Shown here: in pieces, positions 1 through 64,000 of the stretch
Numbering within the stretch: the stretch's first letter is position 1
Layout of the letters: the number at the start of each line of letters is the position of its first letter
NCBI GenBank assembly: GCA_026770705.1
Contig: JANJGN010000026.1
Coordinates: 39,184,001 to 39,248,000, forward strand
Direction: 5' to 3'
Source: Isurus oxyrinchus
Lineage: Eukaryota
Length of the DNA stretch: 64,000 bases
Position numbers and translations under genes: made by a program
Notes under the pieces: model-generated
Database searches by the model: none
The model's input: only the letters and a program-made list of their open reading frames with translations
What the model was told of the DNA's origin: nothing

Positions 1-184
1 TGATTCACACCTAACTTATATAGTGTGGGATTTAAGTGTAGCTGTTTCCATATTAAGCATGTTTCTGATCAGTGGTTTTTATATATTGTCTGTTATAGCT
101 TCTCCAAACACTTGAGCGCGTTGTTTGGGGAACTATTTGAATGGTTGGTTGGGAGTTATTTGACTTTCTATGTTCTGCACTTCC

Positions 185-375
185 AGGAACACGACAGAAG
201 GAGACAGAGAGATAACAACTGAAAGAGGGGAAAGGGCGCAGAGAGGCAGGAGAGAAAGAGGCTCAGAGAGACGGAACGACTGAGAAAGAGAGAGATAAAG
301 AGAGAGAAAACCAGACATAGGTACGAAGACAGAGCCAGAGACGCAGAAAAACATAGGGATACAGGAAGACAGCCA
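185..375. repeat. GA-rich low-complexity tract
   Basis: Purine-rich gagagaca/gagagaaa run upstream of the plus-strand V pseudogene. Confidence 0.7.
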
Positions 376-565
376 GATCAAGTCGTTAATCGACAATTAA
401 CATCAATTGGTGCACAACCGTCATCAGTACTGAGAAACCAGCTAATCCTGTCCCTGTCAATCGCCCCCGAGTTTCCAAATATGGGGTAAGTGAAGCCTCC
501 CCATGATATGGGTTTACTCTTTCATGTCACACTAGAAGTCAGTCTATTAGTCTAAACCAGGCACC

Positions 566-900
566 ATGTGACCCCTATATTACTAATATTGGTCTTGCTG
601 CCTGGTGAGTTTGTTTTTAATGATCAATGTCTCTTCCATGGATTATATTCACCGTCAGATATTTGGTAAATTCTGTAATGTGTTACAGGAACTGATGGTG
701 AAGATGAATTGTCTCAGGGCGCCTCTGAATTAACAGCTCTGGAAGGGTGGACCATAATACTGAACTGCAATTAATCGGCAATTGCTGCTCGAACTCTCTT
801 CTGGTGCATCAAGTATCCTGGGAAGCTCCGGGAGAGTTATTGAAAGCGTGGGAGATACGTCTCAGGATTTTTCAGACAGGTTCTCATAGAATCGTGGAAA
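566..900 (+). pseudogene. TCR alpha/delta V pseudogene, 3'-truncated
   Basis: Damaged leader (ATG TGA...CTGCCTG|GTGAGT, 566-604). Acceptor TTACAG ends at 688. Exon reads DELSQGASELTALEGWTIILNCN*SAIAARTLFWCIKYPGK. No second Cys or RSS found. Confidence 0.75.
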
Positions 901-1227
901 GATAGCGGAGCTGAAAGAGATTACTTGATCCATCGTTGTCAGCGCCGGCCGAAAAACGAGTCACCCAGTCCAATCCCACTTTCCCCTTTAAACTCCTGCC
1001 ACTTTAAACTTATCTCTGAGTTACCAGTTGAAATCACCAAAATATAAAAATGTAATTGCACAAGTGAGACTTGCCTGTTCTCGTTGAATGTTGTTTTGTT
1101 ACTATTTGGGGGTGGGGAGTGGTGTGGGGAGCACCCCAGATATTCCCACTGTGGAGGCTGTTTGGGAGCTTTGTTTTGTGGGTGTGACAGCTCTCTCTGG
1201 CGAGCACCAACTGCAAACCCCAGTGTT

Positions 1228-1266
1228 GGTTTTTGTACGGAGTCCGCTTTTATCCACAGCAGTGTG
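1228..1266 (-). other. 23-RSS of the V at 1267
   Basis: CACACTG, 23-bp spacer, ACAAAAACC. Confidence 0.9.
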
Positions 1267-1724
1267 GGTCTCATGGCACAGAAATACACGGCGGTGTCAG
1301 AGATCACGACCTTACTGATCGTTAGCTCGGTGATCTTGGCTGTTTTATCAAATGCAGGATTGAAGCGGGCAGACAAGTCCGGGTTGCGGTTTATTATCCC
1401 TCCAGTAATATAAAACATGTACTGTGGAGGCTCCCCGGGGTGCGGACTGTACTAGAGCACAGTAGGATTACCAACGTTTGTTTTTAAGGTGCAGTTTAGG
1501 GTGACATTGCTTTCCTCTTCAGCAACCTTTTCACTGTTCCACTTTGTCTTGGCGGCTCATTCAAACATAAAATAATAATAAGAGACATCGTTATTGTTAA
1601 CATCATCATCAATTCACAACCAGTGGCATCTGGGTGAGGGTGTTTCTGGGAATAATGAATTTTTCGTGGGCGTGAACACTTACTGAGAAGGGGTAATGAG
1701 GAGCAGTGTAAGACGGTTCTGCAT
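1267..1724 (-). pseudogene. TCR alpha/delta V pseudogene
   Basis: Leader MQNRLTLLLI.. then GTAAGT. V reads NVTLNCTLKT..VL*YSPHPGEPPQYMFY..ISDTAVYFCAMR. The conserved Trp is TAG and FR1 is frameshifted. Confidence 0.9.
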
Positions 1725-2580
1725 GATGTTCGCTGTGTCTGTAACTGTGAAGTCAAGGGAAACCCTCTGTCGGAGCAGGAGTACAGAATCCCACCCCGAG
1801 CCCCCACTGAATTGCTCATCCAATCAATTCCAAGCAGAGAACAAAGGCAGCAAATTCTCCAATAATAAACGGCAAGGAAGGGGGTGATACTAACAACAGC
1901 AAACCGATGCTGTGGGCGGGGTTATAGCAGGTAGTGATATCACACAGTCGGATTCATCTGCAAAGAAGTGAACTCAGGAGTAATGTCTCCTTCGAAAAGA
2001 ATGTAACTCTGACTCTCTAAGAGGGTTTTGGTCATTCCATATTCATTCCATACTGGATACGAGTAAGTTCGGGACAGGAGTATCAGGATTGTTATATTAT
2101 TCAATAATACACAATAGTTTAATGAGTAACCTCTCTTGAATCCAGGGCTAAATCTACAGGCATCGGGATTGGAGTGATTCTGAATTACTGGACAGAGAAG
2201 TAGCAAAGGACCATCTACTTAAATTAAAGACTAAAAGAAGAAAATGTGCACAATTCTGTTTACCGAATGGAGACGGGTTGATAGGAAACACGACAGCAGG
2301 GAAATGCGTCGATAAAGAAAAGTGGAACTGAAACATTACATTGCCATTTGTAAAGCTCGCTTTAATTATACATTCAAATTTCAACGGCAAACTAATCCAA
2401 ACAGCTGTTCTTGATGAATGTTAATTGTTTAATGATCTTTTAACAAGGTCCACCTGATCTCACAGTGGGATTTGAACCATTCCTTCTGTTTTGACGGTGT
2501 GAGTGCGCCCTCTGCTCAGCGCTAACTGGAAAACTCTCTGAGTTTTTGTTTGGGACCCGCTATCTCTCTGCAGCAGTGTT

Positions 2581-3051
2581 GGGCTCATGGCACATCAATA
2601 CAAGGTGGAGTTGGAAATCAGCATGTTGCCGATCGGGCAGTTTTATTAAGCGTAGAAGAAAACCGATCAATGATATCGATGCTCCTGTACACATTCTCTC
2701 CAATATGATGAAACACGTACTCTGGAGGCTGCCTGGGATGCTCACTTTGCCAGTACACATAAAAGCAGCGATTGCTTGTTTCAAAGTGCAAGTCTGTGCG
2801 AAACTAATTTTCTCTTCATCCATTATTTCATGAGCCGGCTGTTCCATTTTGTCCTGGTGGTCCCATTCTAACATTAAAGAAAAGTAAAAACAATACTCAG
2901 TCAACATAATCATCATGATCGCCATCACCATTATTTGAACAACAATGACACCTGGGTCACAGCAATCAGGAAGACAATGGATTTTACCGGGAAGGAGGTG
3001 CTTACAGAGAAATGATATAACAATGAGGAGCGGAGTGAAATTGTCCCCCAT
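2581..3051 (-). pseudogene. TCR alpha/delta V pseudogene (same family as the 1267 V)
   Basis: Leader MGDNFTPLLIVISFL|GTAAGC. Exon QDKMEQPAHEI..TCTLK with frameshifts, ending TLY*CAMS. Degenerate RSS AACACTG-24-ACAAAAACT (2541-2580). Confidence 0.85.
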
Positions 3052-4571
3052 AATACGTCCTCAGTCTGCAACCTACGTGCAAAAAATCCTCTGTCAAAGC
3101 AGAAAGATAGATCCCCGTCCCACTGCACTGCTGACCCGAACAATGAGAAGATTGAATCAGCGTCAGCAAACTCTCCAATTACACAATCGGGTCAGAGTGG
3201 GAGCAGCAAACAGAAGCTGTGGGCAGGGATACCGCAGACTCGATATTACGTGAAGTGCATGATGACTCTCAGCTGCACTTTGAACTGAGGGAAGGAAATA
3301 GCGACGGGTGAAATTTCACAACTTTGTGACAATCCTGCACCTGCTCACTGTTCCAGTGACAGAGAGCAAATAGAGCAGAAGAGGCATGAAGAAACCTGAA
3401 TCATAGAATTTTAAACTACTGAATAGACTATTTGACATACCATCCCTGTGTCTGTTTGGAAGAGTTATCAAAGCGTCTTTCAACTCTTGCAATTTTTGCA
3501 CGAGGGGCAAGTTTTCCCATTTTCAACGTACAAAACATTTCCTTCTGAAGGTTACGATTGAATATTCTTCTTCCATCCTTTGGGTCGTGCTTTTAAGATT
3601 TTGACACGGTGTAATAAGTGAATTTCACCTTTTTGTCATCTTTTTTCTTTGAAAATGGGACTCAATGGTTATCGAATTTTCTGCTACTAGGCACAATAAT
3701 GCGTGATGTATTACTTCAGATCTTTTATCATTTTGAGAACTTCAATTAATTATCTCGCTTAAATAGTTGAGAAAGGAATAACGGCAGTTTCCCTCGTCTG
3801 TTTACACTTAAGTGCGCCACCCTTGGTACCTGCCTGGTGTATTACTTCTAATGTCTAATATCTATTATCTTGTCACTTTGTATGAATATTGGTCCCCTGA
3901 TTTTTAAACAGTATTACAGAAAGAATTGCATTACTCTCTGGCATAAACATAAAAAAAGCCTAGGTCTGATCAGCTCCAATTAAAATTTCTGGGAAACAAT
4001 GTCTGACATGCCTGTTTTAATATGTATACCAATGAACCCTCCATCCACTCAGAGCCCCATTCTAAAGTGAAACTAACAGAGCCCGCTGAAGAAAGCACTA
4101 AGTTCATTCATGTTGATTAGAAAGTCACGTGTGACCAACACCGGGGCCTATAAGGATGGTAGCCTGAGTGTGGTCACAATGGGCCTGGCCCCCTGCAGTG
4201 TGAGGTTGGAACAATAGCTGAACAGAGCCTGGGTTCCCTCTCTTCTTTTCACTTTCTAGCCCATTGCATTCACATTCATTGAGAGAGATTCAGTGAGACA
4301 TGTTTCTGATAATACTAGCCACGCTGTTGGACAGCAACTACTGGATTACGTTCATCAAGACTGGTTAGCAGGTTTGCACAAGGATTTAATGCGGCTAGCG
4401 ATCGGGTACATGCATATTATACACAGCTTGGTAGGTGGGGATTTGTACATACATACAGATAGACACAAGTTTAGATTTAAGCTCGCGCTCTTTTGTTTCT
4501 CTACCTCCATCATTGGACTTTTTGCAGATCCAGTAACTCACTCTCTGCTGACAACAACTGTATTAGATGGG

Positions 4572-5275
4572 ATAAAAGCAAAAAACTGCGGATGCTGGAA
4601 ATCCAAAACAAAAATAAAAATACAAATACCTGGAAAAACTCAGCAGGACTGACAGCATCTGCAGAGAGGAACACAGTTAACTTTTCGAGTCCTTATGACT
4701 CTTCAACAGAACTAAGGAAAAATAGAAGAGATGTGAAATATAAGCTGGTTTAAGGCGGGGGGTGGGCGGGTAGGTGGGACAAGTAGAGCTGGATAGAAGG
4801 CCAGTGATAGGTGGACATTGCCAAAAGATGTCACAGACAAAAGGACAAAGAGATGTTGACGGTGGTGGTATTATCTAAGAAATGTGCTAATAGGTGACAT
4901 TAAAGGTAGAAAACAGGACGAGCAAGATACAGATAGCCCTAGTGGGGGTGGAGCGTGGAGAAGGGATCGAAATAGACTACAAGGTAGAGATAAAACAAGG
5001 GATGGAAATACATTTAAAAACAATGGAAATAGGTGGGAAAAGAAAATCCTATATAAATTATTGGAAAAAATGGGGATTGGCAAGGGGGTGGGGATGGAGG
5101 AAAGAGTTCATGATCTAAACTTGTTGAACTCAATATTCAGTCCAGAAGGCTGTAAAGTGCCTTTTCGGAAGATGAGGTGCTGTTCCTCCAGTTTGCGTTG
5201 AGCTTCACTGGAACATTGCAGCAGGCCAAGAATGGACAAGTGGGCATGACAGCAGGGTGGTGTGTTGAAATGTAT
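4572..5275 (-). mobile_element. Penelope-like retroelement, 3' end
   Basis: Minus-strand peptide HFNTPP..LSILGLLQCSSEAQRKLEEQHLIFRKGTLQPSGLNIEF resembles the GIY-YIG C-terminus of Penelope elements. It adjoins the terminal repeat 'aaaactgcggatgctggaaat...actcagcagg', which recurs elsewhere in the window. Confidence 0.8.
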
Positions 5276-5469
5276 ATCCACCCTGCTCTCATTCACTTAT
5301 TAGGGGACTGAGGGCCCTTTTCCATGGAGATTGTTATCAAACTCCTAGTGCTTTGATGAGGGCAGAGGCTACAAATTGTCACCCTCTCCCTCAGAAGGCT
5401 TTTCTATGATCCTTATTGCGAGGTAACACCTTGTGTCTCAAACGAACAGAAAAAGCGGGCACCGAAGTG

Positions 5470-5673
5470 TCGCTAACATTCAGAGCACTTCACTATGCTA
5501 AATTGGGCCAAGCCTTGATCCTTTTCCGATCGCTGGTACTTCTCGCCAGGTGCTGCACTGTTCAGTCCGGATATCGTCTGTACCATTGTTGGATCCACCC
5601 TGCTACAGTGATAAAACAGGTCAATGATACAATGTCCCCTTCTGCAACAACCGTTGACTGTCATGTTCCATCA
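5470..5673 (-). pseudogene. Degraded TCR V remnant
   Basis: Reads QSTVVAEGDIVSLTCFITVAGWIQQWYRRYPD*TVQHL, with V-set C/W spacing. No intact 3' end or RSS. Confidence 0.65.
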
Positions 5674-5864
5674 CTGCCAGTTGAATTAGATATAACGTCG
5701 CATAATTAGTAAAATATAACGCAATTCCTTATAACATACAACAATAAAATATAAAATAACAAAATACAAGTTGATAGAATACAGGAAAATGCAATCCAAT
5801 AGAATATAGCATTATTATATTTATATATATATATACATATATATACGTAAATATATTTAGAACC

Positions 5865-6128
5865 CCGGCAAATCGCGAAATTTGAATTCAATACAAATCT
5901 GGAAAAATGACGATGAAACCACTGTCGGTTGTCGTAAAAACCCATCTCGTTCATTTATGCTCTATAGGGCAGGAAATCTACCGTCCTTACTTGGCCTGGC
6001 CAACATGTGACTCCAGACCCACAGCAACGTAGTTGACTCTTAAATGCCCTCTGAACAAGGTCAACAAGGGAGGGCTGGGTAATAAATGGTGGCCCAACCA
6101 GCGACGCTCACACCCTATAAACGAATAA
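5865..6128 (+). mobile_element. Short non-autonomous LINE-related repeat (SINE-like)
   Basis: Matches the 5' part of the element at 15425 and carries the shared 3' tail. Other copies at about 25295-25520 and 43945-44320 (minus). Confidence 0.7.
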
Positions 6129-8863
6129 TATATATTATACTGTATATATTGCACTATGTACGATGTTATACTCATATTGTATCTAATGATGTGTGCCGCA
6201 ATCACGTGGAGGATAGAGAGCAAAATCTGGAAAGGCCATCAATTAAGCTTAGCTTCATGTCGTGTCCTATCAACTTCGGTAAATTAATTGTCGGGAGATC
6301 CAGGTCAGGGTAGCTGCTTCTGAAGTCAGTGCTGTTGCGCATGAATCTTAACGAACACCAGAAAACTGTACCCGCTAGAAACAGGCTTCTGGGACTTCAC
6401 CTCACAGAGTGATGTATGAGGGAGGTTCCCGTTCATCATTGGTGGAAAGTGGGAGGAGCGTCCGGTTCGTTGTACTGAATCAGACGAATAATGGAAACAG
6501 AGAGAATACAAATCGTGAGCAATGATCTCTGTGATCCTTCCAAAGTTGATAATTTAAACCAGGCCACCAGGTGACGCTGCCGGGTCGCTGTGTCTACCAC
6601 AGGTCATATTGTCCCAAAGAATGCTGCTGACTGGAATTTGCTTCCATCTAAATTCACAAAAAAATTATTTTCAGCCCTTCGATTTGAATTCATAATATTC
6701 TATCTTTGCTAATGATAAAATTTCATACCTTACTTGATTACAAATAAGCTAGTTACCTCAAGTTGACAGTTTGGAATTAAGTACATTGCCATTACATTGG
6801 ATTGCAATTCCGATTGGGTTGGGATTTTTCTGTCATCCAAAATCTGCTTTCACCCGCACACTTCAACCGGAGCTCAATGGTGAAGGTATTTGCAGCTAAA
6901 TGATAGCATTGGAATTCGTTTCGCGAACCTGGGACTAACATGGTTCTCATAGAGAGGTGGAGTTATATCATTTCCAATGGCCATATTATTATTGCAGCAA
7001 CTTCCTCACACCTGTTTTGACCATGGGCTGCACAGGTAAATGCTGCAATTAAACAGGGACGACAGATATGGTACCCTTTGACCCTGCCAATGTCAAGGTA
7101 TCATGAAAAGATATCCCTTACTGCCAGTATCCAAGACATTCTCGACTGCATTCCCTGCAAAGAGGAACCCACTCGACTCTCGGATCTCTTTTACATTCAT
7201 CTGCAGTTATTATAGCAACACCAGCAGGTCTGCATGTTTTCCATTCTACCTTCTTACTGTTCAATCATTATGGCAATTTTACATTTTGTCACAGCCGTAT
7301 CAATTGTTTGTATTTCCTAACCCCACCCCCCCTCCCCCACCCCACCAACCTCCCCCATCCCGATCCCCCTCGGTTGGGTGGATCTGTTCACCTGCAGCAA
7401 TAATGCTGGCGTCTCCCTTGAATTCGATAGTCCTGAGTGCCTTAAAAGATGAACTTTCTGACTCACTACTCAGTCCAGTCACCTTCCTCTAAAAAGGTAG
7501 GTCTGGATCCACTTTGTCTGTGCAGATTTCAACATAGAGGCTCAGTGGGTGAAGGTTGATTTCGGGCAGATCGCCAGGACCTGACTACCCCACCAAACTA
7601 AATTGTCACCAATTGCTTTTGACTTTGCAAACTGCAACCAGCCCGAATATCGGACGTGTCAGTGAGAAACACGTCAGCCACTCGGTTCATTGCCAGAGAA
7701 CAAATAGGTAGGAGGCTGCCGCATTAGCCGATCTCTGCAAAATTAAAACATCAAAAAGTGAATCGATCAACGATAATGAAAAAGATTTTCCAGATAACTG
7801 ATCTTGCTGGAATTTCGGAAATGATTTGCAGGGCTATGGGGGAAAGGCAGTGATTCTGGCTTAGCTGCTCTCACAGATGGTCAGCACGGATAAGATGGGA
7901 CGAAAGGTCTTCCTCGCCATCATTTTATGATTCTAACCACTATCTTGAAATATGACGTATCCAATTGGAGCATTCAGCTTTTTATCTTCATGTGACTATT
8001 CTGATTTAAGTAGACCGGGTTGGCAAATGAAGCCATTGAAAGTTTTGCATGTTTATCTTGCATTAAGACAGATCCATGGTGGGGGCCGGATACCCCGAGT
8101 TGAATTCTCAATGTATTTTCAAAGTACATCAATCACATTCAGCAATCTATCTCTGTTTGTACTTCAACAGCAGCTCTTCCTTAATGATCCTCAGAAAGTC
8201 ATGTCGACGGATTAAAATCTGATGCTATTCACTGGGCAAGGCAAGTGGGTGAAAGGTGTGGAAGATGGGCAAAAGGATGTTAAAATATGAAGGAAAGATA
8301 CACCTGAGTTGGGATTTATGAAGAGGAGGAAATGGATATTTAAAAAAAGGATGAATACAAGCTGAGATGATATTTCTGAAGACAGAGAAAGGGATAATAA
8401 AATATGAAGGAAAGATGTGATGAGATGTGATTTCTGAAGCCATTCACTGTATCGAGGGTGGGGATCGATGATAAAGGAGCGAAGAACAATTCAATTCAAA
8501 CCCCTTTCATTTTGCTTCTTTCTGCACCACATCTTTTTCTAACCTTATTGAGAGTTGTAAGGAGAGTTTTTCATGCACTGTGTGTGTTAAGTTCTTGTTA
8601 ATGAATATTCCCCCTGCACCTCACCCTGGGAGCTTTGACCCGCCCAGAGCTTTCTGTCCTCTGTAACTGGTTGCACAGAGTCGATGTGACACAATCTCTT
8701 TTCTCTCTATTTGCAAACCCGAACTCTGAAAGTTATGGCTCTTTAAATATATCCTTACTTGCACAAAGATGGGCAGAATCCACCACTGAGTTTTAAACAA
8801 AATTTTAAACAAACTACAGCAGGGGTCAGTGCTCAAAATGTTTTTAAATTAGAGGTAGAGCTG

Positions 8864-9200
8864 TTTTTTTATTCAGTCATGGGATGCCGGCTTCGATGGC
8901 TGGGTCAGTGTTTATTATCCACCCCTGGTTGCCCTTGAGAAGGTAGTGGTGAGTTGCCTTCTTGAACTGCTGCAGTCCACGTGGTGTAGGCACATCTACA
9001 ATGCTGTTAGGAAGGGAGTTCCAGAATTTTGACCTAATGACAGGTGAAGGAACAACGATATATTTCCAATTCTAGTTGGTGAGTTACTGGGAGGGGAACT
9101 TAAAGGTGGCTGTGTTCCCATGTATTTGATGCCCTTGTCCTTCTAGATGGTAGTGGTCGTGGGTTTGGAAGTTGCTGTCGAAGGAGCCTTGGTGAATTCC
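8864..9200 (-). mobile_element. LINE 3'-end fragment
   Basis: 'ttcatgggatg..gcccttgagaaggtagtggtgag..ccttcttgaactgctgcagtcc' recurs at about 19465, 55102 and 62118. Confidence 0.75.
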
Positions 9201-9424
9201 TCTAGATTTGTTTCTCTAGGTGTGTTCAAATACTTGTTCAGTAACAATGAATATCACCGTTATAATATCATGGACTTCAAAATCACTGAGGCAAAATGCA
9301 GAATCGTCCTTAGCTCAATAGTTAACTGATGCTTGAGGGAAATCTCAGTGGAGTCACTGTTCCGACTGTCATGTCAGGTCAGTTTTGTGTTTCCCGGTTA
9401 CAATAATAAGCCATGGTTCGCCAG

Positions 9425-9845
9425 TGTCTAAAGCTGAACCTACCCCCCTATAAGGACGCTAAATATCGCCCAGCTCTGGGTGTTTAACTTCACTGGAAGG
9501 CAGAACGCCACCCTTGGTCTCTAAAGCTGAGCCATTCCCCCTATAAACACACTGACCGTGGTCCAGCTCAGGGTGTTTACATTCACTGACAGCCAGAGCA
9601 TCGCCCTCCGTATCTAAAGCTGAACCATTCCCCCTATAGGGACCCTGACCGTATTCATGCTATGGGTGTTTAAATTCTCTGACAGCCAGACCACCACCCT
9701 CGGTCCCTAAAGCTGAGCCATTCTCCCTATAAGGACACTAAATATCGCCCAGCTCTCGGTGTTTAAATTCACTGACAGCCAGAACACCACCCTCGGTCCC
9801 TAAAGCTGAGCCATTCCCCCCATAAAGACACTTACCATAGACTGG
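9425..9845. repeat. 93-bp minisatellite, about 4.5 copies
   Basis: TAAAGCTGA recurs at 9429, 9522, 9615, 9708 and 9801, an exact 93-bp period. Confidence 0.9.
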
Positions 9846-10024
9846 GTCGGGGTCTTTACATCCAGTGAGGACCAACGTGCCACTTACCACTCTCACAGAA
9901 CGACTGTGGACCGAAGGAAGTGAGATGAGAACATCCTGAGACACGAAAGCAGATTATTGAGGTTTGGGTTTAAAACGGCTGTCGTCAAATATGCAACTCC
10001 CCATTTACAGAGCGGACAGCGACA

Positions 10025-10477
10025 ATGCGGCTGCTCAGCACCTGGGTTGTGTGGGGAACATTTCTGACAGGTAACTGTGGATGACACGTATTTCATCTTT
10101 ATTTTTCTCATTTCCCACACATCTTTTAAATGGCGTGATTTTTTTTTTCTGTTTCAGTATGTTGTTCAGATCTAATTCATGGAAATTCTTTAAGAGCCGC
10201 TGTCCTCAGGTGCCAGGGCAGAAGGAGAAGCGGTGACTTTAACCTGCAGCTATCATCCGACACAAAGCAGCTATTCACTATACTGGTACAGGCAACATCT
10301 AGGCGCCCAGCTCCAGTTTTTATTGCTGAAATCTACGAGCTATGAATCTATGAAGAAGAAACAGATTTTGCTCAAATCCGTTTCTCAGTCGAGCTCCAGA
10401 CCTCCACGAAATTCATTAGTTTAAATATCTCTGGTCTGCAGCTGACTGACGCTGCCGTGTATTGCTGCTCTCTCAGA
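10025..10477 (+). pseudogene. TCR alpha/delta V pseudogene (inverted orientation)
   Basis: Leader MRLLSTWVVWGTFLT|GTAACT. V reads EAVTLTCSYHPTQSSYSLYWYRQHLGAQLQFLL, then a frameshift, then ISGLQLTDAAVYCCSLR. RSS CTCAGCG-23-GTACAAACT (10478-10516). Confidence 0.9.
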
Positions 10478-10899
10478 CTCAGCGATAAAACACAGTCTCA
10501 CACCTGTGTACAAACTGTCTTTGGACTGTGACTCGGAGCTCCTGTCTATTTGGATTTATGTGTAGAATCTCGGGCAGAAGCAACCACCATGTTCAGCGGT
10601 GCTGTCAGCCGCTCAAACGCACATCGAGAGGAAACCACATTCACCTCGGATCAAACTGTCGCCCAACGGTTTCCAATAGCGACTGAGAGAACAAACTGCA
10701 GATTGAGGATTCCCGCTGAGTAACAGAATCTCCATCACTCAGATCTTGAACACACGGATAAAGAAATCAGAAATTAGCGATTAAAAGTTCAACTGAAATG
10801 AACTAACTGAAATTTCGCAAATAATGCTACATAAAATGTTATACAAACTACAACGCCGAAAACTGCACCTTACTCAATATTTCGGTGTTTACACTTCCA

Positions 10900-11400
10900 A
10901 CGACCCTATCCCTTTTTATCTCACTCTCTCAGCATCTCCTTCTATTCCATTCACCCTCCTTGTCTCTTAAATGTATCAGTTCGCCTCAGCCCCTGCTGGT
11001 GATAGTGATTTGCATATTCCATCCCATCTCTGGATAAATAAATTTCTCCTGAGTTCCATGTCGGATCTTTTGGTCACTCATAAATATATACCACAGTTTT
11101 GAATTAAGTACAAGTGGAAACATCTCTACCCCTTCAAACTCCAACATCATTAAAAGAACTCTGTTTCGTTACCCCTCTGTATTCTCTTTACTATAGGAAA
11201 GAAGGACAGTCTGTGCAGTGTTTTCTTTACTTCTCAAATCTGGCATCATCACTGTAATGCCTTGTTGCATTGTGTCTATGCCGCTTTATATTCCTATTAT
11301 AAGCAAGAGGCCAGAATTGCTCACAATAGCTCAAGTGTGTTCTAACCAGGATCTGCATTTTTAACATGAACTCCCTTATTTTTAAATTCATTCCTCCGAA
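10900..11400 (-). mobile_element. Decayed CR1-type LINE 3' fragment
   Basis: Diverged similarity to the CR1 3' ends at 46490-47400 and 51250-51725. Confidence 0.5.
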
Positions 11401-12280
11401 CATTAAGCCCTTTTAAAAGTGTTCAACTTCTTACAGATAGTGAATGAAACCCAGGTGCCAGCGAGACGGAGTCCCGCATTGCTGCTGCTCCTGGAATTCA
11501 AGGGACTTTTTGTGTCTCAGAATCCTGCAGAGTATCGAACAAGAATAATCTGACAGCATTGCCTGAGGCTGGTCCGATGTCATTTTCTGCAGAACATACG
11601 ATGAGAGAAGATGAGATCACTGGATCTGATTGGCCTGATGTAATTTCCGTAACCACATTGGGAAAGTTCTTATTACAGAGAACTGAGGCATTAACATCGC
11701 ATTCGGCTGATCAGAGAGAAAGATGGGTAAGTATACACAGCTTGAACTCTAATTGACCTGAGAGACAGTGTGAACTTCAATGAACTGGCATGAATGTCTT
11801 CCCAAAGAAAGAAATAGAGGGTGTGAACGTAGATGGAGATTTTCAGTTATTTCACTCATTATCACAAATTAGACTGAGCTTGTTGACTGTGATGAAGTCG
11901 GATTTGATCAACATTCTACTGCGTTCACACAACGAGTAGATCTTAACTTGTAATTCTGTGTTAGTGGCACACGGAAGAGAGCGTCAAAATTTCCGAACAA
12001 TGAATAGGAGAAACTGCCTATGTATCAGACATTAACAGGCCGGGTTATCAAAAAGACCTGAGCAGGGTTTCTCCTGCTGAATTAATAGAGTGAATAAATG
12101 TTTATCTGACTCACCTACCCAGAGTTGATGGGAGTTGTCTTGTGGCCACATTGTCTGTTGGATTTACTTGGAGAAGAACTTGCATTCCCTGTATATCGCC
12201 ACACAGTGCGCTACGCAATTCACTTTGTCACATTGCGGCAGTGTTTTTGTACGAGTCTCCCTCTGGTTCCTGTCACTGTG

Positions 12281-12783
12281 TCTCCCAGCCCTCAGTAATA
12301 CACCACGCTGTCAGACAGCTGCAGGTCACGGATGGTGAAATTCCCCTCACTTTTCAAAGTGTCGAGAGATGCAGAAAATCGAGCCCCCACGCCCTCTGCT
12401 CTGAAAATATTTCCGTATTTTGGGATGTACATCAAGAATGTGGGGACTTTACCCCGGTCATGACGGTACAGCTGTAAGTAAGGTGTACCAGCAGTGGTGG
12501 AATAGCTGTAATAAATGGTCACCGAGTCTCCTTCAAATTGCATTGCTGGTTCTGGTTCCTGTGAGACTGAGTCTGCACCACTAACACCTGCAGAAATTAA
12601 AAATAAAGAGCTTAAAGGTTATATTACTTTAGCCCAGTTTGTCATGTTGAGTGAGGGATTCTGAATAGAAATAAAATTGAATTGAAAGAATGATACCTGC
12701 AAGAGGAAGACTGTGTAACGTGCGGACTTACCGGGTAAGAGAGCTGCAGCTGTGAGAAATGAATAAAAGGTAAAACCCAACAT
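12281..12783 (-). pseudogene. TCR alpha/delta V pseudogene
   Basis: Leader MLGFTFYSFLTAAALLP|GTAAGT (12732-12783). V exon 12281-12587 reads ADSVSQEP..VTIYYSYSTT..LQLYRH..DSVVYY*. Cys23, Trp41 and Cys104 are all lost. RSS CACAGTG-23-ACAAAAACA (12242-12280) is intact. Confidence 0.92.
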
Positions 12784-12897
12784 ATTTCCAGCGGGCTGAT
12801 GGCGGAATGAAACAAAACGGGTTGAATCTGTATATGTTTCAGTAAAGGGTTGGGAAAATTTTCTTCAGCCATTGGTTAATTCCTGAAAGTCTCCACA

Positions 12898-12960
12898 AGT
12901 GACGTCCAATCAGCCCCACGATATTTTGTTCTACAACTTATTGCATCAAAACGTGACGCA
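12898..12960. promoter_or_regulatory. V promoter elements (CRE/decamer-like, CCAAT)
   Basis: AGTGACGTCCAATC and GTGACGCA about 115-175 bp upstream of the leader ATG. CRE-like motifs are typical of TCR V promoters. Confidence 0.55.
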
Positions 12961-13354
12961 GCAAATCAGTGAAGTCGTTGTTCCTTCAAAGGGACTGAGC
13001 AGAGGATTCAATTGAATGTTGGGTCTCCAGTAGAGTCAGTGTGTGACGTGGTAGCAGTGAGGGGGAATGGTTAATGTTGTCCTTAATGTTGTCCACCAAT
13101 GCCGAAGGCTCGCATTAAAAGAGCTGCTCACTGACCATGGGAACATCGCACAGCTGATATTAAGAGGAATACTAAACAGAATGACAATAATGGAGTCTGC
13201 AACACAGAAATGTGCCATTTCACCAAACTAATCGTTAGTTTGGTTTCTGTTCAGTTACCAGTTAACAATTCAGGTCCCAAAATTGATTCAGTGAGAGAAA
13301 GCGAGAGTCCTTTGCGGTTTTTGTTCGGCCTGACAGCGCCTGTGTAACAGTGAG

Positions 13355-13792
13355 GTTCAGCGCACGGTAATAGGCAGTAAGAGACTGGAGATCGGGGAAC
13401 TGTTGAGAGAACAGTTTGTATTTTCCTTTTGTCTTTGTCCAAAACAGCAACGAACCGGTCGAGGAAATCTGGAGGCTTAACTCCCTGTCCCTTGCCGAAT
13501 CTCTTCAGTAAGCATCGCCAATCTCCCCGGGACACTGTATGTACGAGTAGAGATAGGAATAACTACAGGACGTGTATTATCTGCAGTTAAGATCAGGTCT
13601 GCCCTTCTTGAACCGTTAATTTAGGCGGTTCGTTATGCATTAAATCTTGGCCACTCGCTCCTGTAACAAAAACACAAAATGTGTCAGAATTCTGCGAGAA
13701 AATATAACCAGTGGAACACAAACTAGTCATTTAAACATAGGCTCACCAGGCAGCACGGCTATTCTAATCAGCAGGAGATATGGGGAGCACAT
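13355..13792 (-). pseudogene. TCR alpha/delta V pseudogene
   Basis: Leader MCSPYLLLIRIAVLP|GTGAGC. V exon from 13660 has frameshifts and ends TAYYRALN (Cys to Arg). RSS CTCACTG-23-ACAAAAACC (13316-13354). Confidence 0.88.
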
Positions 13793-14039
13793 GATGTCTG
13801 GTGTAAACAATGCTAGAGAATAACAGATTGTTTAAATATGTTGACTCTTCTGATCTGATATTAAAGAGTAAATTCAGAGCAAGTGTTTATTCCGCTCATT
13901 CTGAGAATGCGGGACTTTTCTTTTTTATAGGATTGGCTCATCTCTCAGAACTGCCTGTAAATGTACGCCAGCTAGTGCTAGTTGCTGGCCAATTATTGCA
14001 GCCTCCAGTCCAACCATTTCCTTGTCCAGCTGTGTGAGT

Positions 14040-14420
14040 GAGACTCTCTGACTGTCTGCTTGTCTCTCACTCTCTCTGTCTCTATCGACGTTTCGACATC
14101 AATCTATCTCTTTTACTCTGCCTCTGTCTCTCTTTGACTTTATGTTTGCAGCTCCCTCTCTCTCTACCCTTCCTTCCGTTCTCCCCCCACCCCGTCTCTC
14201 TCTTTCTCTCTGACACTCACTCTCTCTTTATCTCTACCTCTCTCCCGTTTTCTCTCTCAATCCCTGTCTCTGACTTTCTGTCATGCTGTCACTTTCTTTT
14301 CCTAGCTAGCTATCTTTTTCCCTCCTTCTCTCTATCGGTATATTTCCTTCAATGTTTCTCCTTTCACCTCTGTCTCACACTGCCTGTTTAACACAGTTTT
14401 TATTTCCCTCTCTTTCCATA
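14040..14420. repeat. CT-rich low-complexity tract
   Basis: Pyrimidine run upstream of the 13792 leader, mirroring the 185-375 tract. Confidence 0.75.
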
Positions 14421-15424
14421 TCCGCCCCAGCCCTCTCGGTGACCTGTCAAGCGGAAAACAATGGAAATCGTTCTGAGTCACTGTCCGCACTGCCACAACC
14501 AATGAGATCCATTACCAACCAGAGCGGGAGGGGATGAGGGGCACGATTAAATGAACGTGACTGTGTAATGATCAGATACCTTTAAAACATGAACTGAATT
14601 CTCTACATCAGACTCAAAAATTGACTCGTGCTGAAGTTGACTCTGGTATTCATTCAGAAATCGACAGGTTTCTGCGAACACTGCGGGTTGAACTGTCTGA
14701 ATTTGACCTTAACTTAAAATGATTGAGAAATTGCACTTTTCCTAAGACTGAAAGCAAAGATTTCAGCTGGAGAATCCCGATCGGATCAGGATGTATTTTT
14801 TCCTTTATTTTCAAATTTCCCGGGCATTCTTCTGACCCTACTTCTGGTTCTGGCTGGGACACTGAATCCCCGTTACCCTTCTCTGATAATAAACAGGCAG
14901 CACACGTTGGGTTTGGCGAACCAACACCGGGGGTAGAGTTGTGAAATTATACATAGATGGGGGAATATTGTACGAAGGTCGTAAAGTCACTGACCAGTGA
15001 TGAGGACGTTGACTAAAGCCAGGCAAAGTTTCACCTCCATTGTTCCAGTCTGAACTCCAGAATCAGAAATTTTGATCACTAGGGAATAGAAAGTAAAACG
15101 TCGCGGAGATTCGAGTTTCTCAGCAGGGATGTCTTCTCCATTTGTATCTGTCTGAACAAGCATTTCCTGCAGCTGGGGTCCCTGATCATTATCATTATCA
15201 AGTGATCAGAGAGCGCCCTCTCCTGGACAGCACAAGCCTCACCGGGAAACCCTGACAGATGCAGACAGATAAACACACATTTATAGACAAGTGTAGACAG
15301 GCAGATAGCCACAGTAAATGACTACACAAGAGGTTGTCGCTTTTCCATATTAGTCAAATTGCAGAAACCACTGAAGCGCAATTTGCCTCACATAATCACT
15401 TGAGGCCCATTCGTCATTTTTGAT

Positions 15425-16691
15425 CCAGAGTAACCCAGAGACCCAGGGCAATGCCCTAGCGAACCAGGTTCCAATCCCACCAGGCAGATGATGGAATTTT
15501 AATTCAATAAAAATCTGGAATTAAAAGTCTGATAATGACAGTGAAACCGTTACTGATTGTTGTAAAAACCCACCTGGTTCACTAATGCCCTTTCAGGAAG
15601 GAAATGTGTCATTCTTACGTGCTCTGGCCTGCATGTGACTCCAGACCCACAGCAATGTGGTTGATTCAGATGCCCTCTAAAATGGCCGAGCAAGCCACTC
15701 AGCTGTAATCAAGGTCACAACATCACAAAAAAAACGAATGAAACTGGACGAACCACCAGTCATCGACCTAGGTACCGGAAATGACAACACAATCTCAGTC
15801 CTGTCGATCCTGAAAACTCCTCCTTACGGACAGCAGGGGGCTCGTGCCAAAATTGAGAGAGCTGTCTTATGGTCTTATCAAGCATCAGCCTGACATATGC
15901 TGATAATCCTCACGGAATCGTACTTAACAGATAATGTCCCAGGCACCAAAACCACCGACAGGGCAGGCCCAGCAGAGGTGGCGGAACAGTTGTATACAGT
16001 TGGCAGTTGCGCTGGGAGCCCATAACATCGGCTCCGGGCCCCACGAAGTCTCGTGACATCAGGTCAAACATGGGCAAGGGAACATCCTGCTGGTTACCAC
16101 GTACCTCCCTCCCTCAGCTGATGAATCAGTGCTCCTTCATGGTGAACATCATTTGGAGAAAGCACTGAGGGTGGCAAGGGCACAGAATGTACTCTGGGCG
16201 AGTAACTTCAATGTCCATCACCAAGAGTGGCTCGGTAGTATCACTGCCGCTTGAGCTGGCCAAGTCCTAAATGATGCAGCTGCTAGACTGGGTGTGCAGC
16301 AGATGGTGAGGGAGCCAAAAAGAGGGAAAAACAGACTTAACCTCATCGTCATCACCCTGCCTGGCGCAGATGCATCTGGCCATGACAGTATCAGTAGAAG
16401 TGACCACCTCACAGTCATTATGGAGACGAAGACCCACCTTCACATTGAAGATGCCCTCCATCGTGTTATGTGGCACTACCACCACGTGCTAAATGGGATA
16501 GATTGCGAACAGATCTAGCAAGTCAAGACAGAGCATTCATGAGACTCTGTGTGCTATCAGCAGCAGCAGAATTGTACTCGAGCACAATTTGTACACCATG
16601 GCCCGACATATCCGCCAGTCTACCATTACCATGAAGCCAGGGGATCAACCCTTGTTCAATGAAAAGTGCAGGAGGGCATGCCAGGAGCAGC
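15425..16691 (+). mobile_element. Non-LTR retrotransposon 5' part with decayed APE endonuclease
   Basis: Repeat 5' UTR followed by a broken ORF (GLVPKLRELS..QPDI..ILTESYL..QQMVREPKRGKNRLNLIV..SDHLTV). It runs into the assembly gap. Confidence 0.8.
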
Positions 16692-16864
16692 NNNNNNNNN
16701 NNNNNNNNNNNNNNNNNNNNNNNNNNNNNNNNNNNNNNNNNNNNNNNNNNNNNNNNNNNNNNNNNNNNNNNNNNNNNNNNNNNNNNNNNNNNNNNNNNNN
16801 NNNNNNNNNNNNNNNNNNNNNNNNNNNNNNNNNNNNNNNNNNNNNNNNNNNNNNNNNNNNNNNN
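16692..16864. other. Assembly gap
   Basis: Run of n. Confidence 1.
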
Positions 16865-16933
16865 AATCCACTGGCACTTAATTTAATTCTGCTTTCAAAT
16901 ATCATTAAGTTGATTTTATTGTTGCTTTGGCAG

Positions 16934-17166
16934 CTGCTTCTTGTCACTCGGAGAGATTTCAGATATCAACGTATCGGAGAACTTTCAGGCCAGAAATTTG
17001 ACTCTTGTACTGACATTTCTTCAATCAAGCTCCCGAGTGTCTTACCTTCACATACAGGGATGAAAGAGTTGAGGGAGATTTAAAGTACCTGAGGACCGTG
17101 AGAAAGGCTCCACCACGCTCACTGTTAACACTGTTCAGCTATCAGACTCTGTGGTGTGTTACACTG
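16934..17166 (+). pseudogene. TCR V pseudogene, paralog of the 42911 V
   Basis: Ends GSTTLTVNTVQLSDSVVCYTA and aligns by eye to 42911-43191. A (CA)n tract occupies the RSS position. Confidence 0.75.
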
Positions 17167-17205
17167 CACACAAATACACACACACAACAGACAAAAACAC
17201 ACACA

Positions 17206-17258
<53 letters not shown>
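17167..17258. repeat. (CA)n microsatellite
   Basis: Directly visible. Confidence 0.95.
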
Positions 17259-17260
<2 letters not shown>

Positions 17261-17700
17261 TAAATAGCAAAATACCCATCACCCTTCATTCGTGGACCTG
17301 TTCAATTGTGATTTGTGTCCACCTTTAATGATTAGGGAAGTAGGAAGACTTATGCATATTTATGAATTTGCAATCCAACCTTATAATGGTGGAATTATTA
17401 ATGTCACTGCAAATGAGCATGCATTGTGTTAGTCAATTAGGCCCACGAGAGGACTGAGCCAAATAATCTCGCAATTTTTGCAGAAGAGCAACGGCAGAAA
17501 ATGGAAAATAAGAAACAGACACGTTATGCTAATAATGAAATCAAAGTAATAGTATTCATAATAATCTGACGTAATAATACTTCAGCAAAATCATGCAGCA
17601 ATATTCGGGTAGGAATTAAGGATCATTGTTTTCCGCAGGTTACCACTGGATGGCGCTCCAGTACTTCAGCTTTGGCTAAAACTTGAAGAACTGTCAGTTT

Positions 17701-17840
17701 ACAAAAACAATAAAACTGCGGATGCTGGAAATGCAAAACAAAAACAGAATTACCTGGAAAAACTCAGCAGGTCTGGCAGCATCGGCGGAGAAGAAAAGAG
17801 TTGACGTTTCGAGTCTTCATGACCCTTCGACCGAACTGAG
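17701..17840. mobile_element. Penelope-type terminal repeat, solo copy
   Basis: Matches 4572-4713. Similar copies at about 24200-24345, 26180-26380 and 48475-48585. Confidence 0.7.
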
Positions 17841-18706
17841 TGAATCCAAACTGGTATTAAATGTACTTGTTCAGGTTCCTGTGAAGCATCCCCACCATAT
17901 GCACTGCAGTGACTGAAGAAACAAGCGCAACTCCACCTTTCAAGTGAGAAATAAAGATGAGCAATACATGTTGACCTTGCCGGTAACAACAACACCCCGC
18001 GGATGATTAAAACATATCATTCCTCAAAATGTGCAAAGCCACCTAGCAAAAAGCAAAATACATAACAGATCAACAATTTTGAATCTCCGCAAACATCTTT
18101 CAGACGTTTCCATAATGAATTACTAAGGCTACATTAACAATCGGGACTGTCTAGTGGGAACTCACTGTACAGTAACTATTACAGTCTTTCACAGGTTGAA
18201 AAGTACCTTAGTGTAATTACTAAACTTATTTTTATATTGCAATTCATCTAATATAACTATTTCACTGTAATTCGTTTTCTGATGCTGTAGTAAGATACGT
18301 GCACGAACATATATGTTACTACACTGTGATATGCTATTATTCCGCACAACACTTAAAACACTAGATTGTATTTGAATACCTTAAAATAAGTGTTCAACGA
18401 TATAACAGGTTAATGTCCATGCAATGTCACACATTACAATTCATATTTCAGCAATCCAATAAACGGTATTCCTTTCAATCAATTGAATATTACCTTGTAA
18501 TGCTGCACAAAGCAAGTACAAGTTATGCGCTACAATTCACCATAACACAGTATTATCCCATATAAGGCATCGGAGCCCGGTTGAGGCCCTAAACATTCTG
18601 ACAGCACTGAAAATTTGGGAAAACATCATCCCGATCCTGAACGGGACGAGACCATCTTTCTGGGGATTTTCAAAAATAAATAGTTTATTTCAGATCTTTC
18701 GCTTAC

Positions 18707-18776
18707 CAGGGGCACCAATAACAGCGAGAATGGGATAGCAAATGGCAAATAATAGGCTTTTCACTGGTCCGTGCAT
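18707..18776 (-). pseudogene. Orphan first exon of a GPR139-like GPCR
   Basis: ATG..MHGPVKSLLFAICYPILAVIGAP + G|GTAAGC (70 nt, phase 1). From recall, this resembles the short TM1 exon (..YYPILAxIGVP|VN) of the expanded elasmobranch GPR139-like family. No downstream exon recognised. Confidence 0.55.
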
Positions 18777-19464
18777 CGTCTCTCAGAAAAGAAATGGATT
18801 CCCGACACTGTATACTTTAGTTCTGAGAGGCATTCAAAGCGTCCCTCGTTTATTCCGAATGAGAGTCTCCAGAGAGACAATAAGTTACAACATGCACCGT
18901 AGCTACAGTTCAGTAAACAAACAGATTAACCGAGTTTTATGCCCCCCGTTCGTAACATTAGCAAGATGGATGAAGCCATTAGACACTTGGGTGAGGAGCT
19001 GGCTGCAAATTCTGCGGTGATCCCTCTCCACAAACCAGCCTTTGCGTCTACATCAAGTGGAGCCGCTGATGGAACATATCGACTTGGGTCCTATCGCTAA
19101 CCAAAACACATCTCTTCCCATGGCTGCCAGTCCGCTGGGCGGGGTTTGTGTTTGATAATTTACCCCATCGTCACTGCCTCATCCCTCTTGCTCAAACAAT
19201 AATACTCGTGTCATGCAAGACAACTGTATCAAGCCATTCATATTGCAAAATCAGAAAGAGCATTAACATATGAGAGTGCACAAGAGAAAATGGGAGATAA
19301 AAGAGAAAGACTGATATAGAGAAAGAAGAAAAACGAAAGGGAAGGGTACAAATATGGAGTATAAGTGAAGGAAAGAACGAATGACAGAAATCAAGTAAGA
19401 AAGCACCTGGTGTTTGTCATTCTGTGCCCGCTGTTTCTCGCATTACTACACATTAATTCTCGGA

Positions 19465-19900
19465 TGTGGGAATCGCGAACAAGGCCGGCATTTAGTGCAA
19501 ATTTCTCGTTGCCACTGAGAAGGTGGTGGTTAGCAGCCTTCACGACTCACAACAGCTAAAGGTCTACCTACAGCGTCTTTAGCACAGGTGTTACAAAATT
19601 AGACCCCAGGGACAATGAAGGACCAGCAACATATTTACAAGTTAGAATGTGATTTGGTTTGGAGGGGAAAACAGCTGTTTCCCCAGGCACCCACTGCCCT
19701 TCTGAGTGGTTGAGATCATTCCAAAGAAGGCTTTCTGTGTTCCTGCAGCCCATCCTCCAGGCTCCACATACTCCAACCACGACTGGGAGTCTGGAGGTGA
19801 GCTACTCCACGCAGAACATCGAGCTGTGGCGTACTATTGTGGGAGGCTCAGTTCAGGATGTAAATGGTGGGGAATTCACTGTAGGTCAGGCCATTGAATG
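19465..19900 (-). mobile_element. Diverged LINE 3'-end fragment
   Basis: Same family as 8864-9200. Confidence 0.6.
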
Positions 19901-20495
19901 TCAAGTGGACGTGGCCATGCTGCCCCTAATCGAGATAATCAATGTCACCTCAGATAATTGTATTTTACTAAATTGTTGATAAATGGGGTGATTCAAAAGG
20001 TCAGGCAAATGGAATCCTTATCTCGGACCAGATTCTGGTGGAATTAGGCCAGCGAATATACTGAGTTATACTTATTGCTCCCGATTAGTTTTTAGATTAA
20101 ATTAGCAATTAAGTTTATACTCGCCTGGGCCCTCCATTTGTTATCACTACACTGCACCATTCTTCTGTTTATATTTCATGACACTCTGTCTCACTTATTA
20201 ATGCATTAGGCCAGCTCTGCTTATAATACGTATTTCCCTGTCGCAGTTATTTCTGCATTACTCTCTGTATACAACACGGGCCTCTTTTTCCGTTAATATA
20301 ATACGAAGCACGGCTTCCGTTATTACTGCGGTGGATGAATCATTTGTTTACATCACAGAAGAGCTGATCTAAATTATTCCAGCATTGACTCGTTTCGCTT
20401 TCGGCGGCACCAGATCCTGCCTGAGTTATTTCTGCTGCAGGATATTTCTCGATTTAGATCATTGACGAGTTTGCCTTTAATTTTGCCGTAAAATT

Positions 20496-20584
20496 CGATT
20501 CTGGTGTAATTCGAACCCACAACCTTTGAATGCCTGAGGCATCAAAAACTCGACGCTCAACGCGCTGTCCATTGCCACAGAGGC
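20496..20584 (-). pseudogene. Intron-containing tRNA-Arg(TCT)-derived pseudogene
   Basis: Minus strand reads GCCTCTGTGGCAATGGACAGCGCGTTG...ATTCAAAGGTTGTGGGTTCGAATTACACCAGAATCG, close to vertebrate tRNA-Arg-TCT. An intron-length insert is retained; the D-arm has a deletion and the anticodon stem is damaged. Confidence 0.75.
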
Positions 20585-21419
20585 ACAGCACATGGGCTGT
20601 TGAACGATTGTTGATTATATAAGAGTATCTTTATTTTCTTTAGAATATTTTATATTACATGGGGCCCTACGCCAGATTTACTGCATAAAAACATGTCATT
20701 ATTCACATTACATCAGATACTGTGTCGAGATTTATAATACACTAGTCCCTGCGTATGCTTATATTACACCAGACCATTTCTCTGATTCGATCACACAAAT
20801 GTCTGTCTCGTACAATGGAAATATATGTAAAAGGGGTCTCTTGGCGAAGAAAGTCGCCACATTGCAATCGTGCATTAAAAATATCTGTCAAATGTGATCC
20901 GTTTCGATTCGCTTGGCGTTCATTTTAGCAGTTCTTAATATGGCATCAGCAAGTGAATCGCCGCCACAAGAAACTTCAATATAGGTGTTCACCCCACTCC
21001 ACCAGCAGAGGCATATTGGTTTCTTTCTTTATTGCCAGTTTCTTGTTAAATAAGTTAACAATTTCCCATTGAAAGCTTCCCAGAATTTTTAACCTTAATA
21101 TTGGCTCTACCGCACTTAATTCTGCTTGACTTCTTACCTCAAACCTCTGGTTTGTTCCTAGACAATCCTCTGAGTGAAATTCACTCGGTAAGTGGACATG
21201 GTTGTGGAGAGAATTCTGAGACATTTTCAAGAAATTCGGCGGTCTGTAGCAGAAGATGTTCATCAGGTGGCGACAATGATCTTACTGACATTTGAATTGG
21301 AGAGAAACCAATTTGTTCAGCACACAGGAGAACGTGATATCATATTGCTACTGCTCAAATTAATTTGAACTGAGTACGTTTCGTCAAAAATTATCTGAAG
21401 GAGATATACATTTTGAACT

Positions 21420-22110
21420 GATTTGAATCAACACTTTCCAAAGAATGTCACAATCTTGGAACAGGTTGAGAAGAAATTTACGGGAATTGTACCAGGGATG
21501 AGGGACCTCAATTATATGAAGAGATTAGTGAAACTGGGATTGGCCTTCTTGGAGCAGAGACTGTCAAAGTGTGGTATAATAGAGGTGTTTAAATTTACGA
21601 AAGCTTTTGAGAGAGTTAGACCATAAGACCATAAGGCATAGGAGCAGAAGTTAAGCCATTCGGCCCATCGAATCTGCTCCACCATTCAATCATGGCTGAT
21701 AAGTTTCTCAACCCCATTCCCCCGCCTTCACCCCGTAACCGTTGATCCCCTTACCAATCAAGAACCTATCTATCAGTTTTTGGTGAGGTATTCATTCCAC
21801 TGGCAGGAGGATCTGTAGACAGAAGAACCAGAGTTATGGACAATTCATAAGTGAATATAGAGTGATATTAGATTTTTTCATGGAGCGATTGATATGAGCT
21901 AGAGTGCACTTCTGGAAAGGGAGATAGAAGCATTTTCATTTGTAACTTTTATAAGGGAAGCTTATATATACTTGAAATTGAAAAAAATGTGCAGGGCTTT
22001 ACAGAAAGTGTAGGAGAGCGGAGCTAATTGGAGAGCATTTCATGGAGAGTGGGCACAGTTCTGATGGAATGAACAGTCTCTATCTTTGCTGTAAGCTTCC
22101 ATGATTTTAT
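21420..22110. mobile_element. CR1-type LINE 3' fragments (nested)
   Basis: Plus-strand peptide ILEQVEKKFTGIVPGMRDLNYMKRLVKLGL is interrupted by an opposite-strand CR1/SINE tail at about 21620-21775. Confidence 0.7.
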
Positions 22111-22219
22111 GCATTGAAATTGCATTAACCATTGACCTTGGCGTTGTTATTTTTCTTATTAGAGCAACTGCATTACCGAATGTCATGGTAAGATTGTAGG
22201 TATTACGTTTTACATGAAC

Positions 22220-22630
22220 CCTTTCAGCAGTTTAGTAGCTAAAGTGAATTGACTCTGATTTCAAAATCAGCAGATGGTGGATCACAACTCAACTTCAAAA
22301 TCTGAACATAGTTACCAGACTTGTAATCAGGGTACCGAAAGATCATTATCTTTTCCAGACATCATGAAACAATAGTCCCATTTCATCTCTTGACTGTTGA
22401 AGTGGGGCCTGCACTATGTCCTGGTCGATATTCCTTCCTTCAACCAAAATAATCAAAGATACATTACTCTGATGCGAGACCCTTTGCTCCACCGCTGAAA
22501 CTTCTGTGCTCAAATCAGAAACGTTTATCTGCAATTAGTTGCATTCTAAATCCATTTTGACCTCCCACAGAGTGTGATGGGGTGGTAGGTCAGTGTTTGT
22601 TGATCTGATAACGTGACAAACAATAGCTTT
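22220..22630 (+). mobile_element. Decayed Deu-domain SINE
   Basis: Similar to 63450-63790 (gtcctggtcgatattccttccttcaaccaa). Confidence 0.45.
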
Positions 22631-22949
22631 CATCATAATTTACACAATGGTTGGGCGGCAAACGTCGGATCAGGACAGACGATAAACGCACGTGTAGAAA
22701 TGACAAGGCAGATCTCTACTGGTGCTATGGAAATCTGTAAACACCTAGTGGCAGCTAAATGGAGGTTCTGTTCACAGTCCACGAGGATCTATTTCTGTTA
22801 TTACTGCACTGGAGTATGTCACCGTTTGTTTCAGTTGCACTGCATCATATAATGTCTTTTATGTTGTACGAGACATTGTAACATTAATTACTACACCAAA
22901 CTGTGCCTTCTATTTGATGGAGAAATAATGAGGCAGTTCTACATAAAAA

Positions 22950-23620
22950 CGTAAGAAAAAGGAATAGCTTAGGTTATCGATCTTTCAAGTCTTCACCACT
23001 GAGCAATAAATACATGGCTGATCTTCTATATCAACTCCACAATCCTGTACTTTCCCTGTATCATTTCATTCTCTTTATATCCGAAACTCTTCGATCTTTA
23101 CCTTTTATATATGTAAAAACTGAACATTCACTCAGTTTCCGAAACCTCTGTCCTAAGTGTTCGACCTATTATTCTGGGAATGTGAACCTTAATTCTAGAT
23201 TCCCCAGCCAGGGTAAATTTCTCCCAGCATCTATTCTATCAATACACTTAAGAATTTCCATCGAATATGCGCACAGTCGGATTCACCTCCCCTCATGGGA
23301 CAAATATCTCATGCCAGGAATCAGTCCAGTCAACCTTTGTCGCACTCCCTCAAAGACTAGCATATCCTTCCTTTGCAAAGGAGACTAAAACTGTACACAG
23401 TACTCTAGGTAATCTCACCAAGGCCCAATATAATTGCAGAAAGACTGCTTAACATTTGAACTATCATCCAATGTTAAGAAAGGCTAACGCACCATATGGT
23501 TTCCTAATTTATTGCTGTGGCAGCATGTTAACTTCCTGTGACCTACAGAGCACACAACTCCCACTGATTGCCAACATTTGCCAGTCTCTCACAATTCGCA
23601 ATGTCTTGTTTTTTTTTCAA
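22950..23620 (-). mobile_element. CR1-type LINE 3' fragment
   Basis: 'caggaatcagtccagtcaacctttgtcgcactccctc..aactgtacacagtactctagg' matches the other CR1 tails. Confidence 0.65.
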
Positions 23621-24389
23621 ATGTTCCCTCCTAGAGTGTATCATTTCACAATTGGTCAATCTTCTGTGGTTTTTCCACTCACGGAATCTGTCTGTGTTCC
23701 TTCTCAAAATTTTAGCATCCTCCTCATTACTTATTTTTCAAGCTAACTTGTAAAATAAATTAACCAGTTTCGTTGTAATCTGCGTCCACCCGGTGCCAGT
23801 GGACCATACCTTTGTTTCTTAGTGCAGAACTTGAGAATCCTGTCCAGTTGTACAAACAACAAGAAAATAATGCAAGAATAGAGTTAGCAACACAGGTTTT
23901 AACTGCTGCGAGTTAGGAAGGTACCTTGGAAATCTAAATAGGCCTTGAACATTGCTGAAAAAAGGGAAATGCTGTCGAAGCTATTTGTCTCACATTTAGC
24001 AGGTCAGATTCCTGTTGCGTATCTGTCCTGATGAATTCTAGGTGTAAAGCTGCGACAGCATGTCGCCTTTTTCAGCAATACTTCCGTTTCTATTACAGCA
24101 GGACTTTTCTATTTTAAAGTGCACTAAACCATGCCGCTCGTTTTTAAAGTAGGTCCTTTCTCAGTTTCTACCGCACCAGATAATGACTCCAATCAAAAGG
24201 ACAATACTGCAAACGCTAGAAATCTGAAATAAAGGCAGAAAACGCTGGAATAACTCTGCAGGTCTGTCAGCATCTGTGGAGAGAGAAACGGAGTTAATGT
24301 TTCGAATCCATAGAGTTTCGAGACCTGCAGAGTTTTCCCACTATTTTCTATCTTTATTTATTATTAAAGCCTCCGATAATTTCAGGACA

Positions 24390-25280
24390 GGCCATGTTTC
24401 TGGTAATATTGCATTGAGTCCTCTGGTATTACAACACGAGACTAGGCTTCTACTTATATCGCGCTGGGCCCGGCCTCATTTGCTACTGCACCAGGTTACA
24501 GCTCTGTTTAATTTACATCCTGCCTTTGTTAGTTGTAAACTAAAGGAATGTCTCATTGCACATTATTCCAAGCTTTGTCTCAGTTATTATTACACTGGAT
24601 GCTCTCTCTGTTCATTTTACCCAAGGCCTTTGTCTCACCTCATATCACGCTAGATCACGTTTCTATTTATATTTCTTGACAATATGGCATTGTTTTATTT
24701 CTACAGACGGTGTCTCAGTTTTGTATTGCACTCGGTCCTCGTTCAGTTATTACTGCACTGGATGACATATCAGTGCATATTTCACTGGACCCCGTCTCTG
24801 GCCTATTTGCACTAGCGTCCATGTCATTTCTTTCTGCTCTAGAACATGTGTCTATGTAAATTCAGATAGGCCCTCTCTAAGTTATTACTCCACTCAACCA
24901 TGTCTCTGTGTGCATGACAGGAAAAACGGCGTCAATTATTACTGCAGCTGAACATATACCCGTTGACATTACAGTAGGCCATGTCTTAGATATTAAGGCG
25001 TTAATTTATGCTTCCGCCATATTATACTAGTGGCTGATTCAGTTATTCATGCAGTTGGCCATCTCTTATTTTATGTTAAAGAAGACGCTGTTCCGGTTTA
25101 TATTATGCGAGGACATGACTCTTCGTATATTACTCTTGGCCCTGTGTTCGTTATTACTTGACTGGATCAAGCCAGGCATTATAATACTTGAAACCATGCC
25201 TAGTTACTGCTATAGTAGAAGCTGTTGCTGTTCATACGACACAAGGTCCCGTCCCTGCATATGTTACACTAGATGCTGAT
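24390..25280. repeat. Old degenerate satellite, about 25-bp unit (gtctcagttattattgcactaggcc-like)
   Basis: Periodic 'tctcagttattattacactgg/aggccatgt' motifs. Related blocks at about 20140-20810, 35960-36930 (opposite strand), 47530-47600 and 55680-55890. Confidence 0.65.
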
Positions 25281-25904
25281 GTGTATATTATATTCTTTTT
25301 ATTCATTTGTGGGGCGTACGCGTCGCTGGATAGGCCAGCATTTATTACCCATCCATAATTGCCCTTGTTCAGAGGACATTTAAGAGCCAGCCACAATGCT
25401 GCGGGTCAGGAGACATATGTAGGCCAGTCCAGATGAGGACAGCAGCTTTCCATCCCTAAAGGAAGGAAGGGGCAGTATTGAACCAGACGGGTTATTACAA
25501 CAATCGACAATGGTTTCATGAGAGCGATTTTGCCAAAAAAAGCAGTTCATCATCCGAGTAATTTAATTGAATGAAAATATTTTTTTATTATTTCATAATA
25601 ATATAACATACAGATTAACCGTCTGCAATAAAATAAATCACACATGGAAAGGATCTTGCCTGTTGTGGGAGAATCTAGAACTAGGAGTCACTGTTCAAAA
25701 ATAACGGTTTCCCATTTCAAACAGAGATGAGAAGAATTTTTTCTCTCAAAAAAGTAGTAAGTCTTTGAAACTCCCTTCCTCAAAGGGCAGGGGAAACAGG
25801 GTCTTTGAATGTTTTCAAGGCAGAGGTAGATCGATTTTTGATAAACAAGGGAGTGAAAGGTAACCGGGGGTAGGAAGCAGGTTACAGCCAGATCGGACAT
25901 CAGC

Positions 25905-26105
25905 ATATGGAATACCATTGCACTGTTTGACTGTCTGTAATAACCATGTTCAAATGTACGTTGTGTCTATTGATTGGATGGAAGCACCTCATGATCTCTG
26001 TGGAAAACTGGAATATGATTGCACTTTTTGTGGTGGCCATTTTGGAATGTTTTGTAATGTTCTTTCAGATATTTTATGAATAAAGTATCTTTTTTTCCAA
26101 AAAAG
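25905..26105 (+). mobile_element. Tx1/L1-like 3' UTR with poly(A)
   Basis: Reverse-complement match to about 39020-39150. AATAAA is followed by an A-rich tail. Confidence 0.65.
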
Positions 26106-26908
26106 AAAATAACCCGCTTCCTCTCAACTGGCTTTGGAAACCTTTACAACGAGTCGCCTCTCGCCGGCAGTACCAGTTTGCGGTACAGAAACAGAAAATT
26201 CTGGACATACTCGGCAGGCCGGGAAGCATCGGTGCAGAGCGAATCACAGTGAAAGTTTCATATCCGCGACATTTCACCTGAACTCAGTCTGAGGAGCTGC
26301 CGATTTCTGGCGAAAGGTCACAGACTGAAACCTTCACTCTGTTTCTGGTTGTATTTCCAGCACTTTCTGTTTGTCTTTCGAATTTGGTTAACTTTCTGCA
26401 GCGAGACACAAGAGAGGTGGGGAAATATCACCCGCAGGACAATCGCAGGCGCATTCTTTTAGATAACTATTAGGTCACAAATTGGGATGAGAGTAAATAT
26501 GCCTACATTTCGGATTCTTCAGTTTAAGGGCGGATTTTACTGTATAATTATACTAAAGTTCTTTAAGAATCGTCACACAACACCATAAGATAAACACTCA
26601 GGATCTCTCTCGGTTCCCTGCGACACAGTCAGACAATGAAGCTCCCCACGTAGCAAAGACCGCACTGACTAACTGCCTCATCAGTCCGCCACTCTCTGCT
26701 GTGACCATCAGTATATCTAATGAAAGATCCTCCCTATTAGCATTCACTAGACAACCCGCCGCAGCCCTGCCCGTCTCTCCCGTTAGCTGTTCATGCTCTG
26801 AGCCTCCTGGCCCGCCTTGTGCTATCAGTGAGATTGCTGCCGCTCCCCCGGAACAGTAACCAGGAGCGAGGTTTTTGTACAATGACTGCCGCATTTTGTC
26901 TCAGTGTG

Positions 26909-27321
26909 AGGCTCAGCCGCACAGTAATAAACTGCGGCATCGGCGTTCCCCGTGTCTACAATGAGCAATTGGCCGCGTTTCTCCAACTCGGAAAGATTCA
27001 GTTCAAATCGTCGACTTCGCCCTTTGCTATTCGATATCTGCCTTATAATCCACTCCAGTCCCTGACCGGATTTCTGTCTGTACCAATGCATCACGTAGAA
27101 TTCGGACAGCTCGGAGCTGCAGTCCATCTGCACCGAATCCCTGCTCTGGACTGTTTTCGAAGCGGGAGATTGAAGCACACGGTCCGAGAGACATCGACCT
27201 GGAAAAATATTCAGGGCATGAAACACTGGAACAGAGAGATCAATAATGAAAAACTCACTCTGGGTCATTGGGTCACTGTCCTGTGCCTACCAGTTCGCAT
27301 CGCCAAGATGACGGATAGCAT
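26909..27321 (-). CDS. Apparently intact TCR delta-type V segment (leader 27291-27321, V exon 26909-27198)
   Basis: Short leader MLSVILAMRT|GTAGGC. Open V exon GRCLSDRVLQSPASKTVQSRDSVQMDCSSELSEFYVMHWYRQKSGQGLEWIIRQ..DAAVYYCAAEP. RSS CACACTG-23-ACAAAAACC (26870-26908). CRE-like TACGTCAC at about 27458. Confidence 0.8.
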
Positions 27322-27669
27322 CTTTAACTTCAACAAAACACGGTTGCTATGAGAATGTCAATTCGAAAACGGGACACAACTCACAACAGAAGGAAGGGAA
27401 TCGTTTCAAGAGATTAAAATGTTGGCTAATTAAAGTCAATGATGGATACTGAATGTCTACGTCACGTATTTATTTTTCCCGCTCCTAATTGGCTGGAAAT
27501 TGATATTGTTCGCCGGATATAAGGAGGCGGGTTGTTGGTCCGCTGCTCATTTCCCTTACGGTTCAAGTCTGAACCGATCAGTTGTCTGAAGACCAGCAGC
27601 TTCTTCCGCTCCGGGTGGATGGAAGTGAAGGGAAGCACGTCTATTGATGAGAGTCACTCTCGTAAGCGA

Positions 27670-30110
27670 CCAACCCGACACTATTTCTATTTCTTTATCC
27701 ATAACAAGCTTAGATTGTACCATGTTGTGGTCGCTATCACGAAAATGCTCCACCACCACCACCTCAGCCACCTGTCCGGCTTCTTTTCCCAGAATTAGAT
27801 CCAGCACTGCGCCGTCCCTTGTTAGGCCCTCTACATATTGGCCTTCAAAGCTCTCCTGTACACATTTCAAGAAATCCACTCCATCCAAGCCCTTAACACT
27901 ATGTCTATCCCAATTAAATTTGGGAAAGTTGAAATCACCTAATATAATTACCCTTTTGTTATTGTTTTTACACACCTCCACAATTTGCGTACAAATTTGC
28001 TCCTCAATATCCCGCTGACTATTTGGGGGTCCATAATAAACGCCTAACAATGTGGCTTCCCATTTTTTATTCCTAAACTCTATCCACAAATCTTCATTCG
28101 ATCCCCCCACCAAGATATCATCTCTCCTTACTGAAGTAACTGACTCCTTAACTAATAATGCAATGCCTCCTCCTCTTTTACCCCCTCCCTGTCTCGCCTG
28201 AAGATTCTATATCCCGGAATGTTCAGCTGCCAATCCTGCCCCTCCCTCAACCACGTCTCAGTGATGGCTATTATATCACAATTCCAAGTGTCAATCCTCA
28301 CCCTTAACTCAGCCGTTTGACATGTAATTCTCCTGGCATTAAAGTCGAGGCCATCTAGCCTTGCCTTACTTCTTTGAAGCTTAATGTAGCTGTTCTCCCT
28401 CTGACTTGATTGTTTTACTGTATTATGATGCATCTCTCTTCTTCCAAAATTGTGTGTCCCCTCCCCCTGCTGAATTAGTTTAAACTCCTCCCAACAGCAC
28501 TAGAAAACTCGCCCGCAAGGATGTTAGTCCTGCTCTGGTGCAGGTGTAAGCTGTCCCACTTGTACAGGACCCACCTTCCCCAGAAACGTTCCCAGTGATC
28601 CAGGAATCTAACTCATCCTCCTGCATCAGCTCTTAAGCCACATATTCATCTGCGCTATTCTCTTATTTCTGAGCTCACAACACGTGGCACTGAGAGTAAT
28701 CCGGGGTTTACAACCCGAGAGGTCTTGCTTTTTAGTCTATTGCCTAACTCCTTGAAATCTTGCTGCAAGTCATCATCGCTCTTTCTCCCTACGTCACTGG
28801 TACCAACATGCACCATTACCAGTGCCTTATCCCCCTCCCCATTCAGGATGACCTGCAGCTGTTCAGTGACATCCCGGACCCTGGCACCAGGGAGGCAACA
28901 CATCATCATGGAGTCACGTTGACGGCGACTGTAGCGCCTATCTTTTCCCCTGACTATAGAATCACCTGTTACTATTGTTCTTTCTCCCTACCTCTCCTCC
29001 TGTACAGACAGACTGCTTGTGGTGCCAGAAGCTTGTCTCTGTCTGCGCTCCCTGGAGGAGCTGGCGCCCTCATCAGCCTCGAAAATGGAATACCAATTTA
29101 TGAGCGGGGCCTTAGGGGACTCCTGAACTCCCTGCCTGTTTCTTTTGGATTGCCTGATGGTCACCCATTCCCTTCCTCCATTAAGTCCCTTCAGTTGCTG
29201 CGTGACCACCTCTGCAAACGTGCTAACCATGACTTGCGGATGCTCTACAGTGTCCCCAGCCACCATTCCAGCTCTGAAACTCGAGATTCCAGGAGCTGCA
29301 GCTGGACACAACTCCTACACACATGCTAGCCCTGGGCAATGGAAATGTTCCCGGCTTCCCACATGGAGAACGAGGAGCACATCCCGGATTTGAGCTCTCC
29401 TGCCATGTTATAACCCTTTGAATTAAACCTTTTAAATCAGTTACTCTAGGGTCCTTCTTCCTGATCCTTGTTATTACAGAATATACAAGCTACAAACCAC
29501 AAAAAGATCTTAAACTATAAGCAATGAAGATAGTAAATACATACCCGACTTTACCCACTACTTACCAGTCATTCCTTTCCCTTGTAGCCTCTACTGCTGC
29601 AGCAGGGCAAGGCCACTCTCTGAAGATTTAAGAAGTTGTATAGCAAAGTTAAAATACAAAGACCACCTCTTCCCCTCTGCACCGAATCCCCACTGTGTAC
29701 CAAATTGCCAATACCAATACCCACACTCACTCTGGCTGTGCTTCCCTCAAGATGACATCTCTCCCCTGTTCGTGTGCAAGCACACTGTCGTGTGCTTCTA
29801 AATAGTTAATTTCTTAATTAGAACTGAGGTGAGTTGAGATGACTGACACTAGTTAAGCTTCAAATAGTAATCAACGCCTATGAAGGCCCTAATCAGGCTT
29901 CAAGTGATTAACAGTTAACTGTCACACAGTCAGTTGCATCAGCTCCCTTACCAACCTGTCAACTAGAATACTGTAGTTACAAAAGTTAAAGAGAAATTAA
30001 AGAGAAAGACTTACCAGTTCAATTCCAACTGTGCACCAAATTGCCAGTGCCCACACTCACTCTGGCTGTGCCTCACTCAGGATGAGATCACTCACGTGTT
30101 CATGTGCAAG
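27670..30110 (-). mobile_element. CR1-type LINE 5' half (5' UTR, esterase ORF1, APE endonuclease; RT missing)
   Basis: CCLPGARVRDV..VHVGTSD (SGNH-like ORF1). NARRI..DIIAITETWL..GVYYGPPN..ILGDFNFP..LDLIL..DSDHN (APE). An internal direct repeat lies at about 29690-29785 and 30025-30112. Confidence 0.85.
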
Positions 30111-30160
30111 CACCACGTTCAGGTTTTTGTACAGCTGTCTCCGTGCTCTGTATCACTGTG

Positions 30161-30469
30161 CTGTGCGTTGACTCAGTGCACAGTAATACACAACGGAGTC
30201 GCTCAGTTGTAGTCTGGAGACAGTTAACCGGCTGATTTTCTCAGCAGGATCGATCGAAGCAGAAATTCTCCCTCCCACAGCGTTTTCTTTATTTTCTTCT
30301 CCTGCAGTGTGTCTCTGAAGCAGATAATCCGGAGCCTGGCCGGGAGACTGACGGTACCAGTGTACTGTGTACTGACAGAACCTGACCGAATATTCACATC
30401 TTAAAGTAATGGTGTCACCGGCAGGATACGTTTGTACAGGCGGATTCTGGGATATCATGGAACTGGAAT
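30161..30469 (-). CDS. NAR-TCR supporting TCR delta V, cassette 1 (leaderless, intact)
   Basis: Phase-1 acceptor CTCCAG|AT. Reads DSSSMISQNPPVQTYPAGDTITLRCEYSVRFCQYTVHWYRQSPGQAPDYLL..DSVVYYCALSQRT, with an extra Cys in CDR1. Consensus RSS CACAGTG-23-ACAAAAACC (30122-30160). Confidence 0.93.
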
Positions 30470-31899
30470 CTGGAGGATAAAAAACCGAACATTATCTTTT
30501 AGTTTTGCCACTGTTTGTCCAGCTAAATATATCAATCACGTCAATAGCTCTGCTTTTTGCAGTAATTTTATTTGCTGGAAGCCTGTTTGAACCGTGTTCA
30601 TTCTTACGAAATTATGAAGTGGGGAACTCTTCCAATTAGGACTGCACTGTCTGAATTGGTGTTGGGTACAGATTCTATTGTAACTTTCAAACGGGTAATG
30701 GATCTCTGCTGGAAATATTAATAAAAATATAGAGCAATGGAGAAACTTCATGGGCAGTGGGAACAATTGGATTGCACTTTTAAAGGGTCAGCGCCTACAC
30801 GATGGGCCGAATGTCATCCTTCCGTGCCGTATGATTCCATTAATTATAATACATTCCCGTTTCTATTTTCCCTGGTGAGAGACAAACCCGAGGGAACATT
30901 TGATGTTCAGCGAGGCAACCAGTTTCCAAAAGAAAACATGTTTGTCCGAGAGGAACACAGCTGTGCACAGCCAGATCCAACACAAACTGATGGGTATCAT
31001 CAGCACCGATTGGGCAAAACCGAGAGTGAGCACAAGTGGTCAAAGGCCAATCATTTCCTGCGGTTTAGAAGTACACGGAAATTTCTATTTGCCTTTTGCT
31101 CTATTTCTCTATGTTCTATTAATAGTGTCCTATTTTCTCCAGTTCAGCTTAATTTCAAATATGTGCAATTAATTTCATTTTATTTCTTTAATTTCACATT
31201 CCCTTTATTTCACATTTTCTTTGTGTTGTTTGCGCTTTCTGCAATCGTGGGACCTCGCCCCAAGTTCTCTAAGTTGTCGGTTGGGTTCAGTCTGTTCACT
31301 TTCCGCAGTGGTTTTACTGTTACTCACTGGGAACTGCCTCTTCCGGTTCTCTGACAATTTCAATTCTTTCCGCACGTTAACTGATTGTCTCCCGGGTTCA
31401 CTGGGCGGAGTTTTCTCTCAATTATCGAGGAAGAAGAATGCGGAAGAGGAATGGACCATTCAGCCTGTGTATATGATCAATTCCAGCCGCACCTCACCAG
31501 AAATCTAATTGACCATTTACATCCAGCTCCCTGTATCAGTCTGTTCCGTTCTCCCTCCTGTATTCAAATAAATATATCAATAGCAACTGCTCCAACCACT
31601 CCCTGAGGCAGCAAGTTCCACACTCCGACCTGCCTTTGTTTAAATACATTTGTCTTAAATGATTTATTTGTTTTGTTCATGAATGTCATATGGTGACGGC
31701 TATTGATTTAGACTCAGCCATAAATGAGCAATTTATCCACACTAAAACCGATTATTGTTTAAAATATTTCTATGGATTCTCCTTGTGGTTCTGTTTTCCA
31801 GAAAAAAGAGACCCAGCCTGTTCAATCTTCCCACAGAGATGTGGGAATTGTTGCTGATTTATTTTCTGAGGAGTGTAAGAAATTAAAGCAGAGAATCCG

Positions 31900-32420
31900 A
31901 TCAATATAAACAGGAGCCGCCATATCACTATTCAAATCTGCTCAGACATTCAGTAATATTCTGGCTGATTTACAACCTCAACGTCACATTCCCGCACTCT
32001 CCCCATATCCCTGATCCTTTTAGCGTCCAAAAACTTATCGAATATTGTCTTGAATGCACACAGGTTTTGAACACCCACCGCTCTCTGAGTTACACAATGC
32101 CACAGATTCACAGCAATGGCTCTACTGAAGATATTTTTTCCTTCTCAGTTCTAATGGATGATTCTTTATTCTGAAGCGGTGTCCCCGAGTTCTATATTCT
32201 TCAGTCTGGGGAAACTACGACCTAGAATTTGCCCTGTCGAGGCCCTTCAGTGTATCACATGTTTCCATGAGATCATCTCTCATTCTTCTAAACTCTAGGA
32301 AATATCAACCGAGAAGACTAAATCTCTTCCCATTGGACAATCCCTTCATATCAGGAATCAGTCGGATAAACATTTGCTGCACCAATTCTATTACAGATTG
32401 ATCTCTGTAAGGGGACCAAA
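31900..32420 (-). mobile_element. CR1-type LINE 3' fragment in the J-to-supporting-V intron
   Basis: Same fragment is present at about 51250-51725, so it predates the cassette duplication. Confidence 0.7.
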
Positions 32421-33351
32421 CCTTCACAGCATTCCGGAGTGGAGTCTATTTCAGTCCTTCCCTCCATAAACCTCACCCACCTGGGGGTCGGATTGTACTT
32501 TGAAAGGCGCCCAGAAATCATCCAATCCCTCTCTCCCTTTCGATTAATTTTGTCTTGCTGGTTCTAAATGAGCATTCTCCTAGTTTATAATTGTTTCCTT
32601 ATGTTTCTGTTCTCCTTCATAAGATTAATGCATCATCCTCATTCTCTCACTGCACTGCGTTGCCTTAATTCACAGTAATCTGTGATACAGATAAATTACA
32701 GCAATCCCATCTCTCAAATATTTCCATTCAATATAGAGAAGCGTCTGCAGTTTCAAACTTTCACATTTCGGACTCAGGACGGGAAAGGAGAAGAGTGATT
32801 GGTTCTGCGAAGACAATTGAAAGAAATGGGGGGGACAATGTCACTAATTGCAGTCACAGATTGTCCAATAATAAAATTCAACCTAGACTCATATCAGGGT
32901 CTCTTATAACTGAAGCCCATTGTGTCACTCGCCCGTTTCTTTCCCGGGTCAGGTATTGAACGAGCCGCTGCAGTTATCCGAATGGCCGCAGTTGTGTTGA
33001 GTTTATTCACCGGGTACATCATTCACATTGCGCGGCTCGGACTGCAATCTGCTGCCCAGGGGAGAGCTCTGTGACCCCGCTTCCGGGCTCTAAGGGACAG
33101 ACAGAGCTTCCTCGGTCACAGTTAACACCGGGAGTGGAGTCCGGATTGCCGACAATCTCAGCTCGTTAAAAGCGATTCAGAGTGTGCGAGTCCGTGATGT
33201 TGATGTTGTCCCCGATGTGCCCGTTAAACCAATAATGGTCCACATTCCGTCAACTCCCACATCCCCTCAAACTCCACTGATATCAATAATAAACTGACTG
33301 TGAACATTACACGGGACAGGCTGTAAGTCGGCGGAGTTTGGTGTTACTTAC

Positions 33352-33404
33352 CGGCTGTGACAGTCACCACTGTCCCCGATCCATCCCGATAGTCAGTAAC
33401 CCAC
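33352..33404 (-). CDS. NAR-TCR J segment, cassette 1
   Basis: RSS GGTTGTTGT-23-CACTGTG (33405-33443). Reads WVTDYRDGSGTVVTVTA + G|GTAAGT. Phase 1 matches the supporting-V acceptor. Confidence 0.92.
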
Positions 33405-33785
33405 CACAGTGACACCGCTCTCAGTCTCCCCTGTACAACAACCAGGACTTCTCACCCTGCCGGAAAATCATCATCCGACAGTAGAAACTGCCCAATTATT
33501 CAGTGGATTTATATAAATTAACAATATTCAACCTTTCAAAGTCTCTGTCGTTTCAAACTGTTCTTTGTGAGGTCCTGAGCTCCGAGTAAATGGTCCCTGG
33601 AACGAGATGTTCGCTTGATATAAACTGAGAAAAATATCAAAGAAATATAAATGAATGGTGGTAATTACAATGAAATGTAACCAGATTACAGCGAAAATAA
33701 CATCAACCCGACAATTCACTATCCGGGCCCAGAGAATTTATATTGCGATCGTGGAGAGGTATTTGCTCAGGTGTCTTCTACTGTG

Positions 33786-33802
33786 ACTTTCCCATCCATC
33801 CA
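33786..33802 (-). CDS. NAR-TCR D segment, cassette 1
   Basis: TGGATGGATGGGAAAGT flanked by GGGATTTTT-12-CACTGTG and CACAGTA-12-GCAAATACC. Confidence 0.85.
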
Positions 33803-34194
33803 CACAGTGTTACAAGTCAGTAAAAATCCCCCGGGTTCTTGGTGAAATTTGGGGACATTAGTTAAACAGCGGGCACTGCGGTTCCCGGTTGCAGCAGTTA
33901 GACCAGGATCACATCTGGTGTCAGGAGTTTGCAAATGGGATCAGTCATTCCCAATCCCCACTCACTGACACCAATCCCAGGAAAGACATCACCATCCGCT
34001 CACATTCGGCATTTAAAAAGCTCAAGCTATTAACGGCAATAATCCAATCTTATTATAAACTAGTCTGTGAGGCAGACGGTGTGAGGCGGAACTGTGGGGG
34101 GTTTAACTGCAGAATTAACTCCGATTTCTCATTTGTTTCTGTGATAATCTGCAGTGAGTTTTTGTACCGTGGGAAGCCAAGACCCATCACTGTG

Positions 34195-34664
34195 GATCTG
34201 TAGTACTGAGCTTTACAGTAATAGGTGGCGGTGTCTTCGACTCTCAATTCCCGAATTTCCAGCGAAAATGTCTTTTCTGCTTTATTCACCGACACAACAA
34301 ATCTCCCCCCGCTGGAGATCCGCTTCCGCTCTGTCCCGGTCTGGTTTTGCCTGAAGAAATATCCATTTTCTAAATAATAATAGTAACCATTTAAAACACA
34401 GGTGATGGTGAGAGACTGACACTCCTTCCTGGTCACCGCTGTCGGGATCTGTGTCACTGACTGACTGAAAGAGCCTGGAAATTAAACAGAGATAGTTTAA
34501 TGGACCATCAGAGCCGAACCTCAGAATGGGGTTAAAACCCCGGACAGTGTCGGTAATTGGGATGGACTCGGGCGGCTTTATATTAACTCCACACAATGTC
34601 GGTTTGTTGATCGGTACTCACGGGGTATGCAGACACACAGGATGAAAGCAAGGAGGATTCCCAT
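34195..34664 (-). CDS. NAR-TCR V (IgNAR-like), cassette 1 (leader 34622-34664, V exon 34195-34474)
   Basis: MGILLAFILCVCIP|RSFSQSVTQIPTAVTRKECQSLTITCVLNGYYYYLENGYFFRQNQTGTERKRISSGGRFVVSVNKAEKTFSLEIRELRVEDTATYYCKAQYYR. VNAR-type CDR2 deletion (ISxGGR..VN) and extra FR1 Cys. RSS CACAGTG-22-ACAAAAACT (34157-34194). Confidence 0.93.
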
Positions 34665-35519
34665 CGTTCTGCTGCCTGGAGCTAAGGGTTTATATGACAG
34701 GGAGCTGGAGACTGCAGCCCTGGACTGCACTGGGAGACCGGACCTCAGAGCTGGACTGAAATACTTTAGCGGGATCGAGTTTATTTGCACAGGACAGTTT
34801 CGCTGAGATCATTGATGGGTCGCACGATTCCCGGGTCGCTGTCTAAGTGTTGCGTGAATAAGAGACAGGTTTTTAAAAGGAGGCTGCAATTTTCTGACTA
34901 TTCATTTGGGCTGTGATCCGGATGTGAAAGCCCCTCCCACAACACTCTGGTGTACAGAGGTGGGGGATGGGAGCTTTTCTTTCCGCCAGTTGTGCTGCCG
35001 CCTTCCTTTCCCCACAGTGCTGAACTGGGAGGTCGGAGCATGTGTTTGTATTGGGTGGTGTTTGCCTGTGAGCCCAGGACACCGAGAGAAACCCCCGACT
35101 TGCTCTTATTGTAATATTCCGGAGATTTCCCCTGTCATTTAGCCAAATGGTTCCTGCACTAGCCCTGCGGTGGGTTACATGTTAAATGGTGCTTAATTTC
35201 AGCCACGTTTGACTTCCAAATTGGGAATATTCAGAATTTCTGTTTGCAGTCACTGAGAATGAATGAAACGACACTCGGGAGGACAATAGACATTCGGGGG
35301 GTGTCTTTAAAGATCACAGTCACTACCTTCTGTTCTGAAATCTGTTTATGGTGTATAATTATCTCTCAACCAGCAACAGCAACACTCAGTCTAATAAACC
35401 CCGTGACAAGGCCGATGTTCGAGGCTTCACAAAGCTGACAGCGGAGTTCGGGAAAATGCTGCTCAACATTGCGTACAGGGACGGAAAGGCCATTAAAGGG
35501 CGAAACGGAAATTAAGAAC

Positions 35520-35850
35520 CGCAGCACGTCGCACAAACATGGCCGACAGTACGTCACAAAAACACGAACAACAGTGCGTCACACAAACCGGGCCGACAGT
35601 TTCGTCACACAAACATGGCCGACAGTACGTCACACAAACATAGCCGACTGTACGTCACAAAAACATGATCGACAGTTTCGTCACACAAAGATGATCGACA
35701 TTACATCACACAAACCTGGCCGACAGCTTTGTCACAACAACATTGCCGACAGTACGTAACGCAAACATGGCCAATAGTACTTCATACAAACATGGCCAGC
35801 TGTACGTCACACAAACACGATCGACAGTACGTCTCACAAACATGGCCGAT
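35520..35850. repeat. 25-bp minisatellite, about 13 copies (cacacaaacatggccgacagtacgt)
   Basis: Directly visible tandem units. Only about 2 units are present at the paralogous site (55490-55545). Confidence 0.9.
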
Positions 35851-35959
35851 GATTTGAGATGCAATGTATAAAACCCACATTTTTTTCTGCACGTCCGGCC
35901 AATTGCTGTCAGCTTTGTTAACGTGATAAAGTGCTGCTTTGAGAATAATAATTAGTGTA

Positions 35960-36930
35960 AATCACTGTTAAGGTAAACATATAAATGTATAGTGCAAATA
36001 AGCATAGATAATATATGGCCAAGAATGGCATTAACAAAGGCACGGCCTCGTGTAACATAAATAGAAGCTGAGTCTATTTCAGTATTAACGGAAAAAAGGC
36101 CTGGAGTAAGGCAACTAGAAATTGGGTCTAGTGTAATGTAAACAAGAGTTTGGTTTAGACCCGAAATAACAAAGATAGGGCCTACCGAAATATAAACAAG
36201 ATCAAGGGTTATGAGATAATAGTTCAGACAGGTCTCTAGATAACATGACATGGTTTAATGTAATTTACACAGAGGCATAGGCTATTATAGTACTGTCGTA
36301 GTGCAAAATCAGCAGGATTATGGCCTAGTGCAATGTAAACTCAATCATGTCCTAGTGCAAAAGAGCATAGAAAATGGCCAGTGTAATATAAACCGAGACG
36401 GAGTCTCATTCAGTCGTAAATCAGGCAAGGCCTAGCGTCATACAAGCAGAGACATGTCAAATGCCGCAATAAAGGAGATGATGTCTCATGTACCTTAAAC
36501 AGAGACACAGGTTAATGTAATATAAAGAGTGAGATTCACTGGTGTAATACCGAGACAGGATATTGCTGAACACTAACAGAGTTCATCTATTGCAATAATA
36601 ACTGAGATTTGGCCTAGGGAAACATAGAAGGATATGCACCCTATTACAAATTAATGGAAAAAGGGACGAATGCAACATAAAGTGAGGTGTGGTCTAGTGT
36701 AGTTCGACTGAGGTAGTGCCTGGTGTAATATAAATATAAACATTAAGATATTGTAGTCAGTAATAACAAAAATTGTGCCTGGTGTAACATAAGTGGAGGC
36801 AAATCTAATGCAGTAATAGCAAAGACATCATTTAGTGTGACAGTCCAGTGCAGTAATAAATGAGGTGAGCTCTGGTTTAATATAAGCAGATGCATTGTAC
36901 AGTGCAGCAATAAATGATTATTGCTTAATT
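35960..36930. repeat. Old degenerate satellite, about 25-bp unit
   Basis: Periodic 'ggcctagtgtaatataaacagagac'-like motifs. Confidence 0.65.
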
Positions 36931-36974
36931 CTGGAATAATTGTGTACAACCAGGTACTGAGCTCATGTCATTTG

Positions 36975-37460
36975 TTTTCGCACCTATTTTGTGTCATCTG
37001 CAATCTTGACGATTGTACATTCACTTCCCTCATCTAAGGCATCAATATATGTTGTAAATAATTGAGGCCCCAACACTGCTCCCTGTGGCACCCCACTAGT
37101 TACAGGTTGCCATCCTGAAAATGCCCCCTTAACTCATCTCTCTGTCTTCTATTAGTTAGCCAATCCTTTATCCATGCTCATATACTACCCCCAACACCGT
37201 GGGCTCTTATCTTGTTAAGTAGCCATATGTGTAGTACCTTACCGAACGCATTTTGGAAATTCAAATACATTGCATCTACTGGTTCTCCTTTTTCAATGCT
37301 ACTTGTTACCTCACCAAAGAATTAGAATTAATTTGTCAAGCATACTGACTCTGCTTCATTAGACTATGTATTTCTAAAGGCTCTGCTATTGCATGATTTA
37401 TAATAGACACCAATATTTTCCCAAGGCCAGATGCTAAGCTAACTGGCTTGTTTTTCTACA
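36975..37460 (-). mobile_element. CR1-type RT fragment
   Basis: Minus strand encodes [26 protein letters not shown], typical of CR1 RT. Confidence 0.75.
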
Positions 37461-39012
37461 ATCCCCAATTCCTCTGTCAGGGCAGAAATGCAAACCCCAT
37501 CCCACTCGACCGCTGATCCAACCAATGTCAAAGCGGGAACAGCAGCAAGCACTTTTCCAAAGCACAGGAAAGGTAAGTAAGATCAGAGGAATAGAAACAA
37601 ACGAACTATGGGGTAGTGGCTGCACGCACCATTCTCTCACGTACAATCTGTCTATAATGAGCTGAATTCAAGGCTAATGCGCAAACAGAAATTATATAAT
37701 TCTGTCTTTCTATATGGACTGCGTTATGTTCATCTTCATTTCAAATCTTGGACAAACAGGCTCGCGACAGGAATTAGAGAATTGTTGTATTATTCTATAG
37801 TTACTGATACCTTCATAGTTGAAATCGGTTCAAACAGAGGACCGCATCTGTCAGTGGGGGACAGAACAAATCGGCATCCCATCCCAATGTACTGGAACTG
37901 GGCTACTGATTAACACTGAACTAAACTTCCCAATTATGAGTCTCCAAGAATATGTCATATTAATATACCGAATGCTGTCGTCAATGAGGCAGGATCCAGT
38001 GGATCCTAAACAGAGAAACAGTCTCGTATCTTCAAGCCAACGACAGAACCTGCAGTCATGTAACAGAGGCAGGCAGTGCAGTAATGAGTGAGAGGGAAAA
38101 GGAAAATGAAGTAAAGTGACATAATTCAGAACAGCAACAACTTAGACAGACTTCAGTGTTACAGAGGCAAAAGAATGGTGTTGTTCAGCAATAACTGACT
38201 GGCAGGAAACAAACAAAGATCTAGTTATTGCATTTAAAACTGAGACTGACCAAAGGGCAAACGTATTTGGGCAAAAAAAACTGCTCATGAGGCAAATGGA
38301 CTTGACCCCAAATCTCACCAGTCTCCCCTTAGAACAGATTGTGGAAGCATTGCCAGTATGGATGTGAGAGTCGATAATGTGGATGAACCTTCTACCTATT
38401 TTCCAAAGGACCAGCGAGTGGGACAGCGACTGTTGTTTCCCTGCAGGCGTGTGAATACACCCATTGAGTCCGAGTGGATTCAAGGAGCGGAATGGGATTT
38501 GGAAGCACAGATTGGATGACAGACAATTCCAAGGCTGGTCATTGGGAGAGGCCGGCTCCAGGCAGGGAGAAGGGCGATTTCTAAGTTTCCTCTGCCACCT
38601 GGTGGAGGAAATCAGAATTTCACCCCAGCAATTTCTCCTTCAATTCAGAAGGTGGGAGTTGCTCTTCAAAACCATTCAGATGGGCACTGCCCCGAAACGG
38701 CTGTGGTGGCAATTCAGTAGTCGCATGTAGTACAAGGCAAAGTGCAGTGTACAGGTCAGATTTCCAGGAGGTCTCCCAGCTAAAAGAATAGATACAGTAT
38801 CAGTGACAGTACCCTCTCCCACTGGGAGCAGAGTTCAATTCTTCTCCCTGCACATTCCAGATAGAGTTTTCCAGGATTTTTAACCTTTTATCTGTGTATC
38901 AGTTATTGTCTTCTTCGCATCCTACTAAGGTGATATTAATAAATGAACTACGTCATTGCAGCAGTTAGTAATTATGTCATTCCATTTACTGAGCCTGCCT
39001 CCTGTGATCTAG

Positions 39013-39475
39013 CTTTTTTTTGCCAAAATATACTTTAATCATAATATTTCTGAAGGAGTAGTGCAAAACATTTCAAAATGGGCTTCACAAAAAGTGCAAC
39101 CATATTTCAGTTTTCCACATAGATCATGAAGTGCTTCAATACAATCAATGAGCATTACAGACGTTTCAGCATGGTCAATACAGGCAGTCAGACAGCGGAA
39201 TGGTATTTAAGTTATCGACACATGTCGCATTGCACTCTGAGGTGCTTCAATGCAATTGTGATGCAAGTAGTGTTCACTGTATACATTCAGTGTGAGTCAT
39301 ACAGCCCGACGGGCCAATGCAATTCCAGGCCCCTCCGTGCACTATGGCTGAAAGAACTTAGACATTGACCTTTCCCCATTGCGCCTCAACGGCGACTCCC
39401 AAAATCTTTAGTGCATCCCTCAGCACGTAATCCTGGATATTGGAAAGTGCCAGTCTGCGACACTCGGTCTTGTTC
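39013..39475 (-). mobile_element. Tx1/L1-like LINE 3' end
   Basis: Minus-strand TECRRLALSNIQDYVLRDAL..AQWGK, followed by a 3' UTR and poly(A) (T-run at 39014). Confidence 0.7.
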
Positions 39476-39889
39476 GTACCTTGCTAAAGTGATTGGAATA
39501 AATGAACTAAGTCACGGAAGCAATTAGTAATTATGCCACTCCCTTTGACGTGTCTACTTCCTGTTATCTAGTCATAGTGCACAGTCGTTTCACGACTTTT
39601 ACCTCACTATACAATTATTATTTTCTCCCGCCTGTGTTTATCTATCCCTTCCTGACATAGACCCACACCATTTACCCCAGGCACTTCATATGTTACAGTT
39701 CCTGTGATCGAGTGCTGGTAATCCCCCCATTAGATTGAACGCGCACCCCCACACACACACCCACCCCGCACAACACAGACACGTACGCACAGACAGACAG
39801 GCACACACGCGCGCGCGCACACACACACAGATAAACAGACAAACGCACACACGGTGAGAACCACACACACATATACACACACTTTTCTG

Positions 39890-40255
39890 CAGCAGCTTAC
39901 CCCCTGCTGGACACTGCCGGAATCACACATACACCCGCACACGCACACACACACCTTCAGCGACTGCTGGACACTGCCATAATTTCACATACACACACTT
40001 GCGCACACACACACTTTTAGTAACCTACCCCCTGCTGGATATTGCCAGAATCACACACATGGGCACAAACACACACACAGCTTCACAATCTACCCTCTGC
40101 AGGAAACTGTCATAATCACATACAAACACGCAACTTTAGCAATCTGCCCTCTGCTGGACAGTGTCATAATCACACACACACACACACACACGCACACAAA
40201 CACACACATATCTTTAGCAATCTACCGTCTGCTGGATACTGTCATAATCACACAT
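39890..40255 (-). promoter_or_regulatory. Tandem array of about 6 CTCF-like motifs spaced by CA-rich DNA
   Basis: CCAGCAG(A/G)GGG(C/T)AG-type cores on the minus strand at about 39897, 39960 (partial), 40025, 40090, 40144 and 40222. Confidence 0.6.
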
Positions 40256-42040
40256 ACACACGCTCACACATCTTTATTTGTTTGTTAATAATGCTTTATT
40301 TTTATGATTTAGTGTCACTTTAAATGAAATATATAAAAATGCAATGTCCACAATCTTTACAATTGTGTTCGGGTGACGTCTCTCCACAGTAAGATAAATG
40401 AAAAATAAACCATTCCAGGGACGAAATACCGAGTTTGATAAATGCGACAAAGCAATTTTACCCAAATATACCGGCAGGTGGCGGGCTCGCCCCATTAGAA
40501 ATACCCGCACAGGCAGCGGAGAGGAATAATACTCAGTGACCATCAGAAGAACGATCCACTTAATCACCTGAAGGAAAACCTAAAGTTGTCGTGTCTGTTT
40601 GCCTATAAAAAAACAAAATGCAAACTAGACGAATCCCGAAAAGAACTAACATGCTAACATACGAAATAGGAGCAGGAGTAGGCCACTCGGCCCTTCGAGC
40701 CTGCTCTGCCATTCAATAAATTCATGGATGATCTGACTGTAATCTGAACAGCACATTCCCGCCTACCTCCGTTTCACATCCTTGGTTATCAAGAATATAT
40801 CTAGTTCTGCCTTAAAAATATTCAAAGGCTCCGCTTTCAGCGCCTTTTGAGGAAGAAAGTTCCACAACAGCCGGTGGAAAAAGAGTCTTTGAATATTTTA
40901 AAGGCAGAGCTAGATAGATTCTTGATTAACAAGGGTGTGAATGGTTACGGGGTACTGAGAAATAAATATTAATTGAACTGGGTAAAGGGGGAGAAAGAGT
41001 TCAGAATTCAGATGCAGAAAGTGTGGAGCGTGCTGCTGATAAAGAGTTAAAGAATCGCATTTAATTGAGTGGGACGCGGATTATTAAGCTCAGAAACAAG
41101 AATAAAGCTGCACACATCATTGCTGAGGGCACAGTTTAAACTCTTGGGTCGTTTTTGTGACCCTTCTTTCGTTTGGTGTTAACCTGGAAGTCAGTGTGTA
41201 GGATGGATTGTGAAAGATGTCGCCGGGATGAGAGGGGATAGTCCTGAGCAGAAACTTGAGCAACTGAAGATCTTTCCACCAGAACACAGAATATTAAGAA
41301 GTGGACTGACTGACTTGTACCCAATCATGGAAGGTTTGGAAAAGGTTAAAAAGAGAGTGAATCAGTGGGTAACTGGATGGCATCATTGAAGTTTCCCACT
41401 ATTGTAGTGGAGGGAGAGATTTGAAGATGTTTTTGTGTTTTGAGCACTGGACTGTTAGAGGATGTTATGGCCCATGAGAAACAGAGATGAAAACAAAATA
41501 TTAAGTATTTTTAAAAGACGAATAGTTCATTGTTTGACCAGTAAAATGAATTTTTAAGAAGTCAAAATATACGAATGGTGGACAGATGATTCAGAATAAG
41601 TGTATAACTCTATATGCCAACCAGCACACATGGGTAATGGCCCGAACTTGCTCTCTTTGTGTTGTGAGCTGACGACTGGCTCTTTTCAGTTATAAAGAGA
41701 ACAGAGCACAGACATTATGAAACAATATAACATGGTGCTACATAAAGGAAGCAGAGAGGTTCGGAAACAGTGACAATTCAAGTGGTCTAAGTTTTGAGAA
41801 ACCTCCAATCACTAACTGGCACCATGAGTAACTTCATATGACAACATCCCATAATTGCCCAATCGATGAGAATGTCGCCCATCAGTCTCACATTCAAGAG
41901 GAGAATGTAAAGCTCTCCCGTCTCCTCTCCACTTCCCCACCATCTTGGACTCGGCAGCAAGTCCCAGTCTACAAATCAGGCCCTGATTGCTTCGCCTTTT
42001 GTCAAGTTTCATCGTCATAAACAGAAACTTCGGCAAAGAC

Positions 42041-42396
42041 CTGATTCCAGTTGGAGCCCTGTTGCTGTTGACATTGTGTGAGTTTATTTACATCATCAGA
42101 TGCATTCTTTTTTACTAATCTCTCAGTACCCCGTGGTGGCTCAGTGGTTTTTCTTTTGTTCAGAGCCATTCAGTGTGAGGATCAAGGCTGTCGGCTCTCC
42201 GTTGGCTCAGGTTATACCGTAGCCTGGTACCGACAAACACTGACAGGGTCTGCGACATTTATCACCTCCATTATCCAGGAGAATGTGACCAAAGGACGCT
42301 ACACATTAACCTTTGACCGAGCAAAGAGGTCCAATACCATCTCTATAGATGATACCGTAGACCAGGACGCTGGAATTTATCACTACTGGAAGAAGA
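42041..42396 (+). pseudogene. Divergent V pseudogene (inverted orientation)
   Basis: Leader has ATG replaced by CTG (LIPVGALLLLTL|GTGAGT). V reads AIQCEDQ[FR1 deleted]GCRLSVGSGYTVAWYRQ..DAGIYHYWKK. RSS CACAGTG-23-ACAATATCT (42397-42435). Confidence 0.85.
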
Positions 42397-42764
42397 CACA
42401 GTGGGACAAAGAGCGGATCTGGCTGTACAATATCTTGTTCACTGCTGTGTCTCCGCTGCAGCTTTAATCTTTCCCCAAACAAGGACCTTTAGAAATGCTG
42501 GCGATGTTCAGAAACACTACTTTCCCATGTTTTAATTTTTATCTGGATGAAGTTATAACATCCTACCGCTCCTACTACAGATACAGAGCATCGAAAAGTA
42601 CTAAATAAAATTTCTGATGTTCGTTTGTTCAACGTAAAGAGATACACAGAAAAAATAACACCGCCTCTCAGATACATGGACAGTAGATATGCGAGAGAAA
42701 GATTGATAAATGATGAGAAAAATAGACATAAATAGAGAGGAATGTGGATAGACAGACAGGCAGA

Positions 42765-42766
42765 TT

Positions 42767-42832
<66 letters not shown>
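42765..42832. repeat. (GATA)n microsatellite
   Basis: Directly visible. Confidence 0.95.
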
Positions 42833-42833
<1 letters not shown>

Positions 42834-42910
42834 TAGTATATTCTGCCAATATCGGCAAACGCTTTATCCTTGCATGTATAACTAAGCTGATGTTACTAAT
42901 GTTTTCACAG

Positions 42911-43191
42911 TTGTTCCTTGTCACTGGAAGACATTTCAGATATCGATGTATCGGGGAACTGTCGGACAAACTATTTCGCTTCATCACCGTGCTACATTCG
43001 CTGTAAATGATCTTGTATTCTGGTACCAGCAATTCTCCAATCAAGCTCCCTAGTATCTCGTTTCCACATACAGAGATCAAAGCGTTAAGGGAAGGTTTAA
43101 AATATTTGTGGACCGTGAGAAAAGCTCCACCAGTCTCACTGTTAACACAGCTGAGCTGTCAGACGCTGCGATGTATTACAGTATGGTGAGG
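42911..43191 (+). pseudogene. TCR delta-like V pseudogene (inverted orientation)
   Basis: VGQTISLHHRATFAVNDLVFWYQQFSNQAP*YLV..ELSDAAMYYSMVR. Both Cys are lost and there is an in-frame stop. RSS CACGGTG-23-AAAATAACT (43192-43230). Confidence 0.88.
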
Positions 43192-46100
43192 CACGGTGAA
43201 GCAAAGAGACAAAGAGCCTGTAAAATAACTCGCTCGACATGGAGACTTAGGAGACAACAAGTCCATTGGCTTTGGAAGTGAGTGTGATTGAAGGAAACCC
43301 GCTTTAAAAATGCAAAGTTCATCATGCGAATAAATTACTGCCATAAAAATATATTTTATTATTTCTACTCGTAGAAAAATACTCTGACACATTCGCTTAT
43401 TGAAATTTGGTTGACATTCTTATTTTATGATTAGGGAGCTCTGAAGCCACTCATTAGAGATTGACAATCCAACCTCATCGGTTGTGGATTTACGAATTTA
43501 TTAATGAGAAGTTCATCTGTGTGTGCAAATTACATGTACTGTACTAATGATGTAGGGATGCCAGAAAACCGAGACAAATAATCCTGCAAATAATGAGAAA
43601 TAGCAAATGTAGCAAAAGTAAAACAATGAAAAATAGAATCAGATGCAGTAGTAATAAAATCTGAGCAAAAAAACATAATAATATGCCATAATAATTATCC
43701 AGCAATATCATGCAGCAATATTCAAGAATAAATTGAGAATTGTTGTTTCACGGATAAGATTCCACTAGATAGTTGTTCAAGTCCTTTTCTGTGTCGACAG
43801 CTGACAGAGCCTTCAATTCACCGCTGGACAGGTAGGATTACGGCTCGGCACAGTGCCTGACTCTCAAGTCAACAGCGGTTTCAACTTATCATCCAGCTTC
43901 CCGGATGTAGGGTTGGCACTCCAGCCCCTCCTACACGCAGATCCTTTTTATTCATTCGTTCACTGGATTTAGGCGACATTGGAGCAACAGCATTTATTGT
44001 CCATCACTAATTTGCTTTCAGATGGGGTGGCGAGCCGCCACTTACCGACTGAGTGGTTTTCTGGGTCATTTAAGAAGGCGGTTAATGTTCAACCACATTG
44101 CTGTGGATTTGGAATCATACATGGGCCGGAGTAGATTTCCTTCCCTGAAGGATGTTACTAAACCGGTTAGAGTTTATTGCGATGATCCTGATCACTATTC
44201 CTACAATACTATAACTTTATTCCAAAGTTATTTATTATCTCCATTTAAATTAATTAGTAGAATTGGAACTCATATCCCTGGGTCATTGGCTCAGGCCTCT
44301 GGATCTTTAACCCAGTGACATAAGCATGAGATTCCGTTAGAAGAACATAACCTGGTTCCCATGAAAGTTCTATGTTAAACTGTACATTCCTTTGCTCAGC
44401 CTCAACGATTTTTCTGCAAACACGTCTGACCTCAGTTATCTACAGGGGTTTTTGTCACGTATGAAACAAAAGAACGTTTCCTTCTTCCTTCAAGCAGCTC
44501 TGGCCAGATAAAATGTTTCAGAACACAGCGTAGCAAAACCGTCCATTAGAACAAAGTAATGGCGTCTCAGTAAGACTCACTCCAGAAGTAAATATTAACC
44601 TGGTTTTCTCATGAAAGTGACAAAGAACTGAAACATAATTAATTCTGTTATCTTATTCGGTAAATATAATGATTGACCTTGTAATTAAAAACATTTGACA
44701 CCAGTGATTCTTCTCATCAGATCTCCACATTGATTTTTAGACTGCATTTAGTTCATAACTTCATGGCTTCCATTATGATGGCAAACCCACAATGAGACAA
44801 ATGAAAGGACAATTTTAACGCTGAATGGGAAATAATAATTGACGGGCGTAATGTAAGGGAGGCAAACTCAAAGGGAAGATTACTATTGTGGCTATGCCAC
44901 TAAACTATTAATTCAGTAGCCTGGGTAAATGTTTCAGGGACATCAAACATAAAAGTCAGGAGCAGTTAGGTTTTCCGGCCCCTCGAGCCTGCTTCACCAT
45001 TCAATAAGATCATGGTTGATCTGACTATGGCCTCAATTCCACATTCCCACCTGCCCCCGATATCCTTTGACTCCCATGGGGCAGGAACCGTTTTTGGGCC
45101 GCATCCAATGAATGGCCTGTTTTACACTCGGTCCGATTTCTACTCCTCTGATGTCAATGGGACAGAGAACTGGATCGAGTATAAAACTGGCAGCCAGCTT
45201 GCTTAACAGCACAAGGCCAATTTCACCCCTCAACCATTTCAAGCAGAAGATAATGATAATGCAGCTCATTCCACATCCCCCCAGTATTGTATTTCACCTG
45301 AAAACAATGGAACCATTATTCAAAGCAGGTATAACACCGGCTATTACACTCGCATTTTTAGACTAACATAAAATTAAAAATCTACCCAAAGTTGGTATCG
45401 TTGGAAATGTATTCTCAAATTCTCACTAGTAGAAGAATAACAGTGAATGAAAGGTTTCGTAAAAGTTACCAGAATATTACTTTTTAGAAATCAATCTAGC
45501 GACCTGAGCATGGGTATGGTGTAAAGGAATATATGGAGAGTATTGGGTGTTTCAGAGACTTAATTATGAATGCTTGAGTTGAAAAGAAAGAAATATTTAA
45601 ACGATGGAAAGTTAGTGTACCCCTAAGCAAATGAGTTCAAACAAATACCTGGAAATGACTATGTCACATTGTTAATTATCAATGACAGAACCAGCTTCAT
45701 AAAACAGTGATTTGTCCAATTGATGATTTAGTCCAAAGATTTACCCGGAACTCCAATAGCAGCAAATATTGGACAGTAAATAGCATAAACTACGCCAGAT
45801 ATTCGGCAGTGCATTTTCTATGAGAAGCGATGGTCTCTGCTGGTGACATTTGGTCACAGAGATTCTATGTTACAAGCTCAAACAGACCCTCATTTGTACT
45901 ATAGGAATTCTACAGAGAGACAATTAGCTTCTATAATTATTTACAGTTACTTGAAGAAATAGATTCAGCAATTATTTCCCATGTTCTTTTTGGGAGGTGG
46001 TAGAATGTTGGTACACACTTGGGAGACGACTATCGAGTCTTGAAGTCTCATGTAGCCCAATGTCGTTTTGAATGTGATTTGTTAATATTTGGGCAGATCT

Positions 46101-46489
46101 AAAGCAGCCTTAGTCATGTGGAACGTTCATTTATGGGAGACACTACAAGAAACATTTCTAGCCATTAGACCGAAGCCAACATAGCTCAGTGACATGAGAC
46201 CAGGCGAGAATCAGAATGACAGTGAGTGTCAAATGCTGCCGAATGTACTGACATGATGGAAGTTAAACTTAGAGACAACACATAGGGTCCCCACAAAGTG
46301 CAAGTTACACCCATACAATGCAAGTCATACCCACACAATACAAGTTATGCCAGCATTAGCCAACGAATATCTACACAACAGAAAGTGTAATCTCACAACA
46401 ACCACGTTTAACATATGTTCATAACATTTTTAAAATTTTAATATGTTACAAAACGCCTCACACGGGGGCTGTAAAACAAAATTGAGATA

Positions 46490-47400
46490 AAGTCACAGAA
46501 TCACAGAGCGCAGAAGAGGCCCTTCGGCCCATCGAGTCTGCACCGACACGTGAGAAACACCTGACCTACCTACCTAATACCATTTACCAGCACTTGGCCC
46601 ATAGCCTTGAATGTTAAGACGTGCCAAGTGCTCATACAGGTACTTTTTAAAGGATGTGAGGCAACCCGCATCCACCACCCTTCCAGGCAGCGCATTCCAG
46701 ACCGCCACCACCCTCCAGGTAAAAAGGTTTTTCCTCACATCCCCCTAAACCTCCTGCCCCTCACCTTGAACTTATGTCCCCTCGTGACTAACCCTTCAAC
46801 TAAAGGGAATAGCTGCTCCCTATCCAATCTGTCCATGCCCCTCATAATCTTGTACACCTCGATCAGGTCGCCCCTCAGTCTTCTCTGCTGCAATGAAAAC
46901 AACCCAACTCTATCCAACCTCTCTTCATAACTTAAATGTTTCATCACAGGCAGCATCCTGGTGAATATCCTCTGCACCCCCTCCGGTGCAATCACATCCT
47001 TCCTAACTGCACACAGTACTCCAGTTGTGGCCTCACCAAGGTTCTATAGAACTCCAACATGACCTCCCTACCTCTAGAATCTGTGCCTCGATTGATAAAG
47101 GCAAGTGTCCCATATGCCTTTTTCGCCATCCAACTAACATGCCGCTCCACCTTCAGAGATCTGTGGACACACACGCCAATGTCCCTTTGATCCTCAGAAA
47201 TTCCTAGTGTCATGCCGTTCATTGAATACTTCCTTGTCAAGTTACTCCTTCCAAAGTGCATCACTTCACACTTTTCATGGTTAAATTCCATCTGCCACTT
47301 ATCTGCCCATTTGACCATCCCGTCTATATCTTCCTGTAGCCCAAGACACTCAACCTCACTGTTAACCACCCGGCCAATCTTTGTGTCATCCGCATCTTAC
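46490..47400 (-). mobile_element. CR1-type LINE 3' end (relatively young)
   Basis: WADKWQMEFNHEKCEVMHFG..LVRPQLEYCVQ..RLRGDLIEVYKIM..TRGH, the CR1 RT C-terminal region. Confidence 0.9.
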
Positions 47401-48110
47401 TAATCCTAACTCCCACATAAGCCATATGTCACAATAGAAAATATTAAGATGTTTTTGTACCAGCCCTAGGCTCCTTGATTATGACGTTAAGCTCTTTCTC
47501 TGTGAATGTTTTAATGGATTCCCATTATTAGCCAATTACACCTTGGTTATTACACTAGGCTCTGTCTCTGTTAGCATTTACCAGGCCCTAATTATTATTG
47601 TAGTCCCAAGTCCACGTGTTTTGCTTTATGAGGATACAGGGATAAGCAAGATCTGGACTGTGTTTACTACTACAAGATTACATTGAATTAATGGCATGTA
47701 CTCCTAGGAAACTGTTGTTTCTACTTTACGCATTGACTGTACGAAATCATTTTTAGATATTGAAATTAAACAATTGATGTTTAGCCACCTTGCTGAATCA
47801 AATGTATCAAAAATGTCACTTTCTTCCGATCCATGTTTCAACCACTAATCACTCCTCTTAAATATTAAAACTTAGCGAAACAGCTGGAGAGGTACAGGGC
47901 CCCTTTAAGAACTGCGGTTTGACCCTTTTTCCAAGGTCCGGGTGAAGAGTTACACGATTTACAGCTGGGTGTTTTAATGCTGGGCGGACTCTGAAGATAC
48001 TCCGTAACCTCCTGACCCCGAATCAATAGGAGAAAGAGCCAATCATGGTGCTGTTTGTCCTGAGCCATTGAGTTCCGGCGGCCAGGTTTCTGTTACCCAC
48101 TGTCGGCCCT

Positions 48111-48145
<35 letters not shown>

Positions 48146-49279
48146 ACATAGCAGGCTGTGCATATTTGATTTGTATGCGGGTACGAAGACTCGATTTATA
48201 CGAAAAGTGACTTCAAAAATAAACATTCGGTCTTAATGGACAAAAGCGATGGATTTGTACAGGCGCCAATGTGCGGAAAATTCTTGCAGAGTGCCGCCCA
48301 CACTCCCTGTGTCATATATAGTGAGCTTTCCCAGCCGCAGTGAACTGTTGGAGCCTCTGCCTTCCACGACCCATTCACCAAGGAAGCGAATCGAAACTCA
48401 ACCTCCTGTTCTTCCTCTCTACCCTTCTACCAAATGGAAACAGTTTATTTTGCTCTAAAATAAATCTAATAATCCAGTTCTGTTGAAGGGTCATGAGGAC
48501 TGGAAACGTCAACTCTTTTCTTCTCCACCGATGCTGCCAGACCTGCTGAGTTTTTCCAGGTAATTCTGTTTTTATTTTTTGTTTTGATCTACTTGGCTCA
48601 GAGACACATGGTTTTGAACACTCGATCAGATCTACCCTGCACCTTCCATTCTCTATGGAGAACAAACCCAGTTTCCCCAATCTATCTAATTAACTGAAGT
48701 TCTGCATCCCTGGGACGATTCTGGTCAACTTCCCTGCCACTTTTCTAAACCCTTCACATCCTTCCTAAAGTGCGATTCCCGGAAGTGGACACAATGCTCC
48801 AGTTGAGGGGGAACCAGTGCTTTCCTAAGAGGATCAGTAGCATTTCCTTTCCTTTGGACTCCATGCCGCTGAAACCGATGATCCCGGATGTTTAAGCGCC
48901 ACTTTCTCAGGCTGTCAGGCCACCTTCAACCATTTATGCCCAAATAGAGCATATCGTTTGTTGAAGAACGGATAATTGAATGAATTATTTTAGCAGGAGT
49001 ATTGTAGGCGACTCGATTTATAAAAATACTTAAGGCTCTAAGGAGCCAGAAGGAATGTGCGAACTTGATGGGTTTAATGGCTTTTTGCTGTGCTAGAACA
49101 TTATAAACTCAATTGTAAATACATTCGTGGAGATTAGGTGATTCCCCCCACCCCACCCTCCCCCCACCCCCTTCTATGTGTGTGCCTGTGTGTATATATG
49201 TGTTTGTGTATATGTATTTGTGTGTATACCTGTGTTTGTGTGTATGTGTGTGCTCCTTTCAACTTAATCCCGAAAATGA

Positions 49280-49437
49280 ACAATTTGGACTCTTTCCGTG
49301 CCTTGTATCACGGTGTGTCTGTAATCCCATTATGTTCAAGTTTTTGTACGGCTCTCTCCGTGCTCTGTATCACTGTGTCTGTATTCCCACCATGTTCAGG
49401 TTTTTGTATAGCTCTATCCGTGCTCTGTATCACTGTG
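49280..49437 (-). other. Triplicated 23-RSS behind supporting V 2
   Basis: CACAGTG-23-ACAAAAACC (49399-49437), CACAGTG-23-ACAAAAACT (49339-49377), and CACCGTG with a decayed nonamer (heptamer 49309-49315). Confidence 0.88.
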
Positions 49438-49743
49438 CTGTGCGCCGACTCAGTGCACAGTAATACACAGCGGAGTCGCTCAGTTGGAGTTTGGGGATAT
49501 CTAACTGGCTGATTTTCTCGGCAGAATCGATAGAAGCAGAAATTCTTCCCCCTGCAGCGTTTTCTTTATTCTCCTCTCCTGAAGTGTGCCTCTGAAGCAG
49601 ATATTCCGGAGCCTGTCCGGGGGACTGACGGTACCAGTGTACTGTGTACTGACAGATACCTGAGTATTCACAGTTTAAAGTAACGGTGTCACCGGCAGGA
49701 GCGGTTTGTAGAGGCGGATCCCGGGAAATTACGGAACTGGAAT
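49438..49743 (-). CDS. NAR-TCR supporting TCR delta V, cassette 2 (leaderless, intact)
   Basis: DSSSVISRDPPLQTAPAGDTVTLNCEYSGICQYTVHWYRQSPGQAPEYLLQRHTSGEENKENAAGGRISASIDSAEKISQLDIPKLQLSDSAVYYCALSRRT. CDR1 Cys present. Not in the supplied ORF track. Confidence 0.93.
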
Positions 49744-51249
49744 CTGGAGGATAGAAAAATGAACATTTTATTTTTGTTAAGCCTCTGTTTGTCCAGGTGA
49801 ATTCAATCGCGTGAATAGCTCTGCTTTTTGCAGTAATTTTATTTGCTAGAAGCCTGTTTGAACCGTGTTCACTGTTATTGAAATATGATCAAATAGGGAA
49901 TGAGGTGATATTTTAGTTTACATGGCGAAATCTTGCGAAGGGGACTGCACTGTCTGAATTGGTGGTGGGAACAGCTTCCATAGTAACTTTCAAACGGGTA
50001 ATGGGTCTGTGCTGGAAATGTAAATACAAATATAGAGCGATGGAGAAAATTCATGGACAGTGGGAAAAATTGGATTGCACTTTTAAAGGGTCAGCACCTA
50101 CACAAGGGGCCGAATGTCATCATTCCGTAGATAATTCTATGAATTATATTACATTCCCGTTTCTATTTTCCTTGGTGAGACACAAACACGAGGGAGCATT
50201 TTATGCTCAGCGAGGCAACCAGTTTCCAAAAAAAAAATGTTTGTTGCAGAGAAACACAGCTGTGTGACATCACTGAGCACAGCAAGATCCAACACAAACT
50301 GATGGGCATCATCAGCACCGATTTGGCAAAACAAAGAGTGAGAACCAGTGGTCAAAGGTCAATCATTTACTGCGCTTTTAACTACTCCGGGATTTCTCTC
50401 TGCCTTTTGCTGTATTTCTCTGTTCTATCAATAGGGTCGTATTTTCTCCAGTTCAGCTTAATTTCAAATATGTGCAATTAATTTAATCTTATTTCTTTAA
50501 TTTCACATTCCCTTTATTTCACATTTTCTTTGTGCTGTTTGCGCTTATTGCAATCGTGGGAACTTGCCCCAAAGTCTCTCAGTTGTCGGTTGGGTTCAGT
50601 CTGTTCAGTTTCCGCAGTGGTTTGACTGTTACTCACTGGGAACTGCCTCTTCCGGCTCTCTGACAATTTCAATTCTTTCCGCACACTGACTGATTCTCTC
50701 ACGGGTTCACTGGGTGGAGTTTTCCCTCAATTTTACATTGTCGGGGAAGAAGAATGCGGAAGAGGAATGGACTATTCAGCCTGTGTATATAATCAATTCC
50801 AGCCGCACCCCACCAAAAATCTAATTGGCCATTTACATCCAGTTCCCTGTGCTGGTCTATTCCGTTCTCCCTCCTGTGTTTTCAAGTGTTCCAATAAATA
50901 TATCAATACTTTCCCCATACACTCCCTGAGGCAGTAAGTTCCACATTCTGATCTGCCTTTGTTTAAATTCATTTGTCTTAAAATGTTTTATTTGTTCTGT
51001 TAGTTACTGTCATATGTTGACGGCTATTGCTTTGGGCTCAACCACAAATGACCAATTTATCCACATTAAAACCGTTCAGTATTGAAAGAATTTCTATGGA
51101 TTCTCTTTGTGGTTCTTTTTTCCAGAAAAAAGACACCCAGCCCGTTCAATCTTCCCAGAGAGATGTGGATTGTTGCTGATTTCTTGTTTCATCAAATAGA
51201 GAATGGAATCAACAGAAGAAGGAGCCGCCAGATCACCTTTCAAACCTGC

Positions 51250-51725
51250 TCAGCCATTCAGTAATATCCTGGCTGATTTACAACTTCAACGTCACATTCC
51301 TGCACTGCCCCCATATCCCCTGTTCCGTTTAGTGTCTGAAAACCTATCGAATATTGTCTTGAATGCACACGGATTATGAACACACACCACTCTCTGAGTT
51401 ACAGCCACAGATTCACAACAATGGTTCTACTGAAGATATTTTTTTCCTTCTCAGTTCTAATGGAAGACTCTTTATTCTGAAGCTGTGACCCCGAGTTCTA
51501 TACTCCTCAGTCTGGGGAAACTCCGACCCAGAATCTGCCCTGTCAAAGCCCTTCAGTATATTATATGTTTTAATGAGATCACCTCTCATTCTCCTAAACT
51601 CGAGGAAATATATACCAAGACGACTAAATCTCTTCCCATTGGACAATCTCTTCATCTCGGGAATCAGTCTGATTAACATTTGCTGCACTCCTTCCAATGC
51701 AGATTGATCTCAATTCAGTAAGGAG
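51250..51725 (-). mobile_element. CR1-type LINE 3' fragment
   Basis: EGVQQMLIRLIPEMK..RRMRGDLIKTYNILKG..TRGH. Confidence 0.8.
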
Positions 51726-52670
51726 ACGAAAACTTTACACAGCATTCCAGACTGGAGTCCATTTCAGTCCTTCCCTCCAGAAACCTCACGCATCCCGGGG
51801 TCGGATTGTACTTTGAAAGGCGCCCAGAAATCATGCAATACTTCTCTCCCTTTCGATTAATTTTTTTCTTGCTGGTTCTAAATGAGCATTCTCCTAGTTT
51901 ATAATTGTTTCCTTTTGTTCCTATTCTCCTTATAAGATTAATGCATCATCCTCACTGTCTCACTGCACTGTGTTGCTTACATCACAGCAATCAGATATAC
52001 AGATAAATTACAGCAATCCCATCCCTCAAACATTTACATTCAATATAGAGAAGTGTCTGCAGTTCCAAACTTTCACATTTCGGTCTGAGGGCGGGAAACG
52101 AGGAAAGTGATTGGTTGAAGACAATTGAAAGAAATTGGGGGGGGGGGGGGGGGGGGAGGTGACAATGTCACTAATTTCAGTCACTGATTGTCCAATAATA
52201 AAATTCTATCTGGACCCACATCAGGATCTCTTCTGTCTGGAGTCCGTTGTGTCACTCTCCCGTTTTTCTCCCGGGTCAGGTCTGGAACAAGCCGCTGCAG
52301 GTATCCGAACTGGCCGCACTTGTGTTGAGTTTATTCACCCGGTACCCCATTCAAATTGCGCGGCTCGGACTGCAATCTGCTGCCCAGGAGAGAGCTCTGT
52401 GACCCCGCTTCCGGGTTCTAAGGGACAGACAGATCTCCTTCGATCACAGTTAACACCGGGAGTGGAGTCCAGATTGTGGACAACCTGCGCTCATTAAAAG
52501 CGATTCAGAGTGTGAGAGTCCGTGATGTTGATGTTGTCCCCATTGAACAAACAATGGTCCACATTCCTTCAACTCCCACATCCCACCCAAACTCCACTAA
52601 TATCAATAATAAACTGACGATGAACATTACCCGCGACAGGCTTAACCCGGCGGGATTTGGTGTTACTTAC

Positions 52671-52728
52671 CGGCTGTGACAGCCACCACTGTCCCGGATC
52701 CATCCGCATGATCATATTTATAAACCAC
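52671..52728 (-). CDS. NAR-TCR J segment, cassette 2
   Basis: RSS AGTTGTTGT-23-CACTGTG (52729-52767). Reads VVYKYDHADGSGTVVAVTA + G|GTAAGT. Confidence 0.92.
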
Positions 52729-53110
52729 CACAGTGGCACCGCTCTCAGTCTCCCAGGTACAACAACTACCGACACCTCAGCCTGCCGGGAAATCATCATC
52801 AGACAGTAGAAACTGTCCAATTATTCAGCGGATTTATATAAGCAAACAATATTCAATCTTTCAAAGTCTCTGTCAATTCAAACTGTTCTTTGTGAGGCCC
52901 TGAGCTCTGAGTAAATAGTCCCGGAAACGAGATGCTCGCTTTATATAAACCGGGAAAAATATGAAAGAAAGATAACTGAATGTTGGAAATTGCAATTAAA
53001 TGTCACCAGATTACAGCAATAATAACATCAGCCCGATAATTCACTATCCGGACCAGGAGTATTTATATTGTGATCGTACAGAGGTATTTGCTCAGGTCTC
53101 TGCCACTGTG

Positions 53111-53128
53111 ACTTCCCCTTACCCCATG
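53111..53128 (-). CDS. NAR-TCR D segment, cassette 2
   Basis: CATGGGGTAAGGGGAAGT. 3' RSS CACAGTG-12-GCAAATACC; weaker 5' 12-RSS at 53129-53156. Confidence 0.83.
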
Positions 53129-53516
53129 CACTGTGCTACAATTCAGTATAAGATCCTCCGGGCGTTTGTTGAGATTTGGGGACATCAGTTAAACAGCGGG
53201 TGCTGCGGTTCCCGGTTCCAGGTGTTGGACCAGGATCACATCTGGTGTTAGGGGTTTGTAACTGGGATCAAACATTCCCAATCCCCATTCACTGACACCA
53301 GTCCCAGGAAAGACATCATCCGCTCACACTCGGCATTTATAAAAGTCAAGATGCTAACAGCAATAATCCAATCGCCTTATAAACTAGACTGTGAGGCAGA
53401 CGGTGTGAGGCGGAACTTTGGGGGTTAAACTGCAGATTAACTCCGCTATTTCATTTGTTTCTGTGATAATCTGCAGTGAGTTTTTGTATCGCGGGATGCC
53501 GAGGCCCATCGCTGTG

Positions 53517-53994
53517 TGTCGTACTGGTACTGAGCTTTACAGTAATAGGTGGCGGTGTCTTCAACTCTCACATCCCGAATTTCCAGCGAAAATGTCTTTT
53601 CTGCTTTATTCACCGACACAATAAACCTCCCCCCGCTGGAGATCCGCTCCCACTCTGTCCCGGTCTGGGTTTGTCTGAAGAAATCCCCGCCGGTCAAAGG
53701 ACGAGCGAAAAAACCACCATAGAAAACACAGTTGATGGTGAGAGACTGACACTCCTTCCTGGTCACCGCTGCCGGGGTCTGTACCACTGACTGACTGAAA
53801 GAGTCTGGAAATTAAACAGAGATAGTTTAATGGACCATCAGAGCCGAACCACAGAACGGGGTTAAACCCCAGGCAGTGTCTGTAATCGGGATGGACTCGG
53901 GCAGCTTTATATTAAATCCACACAATGTCGGTTTGTTTGATCGGTACTCACGAGGTAAACAGACACACAGGGTGAAAATAAGGAGGATTCCCAT
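53517..53994 (-). CDS. NAR-TCR V (IgNAR-like), cassette 2 (leader 53952-53994, V exon 53517-53804)
   Basis: MGILLIFTLCVCLP|HSFSQSVVQTPAAVTRKECQSLTINCVFYGGFFARPLTGGDFFRQTQTGTEWERISSGGRFIVSVNKAEKTFSLEIRDVRVEDTATYYCKAQYQYD. RSS CACAGCG-22-ACAAAAACT (53479-53516). Confidence 0.93.
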
Positions 53995-55101
53995 CGTTCT
54001 GCTACCTGGAGCTGAGGGTTTATATGGAGCTGGAGACTGCAAACCTGGACTGCACTGGGAGACCGGACCTCAGAGCTGGACTGAAGTACTTTAGGGGGAT
54101 CGAGTTGATTTGCACAGGGCAGTTCCGCTGAAATCATTGATTTGCCGCACGATTCCCGGGTCGCTGGCTAAGTGTTGTTTGTATAAGCGTCAGGTTTATA
54201 AAAGGAGGCTGCAATTTTCTGACTCCACATTTGAATTGTGATCCGGATGTGAAAGCCCCTCCCACAATACTCTGGTGTACAGGGGTGGGGGAGGGGCGCT
54301 GTTCTTACTGCCAGTTGTGCTGCCGCCTTCCTTTCCCCGCAGTGATGAGCTGGGCGGTCGGTGCATGTGTTTGTATTGGGTGATGTTTGTTTAAGGTGGA
54401 ATGTGGGCCCAGGACACCTAGAATCCCCCGGCCCCGCTCTTTTCCCAATATTTCGGAGATTGTTTAACATCGCTCTGAACGGGCTGGCGGGACCCCAGTT
54501 AGACTTCTGACCTGAAGGTCGGCGCCTCAGGTTCGGCACCTACCCCGGAGCAGCAACTGGGGACAAGTTATAATATGAAGTAGCCCAGTGGCATTACCAA
54601 TATCCTGGCAGGTCTGCACAACATGCACATAAACGAGTTAAGGCTGATTAGTTCAATTCGCTGGATTGCGAGCTCGTGGTTCGGAATAATACCAACAGTA
54701 CGGGTTCTATTCGCATTGTGGCTGAGATAGGCTGGTGACCTGCCTGCGCCTGCGCGTGGAAGGCGATGGTAAAGCACCACAAACAAAGCTACCAAGAAAA
54801 CAGCTCAGGTCGAAGCAACTGCAGAAAATCGGCCATCGGCAGGTCACACCTGAATAAATACAAGAAACAAACTCCCTTCTTCATTTAACAAATGATTCCC
54901 GCACCAGTCCTGCTTTGGGGTACATATAAAATGATGTTCCATTTCAGCCATGTTTGATTTCCAGGCTGGGAATATTCAGAATTTCCGTTTGAACGGACAC
55001 AGATTGAAGCGACACTCGGACGGACAATGGACTTTGAGGAAACATTGTGCTTGGAGCTTGCTTTAAAATTCACAGTCACCGCTTTCTGTTCTGAAAAATG
55101 T

Positions 55102-55335
55102 TTTTTTTTTCATTCGTTCACGGGATGTGGGCTTTGTTGGCTGGGCCAGCATTTATTGCCCATCCCTAGTTGCCTTGAGAAGGTGGTGGTGAGCTGCCTT
55201 CTTGAACCGCTGCAGTCCATGTGGTGTAGGTACACCCACAGTGCTGTTAGGGAGGGAGTTCCAAGATATTGATCCAGCGACAGTGAAGGAACGACGATAT
55301 ATTTCCAAGTCACGACAGTGAGTGACTTGGAGGTG
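55102..55335 (-). mobile_element. LINE 3'-end fragment
   Basis: Same family as 8864. Absent from the paralogous position in cassette 1 (about 35345). Confidence 0.8.
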
Positions 55336-55899
55336 TTCAGAATTATCTCTTACCCAGCAACGTCCAAATGAACCCTGTGACAAGGAGGAGGTCAAAGTTT
55401 TCACAAACCTGACAACAGAGTTAGGGGAAAAGCTGCGCAGCATTGCGGGCAGGGACGAAAAGACCATTAAAAGGCGTAAGGGACATTGAAACAGCAGCAC
55501 ATCACAGAAATACGGCCTACAGCACGTCACATAGACATGGCGATGATTTGGCCTACGGTGGAGAAAAGCACATTTTTTCTGCATGTTCGTCCAATTCCTG
55601 ACAGTGTTTTTAATGTAAATCAAAAATGCAGCTTTGAGGCTACTAAAGAATTAAAAATAAACATATACATGTGTGGTGCAGTGTAAGTTTATTTAATATA
55701 AATAGGGATATGGCCTGGAATAGTAGTAACAAAAACATGGCCTAGTGTGATATATATAGAGACAGGGGATATTTTAGTAATCATTGAGGCAAGGTCTGGA
55801 TTAAAGCAACTAGAGATGGCGTCGAGTGCAAAAAGGACCTGGTTTAGAGTAGTCAGAACAAAGACAGAATCTATTGAAATCTAAACTAACTCAAGAGTG

Positions 55900-57535
55900 A
55901 CGTTTTAAGTTCCTCCTTCCAGTTCACCTCTTGATTTTCAAGTATCTTTGGAAAGTTTTCTAAGTGTTCAGCAGTGAAGATAGACACAAAATACCTGTTT
56001 AACGCCTCTGCCACTTCCTTGTCTTCTCTTATCAATTCCCCAGGTACACTACCCAGAAGACCAACATTAGCTTTAATCACTATTTTATCCTTTAAATACT
56101 AGTAGAAACTCTTGCCATCTCTTTTTATTTTACCAGCTAGCTTTCTCACACGACTTTTTCTCTTTTTTAGTAATTCTTTTCTAGTTCTTAAGATTTGTCC
56201 AATCTCCTGACCTACCACTAATCTTTGCAGATTTGTACAGTGTTTCTTTAATTTGATACTGTCCTTAAATTTCTTATTCAGCCATGGTTGATGCATCCAT
56301 CTCAAAGGGTCCTTCCTTCTCACTGAGATAAATATTCCCTGGGAGTTATTAAATGTATCCTTAAAAGCCTGCCACTGAAACTCAACTGTCCTAACTTTTA
56401 ACCTAGTTCCAAATTCACTTCCTCTACATCTACTTTCATACCCTTATAATTACTTTTATTCAGGTTTACAACCTTAGTCTTCAATCCACTTTTCTACCCA
56501 TTAAACTGACCATAAAATTCTATTGTGCTGTGATTGCTATCACTTAGAGTTTCCTTTACAATGAGGTTATTGATTAATCCTGTCTCATTGCTCATTACCA
56601 GGTCCAAAATAGCCTTCTTCATGGTTGGCTCTAGAATGTACTGCACTAAGATAATGTCCTGAATACATTCTATGAGCTAATGCTCCAGGCTTCCTCTGCG
56701 AATCTGGTTCACCCAAACTGCGTGCGGATTAAAGTCACCTATGAGCATTGCTGTACCTTTCTTAAGCGTCCCATTCTTCATCTGTACCCTGCTCTATCAT
56801 GTAACTACTCTTAGGATGCCTATAGACTACTCCCACATGTGACCACTTACCTTCACTATTTCTCTCATGCCTTCTTCCTCTTTTTTTCATTTTTTCCTGG
56901 TTCCTAAAATTTCAATATTCTTCTGACCTAACACTAATCTTTCCAGATTTCTACAGTGTTTCTTTCAAATTGATGCTATCCTTAACCCCCTTATTCAGCC
57001 ATAGATGATGTATCCATCTCAAAGAGTCCTTCTGTCTAACTGTGATAATAATTCTGATTCCTGAATCTACGTGTTGCTTTTTTTTTGAGCCCAGGTCATC
57101 CCTCGCCACTGTATCAAGGAGACCTTGAATTAACCGAGCTACTCTACCGTCTGTTCCTAACTTCCTATCTTTTCCAAATGGCAAAACCCCTTCAATGTTT
57201 AGGTCCCAGCCTTGGTCACCCTGCAACAATGTCTCTGTAGTGGCTCTCGGGTCGTTCATAGTTATTTCTATCCATTTTGTTAGGAATGCTGCGCGCATTC
57301 AGATACTCAAACTCTGTCTTTTTACTCTTTCTGGCCTTACCTGCTGGTGCAGCCTTAAATGTATACTCTCTGACCCTTCCTGCCACAGGCTGGTTTTCAT
57401 TACTCAAATAGCTATTCTGCCCTATTATCTTTGTTGCCTTTTGATTTGCTACATCTCTCCTCACATGACCCCTTTCCCCCAGTATTTAGTGTAAATTCCT
57501 CTCTGTCACCCTGGTTATACGACTCTCCAAGACAT
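55900..57535 (-). mobile_element. Decayed CR1-type LINE (endonuclease/tether region) with internal duplication
   Basis: YLNARSIPNK.., PWLNK..DSIKLK (present twice), and EVAEALNRYFVSIFT. Confidence 0.8.
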
Positions 57536-58429
57536 TGGATATAGTCACAAGTGAGGCAAGCTCTGGTTTAATATAAGTCGAGGAATTACACAATGCAGCA
57601 ATAAATCAGTATTGCTTAATTCATGAATCACTGGGTACAGCCAGGCACTGGGTTGATGCACCAAGGGGGGCGTCACTCACCTGTACAGTAAAGTTGCTTA
57701 GATTATCCTCTCATTCAATCACATCCATTTTCCTGCACCATAAGTGTATTTGCTTTATTTTGACCTGCTGTATGTTTTTAAGTTATCACACTGTTCATTT
57801 TTACCTGTTTCCCATTATTTTCCCCAGCGTTCATCATCCTTTTCTGCATTAAAATCCATAGGATTTGCCAATTCACATGTTCACTGGTGACACCGAGCAG
57901 TCCACAGTCTGTATGTGCGCCGCTCAACTTCACTCAGTGTTTGTCTGTTTTCTGCATTCTTTTTACACAGAGCAGTACTGATCTCTTTACCGCACTTCAC
58001 GCTCCAAGGGTCATTCCAATGGGAGAATAGCCAAGATGAACTGTCCACTTTCTGTGTCTTTATATTTATAGACATCAATAGCCTTTTGCTGTTCTCCCTC
58101 TATAACACTAACTATCCTCAGTCTCAGATTTATCTATTTCACTCTTTATGCCTTTCTCAACACTGAGTGTATTCAATATCACCTTTATCTATGTCCGTCT
58201 GTTAGTGCCTCTCTGCATACTGAGTACGGAATCTCATCTTTATCAAACTCCCTATGTTGATGTCTCTCTGTCTCGCACTTATTCTCAACTTTATCTACAT
58301 TCTACATTATGTAGCTGTCTCAAAGTGTCCAGACAGAAACTGAGACAATACATGGACGAGATACTAATTCACATACCACAGCTCCTTTGATCAAATCCAT
58401 AATTGTGAGAGTAGATGGCAATGAATGTA

Positions 58430-58765
58430 TTCACCGTGAGGGCCTCTTTCACCCAGCTTCACAGGCAAATTACTCGGGTCTTTAATCATTGAGACCAGAC
58501 AGGAAAATGACTGATTCAGTGAGCAGAGTCTCACTCTTCCATACAGGCAAGGATCTCAGGTCTTTAACTATTGAGACCAGATAGGCGCCAAGCTGCTGTA
58601 TCGAAGTCAGTGATTCTGGACTCGGCGGCGGTGGCGTAAGGAAACAGCTCACTCACTACCATAGGAATATTGTTGAGGTTTTAATCATTGAGTACATACA
58701 GGAGTATGACTGATCCGCCGTGAGGAAGAAATCACTCGCTTGCACAAGTACATTATTCAGGTCTT
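58430..58765. repeat. Degenerate tandem repeat, about 80-bp unit
   Basis: 'ggtctttaatcattgagaccagacagg' recurs at about 58476, 58559 and 58677. Confidence 0.7.
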
Positions 58766-59408
58766 CCTTACAATAACCTCTTTGCAGAATTCAATAATTT
58801 AAACTCACTGTTCCCCTTTTTGTTTCCTGCCTGGGTTTTTTAATCTATATTTATCGACATCTTTTCTGCTTTTATTTCTGCTTTTTTCTCCGTCTCCACT
58901 ATCCCCTTTACAATCTACAGCTCTCCTATTGCCAGTGTGTGGGAAATTCTGCATGCATTCACGAACATGGCTGGATTTCATGAGGAGCCGGATATGGGCA
59001 GTTGGGAATTATTATATAGAACAGGAGTAAATGATTTACATCAGTTATCTAAAAGGCCGGAAGACCTAAATGCATACATTTATGTGTTAATATTGGGGAC
59101 AGGGGGTGAGAAGGGACAAAGGTGCACAGAAAAGGGATCAAAGTCAAAGCGGAAGTTAAGGCGCCAGAGTTGAACTTGGGACGCTTTTTTATTGTTAATG
59201 CGAATTCAAATCATCCACAAATATAATTACGCATGTTAAACTCAAGTGTTGTCTTGAATTTTTGCTCCTTTAAGCATGCTCCCTCTGAATCTTGCAGAGG
59301 GTGATAACTTGTCTTTTTTTGGCAACGGGAGCGCCCTCTGCTGGGAATTAACTGAACATCACAATGTGGAATATTGTCCGGGATTCACTGCATCTCTGCC
59401 GCAGGGTG

Positions 59409-59911
59409 GGATTCATGTCACAGAAATACTCGGAAGTGTGGCAGATCAGGGCCTCAGCTCCAATGTACTGATGGTTTCTATCAAATGTAGAAAAGAATCA
59501 GACAATGATGTCGGTCTCCTTGTTTATATTTATACAGATAATGGTGAATCAGCAGTTGTGGATGTTGTCCGGGTTTCTGACTATACCAGAACATATAATG
59601 GTTCAGAAGATTTGTTTTCAAGATGCAGGTCATTGTGATGGCTTTTCACTCTTTGACCAAAGTTTCAGCTCCCGACTCGGCCTCTGTGCCTTGTCGCGCA
59701 TAAATATAACTTAAAGTAGCTGGGATAGATGTCACTATTATCGGGATCGTCATCACCATCATGTCAAGCAGCATAATCATCAACAGCAGCACTTCACAGT
59801 TAATAACATCTGGGTTACAGCAGTCAGGGGGAGAACGGACACTTTTCTGGGAAGGAAATACTTACTAAGAAATGATATAATGGAAACGAACGGTATGATG
59901 CAATTCCTCTT
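59409..59911 (-). pseudogene. TCR alpha/delta V pseudogene (family of the 1267 and 2581 Vs)
   Basis: Leader lacks ATG (..PFVSIISFL|GTAAGT). V reads ETLVKE*KAITMTCILKTNLLNHYMFWYSQKPGQHPQLLI..EYFCDMN. Degenerate RSS CACCCTG-24-ACAATATTC. Confidence 0.85.
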
Positions 59912-60580
59912 GAGGATGTCTGAGTCTGTAACTCTGCAGTCCGTCAAATCCTCTGTCGGAACTGAAATGTAGATTCCAGCCCCTGTGCTTCTGATCCAAT
60001 CAACGCCAAACGGAACAGCGCCAACCATCTCTCCAATAAAACAGGAAATAAAAGGAAGGTCAGAGCGAGAGGAACAAACGGAATTTGTGGGCAAGGCAAT
60101 GATAATTCGCCCACCAGAAATTATTTACCTTTCCCTCTCTGTACGGACTGCGTTACATTCACTTTTATTTCAAACCTATGGCAAACAGACTAACGACATG
60201 AATTAGATATACGGATTAATTTATAGTTACCAATAACTTCATAGTTTATGTCGCTCAATGCAGGAAGCTGAACCTCTCAGTGGGGAACACAAAACTGGGC
60301 AACCCATCCCAATGTACTGGAGCCAAACTGTTCTTTAACACTGAACTAACCTTCTCAATGATGGGTCTGTTAGGAAGAGTTACAGTAATGAGCATGTGAG
60401 ACCAAAAGCATTTCACCTGAAGTAACATTCAGAAAATTGTCTATCAGTATTGAAATGTAACAGGCGCTGGGAATCCACTGCCTGATGAGCTACCTGGTAG
60501 TTAGTTTAATGACTCTCATTTTAACTGATTTCAGAGAATACGGTCATGGTACAAGTTATGCAGACGCCATTCTCACTAGG

Positions 60581-60705
60581 ACTCAGCACACAGTTATACA
60601 TGGCGCTGTCAGGGAGCTGCAGCACAGTCAAGGCGAAATCAGCTATATTATTGGGTGTTTCGAGAATTTTCCAGTTAACCGTGGAAACAGAATGAACAAC
60701 AGGAA
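60581..60705 (-). pseudogene. 3' part of a TCR V pseudogene, cut by the gap
   Basis: ADFALTVLQLPDSAMYNCVLS, then CCTAGTG-23-ACCATGACC (60542-60580). Confidence 0.7.
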
Positions 60706-60852
60706 NNNNNNNNNNNNNNNNNNNNNNNNNNNNNNNNNNNNNNNNNNNNNNNNNNNNNNNNNNNNNNNNNNNNNNNNNNNNNNNNNNNNNNNNNNNNNNN
60801 NNNNNNNNNNNNNNNNNNNNNNNNNNNNNNNNNNNNNNNNNNNNNNNNNNNN
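60706..60852. other. Assembly gap
   Basis: Run of n. Confidence 1.
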
Positions 60853-60896
60853 ATAGATAGATAGAAATATAGATAGATCGATAAATTGATAGATAT

Positions 60897-60951
<55 letters not shown>

Positions 60952-61080
60952 TTCATGTTTGCTTGGATGGAGCAATGATAGAATGAATGGATAGTTGGAT
61001 AAATTAATGTTCTTTCTAAGGACCAGTGATTGGATAGATGGATGGATGGATGGATGGATGGATCGACGGACGGATGGATG
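60853..61080. repeat. (GATA)n and (GGAT)n microsatellites
   Basis: Directly visible. Confidence 0.9.
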
Positions 61081-62117
61081 GGCCGATCTGAAAAATGCTG
61101 TTCCACATTTTCAGCTTTACGATTGATTACTTCATAACTTGCAGGAGGCCCTTTATTCAATTTGTATCGGTCTGGCACTTTCAGCCCTTCCTGATTTCCT
61201 GGATCATTTCAATCCCTTGGCTGTCGAGAACTGGTGAGCTGAAGGTCACCAAGTGCAATCTGGAGGTATCCCTGTGGTACTCATGATCCTTCTCCAGAGA
61301 TGGTGAATCTTGATCTGATATATAAAACACATTTTCATGACTGGGATGAGAAAGGAGGATTGTAATATTTGCAACGTGCAATTGTTTCAGGTGCAACAAA
61401 CCACACGACAGATCCTCGGCCAAATTACTTCAATCACAACAGAAAAGTAGCAGATCATTGGATAGTATTTCCCCCCATCTGTATGGTAACTTATTGTCAC
61501 TATGACACTGGTGAAGTCCCACCATTCTAAACAGCACGGCGTGGGGATGGGGTGGCGGGGTGGGGGTAGTGGGTGTGCATGAAATGTGACATTTTCCGGC
61601 AATATATTCATTGAAAATCGTTGTCACAATGGACTATATCCGTTGGATATTGCACACCGTTGTCTCAAGTTCAAAAGCTTTTAACTCCTTCAAACACACT
61701 CCCCAGAAGCTTTCCTTTCAGTGCATTCATGCAGGGAATCGAATCTTCACATGTTGGATGGGTAAGGTCAGTGCTTCAATGAGATGTGCTCAGGGTTACC
61801 GTGCTGGAGATTTCTAGTTACAGTGGATATCAGCCGGACAGAGCTGAGCCATTGAAGTAGCTTAAGTGATTTGAATCACAGTTTCCACCATCAATACCTG
61901 GTCAATGTTCTTTGGAATAATACTAATCCAAACTTCTCCTTTTCACACGGTTACACTTGTGTTATGAGACTTGTTTAGGGAGGGGGAGATCTGATGTGAT
62001 GATGTAAAGTCTCCAACAAGAAGTCAATGTGGGAATATTCAGTAAATACCTTTCCACACAAATTTCTGCTCTGAATTTATACCTCGACCCCACTTCCGAA
62101 TGTTTGAAGGGTTTTTG

Positions 62118-62600
62118 CAGTCATTCCTGGGATGTGGGCGTCGCTGGATAGGCCAGAATTTATTGCGCACCTCTAGTTGCTCTTCGAAGGCAGTGGTGAG
62201 CTGTCTTCTTGAACTGCTGCATTCCATGTCATGTAGTTACATCCACAGCGTTGTTAGAGAGGGAGTACCAGGATTTTGACCCTGCAACATTGAAGGAGCG
62301 GCAACATATTTCCAAGTCAGGATGGTGAGTGGCTTGGAGGGGAACATCCAGCTGGTGGTGTTCCCATCTATCCGCGGTCCCTGTCCTTCTAGATGGCAGT
62401 CGTCGTAGGTTTGGAAGGTGCTGTCTGAGGAGCCTTGGTGAATCCCTGCAGTATATCTTGTAGATTGTACACACTGCTGTTGCTGTGCATCGGTGGTGGA
62501 GGGAGTGAATGTTTGTGGATGGGTGCCAATCAAGCGGACTACTTTGTCCTGGATGGTATCAAGCTTCTTGTGTGTTGTTGGAGCTGCACCAACAATTGCA
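62118..62600 (-). mobile_element. LINE 3' end (same family as 8864 and 55102)
   Basis: GAAPTTHKKLDTIQDKVVRLIG..CTIYKIYCRDSPRLLRQHLPN..RSFNVAGSKSW plus the shared tail. Confidence 0.8.
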
Positions 62601-63449
62601 GCAAAATGAATTATTAATATTGTCATTAATATAACTATTAACAATTATATTGGTTAAACATTTTTCGGTAAACAGCGCTGAGTTACTGGGTACATGATTG
62701 ATCTTTCCTTATCGTGCAACAGAATCTCTCCCACTATCCACGACTATTAAGCTGGTCGCTGCACGCTGCCATTCATGTTCAATGCACCACTATCAGGAGT
62801 AATCCTCTGTGCTAGAGCTAACTGAAACGGTGGCAGATGAATGGAGAGACAGTTACAGATACATAGGTATTCCCAGGCTGTCATATTGCAAAACAAATGA
62901 TATTTATCAACATTTTCTGCCTTTGATCGTTTTAAGAAACTTTAGATGTGTCTCATTCCAATAATGTTTTGATATATCGATAGTTCCATACCTTCAACTT
63001 TCCCATACAACCAATTGCTTGCAACCGAATGATGTCTCCTACCCTATGAAAGACTCTCAACCCATTCACCACTCCTAAGCGATCGATGTTGCACAATCTG
63101 TCAATGATCGCCTATTGTATAACGATTCAAAGTCCAATGAGTATTCTTCTGTTTAAGGAAATGACCCAATTTGTTCAGAAATCCTCTCAATGACTGTGAA
63201 GTTCAGGCTAACCTTGGTTCTTAGAATACAATTCACACAATAGCTGAGCTATTCTGTTGTCAGGTTCAAGGTCACACCCACCGTCAGTGCCTCTGCTCCC
63301 GGCGGGACTCTACAATAGGTTTTGGGGTACAGGAGAGGCCCGGATTCAATCTGGTTTAACGATGTATCTATATTGAAGGCTGAGCCATTGAATGTCTGGA
63401 TTTCTATATATTGGTGTCCTCTTGATCTATGTATTCATTCACAATGAAC

Positions 63450-63790
63450 CCTGGCTGTCAGCTTTGGTTCAGTTGGTAACACTTCCCCCCTTTACATTAA
63501 ATTGAGGCCGTCTGCCCTCTCAAGTCGATGTAAAAGATCCCATAGTACTATCCTGGCTGGAAGTGCAGGGGAGTTGTCCCAGGTTTCTTCGCAAATATTT
63601 AGCAACCAATAAACATGACAAAATATTAACTGGTCATTATCGCACTGCTGCTTTTGGGAGCTTGCTGTGCGCAAATTGGCTGCTGCCCTTCCGACAAGAC
63701 AACAGTGAATACATTTCGGAAGTGCGTTTTTGGCTGTAAAACACTCAGAGATGTCCGGTGATGGTGAAAAGCGCTATAATACATTTTTCC
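63450..63790 (+). mobile_element. tRNA-derived Deu-domain SINE
   Basis: A-box-like TGGTTCAGTTGG, then 'gatgtaaaagatccca..caggggagttgtccc..gggagcttgctgtgcgcaaattggctgc', typical of DeuSINEs. Confidence 0.7.
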
Positions 63791-64000
63791 TTTTCCCCTT
63801 TTTTGAACTCTAGGTGTAAAATGAAAAGTGTTGGATTGAGGCAGGGAATCATAGCCTTCTAGGATGCGCCTACACACCAGGCTGGGAAAGAGGTCATTCA
63901 GCCACTCAGGACTGTACCAGCATTAAAATAAACTATCGAATTTGTCTCATGCACTCTCACTCCCACTCCCCACCCACCCCATGCTGTTCCTCCATAGCCC

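What the first reader, a model, noticed from the sequence alone, without database searches (positions are those of the whole stretch)
30122..53994. Two intact NAR-TCR cassettes encoding doubly rearranging two-V-domain TCR delta chains
Seen twice: leader, VNAR-like V (22-RSS), D (12/12), J (23-RSS, DGSGT motif, phase-1 donor), a roughly 2.9-kb intron, then a leaderless V-delta (23-RSS). The NAR V has an extra FR1 Cys (KECQS) and the supporting V an extra CDR1 Cys (FCQY/ICQY). Known: this is the NAR-TCR architecture described in nurse shark, where those Cys are proposed to link the two domains. The RSS logic is IgH-like, not TRD-like. The system itself is known; these germline cassettes may be unannotated.
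Basis: partly seen in the sequence, partly recalled or inferred. Interest (0 to 1): 0.8.

Follow-up and report, generated by a model that had tools for sequence, protein, structure and literature searches.

The report
Two intact shark NAR-TCR gene cassettes
The window holds two complete, tandemly duplicated germline cassettes of the known shark NAR-TCR, a T-cell receptor delta chain with an extra antibody-like V domain on top; this is a clean example of a described system, not a new one.

Summary
On the minus strand there are two about 5-kb units, 34664-30122 and 53994-49399. Each carries a leader exon, an IgNAR-like V exon with a 22-bp-spacer RSS, and one D flanked by 12-bp RSSs. A J follows, with a 23-bp RSS, a DGSGT motif and a phase-1 donor. 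After a 2.9-kb intron comes a V exon with no convincing leader, a phase-1 acceptor and a 23-bp RSS.

Every hallmark published for NAR-TCR is present. The NAR V has an A-B loop Cys and Phe in place of the core Trp. The supporting V has a CDR1 Cys and no leader. Exon by exon, the cassettes map in the same order onto two-V-domain RefSeq models from seven shark species, which use the same J|supporting-V junction. Those models are unnamed or misnamed as Ig heavy chains.

The two copies are 86-88% identical, introns included, yet have no frameshift or stop, so both look maintained.

Not shown here: transcription, rearrangement and linkage to C-delta. The window has no constant exon, and the listed runs (RNA only by the tool's guess) held only paralogues.

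This scan had already noted many NAR-TCR cassettes elsewhere in this genome. Verdict: new members of a known kind, of modest interest.

The parts
53952..53994 (-). Cassette 2 leader exon (MGILLIFTLCVCLP plus 1 base; donor c|gtgagt, phase 1). TATAAA lies at 54024-54019 and an octamer-like GTGCAAAT at 54115-54108, both upstream.
   Evidence: donor 7/9, hydrophobic core; 93% to the Carcharodon and Cetorhinus model leaders
53517..53804 (-). Cassette 2 NAR-type V exon (acceptor ttccag|a). Has KECQS, FFRQ in place of WYRQ, and YYCKAQ.
   Evidence: V-set E 1.1e-7; 91% to the white shark model
53479..53516 (-). Cassette 2 NAR V RSS: CACAGCG (one off consensus) / 22 bp / ACAAAAACT
53083..53156 (-). Cassette 2 D element. 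Order: nonamer GGATCTTAT, 12 bp, heptamer CACAGTG, D CATGGGGTAAGGGGAAGT (53128-53111), heptamer CACAGTG, 12 bp, nonamer GCAAATACC.
   Evidence: read directly
52671..52767 (-). Cassette 2 J. RSS AGTTGTTGT / 23 bp / CACTGTG at 52767-52729. J coding 52728-52671 (VVYKYDHADGSGTVVAVTA plus 1 base); donor g|gtaagt.
49744..52670 (-). Cassette 2 J-to-supporting-V intron (2,927 nt). It holds a decayed retroelement-like fragment shared with cassette 1 and no further V exon.
49438..49743 (-). Cassette 2 supporting V exon without a leader (acceptor cctccag|at, phase 1). CDR1 Cys in GICQY; ends YYCALSRRTA.
   Evidence: V-set E 6.9e-16; 87% to the Cetorhinus model
49339..49437 (-). Cassette 2 supporting V 23-bp RSS (49437-49399), followed by a second intact tandem copy (49377-49339) and a third, degenerate copy further on.
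34622..34664 (-). Cassette 1 leader exon (MGILLAFILCVCIP plus 1 base). TATAAA lies at 34694-34689 and GTGCAAAT at 34790-34783, both upstream.
34195..34474 (-). Cassette 1 NAR-type V exon (KECQS, FFRQ, YYCKAQ)
   Evidence: V-set E 1.3e-7; VNAR E 1.3e-20
34157..34194 (-). Cassette 1 NAR V RSS: CACAGTG / 22 bp / ACAAAAACT
33758..33830 (-). Cassette 1 D element. Order: nonamer GGGATTTTT, 12 bp, heptamer CACTGTG, D TGGATGGATGGGAAAGT (33802-33786), heptamer CACAGTA, 12 bp, nonamer GCAAATACC.
   Evidence: read directly
33352..33443 (-). Cassette 1 J. RSS GGTTGTTGT / 23 bp / CACTGTG at 33443-33405. J coding 33404-33352 (WVTDYRDGSGTVVTVTA plus 1 base); donor g|gtaagt, phase 1.
30470..33351 (-). Cassette 1 J-to-supporting-V intron (2,882 nt), with no further V exon inside
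30161..30469 (-). Cassette 1 supporting V exon without a leader (acceptor cctccag|at, phase 1). CDR1 Cys in RFCQY; ends YYCALSQRTA.
   Evidence: (V-set E 3.4e-14)
30122..30160 (-). Cassette 1 supporting V RSS: CACAGTG / 23 bp / ACAAAAACC

Best explanation
These are two tandemly duplicated germline cassettes of the NAR-TCR form of the T-cell receptor delta chain. They are structurally intact and lie in the same orientation as conventional TCR-type V segments.

Proposed mechanism:
1. In a developing T cell, RAG joins the NAR V (22-bp RSS) to the single D (12-bp RSSs on both sides) and the D to the NAR J (23-bp RSS). Because V and J both carry long spacers, the 12/23 rule makes the D obligatory.
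2. Independently, the supporting V (23-bp RSS) joins to D-delta and J-delta segments that lie outside this window.
3. Transcription starts at the NAR V promoter, the only convincing leader in each cassette.
4. The leader splices to the NAR VDJ exon. The phase-1 donor of the NAR J splices across the 2.9-kb intron to the phase-1 acceptor of the supporting V, making an Asp codon. The delta J then splices to C-delta.
5. The product is a delta chain of NAR V, supporting V and C. The spare Cys at the base of the NAR V (A-B turn) and the spare Cys at the top of the supporting V (CDR1) can staple the two V domains together.

Shown here: all sequence elements, their frames and phases, family membership of the domains, collinearity with two-V models of other sharks, and frame conservation since the duplication. 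Inferred: rearrangement, transcription, pairing with C-delta, and the disulfide.
For: - Anatomy was read directly.
- RSS matches are far above chance: 10 found against 0.04 expected.
- All four exons are V-set.
- The NAR V is closest to solved IgNAR VNARs, E 1e-20.
- The best single-stretch hits of the supporting V include two human V-delta-1 receptor chains (4mng_E, 3omz_A; 66-68 bits) on a par with an antibody scFv (68.5 bits).
- The hallmarks listed in PMC1845163 are all present.
- AlphaFold models place Cys18 just before strand B, and Cys31 in the loop between strands B and C.
- Eight RefSeq models from seven shark species are leader, NAR V, J (DGSGT..VTA), Asp, supporting V. Our leader, V, J and supporting V exons align to them in that order at up to 91% identity.
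- The copies are 86-88% identical throughout. About 4.5 frameshifting indels would be expected in 636 coding nt at the non-coding rate; none is seen, P about 0.01.
- The supporting V has dN/dS 0.39.
- There is no Ig or TCR constant exon and no extra V exon between J and supporting V.
Against: - No transcript of either cassette was seen. The five listed runs (labelled 'RNA?' by the tool, a guess) held next to none of the stretch. Four were laid; their contigs matched only an intronic repeat and paralogues at about 91% identity.
- No C-delta, D-delta or J-delta lies in the window, so linkage is not shown.
- The NAR V heptamer of cassette 2 is CACAGCG, which may weaken recombination.
- The NAR V exons have an overall dN/dS of 0.90, and the exons are no better conserved than the introns. 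Substitution data alone therefore do not prove constraint on the NAR V.
- The RefSeq models are predictions made on germline DNA, and their RNA support could not be inspected.
Confidence: 0.88

Rival explanations
1. One or both cassettes are silent or decaying duplicates: they look intact but are no longer rearranged or expressed. Cassette 2 is the weaker candidate for function.
For: - Cassette 2's NAR V heptamer is CACAGCG.
- Its supporting V is followed by a duplicated RSS that could act as a decoy.
- NAR V dN/dS is 0.90, and exon identity (86-87%) is not above intron identity (88-94%).
- No contig of the laid runs matched either cassette at 95% identity or more.
- Several neighbouring V segments are pseudogenes.
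Against: - All eight coding exons are open, and all splice sites and the CAC of every heptamer are kept after 12-14% divergence.
- No frameshifting indel is seen where about 4.5 are expected.
- The supporting V has dN/dS 0.39.
- By eye, the NAR V amino-acid differences cluster in CDR1 while the framework motifs are invariant across species.
Confidence: 0.08
2. The V-D-J units are IgNAR or orphan Ig-type clusters whose J splices to Ig constant exons, and the neighbouring V-delta is an unrelated conventional segment.
For: The NAR V is most similar to IgNAR VNARs among solved structures. The RSS arrangement is Ig-heavy-chain-like. An octamer-like motif lies in the promoter.
Against: - There is one D, not three.
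- No constant-domain ORF lies anywhere in the 64 kb.
- The NAR V has the A-B loop Cys and Phe for Trp, which mark NAR-TCR rather than IgNAR.
- The next exon after J is a V with a phase-matched acceptor and no convincing leader.
- The same J|V junction appears in eight models of other sharks.
Confidence: 0.02
3. The parts are also, or mainly, used separately. The NAR V could join directly to a D of another cassette or of TRD, giving a one-V chain. The supporting V could be expressed alone from a cryptic leader as an ordinary V-delta.
For: - The 22/23-bp RSS of the NAR V is compatible with any 5' 12-bp D RSS downstream on the same strand.
- Weak leader-like ORFs with phase-1 GT donors lie 215/244 bp upstream of both supporting V exons (MKFLHCSIFLLIFPAEIHYPFE and MNFLHRSIFVFTFPAQTHYPFE).
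Against: - The candidate donors are poor (AAA|GTTACA, 5-6 of 9, against 7 of 9 for the real leaders).
- That stretch is the least conserved part of the intron.
- The unpaired CDR1 Cys of the supporting V makes sense only with a NAR V partner.
- No RNA evidence exists either way.
Confidence: 0.05

Closest known systems
Nurse shark NAR-TcR (Criscitiello, Saltis and Flajnik 2006, PNAS 103:5036). The paper is not held in the library; its features are taken as restated in PMC1845163, PMC5931798 and PMC12227049.
   Same: The chain has two V domains made by separate V(D)J rearrangements. The N-terminal V is IgNAR-related, with its own leader, an A-B loop Cys and no core Trp. The supporting delta V has no leader and a CDR1 Cys. 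The cassettes lie in a TCR V array.
   Different: These are different species and paralogues. Details not checked against the original paper: 22-bp spacers on the NAR V, the variant heptamer and tandem RSS copies in cassette 2, and the 5-kb duplication unit.
RefSeq two-V-domain gene models of other sharks: P0012 Carcharodon carcharias 'immunoglobulin gamma-1 heavy chain-like', P0014 Cetorhinus maximus, P0015 Mustelus asterias, P0016 and P0017 Stegostoma tigrinum, P0005 and P0007 Hemiscyllium ocellatum, P0006 Chiloscyllium plagiosum
   Same: They show the same exon order (leader, NAR V, J, supporting V), the same J|Asp|supporting-V junction and the same hallmark residues. Identity to our exons ranges from 54% to 91% by exon and species.
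   Different: They are automatic predictions on germline DNA. At least the lamniform and Mustelus models end in ..RTAQ, which in this window is where the frame meets the TGA overlapping the RSS heptamer. None is named as NAR-TCR. One, P0017, lacks the CDR1 Cys.
IgNAR heavy-chain clusters
   Same: The V domain family is shared (VNAR E 1e-20), the J ends similarly in GTVVTV, and the RSS logic is Ig-heavy-chain-like.
   Different: From established knowledge, IgNAR has three D segments, its own constant exons and a core Trp, and is secreted by B cells. Here there is one D, no constant exon, Phe for Trp, and a V exon after the J.
TCR-mu of marsupials and monotremes
   Same: It is also a three-domain TCR chain, with an unpaired N-terminal antigen-binding V stacked on a supporting V (PMC3457774).
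   Different: It is regarded as convergent. TCR-mu uses VH-related V genes and its own clusters, and in marsupials the supporting V is joined in the germline.

Membership tests
NAR-TCR | The N-terminal V is related to IgNAR V | tested here: met
   The best PDB sequence hits are VNAR domains, E 1.3e-20 down to about 1e-13.
NAR-TCR | The NAR V has a typical leader peptide | tested here: met
   A 43-nt leader exon with a hydrophobic core, a gtgagt donor and a 147-nt intron is present in both cassettes.
NAR-TCR | Cys in the A-B loop of the NAR V | tested here: met
   KECQS is present in both cassettes, in all 4 hits and in all 8 models. In the model, Cys18 lies two residues before strand B.
NAR-TCR | The canonical Trp of the WYRK motif is absent from the NAR V | tested here: met
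   Both cassettes read FFRQ. FF(K/R)Q or FLRQ is conserved in the relatives.
NAR-TCR | The NAR V, D and J are separate segments with RSSs (first rearrangement) | tested here: met
   V 22 bp, D 12/12, J 23 bp.
NAR-TCR | The associated delta V lacks a leader and is entered by splicing from the NAR J | tested here: met
   The acceptor is cctccag|at in phase 1 and matches the phase-1 J donor. No leader exon with a good donor lies in the 2.9 kb upstream. Caveat: weak leader-like ORFs exist.
NAR-TCR | Conserved Cys in CDR1 of the associated delta V | tested here: met
   RFCQY and GICQY. Cys31 lies in the B-C loop of the model (low confidence). It is present in 7 of 8 models of other sharks.
NAR-TCR | The supporting V rearranges separately (second rearrangement) | tested here: inconclusive
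   An intact 23-bp RSS follows both supporting V exons. The partner D-delta and J-delta segments are not in the window.
NAR-TCR | The mRNA reads NAR VDJ, supporting VDJ, C-delta | tested here: inconclusive
   No listed run held the cassettes; only paralogous contigs were found. RefSeq models of relatives contain the J|supporting-V junction, but none reaches a C domain.
NAR-TCR | Located in the TCR delta locus, linked to C-delta | not testable with these tools
IgNAR cluster | Three D segments and IgNAR constant exons downstream of J | tested here: not met
   There is a single D. No C-domain ORF or Pfam hit is found in the window.
TCR-mu | VH-derived N-terminal V in a mammalian TCR-mu cluster | tested here: not met
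   The V is VNAR-like, not VH-like, and the relatives are all sharks.

The most novel reading that the evidence does not exclude
The two cassettes might not act only as closed units. All segments face the same way, and the long-spacer V RSSs fit any 12-bp D RSS. The upstream cassette's NAR V or supporting V could therefore join the downstream cassette's D, and the supporting V could be used alone from a cryptic leader. That would give hybrid, one-V or three-V delta chains beyond the described two-V form.
Probability: 0.12. Interest if true: 0.5.

Novelty: new member of a known kind. Interest (0 to 1): 0.3.

Why it matters
NAR-TCR is one of the few natural receptors in which a free-standing, antibody-like single V domain sits on a T-cell receptor. 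It also bears on whether the IgNAR V arose in a TCR or an Ig locus.

Exact germline maps are what repertoire analysis, cDNA assignment and evolutionary comparison need: exon borders, RSS spacers, D sequence, splice phases and promoter motifs. This report also shows that public annotation of at least seven shark genomes carries such genes under anonymous or wrong names. The biology itself is already described, so the gain is in annotation, not in concept.

Tried and rejected
- RNA test. The look-up of sequencing runs listed only five runs of the same species label (labelled 'RNA?', a guess), each holding about none of the stretch. I laid four of them at 90% likeness. They gave an intronic repeat at 32258-32299 and three paralogous contigs at about 91% identity. 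One of these begins exactly at the V-exon acceptor, 34474, which fits a spliced paralogue. No joint was reported. The result is inconclusive.
- A word search with the supporting V exon alone found nothing in its length band. That says nothing about longer relatives, which one search then found.
- The original 2006 paper and three other papers were not held. The supplement of PMC12227049 with NARTCR V coordinates is not held either.
- A bacterial-type promoter scan was irrelevant.
I stopped that step, so only the overall ratios are given.
- IgNAR cluster and TCR-mu were rejected as family assignments (see the membership test).
Full report
**Observation**

Everything lies on the minus strand, so transcription runs from high to low coordinates. 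Reading base by base gives two units with the same layout.

| Element | Cassette 2 (upstream) | Cassette 1 (downstream) |
|---|---|---|
| Leader exon (43 nt, donor c\|gtgagt, phase 1) | 53994-53952 | 34664-34622 |
| Leader intron | 147 nt | 147 nt |
| NAR-type V exon | 53804-53517 | 34474-34195 |
| V RSS | CACAGCG / 22 / ACAAAAACT | CACAGTG / 22 / ACAAAAACT |
| D, with 12-bp-spacer RSSs on both sides | 53128-53111 (18 nt) | 33802-33786 (17 nt) |
| J RSS | AGTTGTTGT / 23 / CACTGTG | GGTTGTTGT / 23 / CACTGTG |
| J coding | 52728-52671 (VVYKYDHADGSGTVVAVTA) | 33404-33352 (WVTDYRDGSGTVVTVTA) |
| J donor | g\|gtaagt | g\|gtaagt |
| Intron to supporting V | 2,927 nt | 2,882 nt |
| Supporting V exon (acceptor cctccag\|at) | 49743-49438 | 30469-30161 |
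| Supporting V RSS | CACAGTG / 23 / ACAAAAACC | CACAGTG / 23 / ACAAAAACC |

**More than chance**

- All four V exons pass Pfam's V-set cut-off (E 1.3e-7, 1.1e-7, 3.4e-14, 6.9e-16).
- The heptamer/23/nonamer pattern with at most 1 mismatch occurs 8 times in the window, against 0.01 expected from shuffles. The 22-bp version occurs twice, against 0.03 expected. All ten sit at the 3' end of a V-like ORF or at the 5' end of a J.

**Identity of the domains**

- The NAR V exon finds IgNAR VNAR domains as its best solved relatives (8hgi_C E 1.3e-20, then about thirty more VNARs).
- In that alignment, the Cys of KECQS falls in the turn just before strand B. The AlphaFold model (pLDDT 78) puts strand B at residues 20-26, so Cys18 is in the A-B connection at the base of the domain.
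- The FR2 motif is FFRQ: the core Trp is replaced by Phe.
- The supporting V is a generic TCR/Ig V. Its best single-stretch hits include two human V-delta-1 receptor chains (4mng_E, 3omz_A; 66-68 bits) at about the same score as an antibody scFv (68.5 bits), so the PDB search does not separate TCR from Ig V.
- Its third Cys (RFCQY or GICQY) lies in the loop between strands B and C, that is CDR1, in a low-confidence model (pLDDT 61).
- Each domain therefore has exactly one Cys beyond the canonical pair, one at the bottom of the upper domain and one at the top of the lower domain. This fits the interdomain disulfide proposed in the literature (PMC1845163), but it is geometry by inference only.

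**Definition in the literature**

PMC1845163, citing Criscitiello et al. 2006, lists the marks of NAR-TcR:
- the NAR-TcR V has a typical leader, a Cys in the a-b loop and no Trp in the WYRK motif
- the associated TcR-delta V has no leader and a conserved CDR1 Cys
- the two V domains are made by separate VDJ rearrangements

PMC5931798, PMC3457774, PMC3149040 and PMC12227049 describe the same system and place the V-NAR clusters in the TCR-delta locus of all cartilaginous fish. Every sequence-level mark is met here.

**Comparison with other sharks**

- The word search with NAR V1 found only four short relatives, the best 80% identical.
- The supporting V alone found none in its length band.
- Searching with the Chiloscyllium punctatum hit, which widened the length band, returned RefSeq models of 229-258 aa. 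They come from Carcharodon, Cetorhinus, Mustelus, Stegostoma (two), Hemiscyllium (two) and Chiloscyllium plagiosum.
- Their sequences read leader, NAR V, a short junction, DGSGT(V/M)VTVTA, Asp, then S(S/P)S.. and a supporting V.
- In at least the lamniform and Mustelus models the protein ends in ..RTAQ. In this window, that is where the frame meets the TGA overlapping the RSS heptamer.
- I compared our exons one at a time, never joined. They align in the same order:

| Our exon | Position in the models |
|---|---|
| Leaders | 1-14 |
| NAR V | 16-107 |
| J | about 110-130 |
| Supporting V | 127/132-232 |

- NAR V2 is 91% identical to the white shark model, and supporting V2 is 87% identical to the basking shark model.
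- All eight models keep the A-B Cys and the Phe motif. Seven keep the CDR1 Cys.
- The splice I infer from phase and signals is therefore the one the NCBI pipeline chose in seven other species. I could not see what RNA support those models have.
- The models are named 'uncharacterized protein', 'immunoglobulin gamma-1 heavy chain-like' or 'Ig heavy chain Mem5-like'. None is called NAR-TCR.

**Duplication and selection**

- A self-comparison shows that 30111-35064 and 49388-54389 form one duplicated unit of about 5 kb. It is 86-88% identical across promoter, exons and introns, and the roughly 14 kb between the copies is unrelated.
- Both introns carry the same decayed retroelement-like fragment, so it predates the duplication.
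- Exons are not better conserved than introns: 86-87% against 88-94%.
- Overall dN/dS is 0.90 for the NAR V and 0.39 for the supporting V.
- By eye, the NAR V differences cluster in CDR1, which also differs by two codons, while the framework motifs are invariant across species.
- Indels are more telling. There are 34 events in 4,069 non-coding nt, only 15% of them multiples of three. That predicts about 4.5 frameshifts in the 636 constrained coding nt, and none is seen (P about 0.01).
- The in-exon indels are one of 6 nt and one of 3 nt in the CDR1 loops, plus 2 nt and 5 nt at the V 3' end and J 5' end, which recombination trims anyway.
- Both copies therefore look maintained, the supporting V clearly so.

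**Context**

- tblastn with all V types finds exactly two NAR V and two supporting V exons, and nothing V-like inside either J-to-V intron. These are the plain two-V form, not the variants with germline-joined extra V exons that this scan noted elsewhere in the genome.
- Downstream on the same strand there are conventional TCR-type V segments with 23-bp RSSs. One is intact with its own leader (about 27205-26909). Two are pseudogenes, with RSSs at 12280 and 1266.
- No ORF has a C1-set signature. Pfam finds only LINE endonuclease and reverse-transcriptase remnants in the larger ORFs.
- So nothing in the window offers the J donors an Ig constant exon. Equally, C-delta is not in view.

**'Leaderless'**

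- I scanned the whole intron for ATG-started ORFs of 10-30 codons that end at a GT in phase 1. The scan recovers the true NAR leaders (donor 7 of 9).
- For the supporting V it finds only weak candidates. One is MKFLHCSIFLLIFPAEIHYPFE / MNFLHRSIFVFTFPAQTHYPFE at 215/244 bp upstream, with donor AAA|GTTAC(A/T), 5-6 of 9. The other is a second ORF near 31001/50312 that has a phase-1 GT only in cassette 2.
- The first lies in the least conserved stretch of the intron.
- They may be relics of the ancestral V-delta leader. Nothing suggests they work.

**RNA**

No listed run held the stretch, and the tool's 'RNA?' label for the runs is a guess. Contigs from four runs of the same species label matched only a repeat and paralogues at about 91% identity, and no joint was reported. 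Expression of these two cassettes is therefore untested.

**Mechanism**

See the best explanation. The NAR part has the arrangement V long spacer, D 12/12, J long spacer. From established knowledge, this is the arrangement at the J-proximal end of shark IgH and IgNAR clusters and of tetrapod IgH, and it differs from TRD (V 23, D 12/23, J 12). It forbids a direct V-J join.

The supporting V keeps the 23-bp RSS expected of a V-delta. J donors and V-exon acceptors are both phase 1, as throughout Ig and TCR genes, so any J-to-V-exon splice stays in frame.

**Rivals**

- Silent or decaying copies: 0.08, cassette 2 being the weaker copy.
- An Ig-type cluster: 0.02.
- Separate use of the parts: 0.05, and not exclusive with the main reading.

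**Novelty**

The system is known. Its germline layout has been described since 2006, and NARTCR V segments were mapped in four elasmobranch genomes in 2025 (PMC12227049). This scan had also already met many NAR-TCR cassettes on other DNA of this genome. What is added here is an exact map of two intact members, evidence that both are maintained, and the note that homologues in public annotations are unnamed or misnamed.

**Left out or blocked**

- The look-up of encoding contigs and the protein Atlas were closed.
- The large representative search was not used, because family membership was not in doubt.

Noticed in passing
window 49280-49437 (-): The 23-bp RSS of supporting V 2 is followed by a second intact copy exactly 60 bp on (49377-49339) and a third, degenerate copy. 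Cassette 1 has a single RSS. Cleavage at the second copy would leave the first RSS, with its in-frame TGA, in the coding end.
   Followed up: partly
window 30686-30751 and 49989-50054 (-); also near 31001 and 50312: Leader-like hydrophobic ORFs with weak phase-1 GT donors lie upstream of both supporting V exons. They may be relics of the ancestral V-delta leader. They sit in the least conserved part of the intron.
   Followed up: partly
window 34783-34790 and 54108-54115 (-); 34689-34694 and 54019-54024 (-): An octamer-like GTGCAAAT lies about 120 bp upstream of each NAR V ATG, and TATAAA lies about 25-30 bp upstream. This is an Ig-type promoter layout. The two copies are duplicates, so they do not count as independent evidence.
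   Followed up: no
window 26909-27205 (-) with leader near 27320: An intact conventional V with its own leader exon and a 23-bp RSS (CACACTG). Its FR2 reads QGLEWI, a VH-like motif, so it may be an Ig-like V within the TCR array.
   Followed up: no
window 1267-1560 (-) and 12281-12580 (-): Two TCR-type V pseudogenes with good 23-bp RSSs. One has a stop where the core Trp should be. The other lacks the first Cys and the Trp, and has a stop in place of the second Cys.
   Followed up: partly
window 42078-42467 (+), 42964-43194 (+), 10224-10474 (+): V-domain relics on the opposite strand. They score below Pfam's cut-off or are frameshifted, and have no RSS. One pair lies between the two cassettes.
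   Followed up: no
window 32100-32470 and 51410-51700 (-); 46735-47369 (-); 27559-28206 (-): Retroelement remnants. The same fragment sits in both J-to-V introns and is a high-copy repeat in the laid contigs. A reverse-transcriptase piece lies between the cassettes, and an endonuclease ORF lies just downstream of cassette 1.
   Followed up: partly
window 34386-34474 (-): A 224-nt contig of run X5 matches at 91% identity. Its match starts exactly at the first base of the V exon and diverges at CDR1. This fits a spliced transcript of a paralogous NAR-type V.
   Followed up: no
window 52136-52158 (-): A run of about 20 C in the intron of cassette 2 is absent from cassette 1. GT/CA-rich simple repeats lie at 39686-40323 and 49138-49260.
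   Followed up: no

What the first reader, a model, noticed from the sequence alone, without database searches (positions are those of the whole stretch)
33803..49437. RSS geometry permits cross-cassette joins, including a three-V-domain TCR
Seen: the 23-RSS of supporting V 2 (49399-49437) faces the 5' 12-RSS of cassette-1 D (33803-33830) in deletional orientation. By the 12/23 rule, supporting V 2 could join D1-J1, whose donor splices in phase to supporting V 1. That would give NARV2-D2-J2 / SV2-D1-J1 / SV1-Ddelta-Jdelta-Cdelta. NARV2-D1-J1 shuffling, conventional upstream Vs entering a cassette, and NAR V joining directly to Ddelta are also legal. I know of no report of stacked three-V chains; this is inference from geometry only.
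Basis: inference. Interest (0 to 1): 0.75.

Follow-up and report, generated by a model that had tools for sequence, protein, structure and literature searches.

The report
Two tandem shark NAR-TCR cassettes
This is a shark T-cell receptor region with two duplicated NAR-TCR gene cassettes whose signals would allow a join between cassettes, but such joins are likely rare by-products and the proposed three-domain receptor is untested.

Summary
The geometry is as described. A perfect 23-RSS after supporting V2 (49399-49437, - strand) faces the 5' 12-RSS of D1 (33803-33830; 3 nonamer mismatches). The join would delete 15,635 bp, D1 is open in all frames, and all splice sites are phase 1. But this follows automatically from tandem NAR-TCR cassettes, a known kind: all 44 12/23 pairs in the window are legal, and the J1-to-SV1 splice is the normal one. 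D-delta, J-delta and C-delta are not in the window. Against a three-V chain: NAR V1 lies 392 bp from the same D; a same-strand array of CTCF-like motifs lies between the cassettes; SV2 lacks the cysteine that would pair with SV1; shark IgH clusters rearrange internally; and 0 of 80 homologous proteins with a supporting V show it joined to a NAR-type J. Only 3 of the 80 look rearranged, so that test is weak. For it: the distance is short, SV2's RSS is strong, and long-range joins occur in shark thymocytes. A functional three-V chain is not excluded (about 7%). Verdict: a new member of a known kind carrying a cheap, testable hypothesis.

The parts
53952..53994 (-). NAR V2 leader exon (MGILLIFTLCVCLP, phase-1 donor)
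53517..53804 (-). NAR V2 exon, open; A-B loop Cys, no Trp in the WYRK position
53479..53516 (-). NAR V2 RSS, 22-bp spacer, heptamer CACAGCG
53129..53156 (+). D2 5' 12-RSS, weak (1 heptamer + 3 nonamer mismatches)
53111..53128 (-). D2 (18 bp; a stop in one of three frames)
53083..53110 (-). D2 3' 12-RSS
52729..52767 (+). J2 23-RSS
52671..52728 (-). NAR-type J2 (DGSG motif, phase-1 donor)
49438..49743 (-). Supporting V2 exon, open, no leader found, Cys in CDR1
49399..49437 (-). Supporting V2 23-RSS, perfect consensus
49339..49377 (-). Second 23-RSS in a 60-bp tandem repeat (2.5 copies, 49290-49441); its use would keep an in-frame TGA
42920..43230 (+). Inverted V pseudogene (stop codon, no second Cys, degenerate RSS); ends approximate
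42160..42435 (+). Inverted V pseudogene (no second Cys) with a 23-RSS at 42397-42435; start approximate
39885..40260 (-). Tandem array of about six CTCF-like motifs, all pointing towards cassette 1; candidate insulator (function inferred)
38592..38605 (-). Single CTCF-like site, no mismatch to the core pattern, 6 of 10 to the published upstream motif
34622..34664 (-). NAR V1 leader exon (MGILLAFILCVCIP)
34195..34474 (-). NAR V1 exon, open
34157..34194 (-). NAR V1 RSS, 22-bp spacer; native partner of D1 (392-bp deletion)
33803..33830 (+). D1 5' 12-RSS (consensus heptamer, 3 nonamer mismatches)
33786..33802 (-). D1 (17 bp, open in all three frames)
33758..33785 (-). D1 3' 12-RSS
33405..33443 (+). 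J1 23-RSS
33352..33404 (-). NAR-type J1 (DGSG motif, phase-1 donor GTAAGT)
30161..30469 (-). Supporting V1 exon, open, no leader found, Cys in CDR1
30122..30160 (-). Supporting V1 23-RSS, perfect consensus

Best explanation
The window holds two duplicated NAR-TCR cassettes (leader, NAR V, D, J, leaderless supporting V), and each NAR V-D-J likely assembles within its own cassette, so cross-cassette joins would be rare by-products and a three-V chain is unlikely to be a working receptor. Shown: anatomy, RSS types, distances, frames, splice phases. Inferred: RAG joins each NAR V to the D about 390 bp away and each D to the J about 380 bp away; the supporting V separately joins downstream delta D/J segments outside the window; splicing J to the next supporting V stacks two V domains on C-delta. 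Inferred limits on the SV2-to-D1 join: a competitor 40 times nearer, a weak D1 nonamer, a CTCF-like array in between, the need for three in-frame junctions, and poor folding or pairing of the product.
For: Cassettes are 5.1-kb duplicates, 85% identical. The four internal joins delete 381-392 bp; cross-cassette joins delete 15.6-19.7 kb. Legality alone is unselective: 44 of 44 pairs. Of 161 proteins fetched, 80 hold a strong supporting-V match; 0 of 80 have it followed by a NAR-type J and 0 of 80 have two. In the 3 chains that look rearranged (P0042, P0069, P0081) the parts match the same germline cassette types: NAR V and SV of P0042 both rank P0067/P0045 on top; those of P0069 both have P0025 and P0053 in their top three; J and SV of P0081 both rank P0071 first. 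The putative interdomain Cys pair is conserved as NAR V A-B loop (66 of 69) with SV CDR1 (66 of 68), while only 4 of 68 SVs have any Cys before the canonical one and SV2 has none, so SV1's CDR1 Cys would be unpaired under SV2. CTCF-like cores: 8 with at most 1 mismatch against 0.51 expected; an array of about six, same strand, lies between SV2 and NAR V1. In mouse Igh and Tcra/d such sites restrict V access (PMC12310595, passages). Shark IgH: 97 partial rearrangements were within the minilocus with one possible exception (PMC2435157, passages), and joins were intra- rather than intercluster in Heterodontus (PMC2191167, abstract passage). Platypus TCR-mu transcripts appear to come from segments in clusters (PMC7615758, passage).
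Against: The protein test is weak: 77 of the 80 are gene models or contig ORFs that cannot show somatic joins, and J-to-SV matching reflects splicing, so only 2 chains test recombination. The IgH miniloci lie at least 120 kb apart, far more than 15.6 kb. SV2 must itself reach a D more than 49 kb away, passing D1 and the CTCF-like array, so neither can be an absolute barrier. SV2's RSS is a perfect consensus while NAR V1's has a 22-bp spacer and one mismatch. In shark thymocytes many IgH loci are partly rearranged in any order, including V-DDJ intermediates with a free D 5' RSS, and IgH V to D-delta trans-rearrangements are described as common (PMC12227049, passage). The CTCF core pattern was recalled, the array copies are not independent, and binding is untested.
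Confidence: 0.68

Rival explanations
1. Mixed-cassette two-V chains are a regular part of the repertoire. NAR V2 joins D1-J1, or NAR V2-D2 joins J1, deleting SV2 and giving NAR V2 on SV1; three-V chains are still purged.
For: Both joins are legal deletions of 19.7 kb; all phases match; the product keeps the NAR V / SV cysteine pair, so it would face no folding penalty; the cassettes lie much closer than IgH miniloci.
Against: Native partners are 50 times nearer; the 2 informative rearranged-like chains are cassette-congruent; the CTCF-like array lies between; NAR V2's heptamer has a mismatch.
Confidence: 0.2
2. One reading: NAR V2-D2-J2 / SV2-D1-J1 / SV1-D-delta-J-delta / C-delta reaches the surface with TCR-gamma.
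For: Legal deletional pair, perfect SV2 RSS, D1 open in three frames, native phase-1 splice; deletion of NAR V1 leaves one leader; shark thymocytes are permissive for recombination.
Against: 0 of 80 proteins show the order (weak). It needs three in-frame junctions (1 in 27 against 1 in 9) and SV2 must beat NAR V1. SV1's CDR1 Cys has no partner in SV2. SV2 keeps the paired-type WYRQ framework and would sit without a gamma V partner (sequence; consequence inferred). The published form has two V domains.
Confidence: 0.07
3. If three V domains are ever stacked, it is by splicing rather than by an SV-to-D join: J2 skips the unrearranged SV2 and splices to the rearranged NAR V1 exon, giving NAR V2 / NAR V1 / SV1.
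For: J donors and NAR V acceptors are all phase 1. It needs only cassette-internal joins. Two RefSeq models have a NAR V-J / NAR V-J / SV order: P0005 (Carcharodon) and P0009 (Heterodontus).
Against: Both are computed gene models and their first NAR V is truncated. The skip spans 18 kb with 13 AATAAA sites on the sense strand between SV2 and NAR V1. The SV2 acceptor lies first.
Confidence: 0.05

Closest known systems
NAR-TCR (doubly rearranging TCR-delta of cartilaginous fish; Criscitiello, Saltis and Flajnik 2006, seen only through citing papers PMC1845163, PMC12227049, PMC6795676, PMC5931798, PMC3457774)
   Same: NAR V with leader, A-B loop Cys and no Trp in WYRK; own D and J; leaderless supporting V with CDR1 Cys; two separate rearrangements. 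Supporting V2 is 83-91% identical to the top Carcharodon and Cetorhinus matches.
   Different: Nothing in the germline anatomy. The proposed third V domain is not part of the described receptor.
Shark IgH miniloci (V-D-D-J-C; PMC2435157, PMC2191167)
   Same: Segments about 400 bp apart with IgH-type RSS logic; intercluster joins are legal by geometry yet reported as essentially absent.
   Different: Miniloci are at least 120 kb apart and each has its own C; here cassettes are 19 kb apart inside a TCR V array and share downstream D-J-C.
TCR-mu of marsupials and platypus (PMC3457774, PMC7615758)
   Same: Two V domains stacked by splicing; tandem clusters; both V domains rearrange in platypus.
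   Different: Independent origin; each cluster has its own C; the supporting V is germline-joined (marsupials) or lacks D (platypus).
Mouse IGCR1 / 3'CBE array (Igh) and INT1-INT2 (Tcra/d) (PMC12310595)
   Same: CTCF-type sites between V segments and a D-J target; a tandem array of such sites.
   Different: Here the sites are motif matches only; no binding, looping or conservation data.

Membership tests
NAR-TCR | N-terminal NAR-type V with leader, A-B loop Cys and no Trp in the WYRK motif (PMC1845163) | tested here: met
   Leaders found 147 bp upstream of both NAR V exons; KECQS and YFFRQ/DFFRQ in the translations.
NAR-TCR | Supporting TCR-delta V without leader, with CDR1 Cys | tested here: met
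   No leader-like exon in either J-to-SV intron by a simple scan that found the leaders of 3 of 4 control Vs; CQYT Cys in SV1 and SV2.
NAR-TCR | Separate RSS set for NAR V-D-J and for the supporting V | tested here: met
   V-22 / 12-D-12 / 23-J, then SV-23, in both cassettes.
NAR-TCR | Linked D-delta, J-delta and C-delta downstream | not testable with these tools
   Not in the window; no whole genome is held.
NAR-TCR | Expression as a doubly rearranged chain in this animal | tested here: inconclusive
   No informative transcript data (see Tried and rejected).
Proposed three-V TCR-delta | Legal deletional 12/23 pair, open frames, in-phase splices | tested here: met
Proposed three-V TCR-delta | A supporting V joined to a NAR-type J in an expressed sequence | tested here: inconclusive
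   0 of 80 proteins, of which only 3 look rearranged.
Proposed three-V TCR-delta | Cys partner for SV1's CDR1 Cys in the domain stacked on it | tested here: not met
   SV2 has no Cys before the canonical one; 4 of 68 SVs have one, against 66 of 69 NAR Vs.
CTCF insulator array | Core motif matches above chance, with upstream motif at the published spacing | tested here: inconclusive
   Core enriched. Upstream motif CTGCAGTTCC (PMC12885311): 3 of 28 sites score 6 of 10 (background 2.2%); the five array units with a core match score 6, 5, 4, 4, 4.
CTCF insulator array | CTCF/cohesin binding and an effect on recombination | not testable with these tools
   Needs ChIP and contact data.

The most novel reading that the evidence does not exclude
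Tandem NAR-TCR cassettes let shark thymocytes join an upstream supporting V to the next cassette's D-J and put a triply rearranged, three-V TCR-delta chain on the cell surface, with a CTCF array setting how often it happens.
Probability: 0.07. Interest if true: 0.78.

Novelty: new member of a known kind. Interest (0 to 1): 0.3.

Why it matters
If true, it would be an antigen receptor chain with three somatically rearranged V domains, and it would show that NAR-TCR cassettes are combinatorial rather than fixed units. One library search for 'three V domains' with TCR, shark and NAR gave 0 papers; the main NAR-TCR papers were not available, so this does not show that it is unreported. If false, the locus still poses a clear question: how does a TCR V array with IgH-type D segments scattered through it keep upstream Vs from being trapped by them? 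The weak D 5' nonamers and the CTCF-like array are concrete candidates to test.

Tried and rejected
RNA evidence: no RNA holder listed for 33300-34700. Four of the five listed runs were laid as contigs on 30100-50000; cover was dominated by repeats, and none of the 15 joints shown (23 more not shown) linked SV2 to D1/J1 or showed even the native joins, so the call is uninformative either way. No whole genome is held, so further cassettes and D-delta/J-delta/C-delta could not be mapped. A third protein search seeded with the rearranged-like chains found no further ones among the 120 listed of 756. AlphaFold2 model of the two-V chain P0042: mean pLDDT 82, but no coordinates were available to measure the Cys-Cys distance, so it is not used. 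Literature: PMC1458790 (Criscitiello 2006) and PMC7909615 (Ott 2021) are not held; I did not look up Deiss 2019 (recalled as describing the nurse shark locus); these may already report cassette pairing. The supplement of PMC3964593 gave 0 hits for three terms; PMC10322711 has no NAR passage; PMC2275272 passages held nothing on inter-cassette joins; one search returned off-topic papers. The first upstream-motif test used a register read from the same sites, is circular, and was replaced. Three look-ups of earlier findings returned nothing. Rejected readings: that the RSSs are chance matches; that SV2 or cassette 1 is a pseudogene (frames, splice sites and RSSs intact); that RefSeq multi-V models prove stacked chains (they are computed models).
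Full report
What is there. The window is part of a shark TCR alpha/delta V array read on the - strand. The closest proteins are from Carcharodon and Cetorhinus (supporting V2 83-91% identical in the top matches). It holds two cassettes, 5.1 kb long and 85% identical, each with leader, NAR V, 22-RSS, 12-RSS, D, 12-RSS, 23-RSS, J, a 3-kb intron, a supporting V (SV) and a 23-RSS. All four V exons are open V-set domains. The NAR Vs have leaders; a simple scan found none in either J-to-SV intron. These features match the NAR-TCR description quoted in PMC1845163 (passages). Between the cassettes lie two inverted V pseudogenes. No FGxG J, delta D or constant exon lies in the window, and no genome is held.

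The observation. It is correct. SV2's 23-RSS (49399-49437) is a perfect consensus and faces D1's 5' 12-RSS (33803-33830), which has a consensus heptamer and 3 nonamer mismatches (the consensus is recalled). The join would delete 15,635 bp. D1 is open in all frames, and all J donors and V acceptors are phase 1. The RSSs exceed chance: 8 near-perfect ones against 0 in 30 simulations.

Why the geometry alone says little. Eleven 23-type and four 12-type RSSs give 44 legal pairs: 9 deletions, 22 inversions and 13 that would excise the coding ends as a circle. Four of the nine deletions are the cassette-internal joins (381-392 bp). Any V upstream of a cassette faces that cassette's D in the same way. 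The J1-to-SV1 splice is the ordinary one.

Tests on related proteins. Three searches left 161 proteins. Of these, 80 carry a strong SV match; none has the SV followed by a NAR-type J and none has two SVs. This is weak: most are gene models built on germline DNA, and only P0042, P0069 and P0081 look rearranged, with long junctions running into a delta-type constant region. In these three, the parts rank the same germline cassette types on top; only two include a NAR V and so test recombination. The cysteine pair thought to link the two domains is conserved as NAR V A-B loop (66 of 69) and SV CDR1 (66 of 68); only 4 of 68 SVs have a cysteine before the canonical one, and SV2 has none. Under SV2, SV1's CDR1 cysteine would be free. 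NAR-type Js have Asp in place of the Phe/Trp of FGxG in 61 of 69 cases, which fits an unpaired domain, whereas SV2 keeps the WYRQ framework of a paired V; that it would fold or traffic poorly without a gamma partner is inference.

A candidate barrier. CTCF-like cores (pattern recalled) are enriched: 28 matches with up to 2 mismatches against 7.85 expected and 8 with up to 1 against 0.51. About six units form a same-strand tandem array at 39.9-40.2 kb, with a further exact site at 38592, all between SV2 and NAR V1 and pointing towards cassette 1. Against the upstream motif printed in PMC12885311 (passages), 3 of 28 sites score 6 of 10 at the published spacing, where the background is 2.2%; the array units score 4 to 6. 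In mouse, IGCR1, a ten-site 3' array and INT1-INT2 restrict V access (PMC12310595, passages). The array copies are not independent, binding is untested, and SV2 must cross the same sites to reach delta D, so this can only be a dampener.

Literature. In nurse shark IgH, segments lie about 400 bp apart and 97 partial rearrangements stayed within the minilocus with one possible exception, but the miniloci are at least 120 kb apart (PMC2435157, passages). Heterodontus joins were intra- rather than intercluster (PMC2191167, abstract passage). On the other side, shark thymocytes carry many partly rearranged IgH loci, including V-DDJ intermediates, and IgH V to D-delta trans-rearrangements are called common (PMC12227049, passage). 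Passages of PMC6795676, PMC5931798, PMC3457774 and PMC7615758 describe NAR-TCR and TCR-mu as two-V chains. One search for 'three V domains' with TCR, shark and NAR found 0 papers. The primary NAR-TCR papers were not held, so I cannot say whether mixed pairings were reported there.

Most likely working. Each NAR V-D-J is assembled locally, the SV separately joins downstream delta segments, and splicing stacks two V domains (0.68). Low-level cross-cassette joins probably occur in DNA, since 15.6 kb is short and SV2's RSS is strong, but a three-V chain needs SV2 to beat a partner 40 times nearer, three in-frame junctions (1 in 27 against 1 in 9) and survival of an unpaired cysteine and interface. 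Mixed two-V chains have no such folding cost and are the more plausible cross-cassette product (0.2). A functional three-V chain gets 0.07. A splicing route to NAR V / NAR V / SV, hinted at only by two computed gene models with truncated first domains (P0005, P0009), gets 0.05. These odds are my judgement, not a computed result.

Verdict. The anatomy is a new member of a known kind. The three-V idea is coherent and cheap to test, but rests on geometry shared by any tandem NAR-TCR locus. Interest 0.3.

Noticed in passing
window 49290-49441: The 23-RSS after supporting V2 is in a 60-bp tandem repeat (2.5 copies); use of the second RSS would keep an in-frame stop. Read-through tails of homologues show RSS-like echoes at 20-residue spacing (five in P0049, two in P0045), so such arrays may be shared among sharks. 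Supporting V1 has a single RSS.
   Followed up: partly
window 39885-40260 and 38592-38605: Same-strand array of CTCF-like motifs separated by TG-rich spacers between the two cassettes; candidate insulator.
   Followed up: partly
window 59331-59344 and 2505-2518: CTCF-like sites just 3' of the degenerate RSSs of two V pseudogenes, pointing downstream; resembles V-associated CTCF sites in mouse Igh (recalled).
   Followed up: no
window 34157-34194 and 53479-53516: Both NAR V RSSs have 22-bp spacers while supporting and conventional Vs have 23; both D 5' RSSs have 3 nonamer mismatches. A possible basis for partner bias.
   Followed up: no
P0005 and P0009 (RefSeq XP_041031384.1, XP_067869961.1): Gene models with NAR V-J / NAR V-J / supporting V order in Carcharodon and Heterodontus; may reflect NAR V-D-J units lacking their own supporting V, or model artefacts.
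   Followed up: partly
window 35522-35849: 25-bp unit repeated 13 times about 850 bp upstream of the NAR V1 leader; the tandem-repeat scan lists no such array upstream of cassette 2.
   Followed up: no
window 26870-27200: An apparently intact conventional V with a 23-RSS 3 kb downstream of supporting V1; the simple leader scan did not find its leader.
   Followed up: no
window 600-13000, 42000-43300, 59300-60700: Many V pseudogenes in both orientations, several keeping good 23-RSSs (1228, 12242, 42397).
   Followed up: partly
window 16692-16864 and 60706-60852: Two N gaps; the second cuts a V segment.
   Followed up: no
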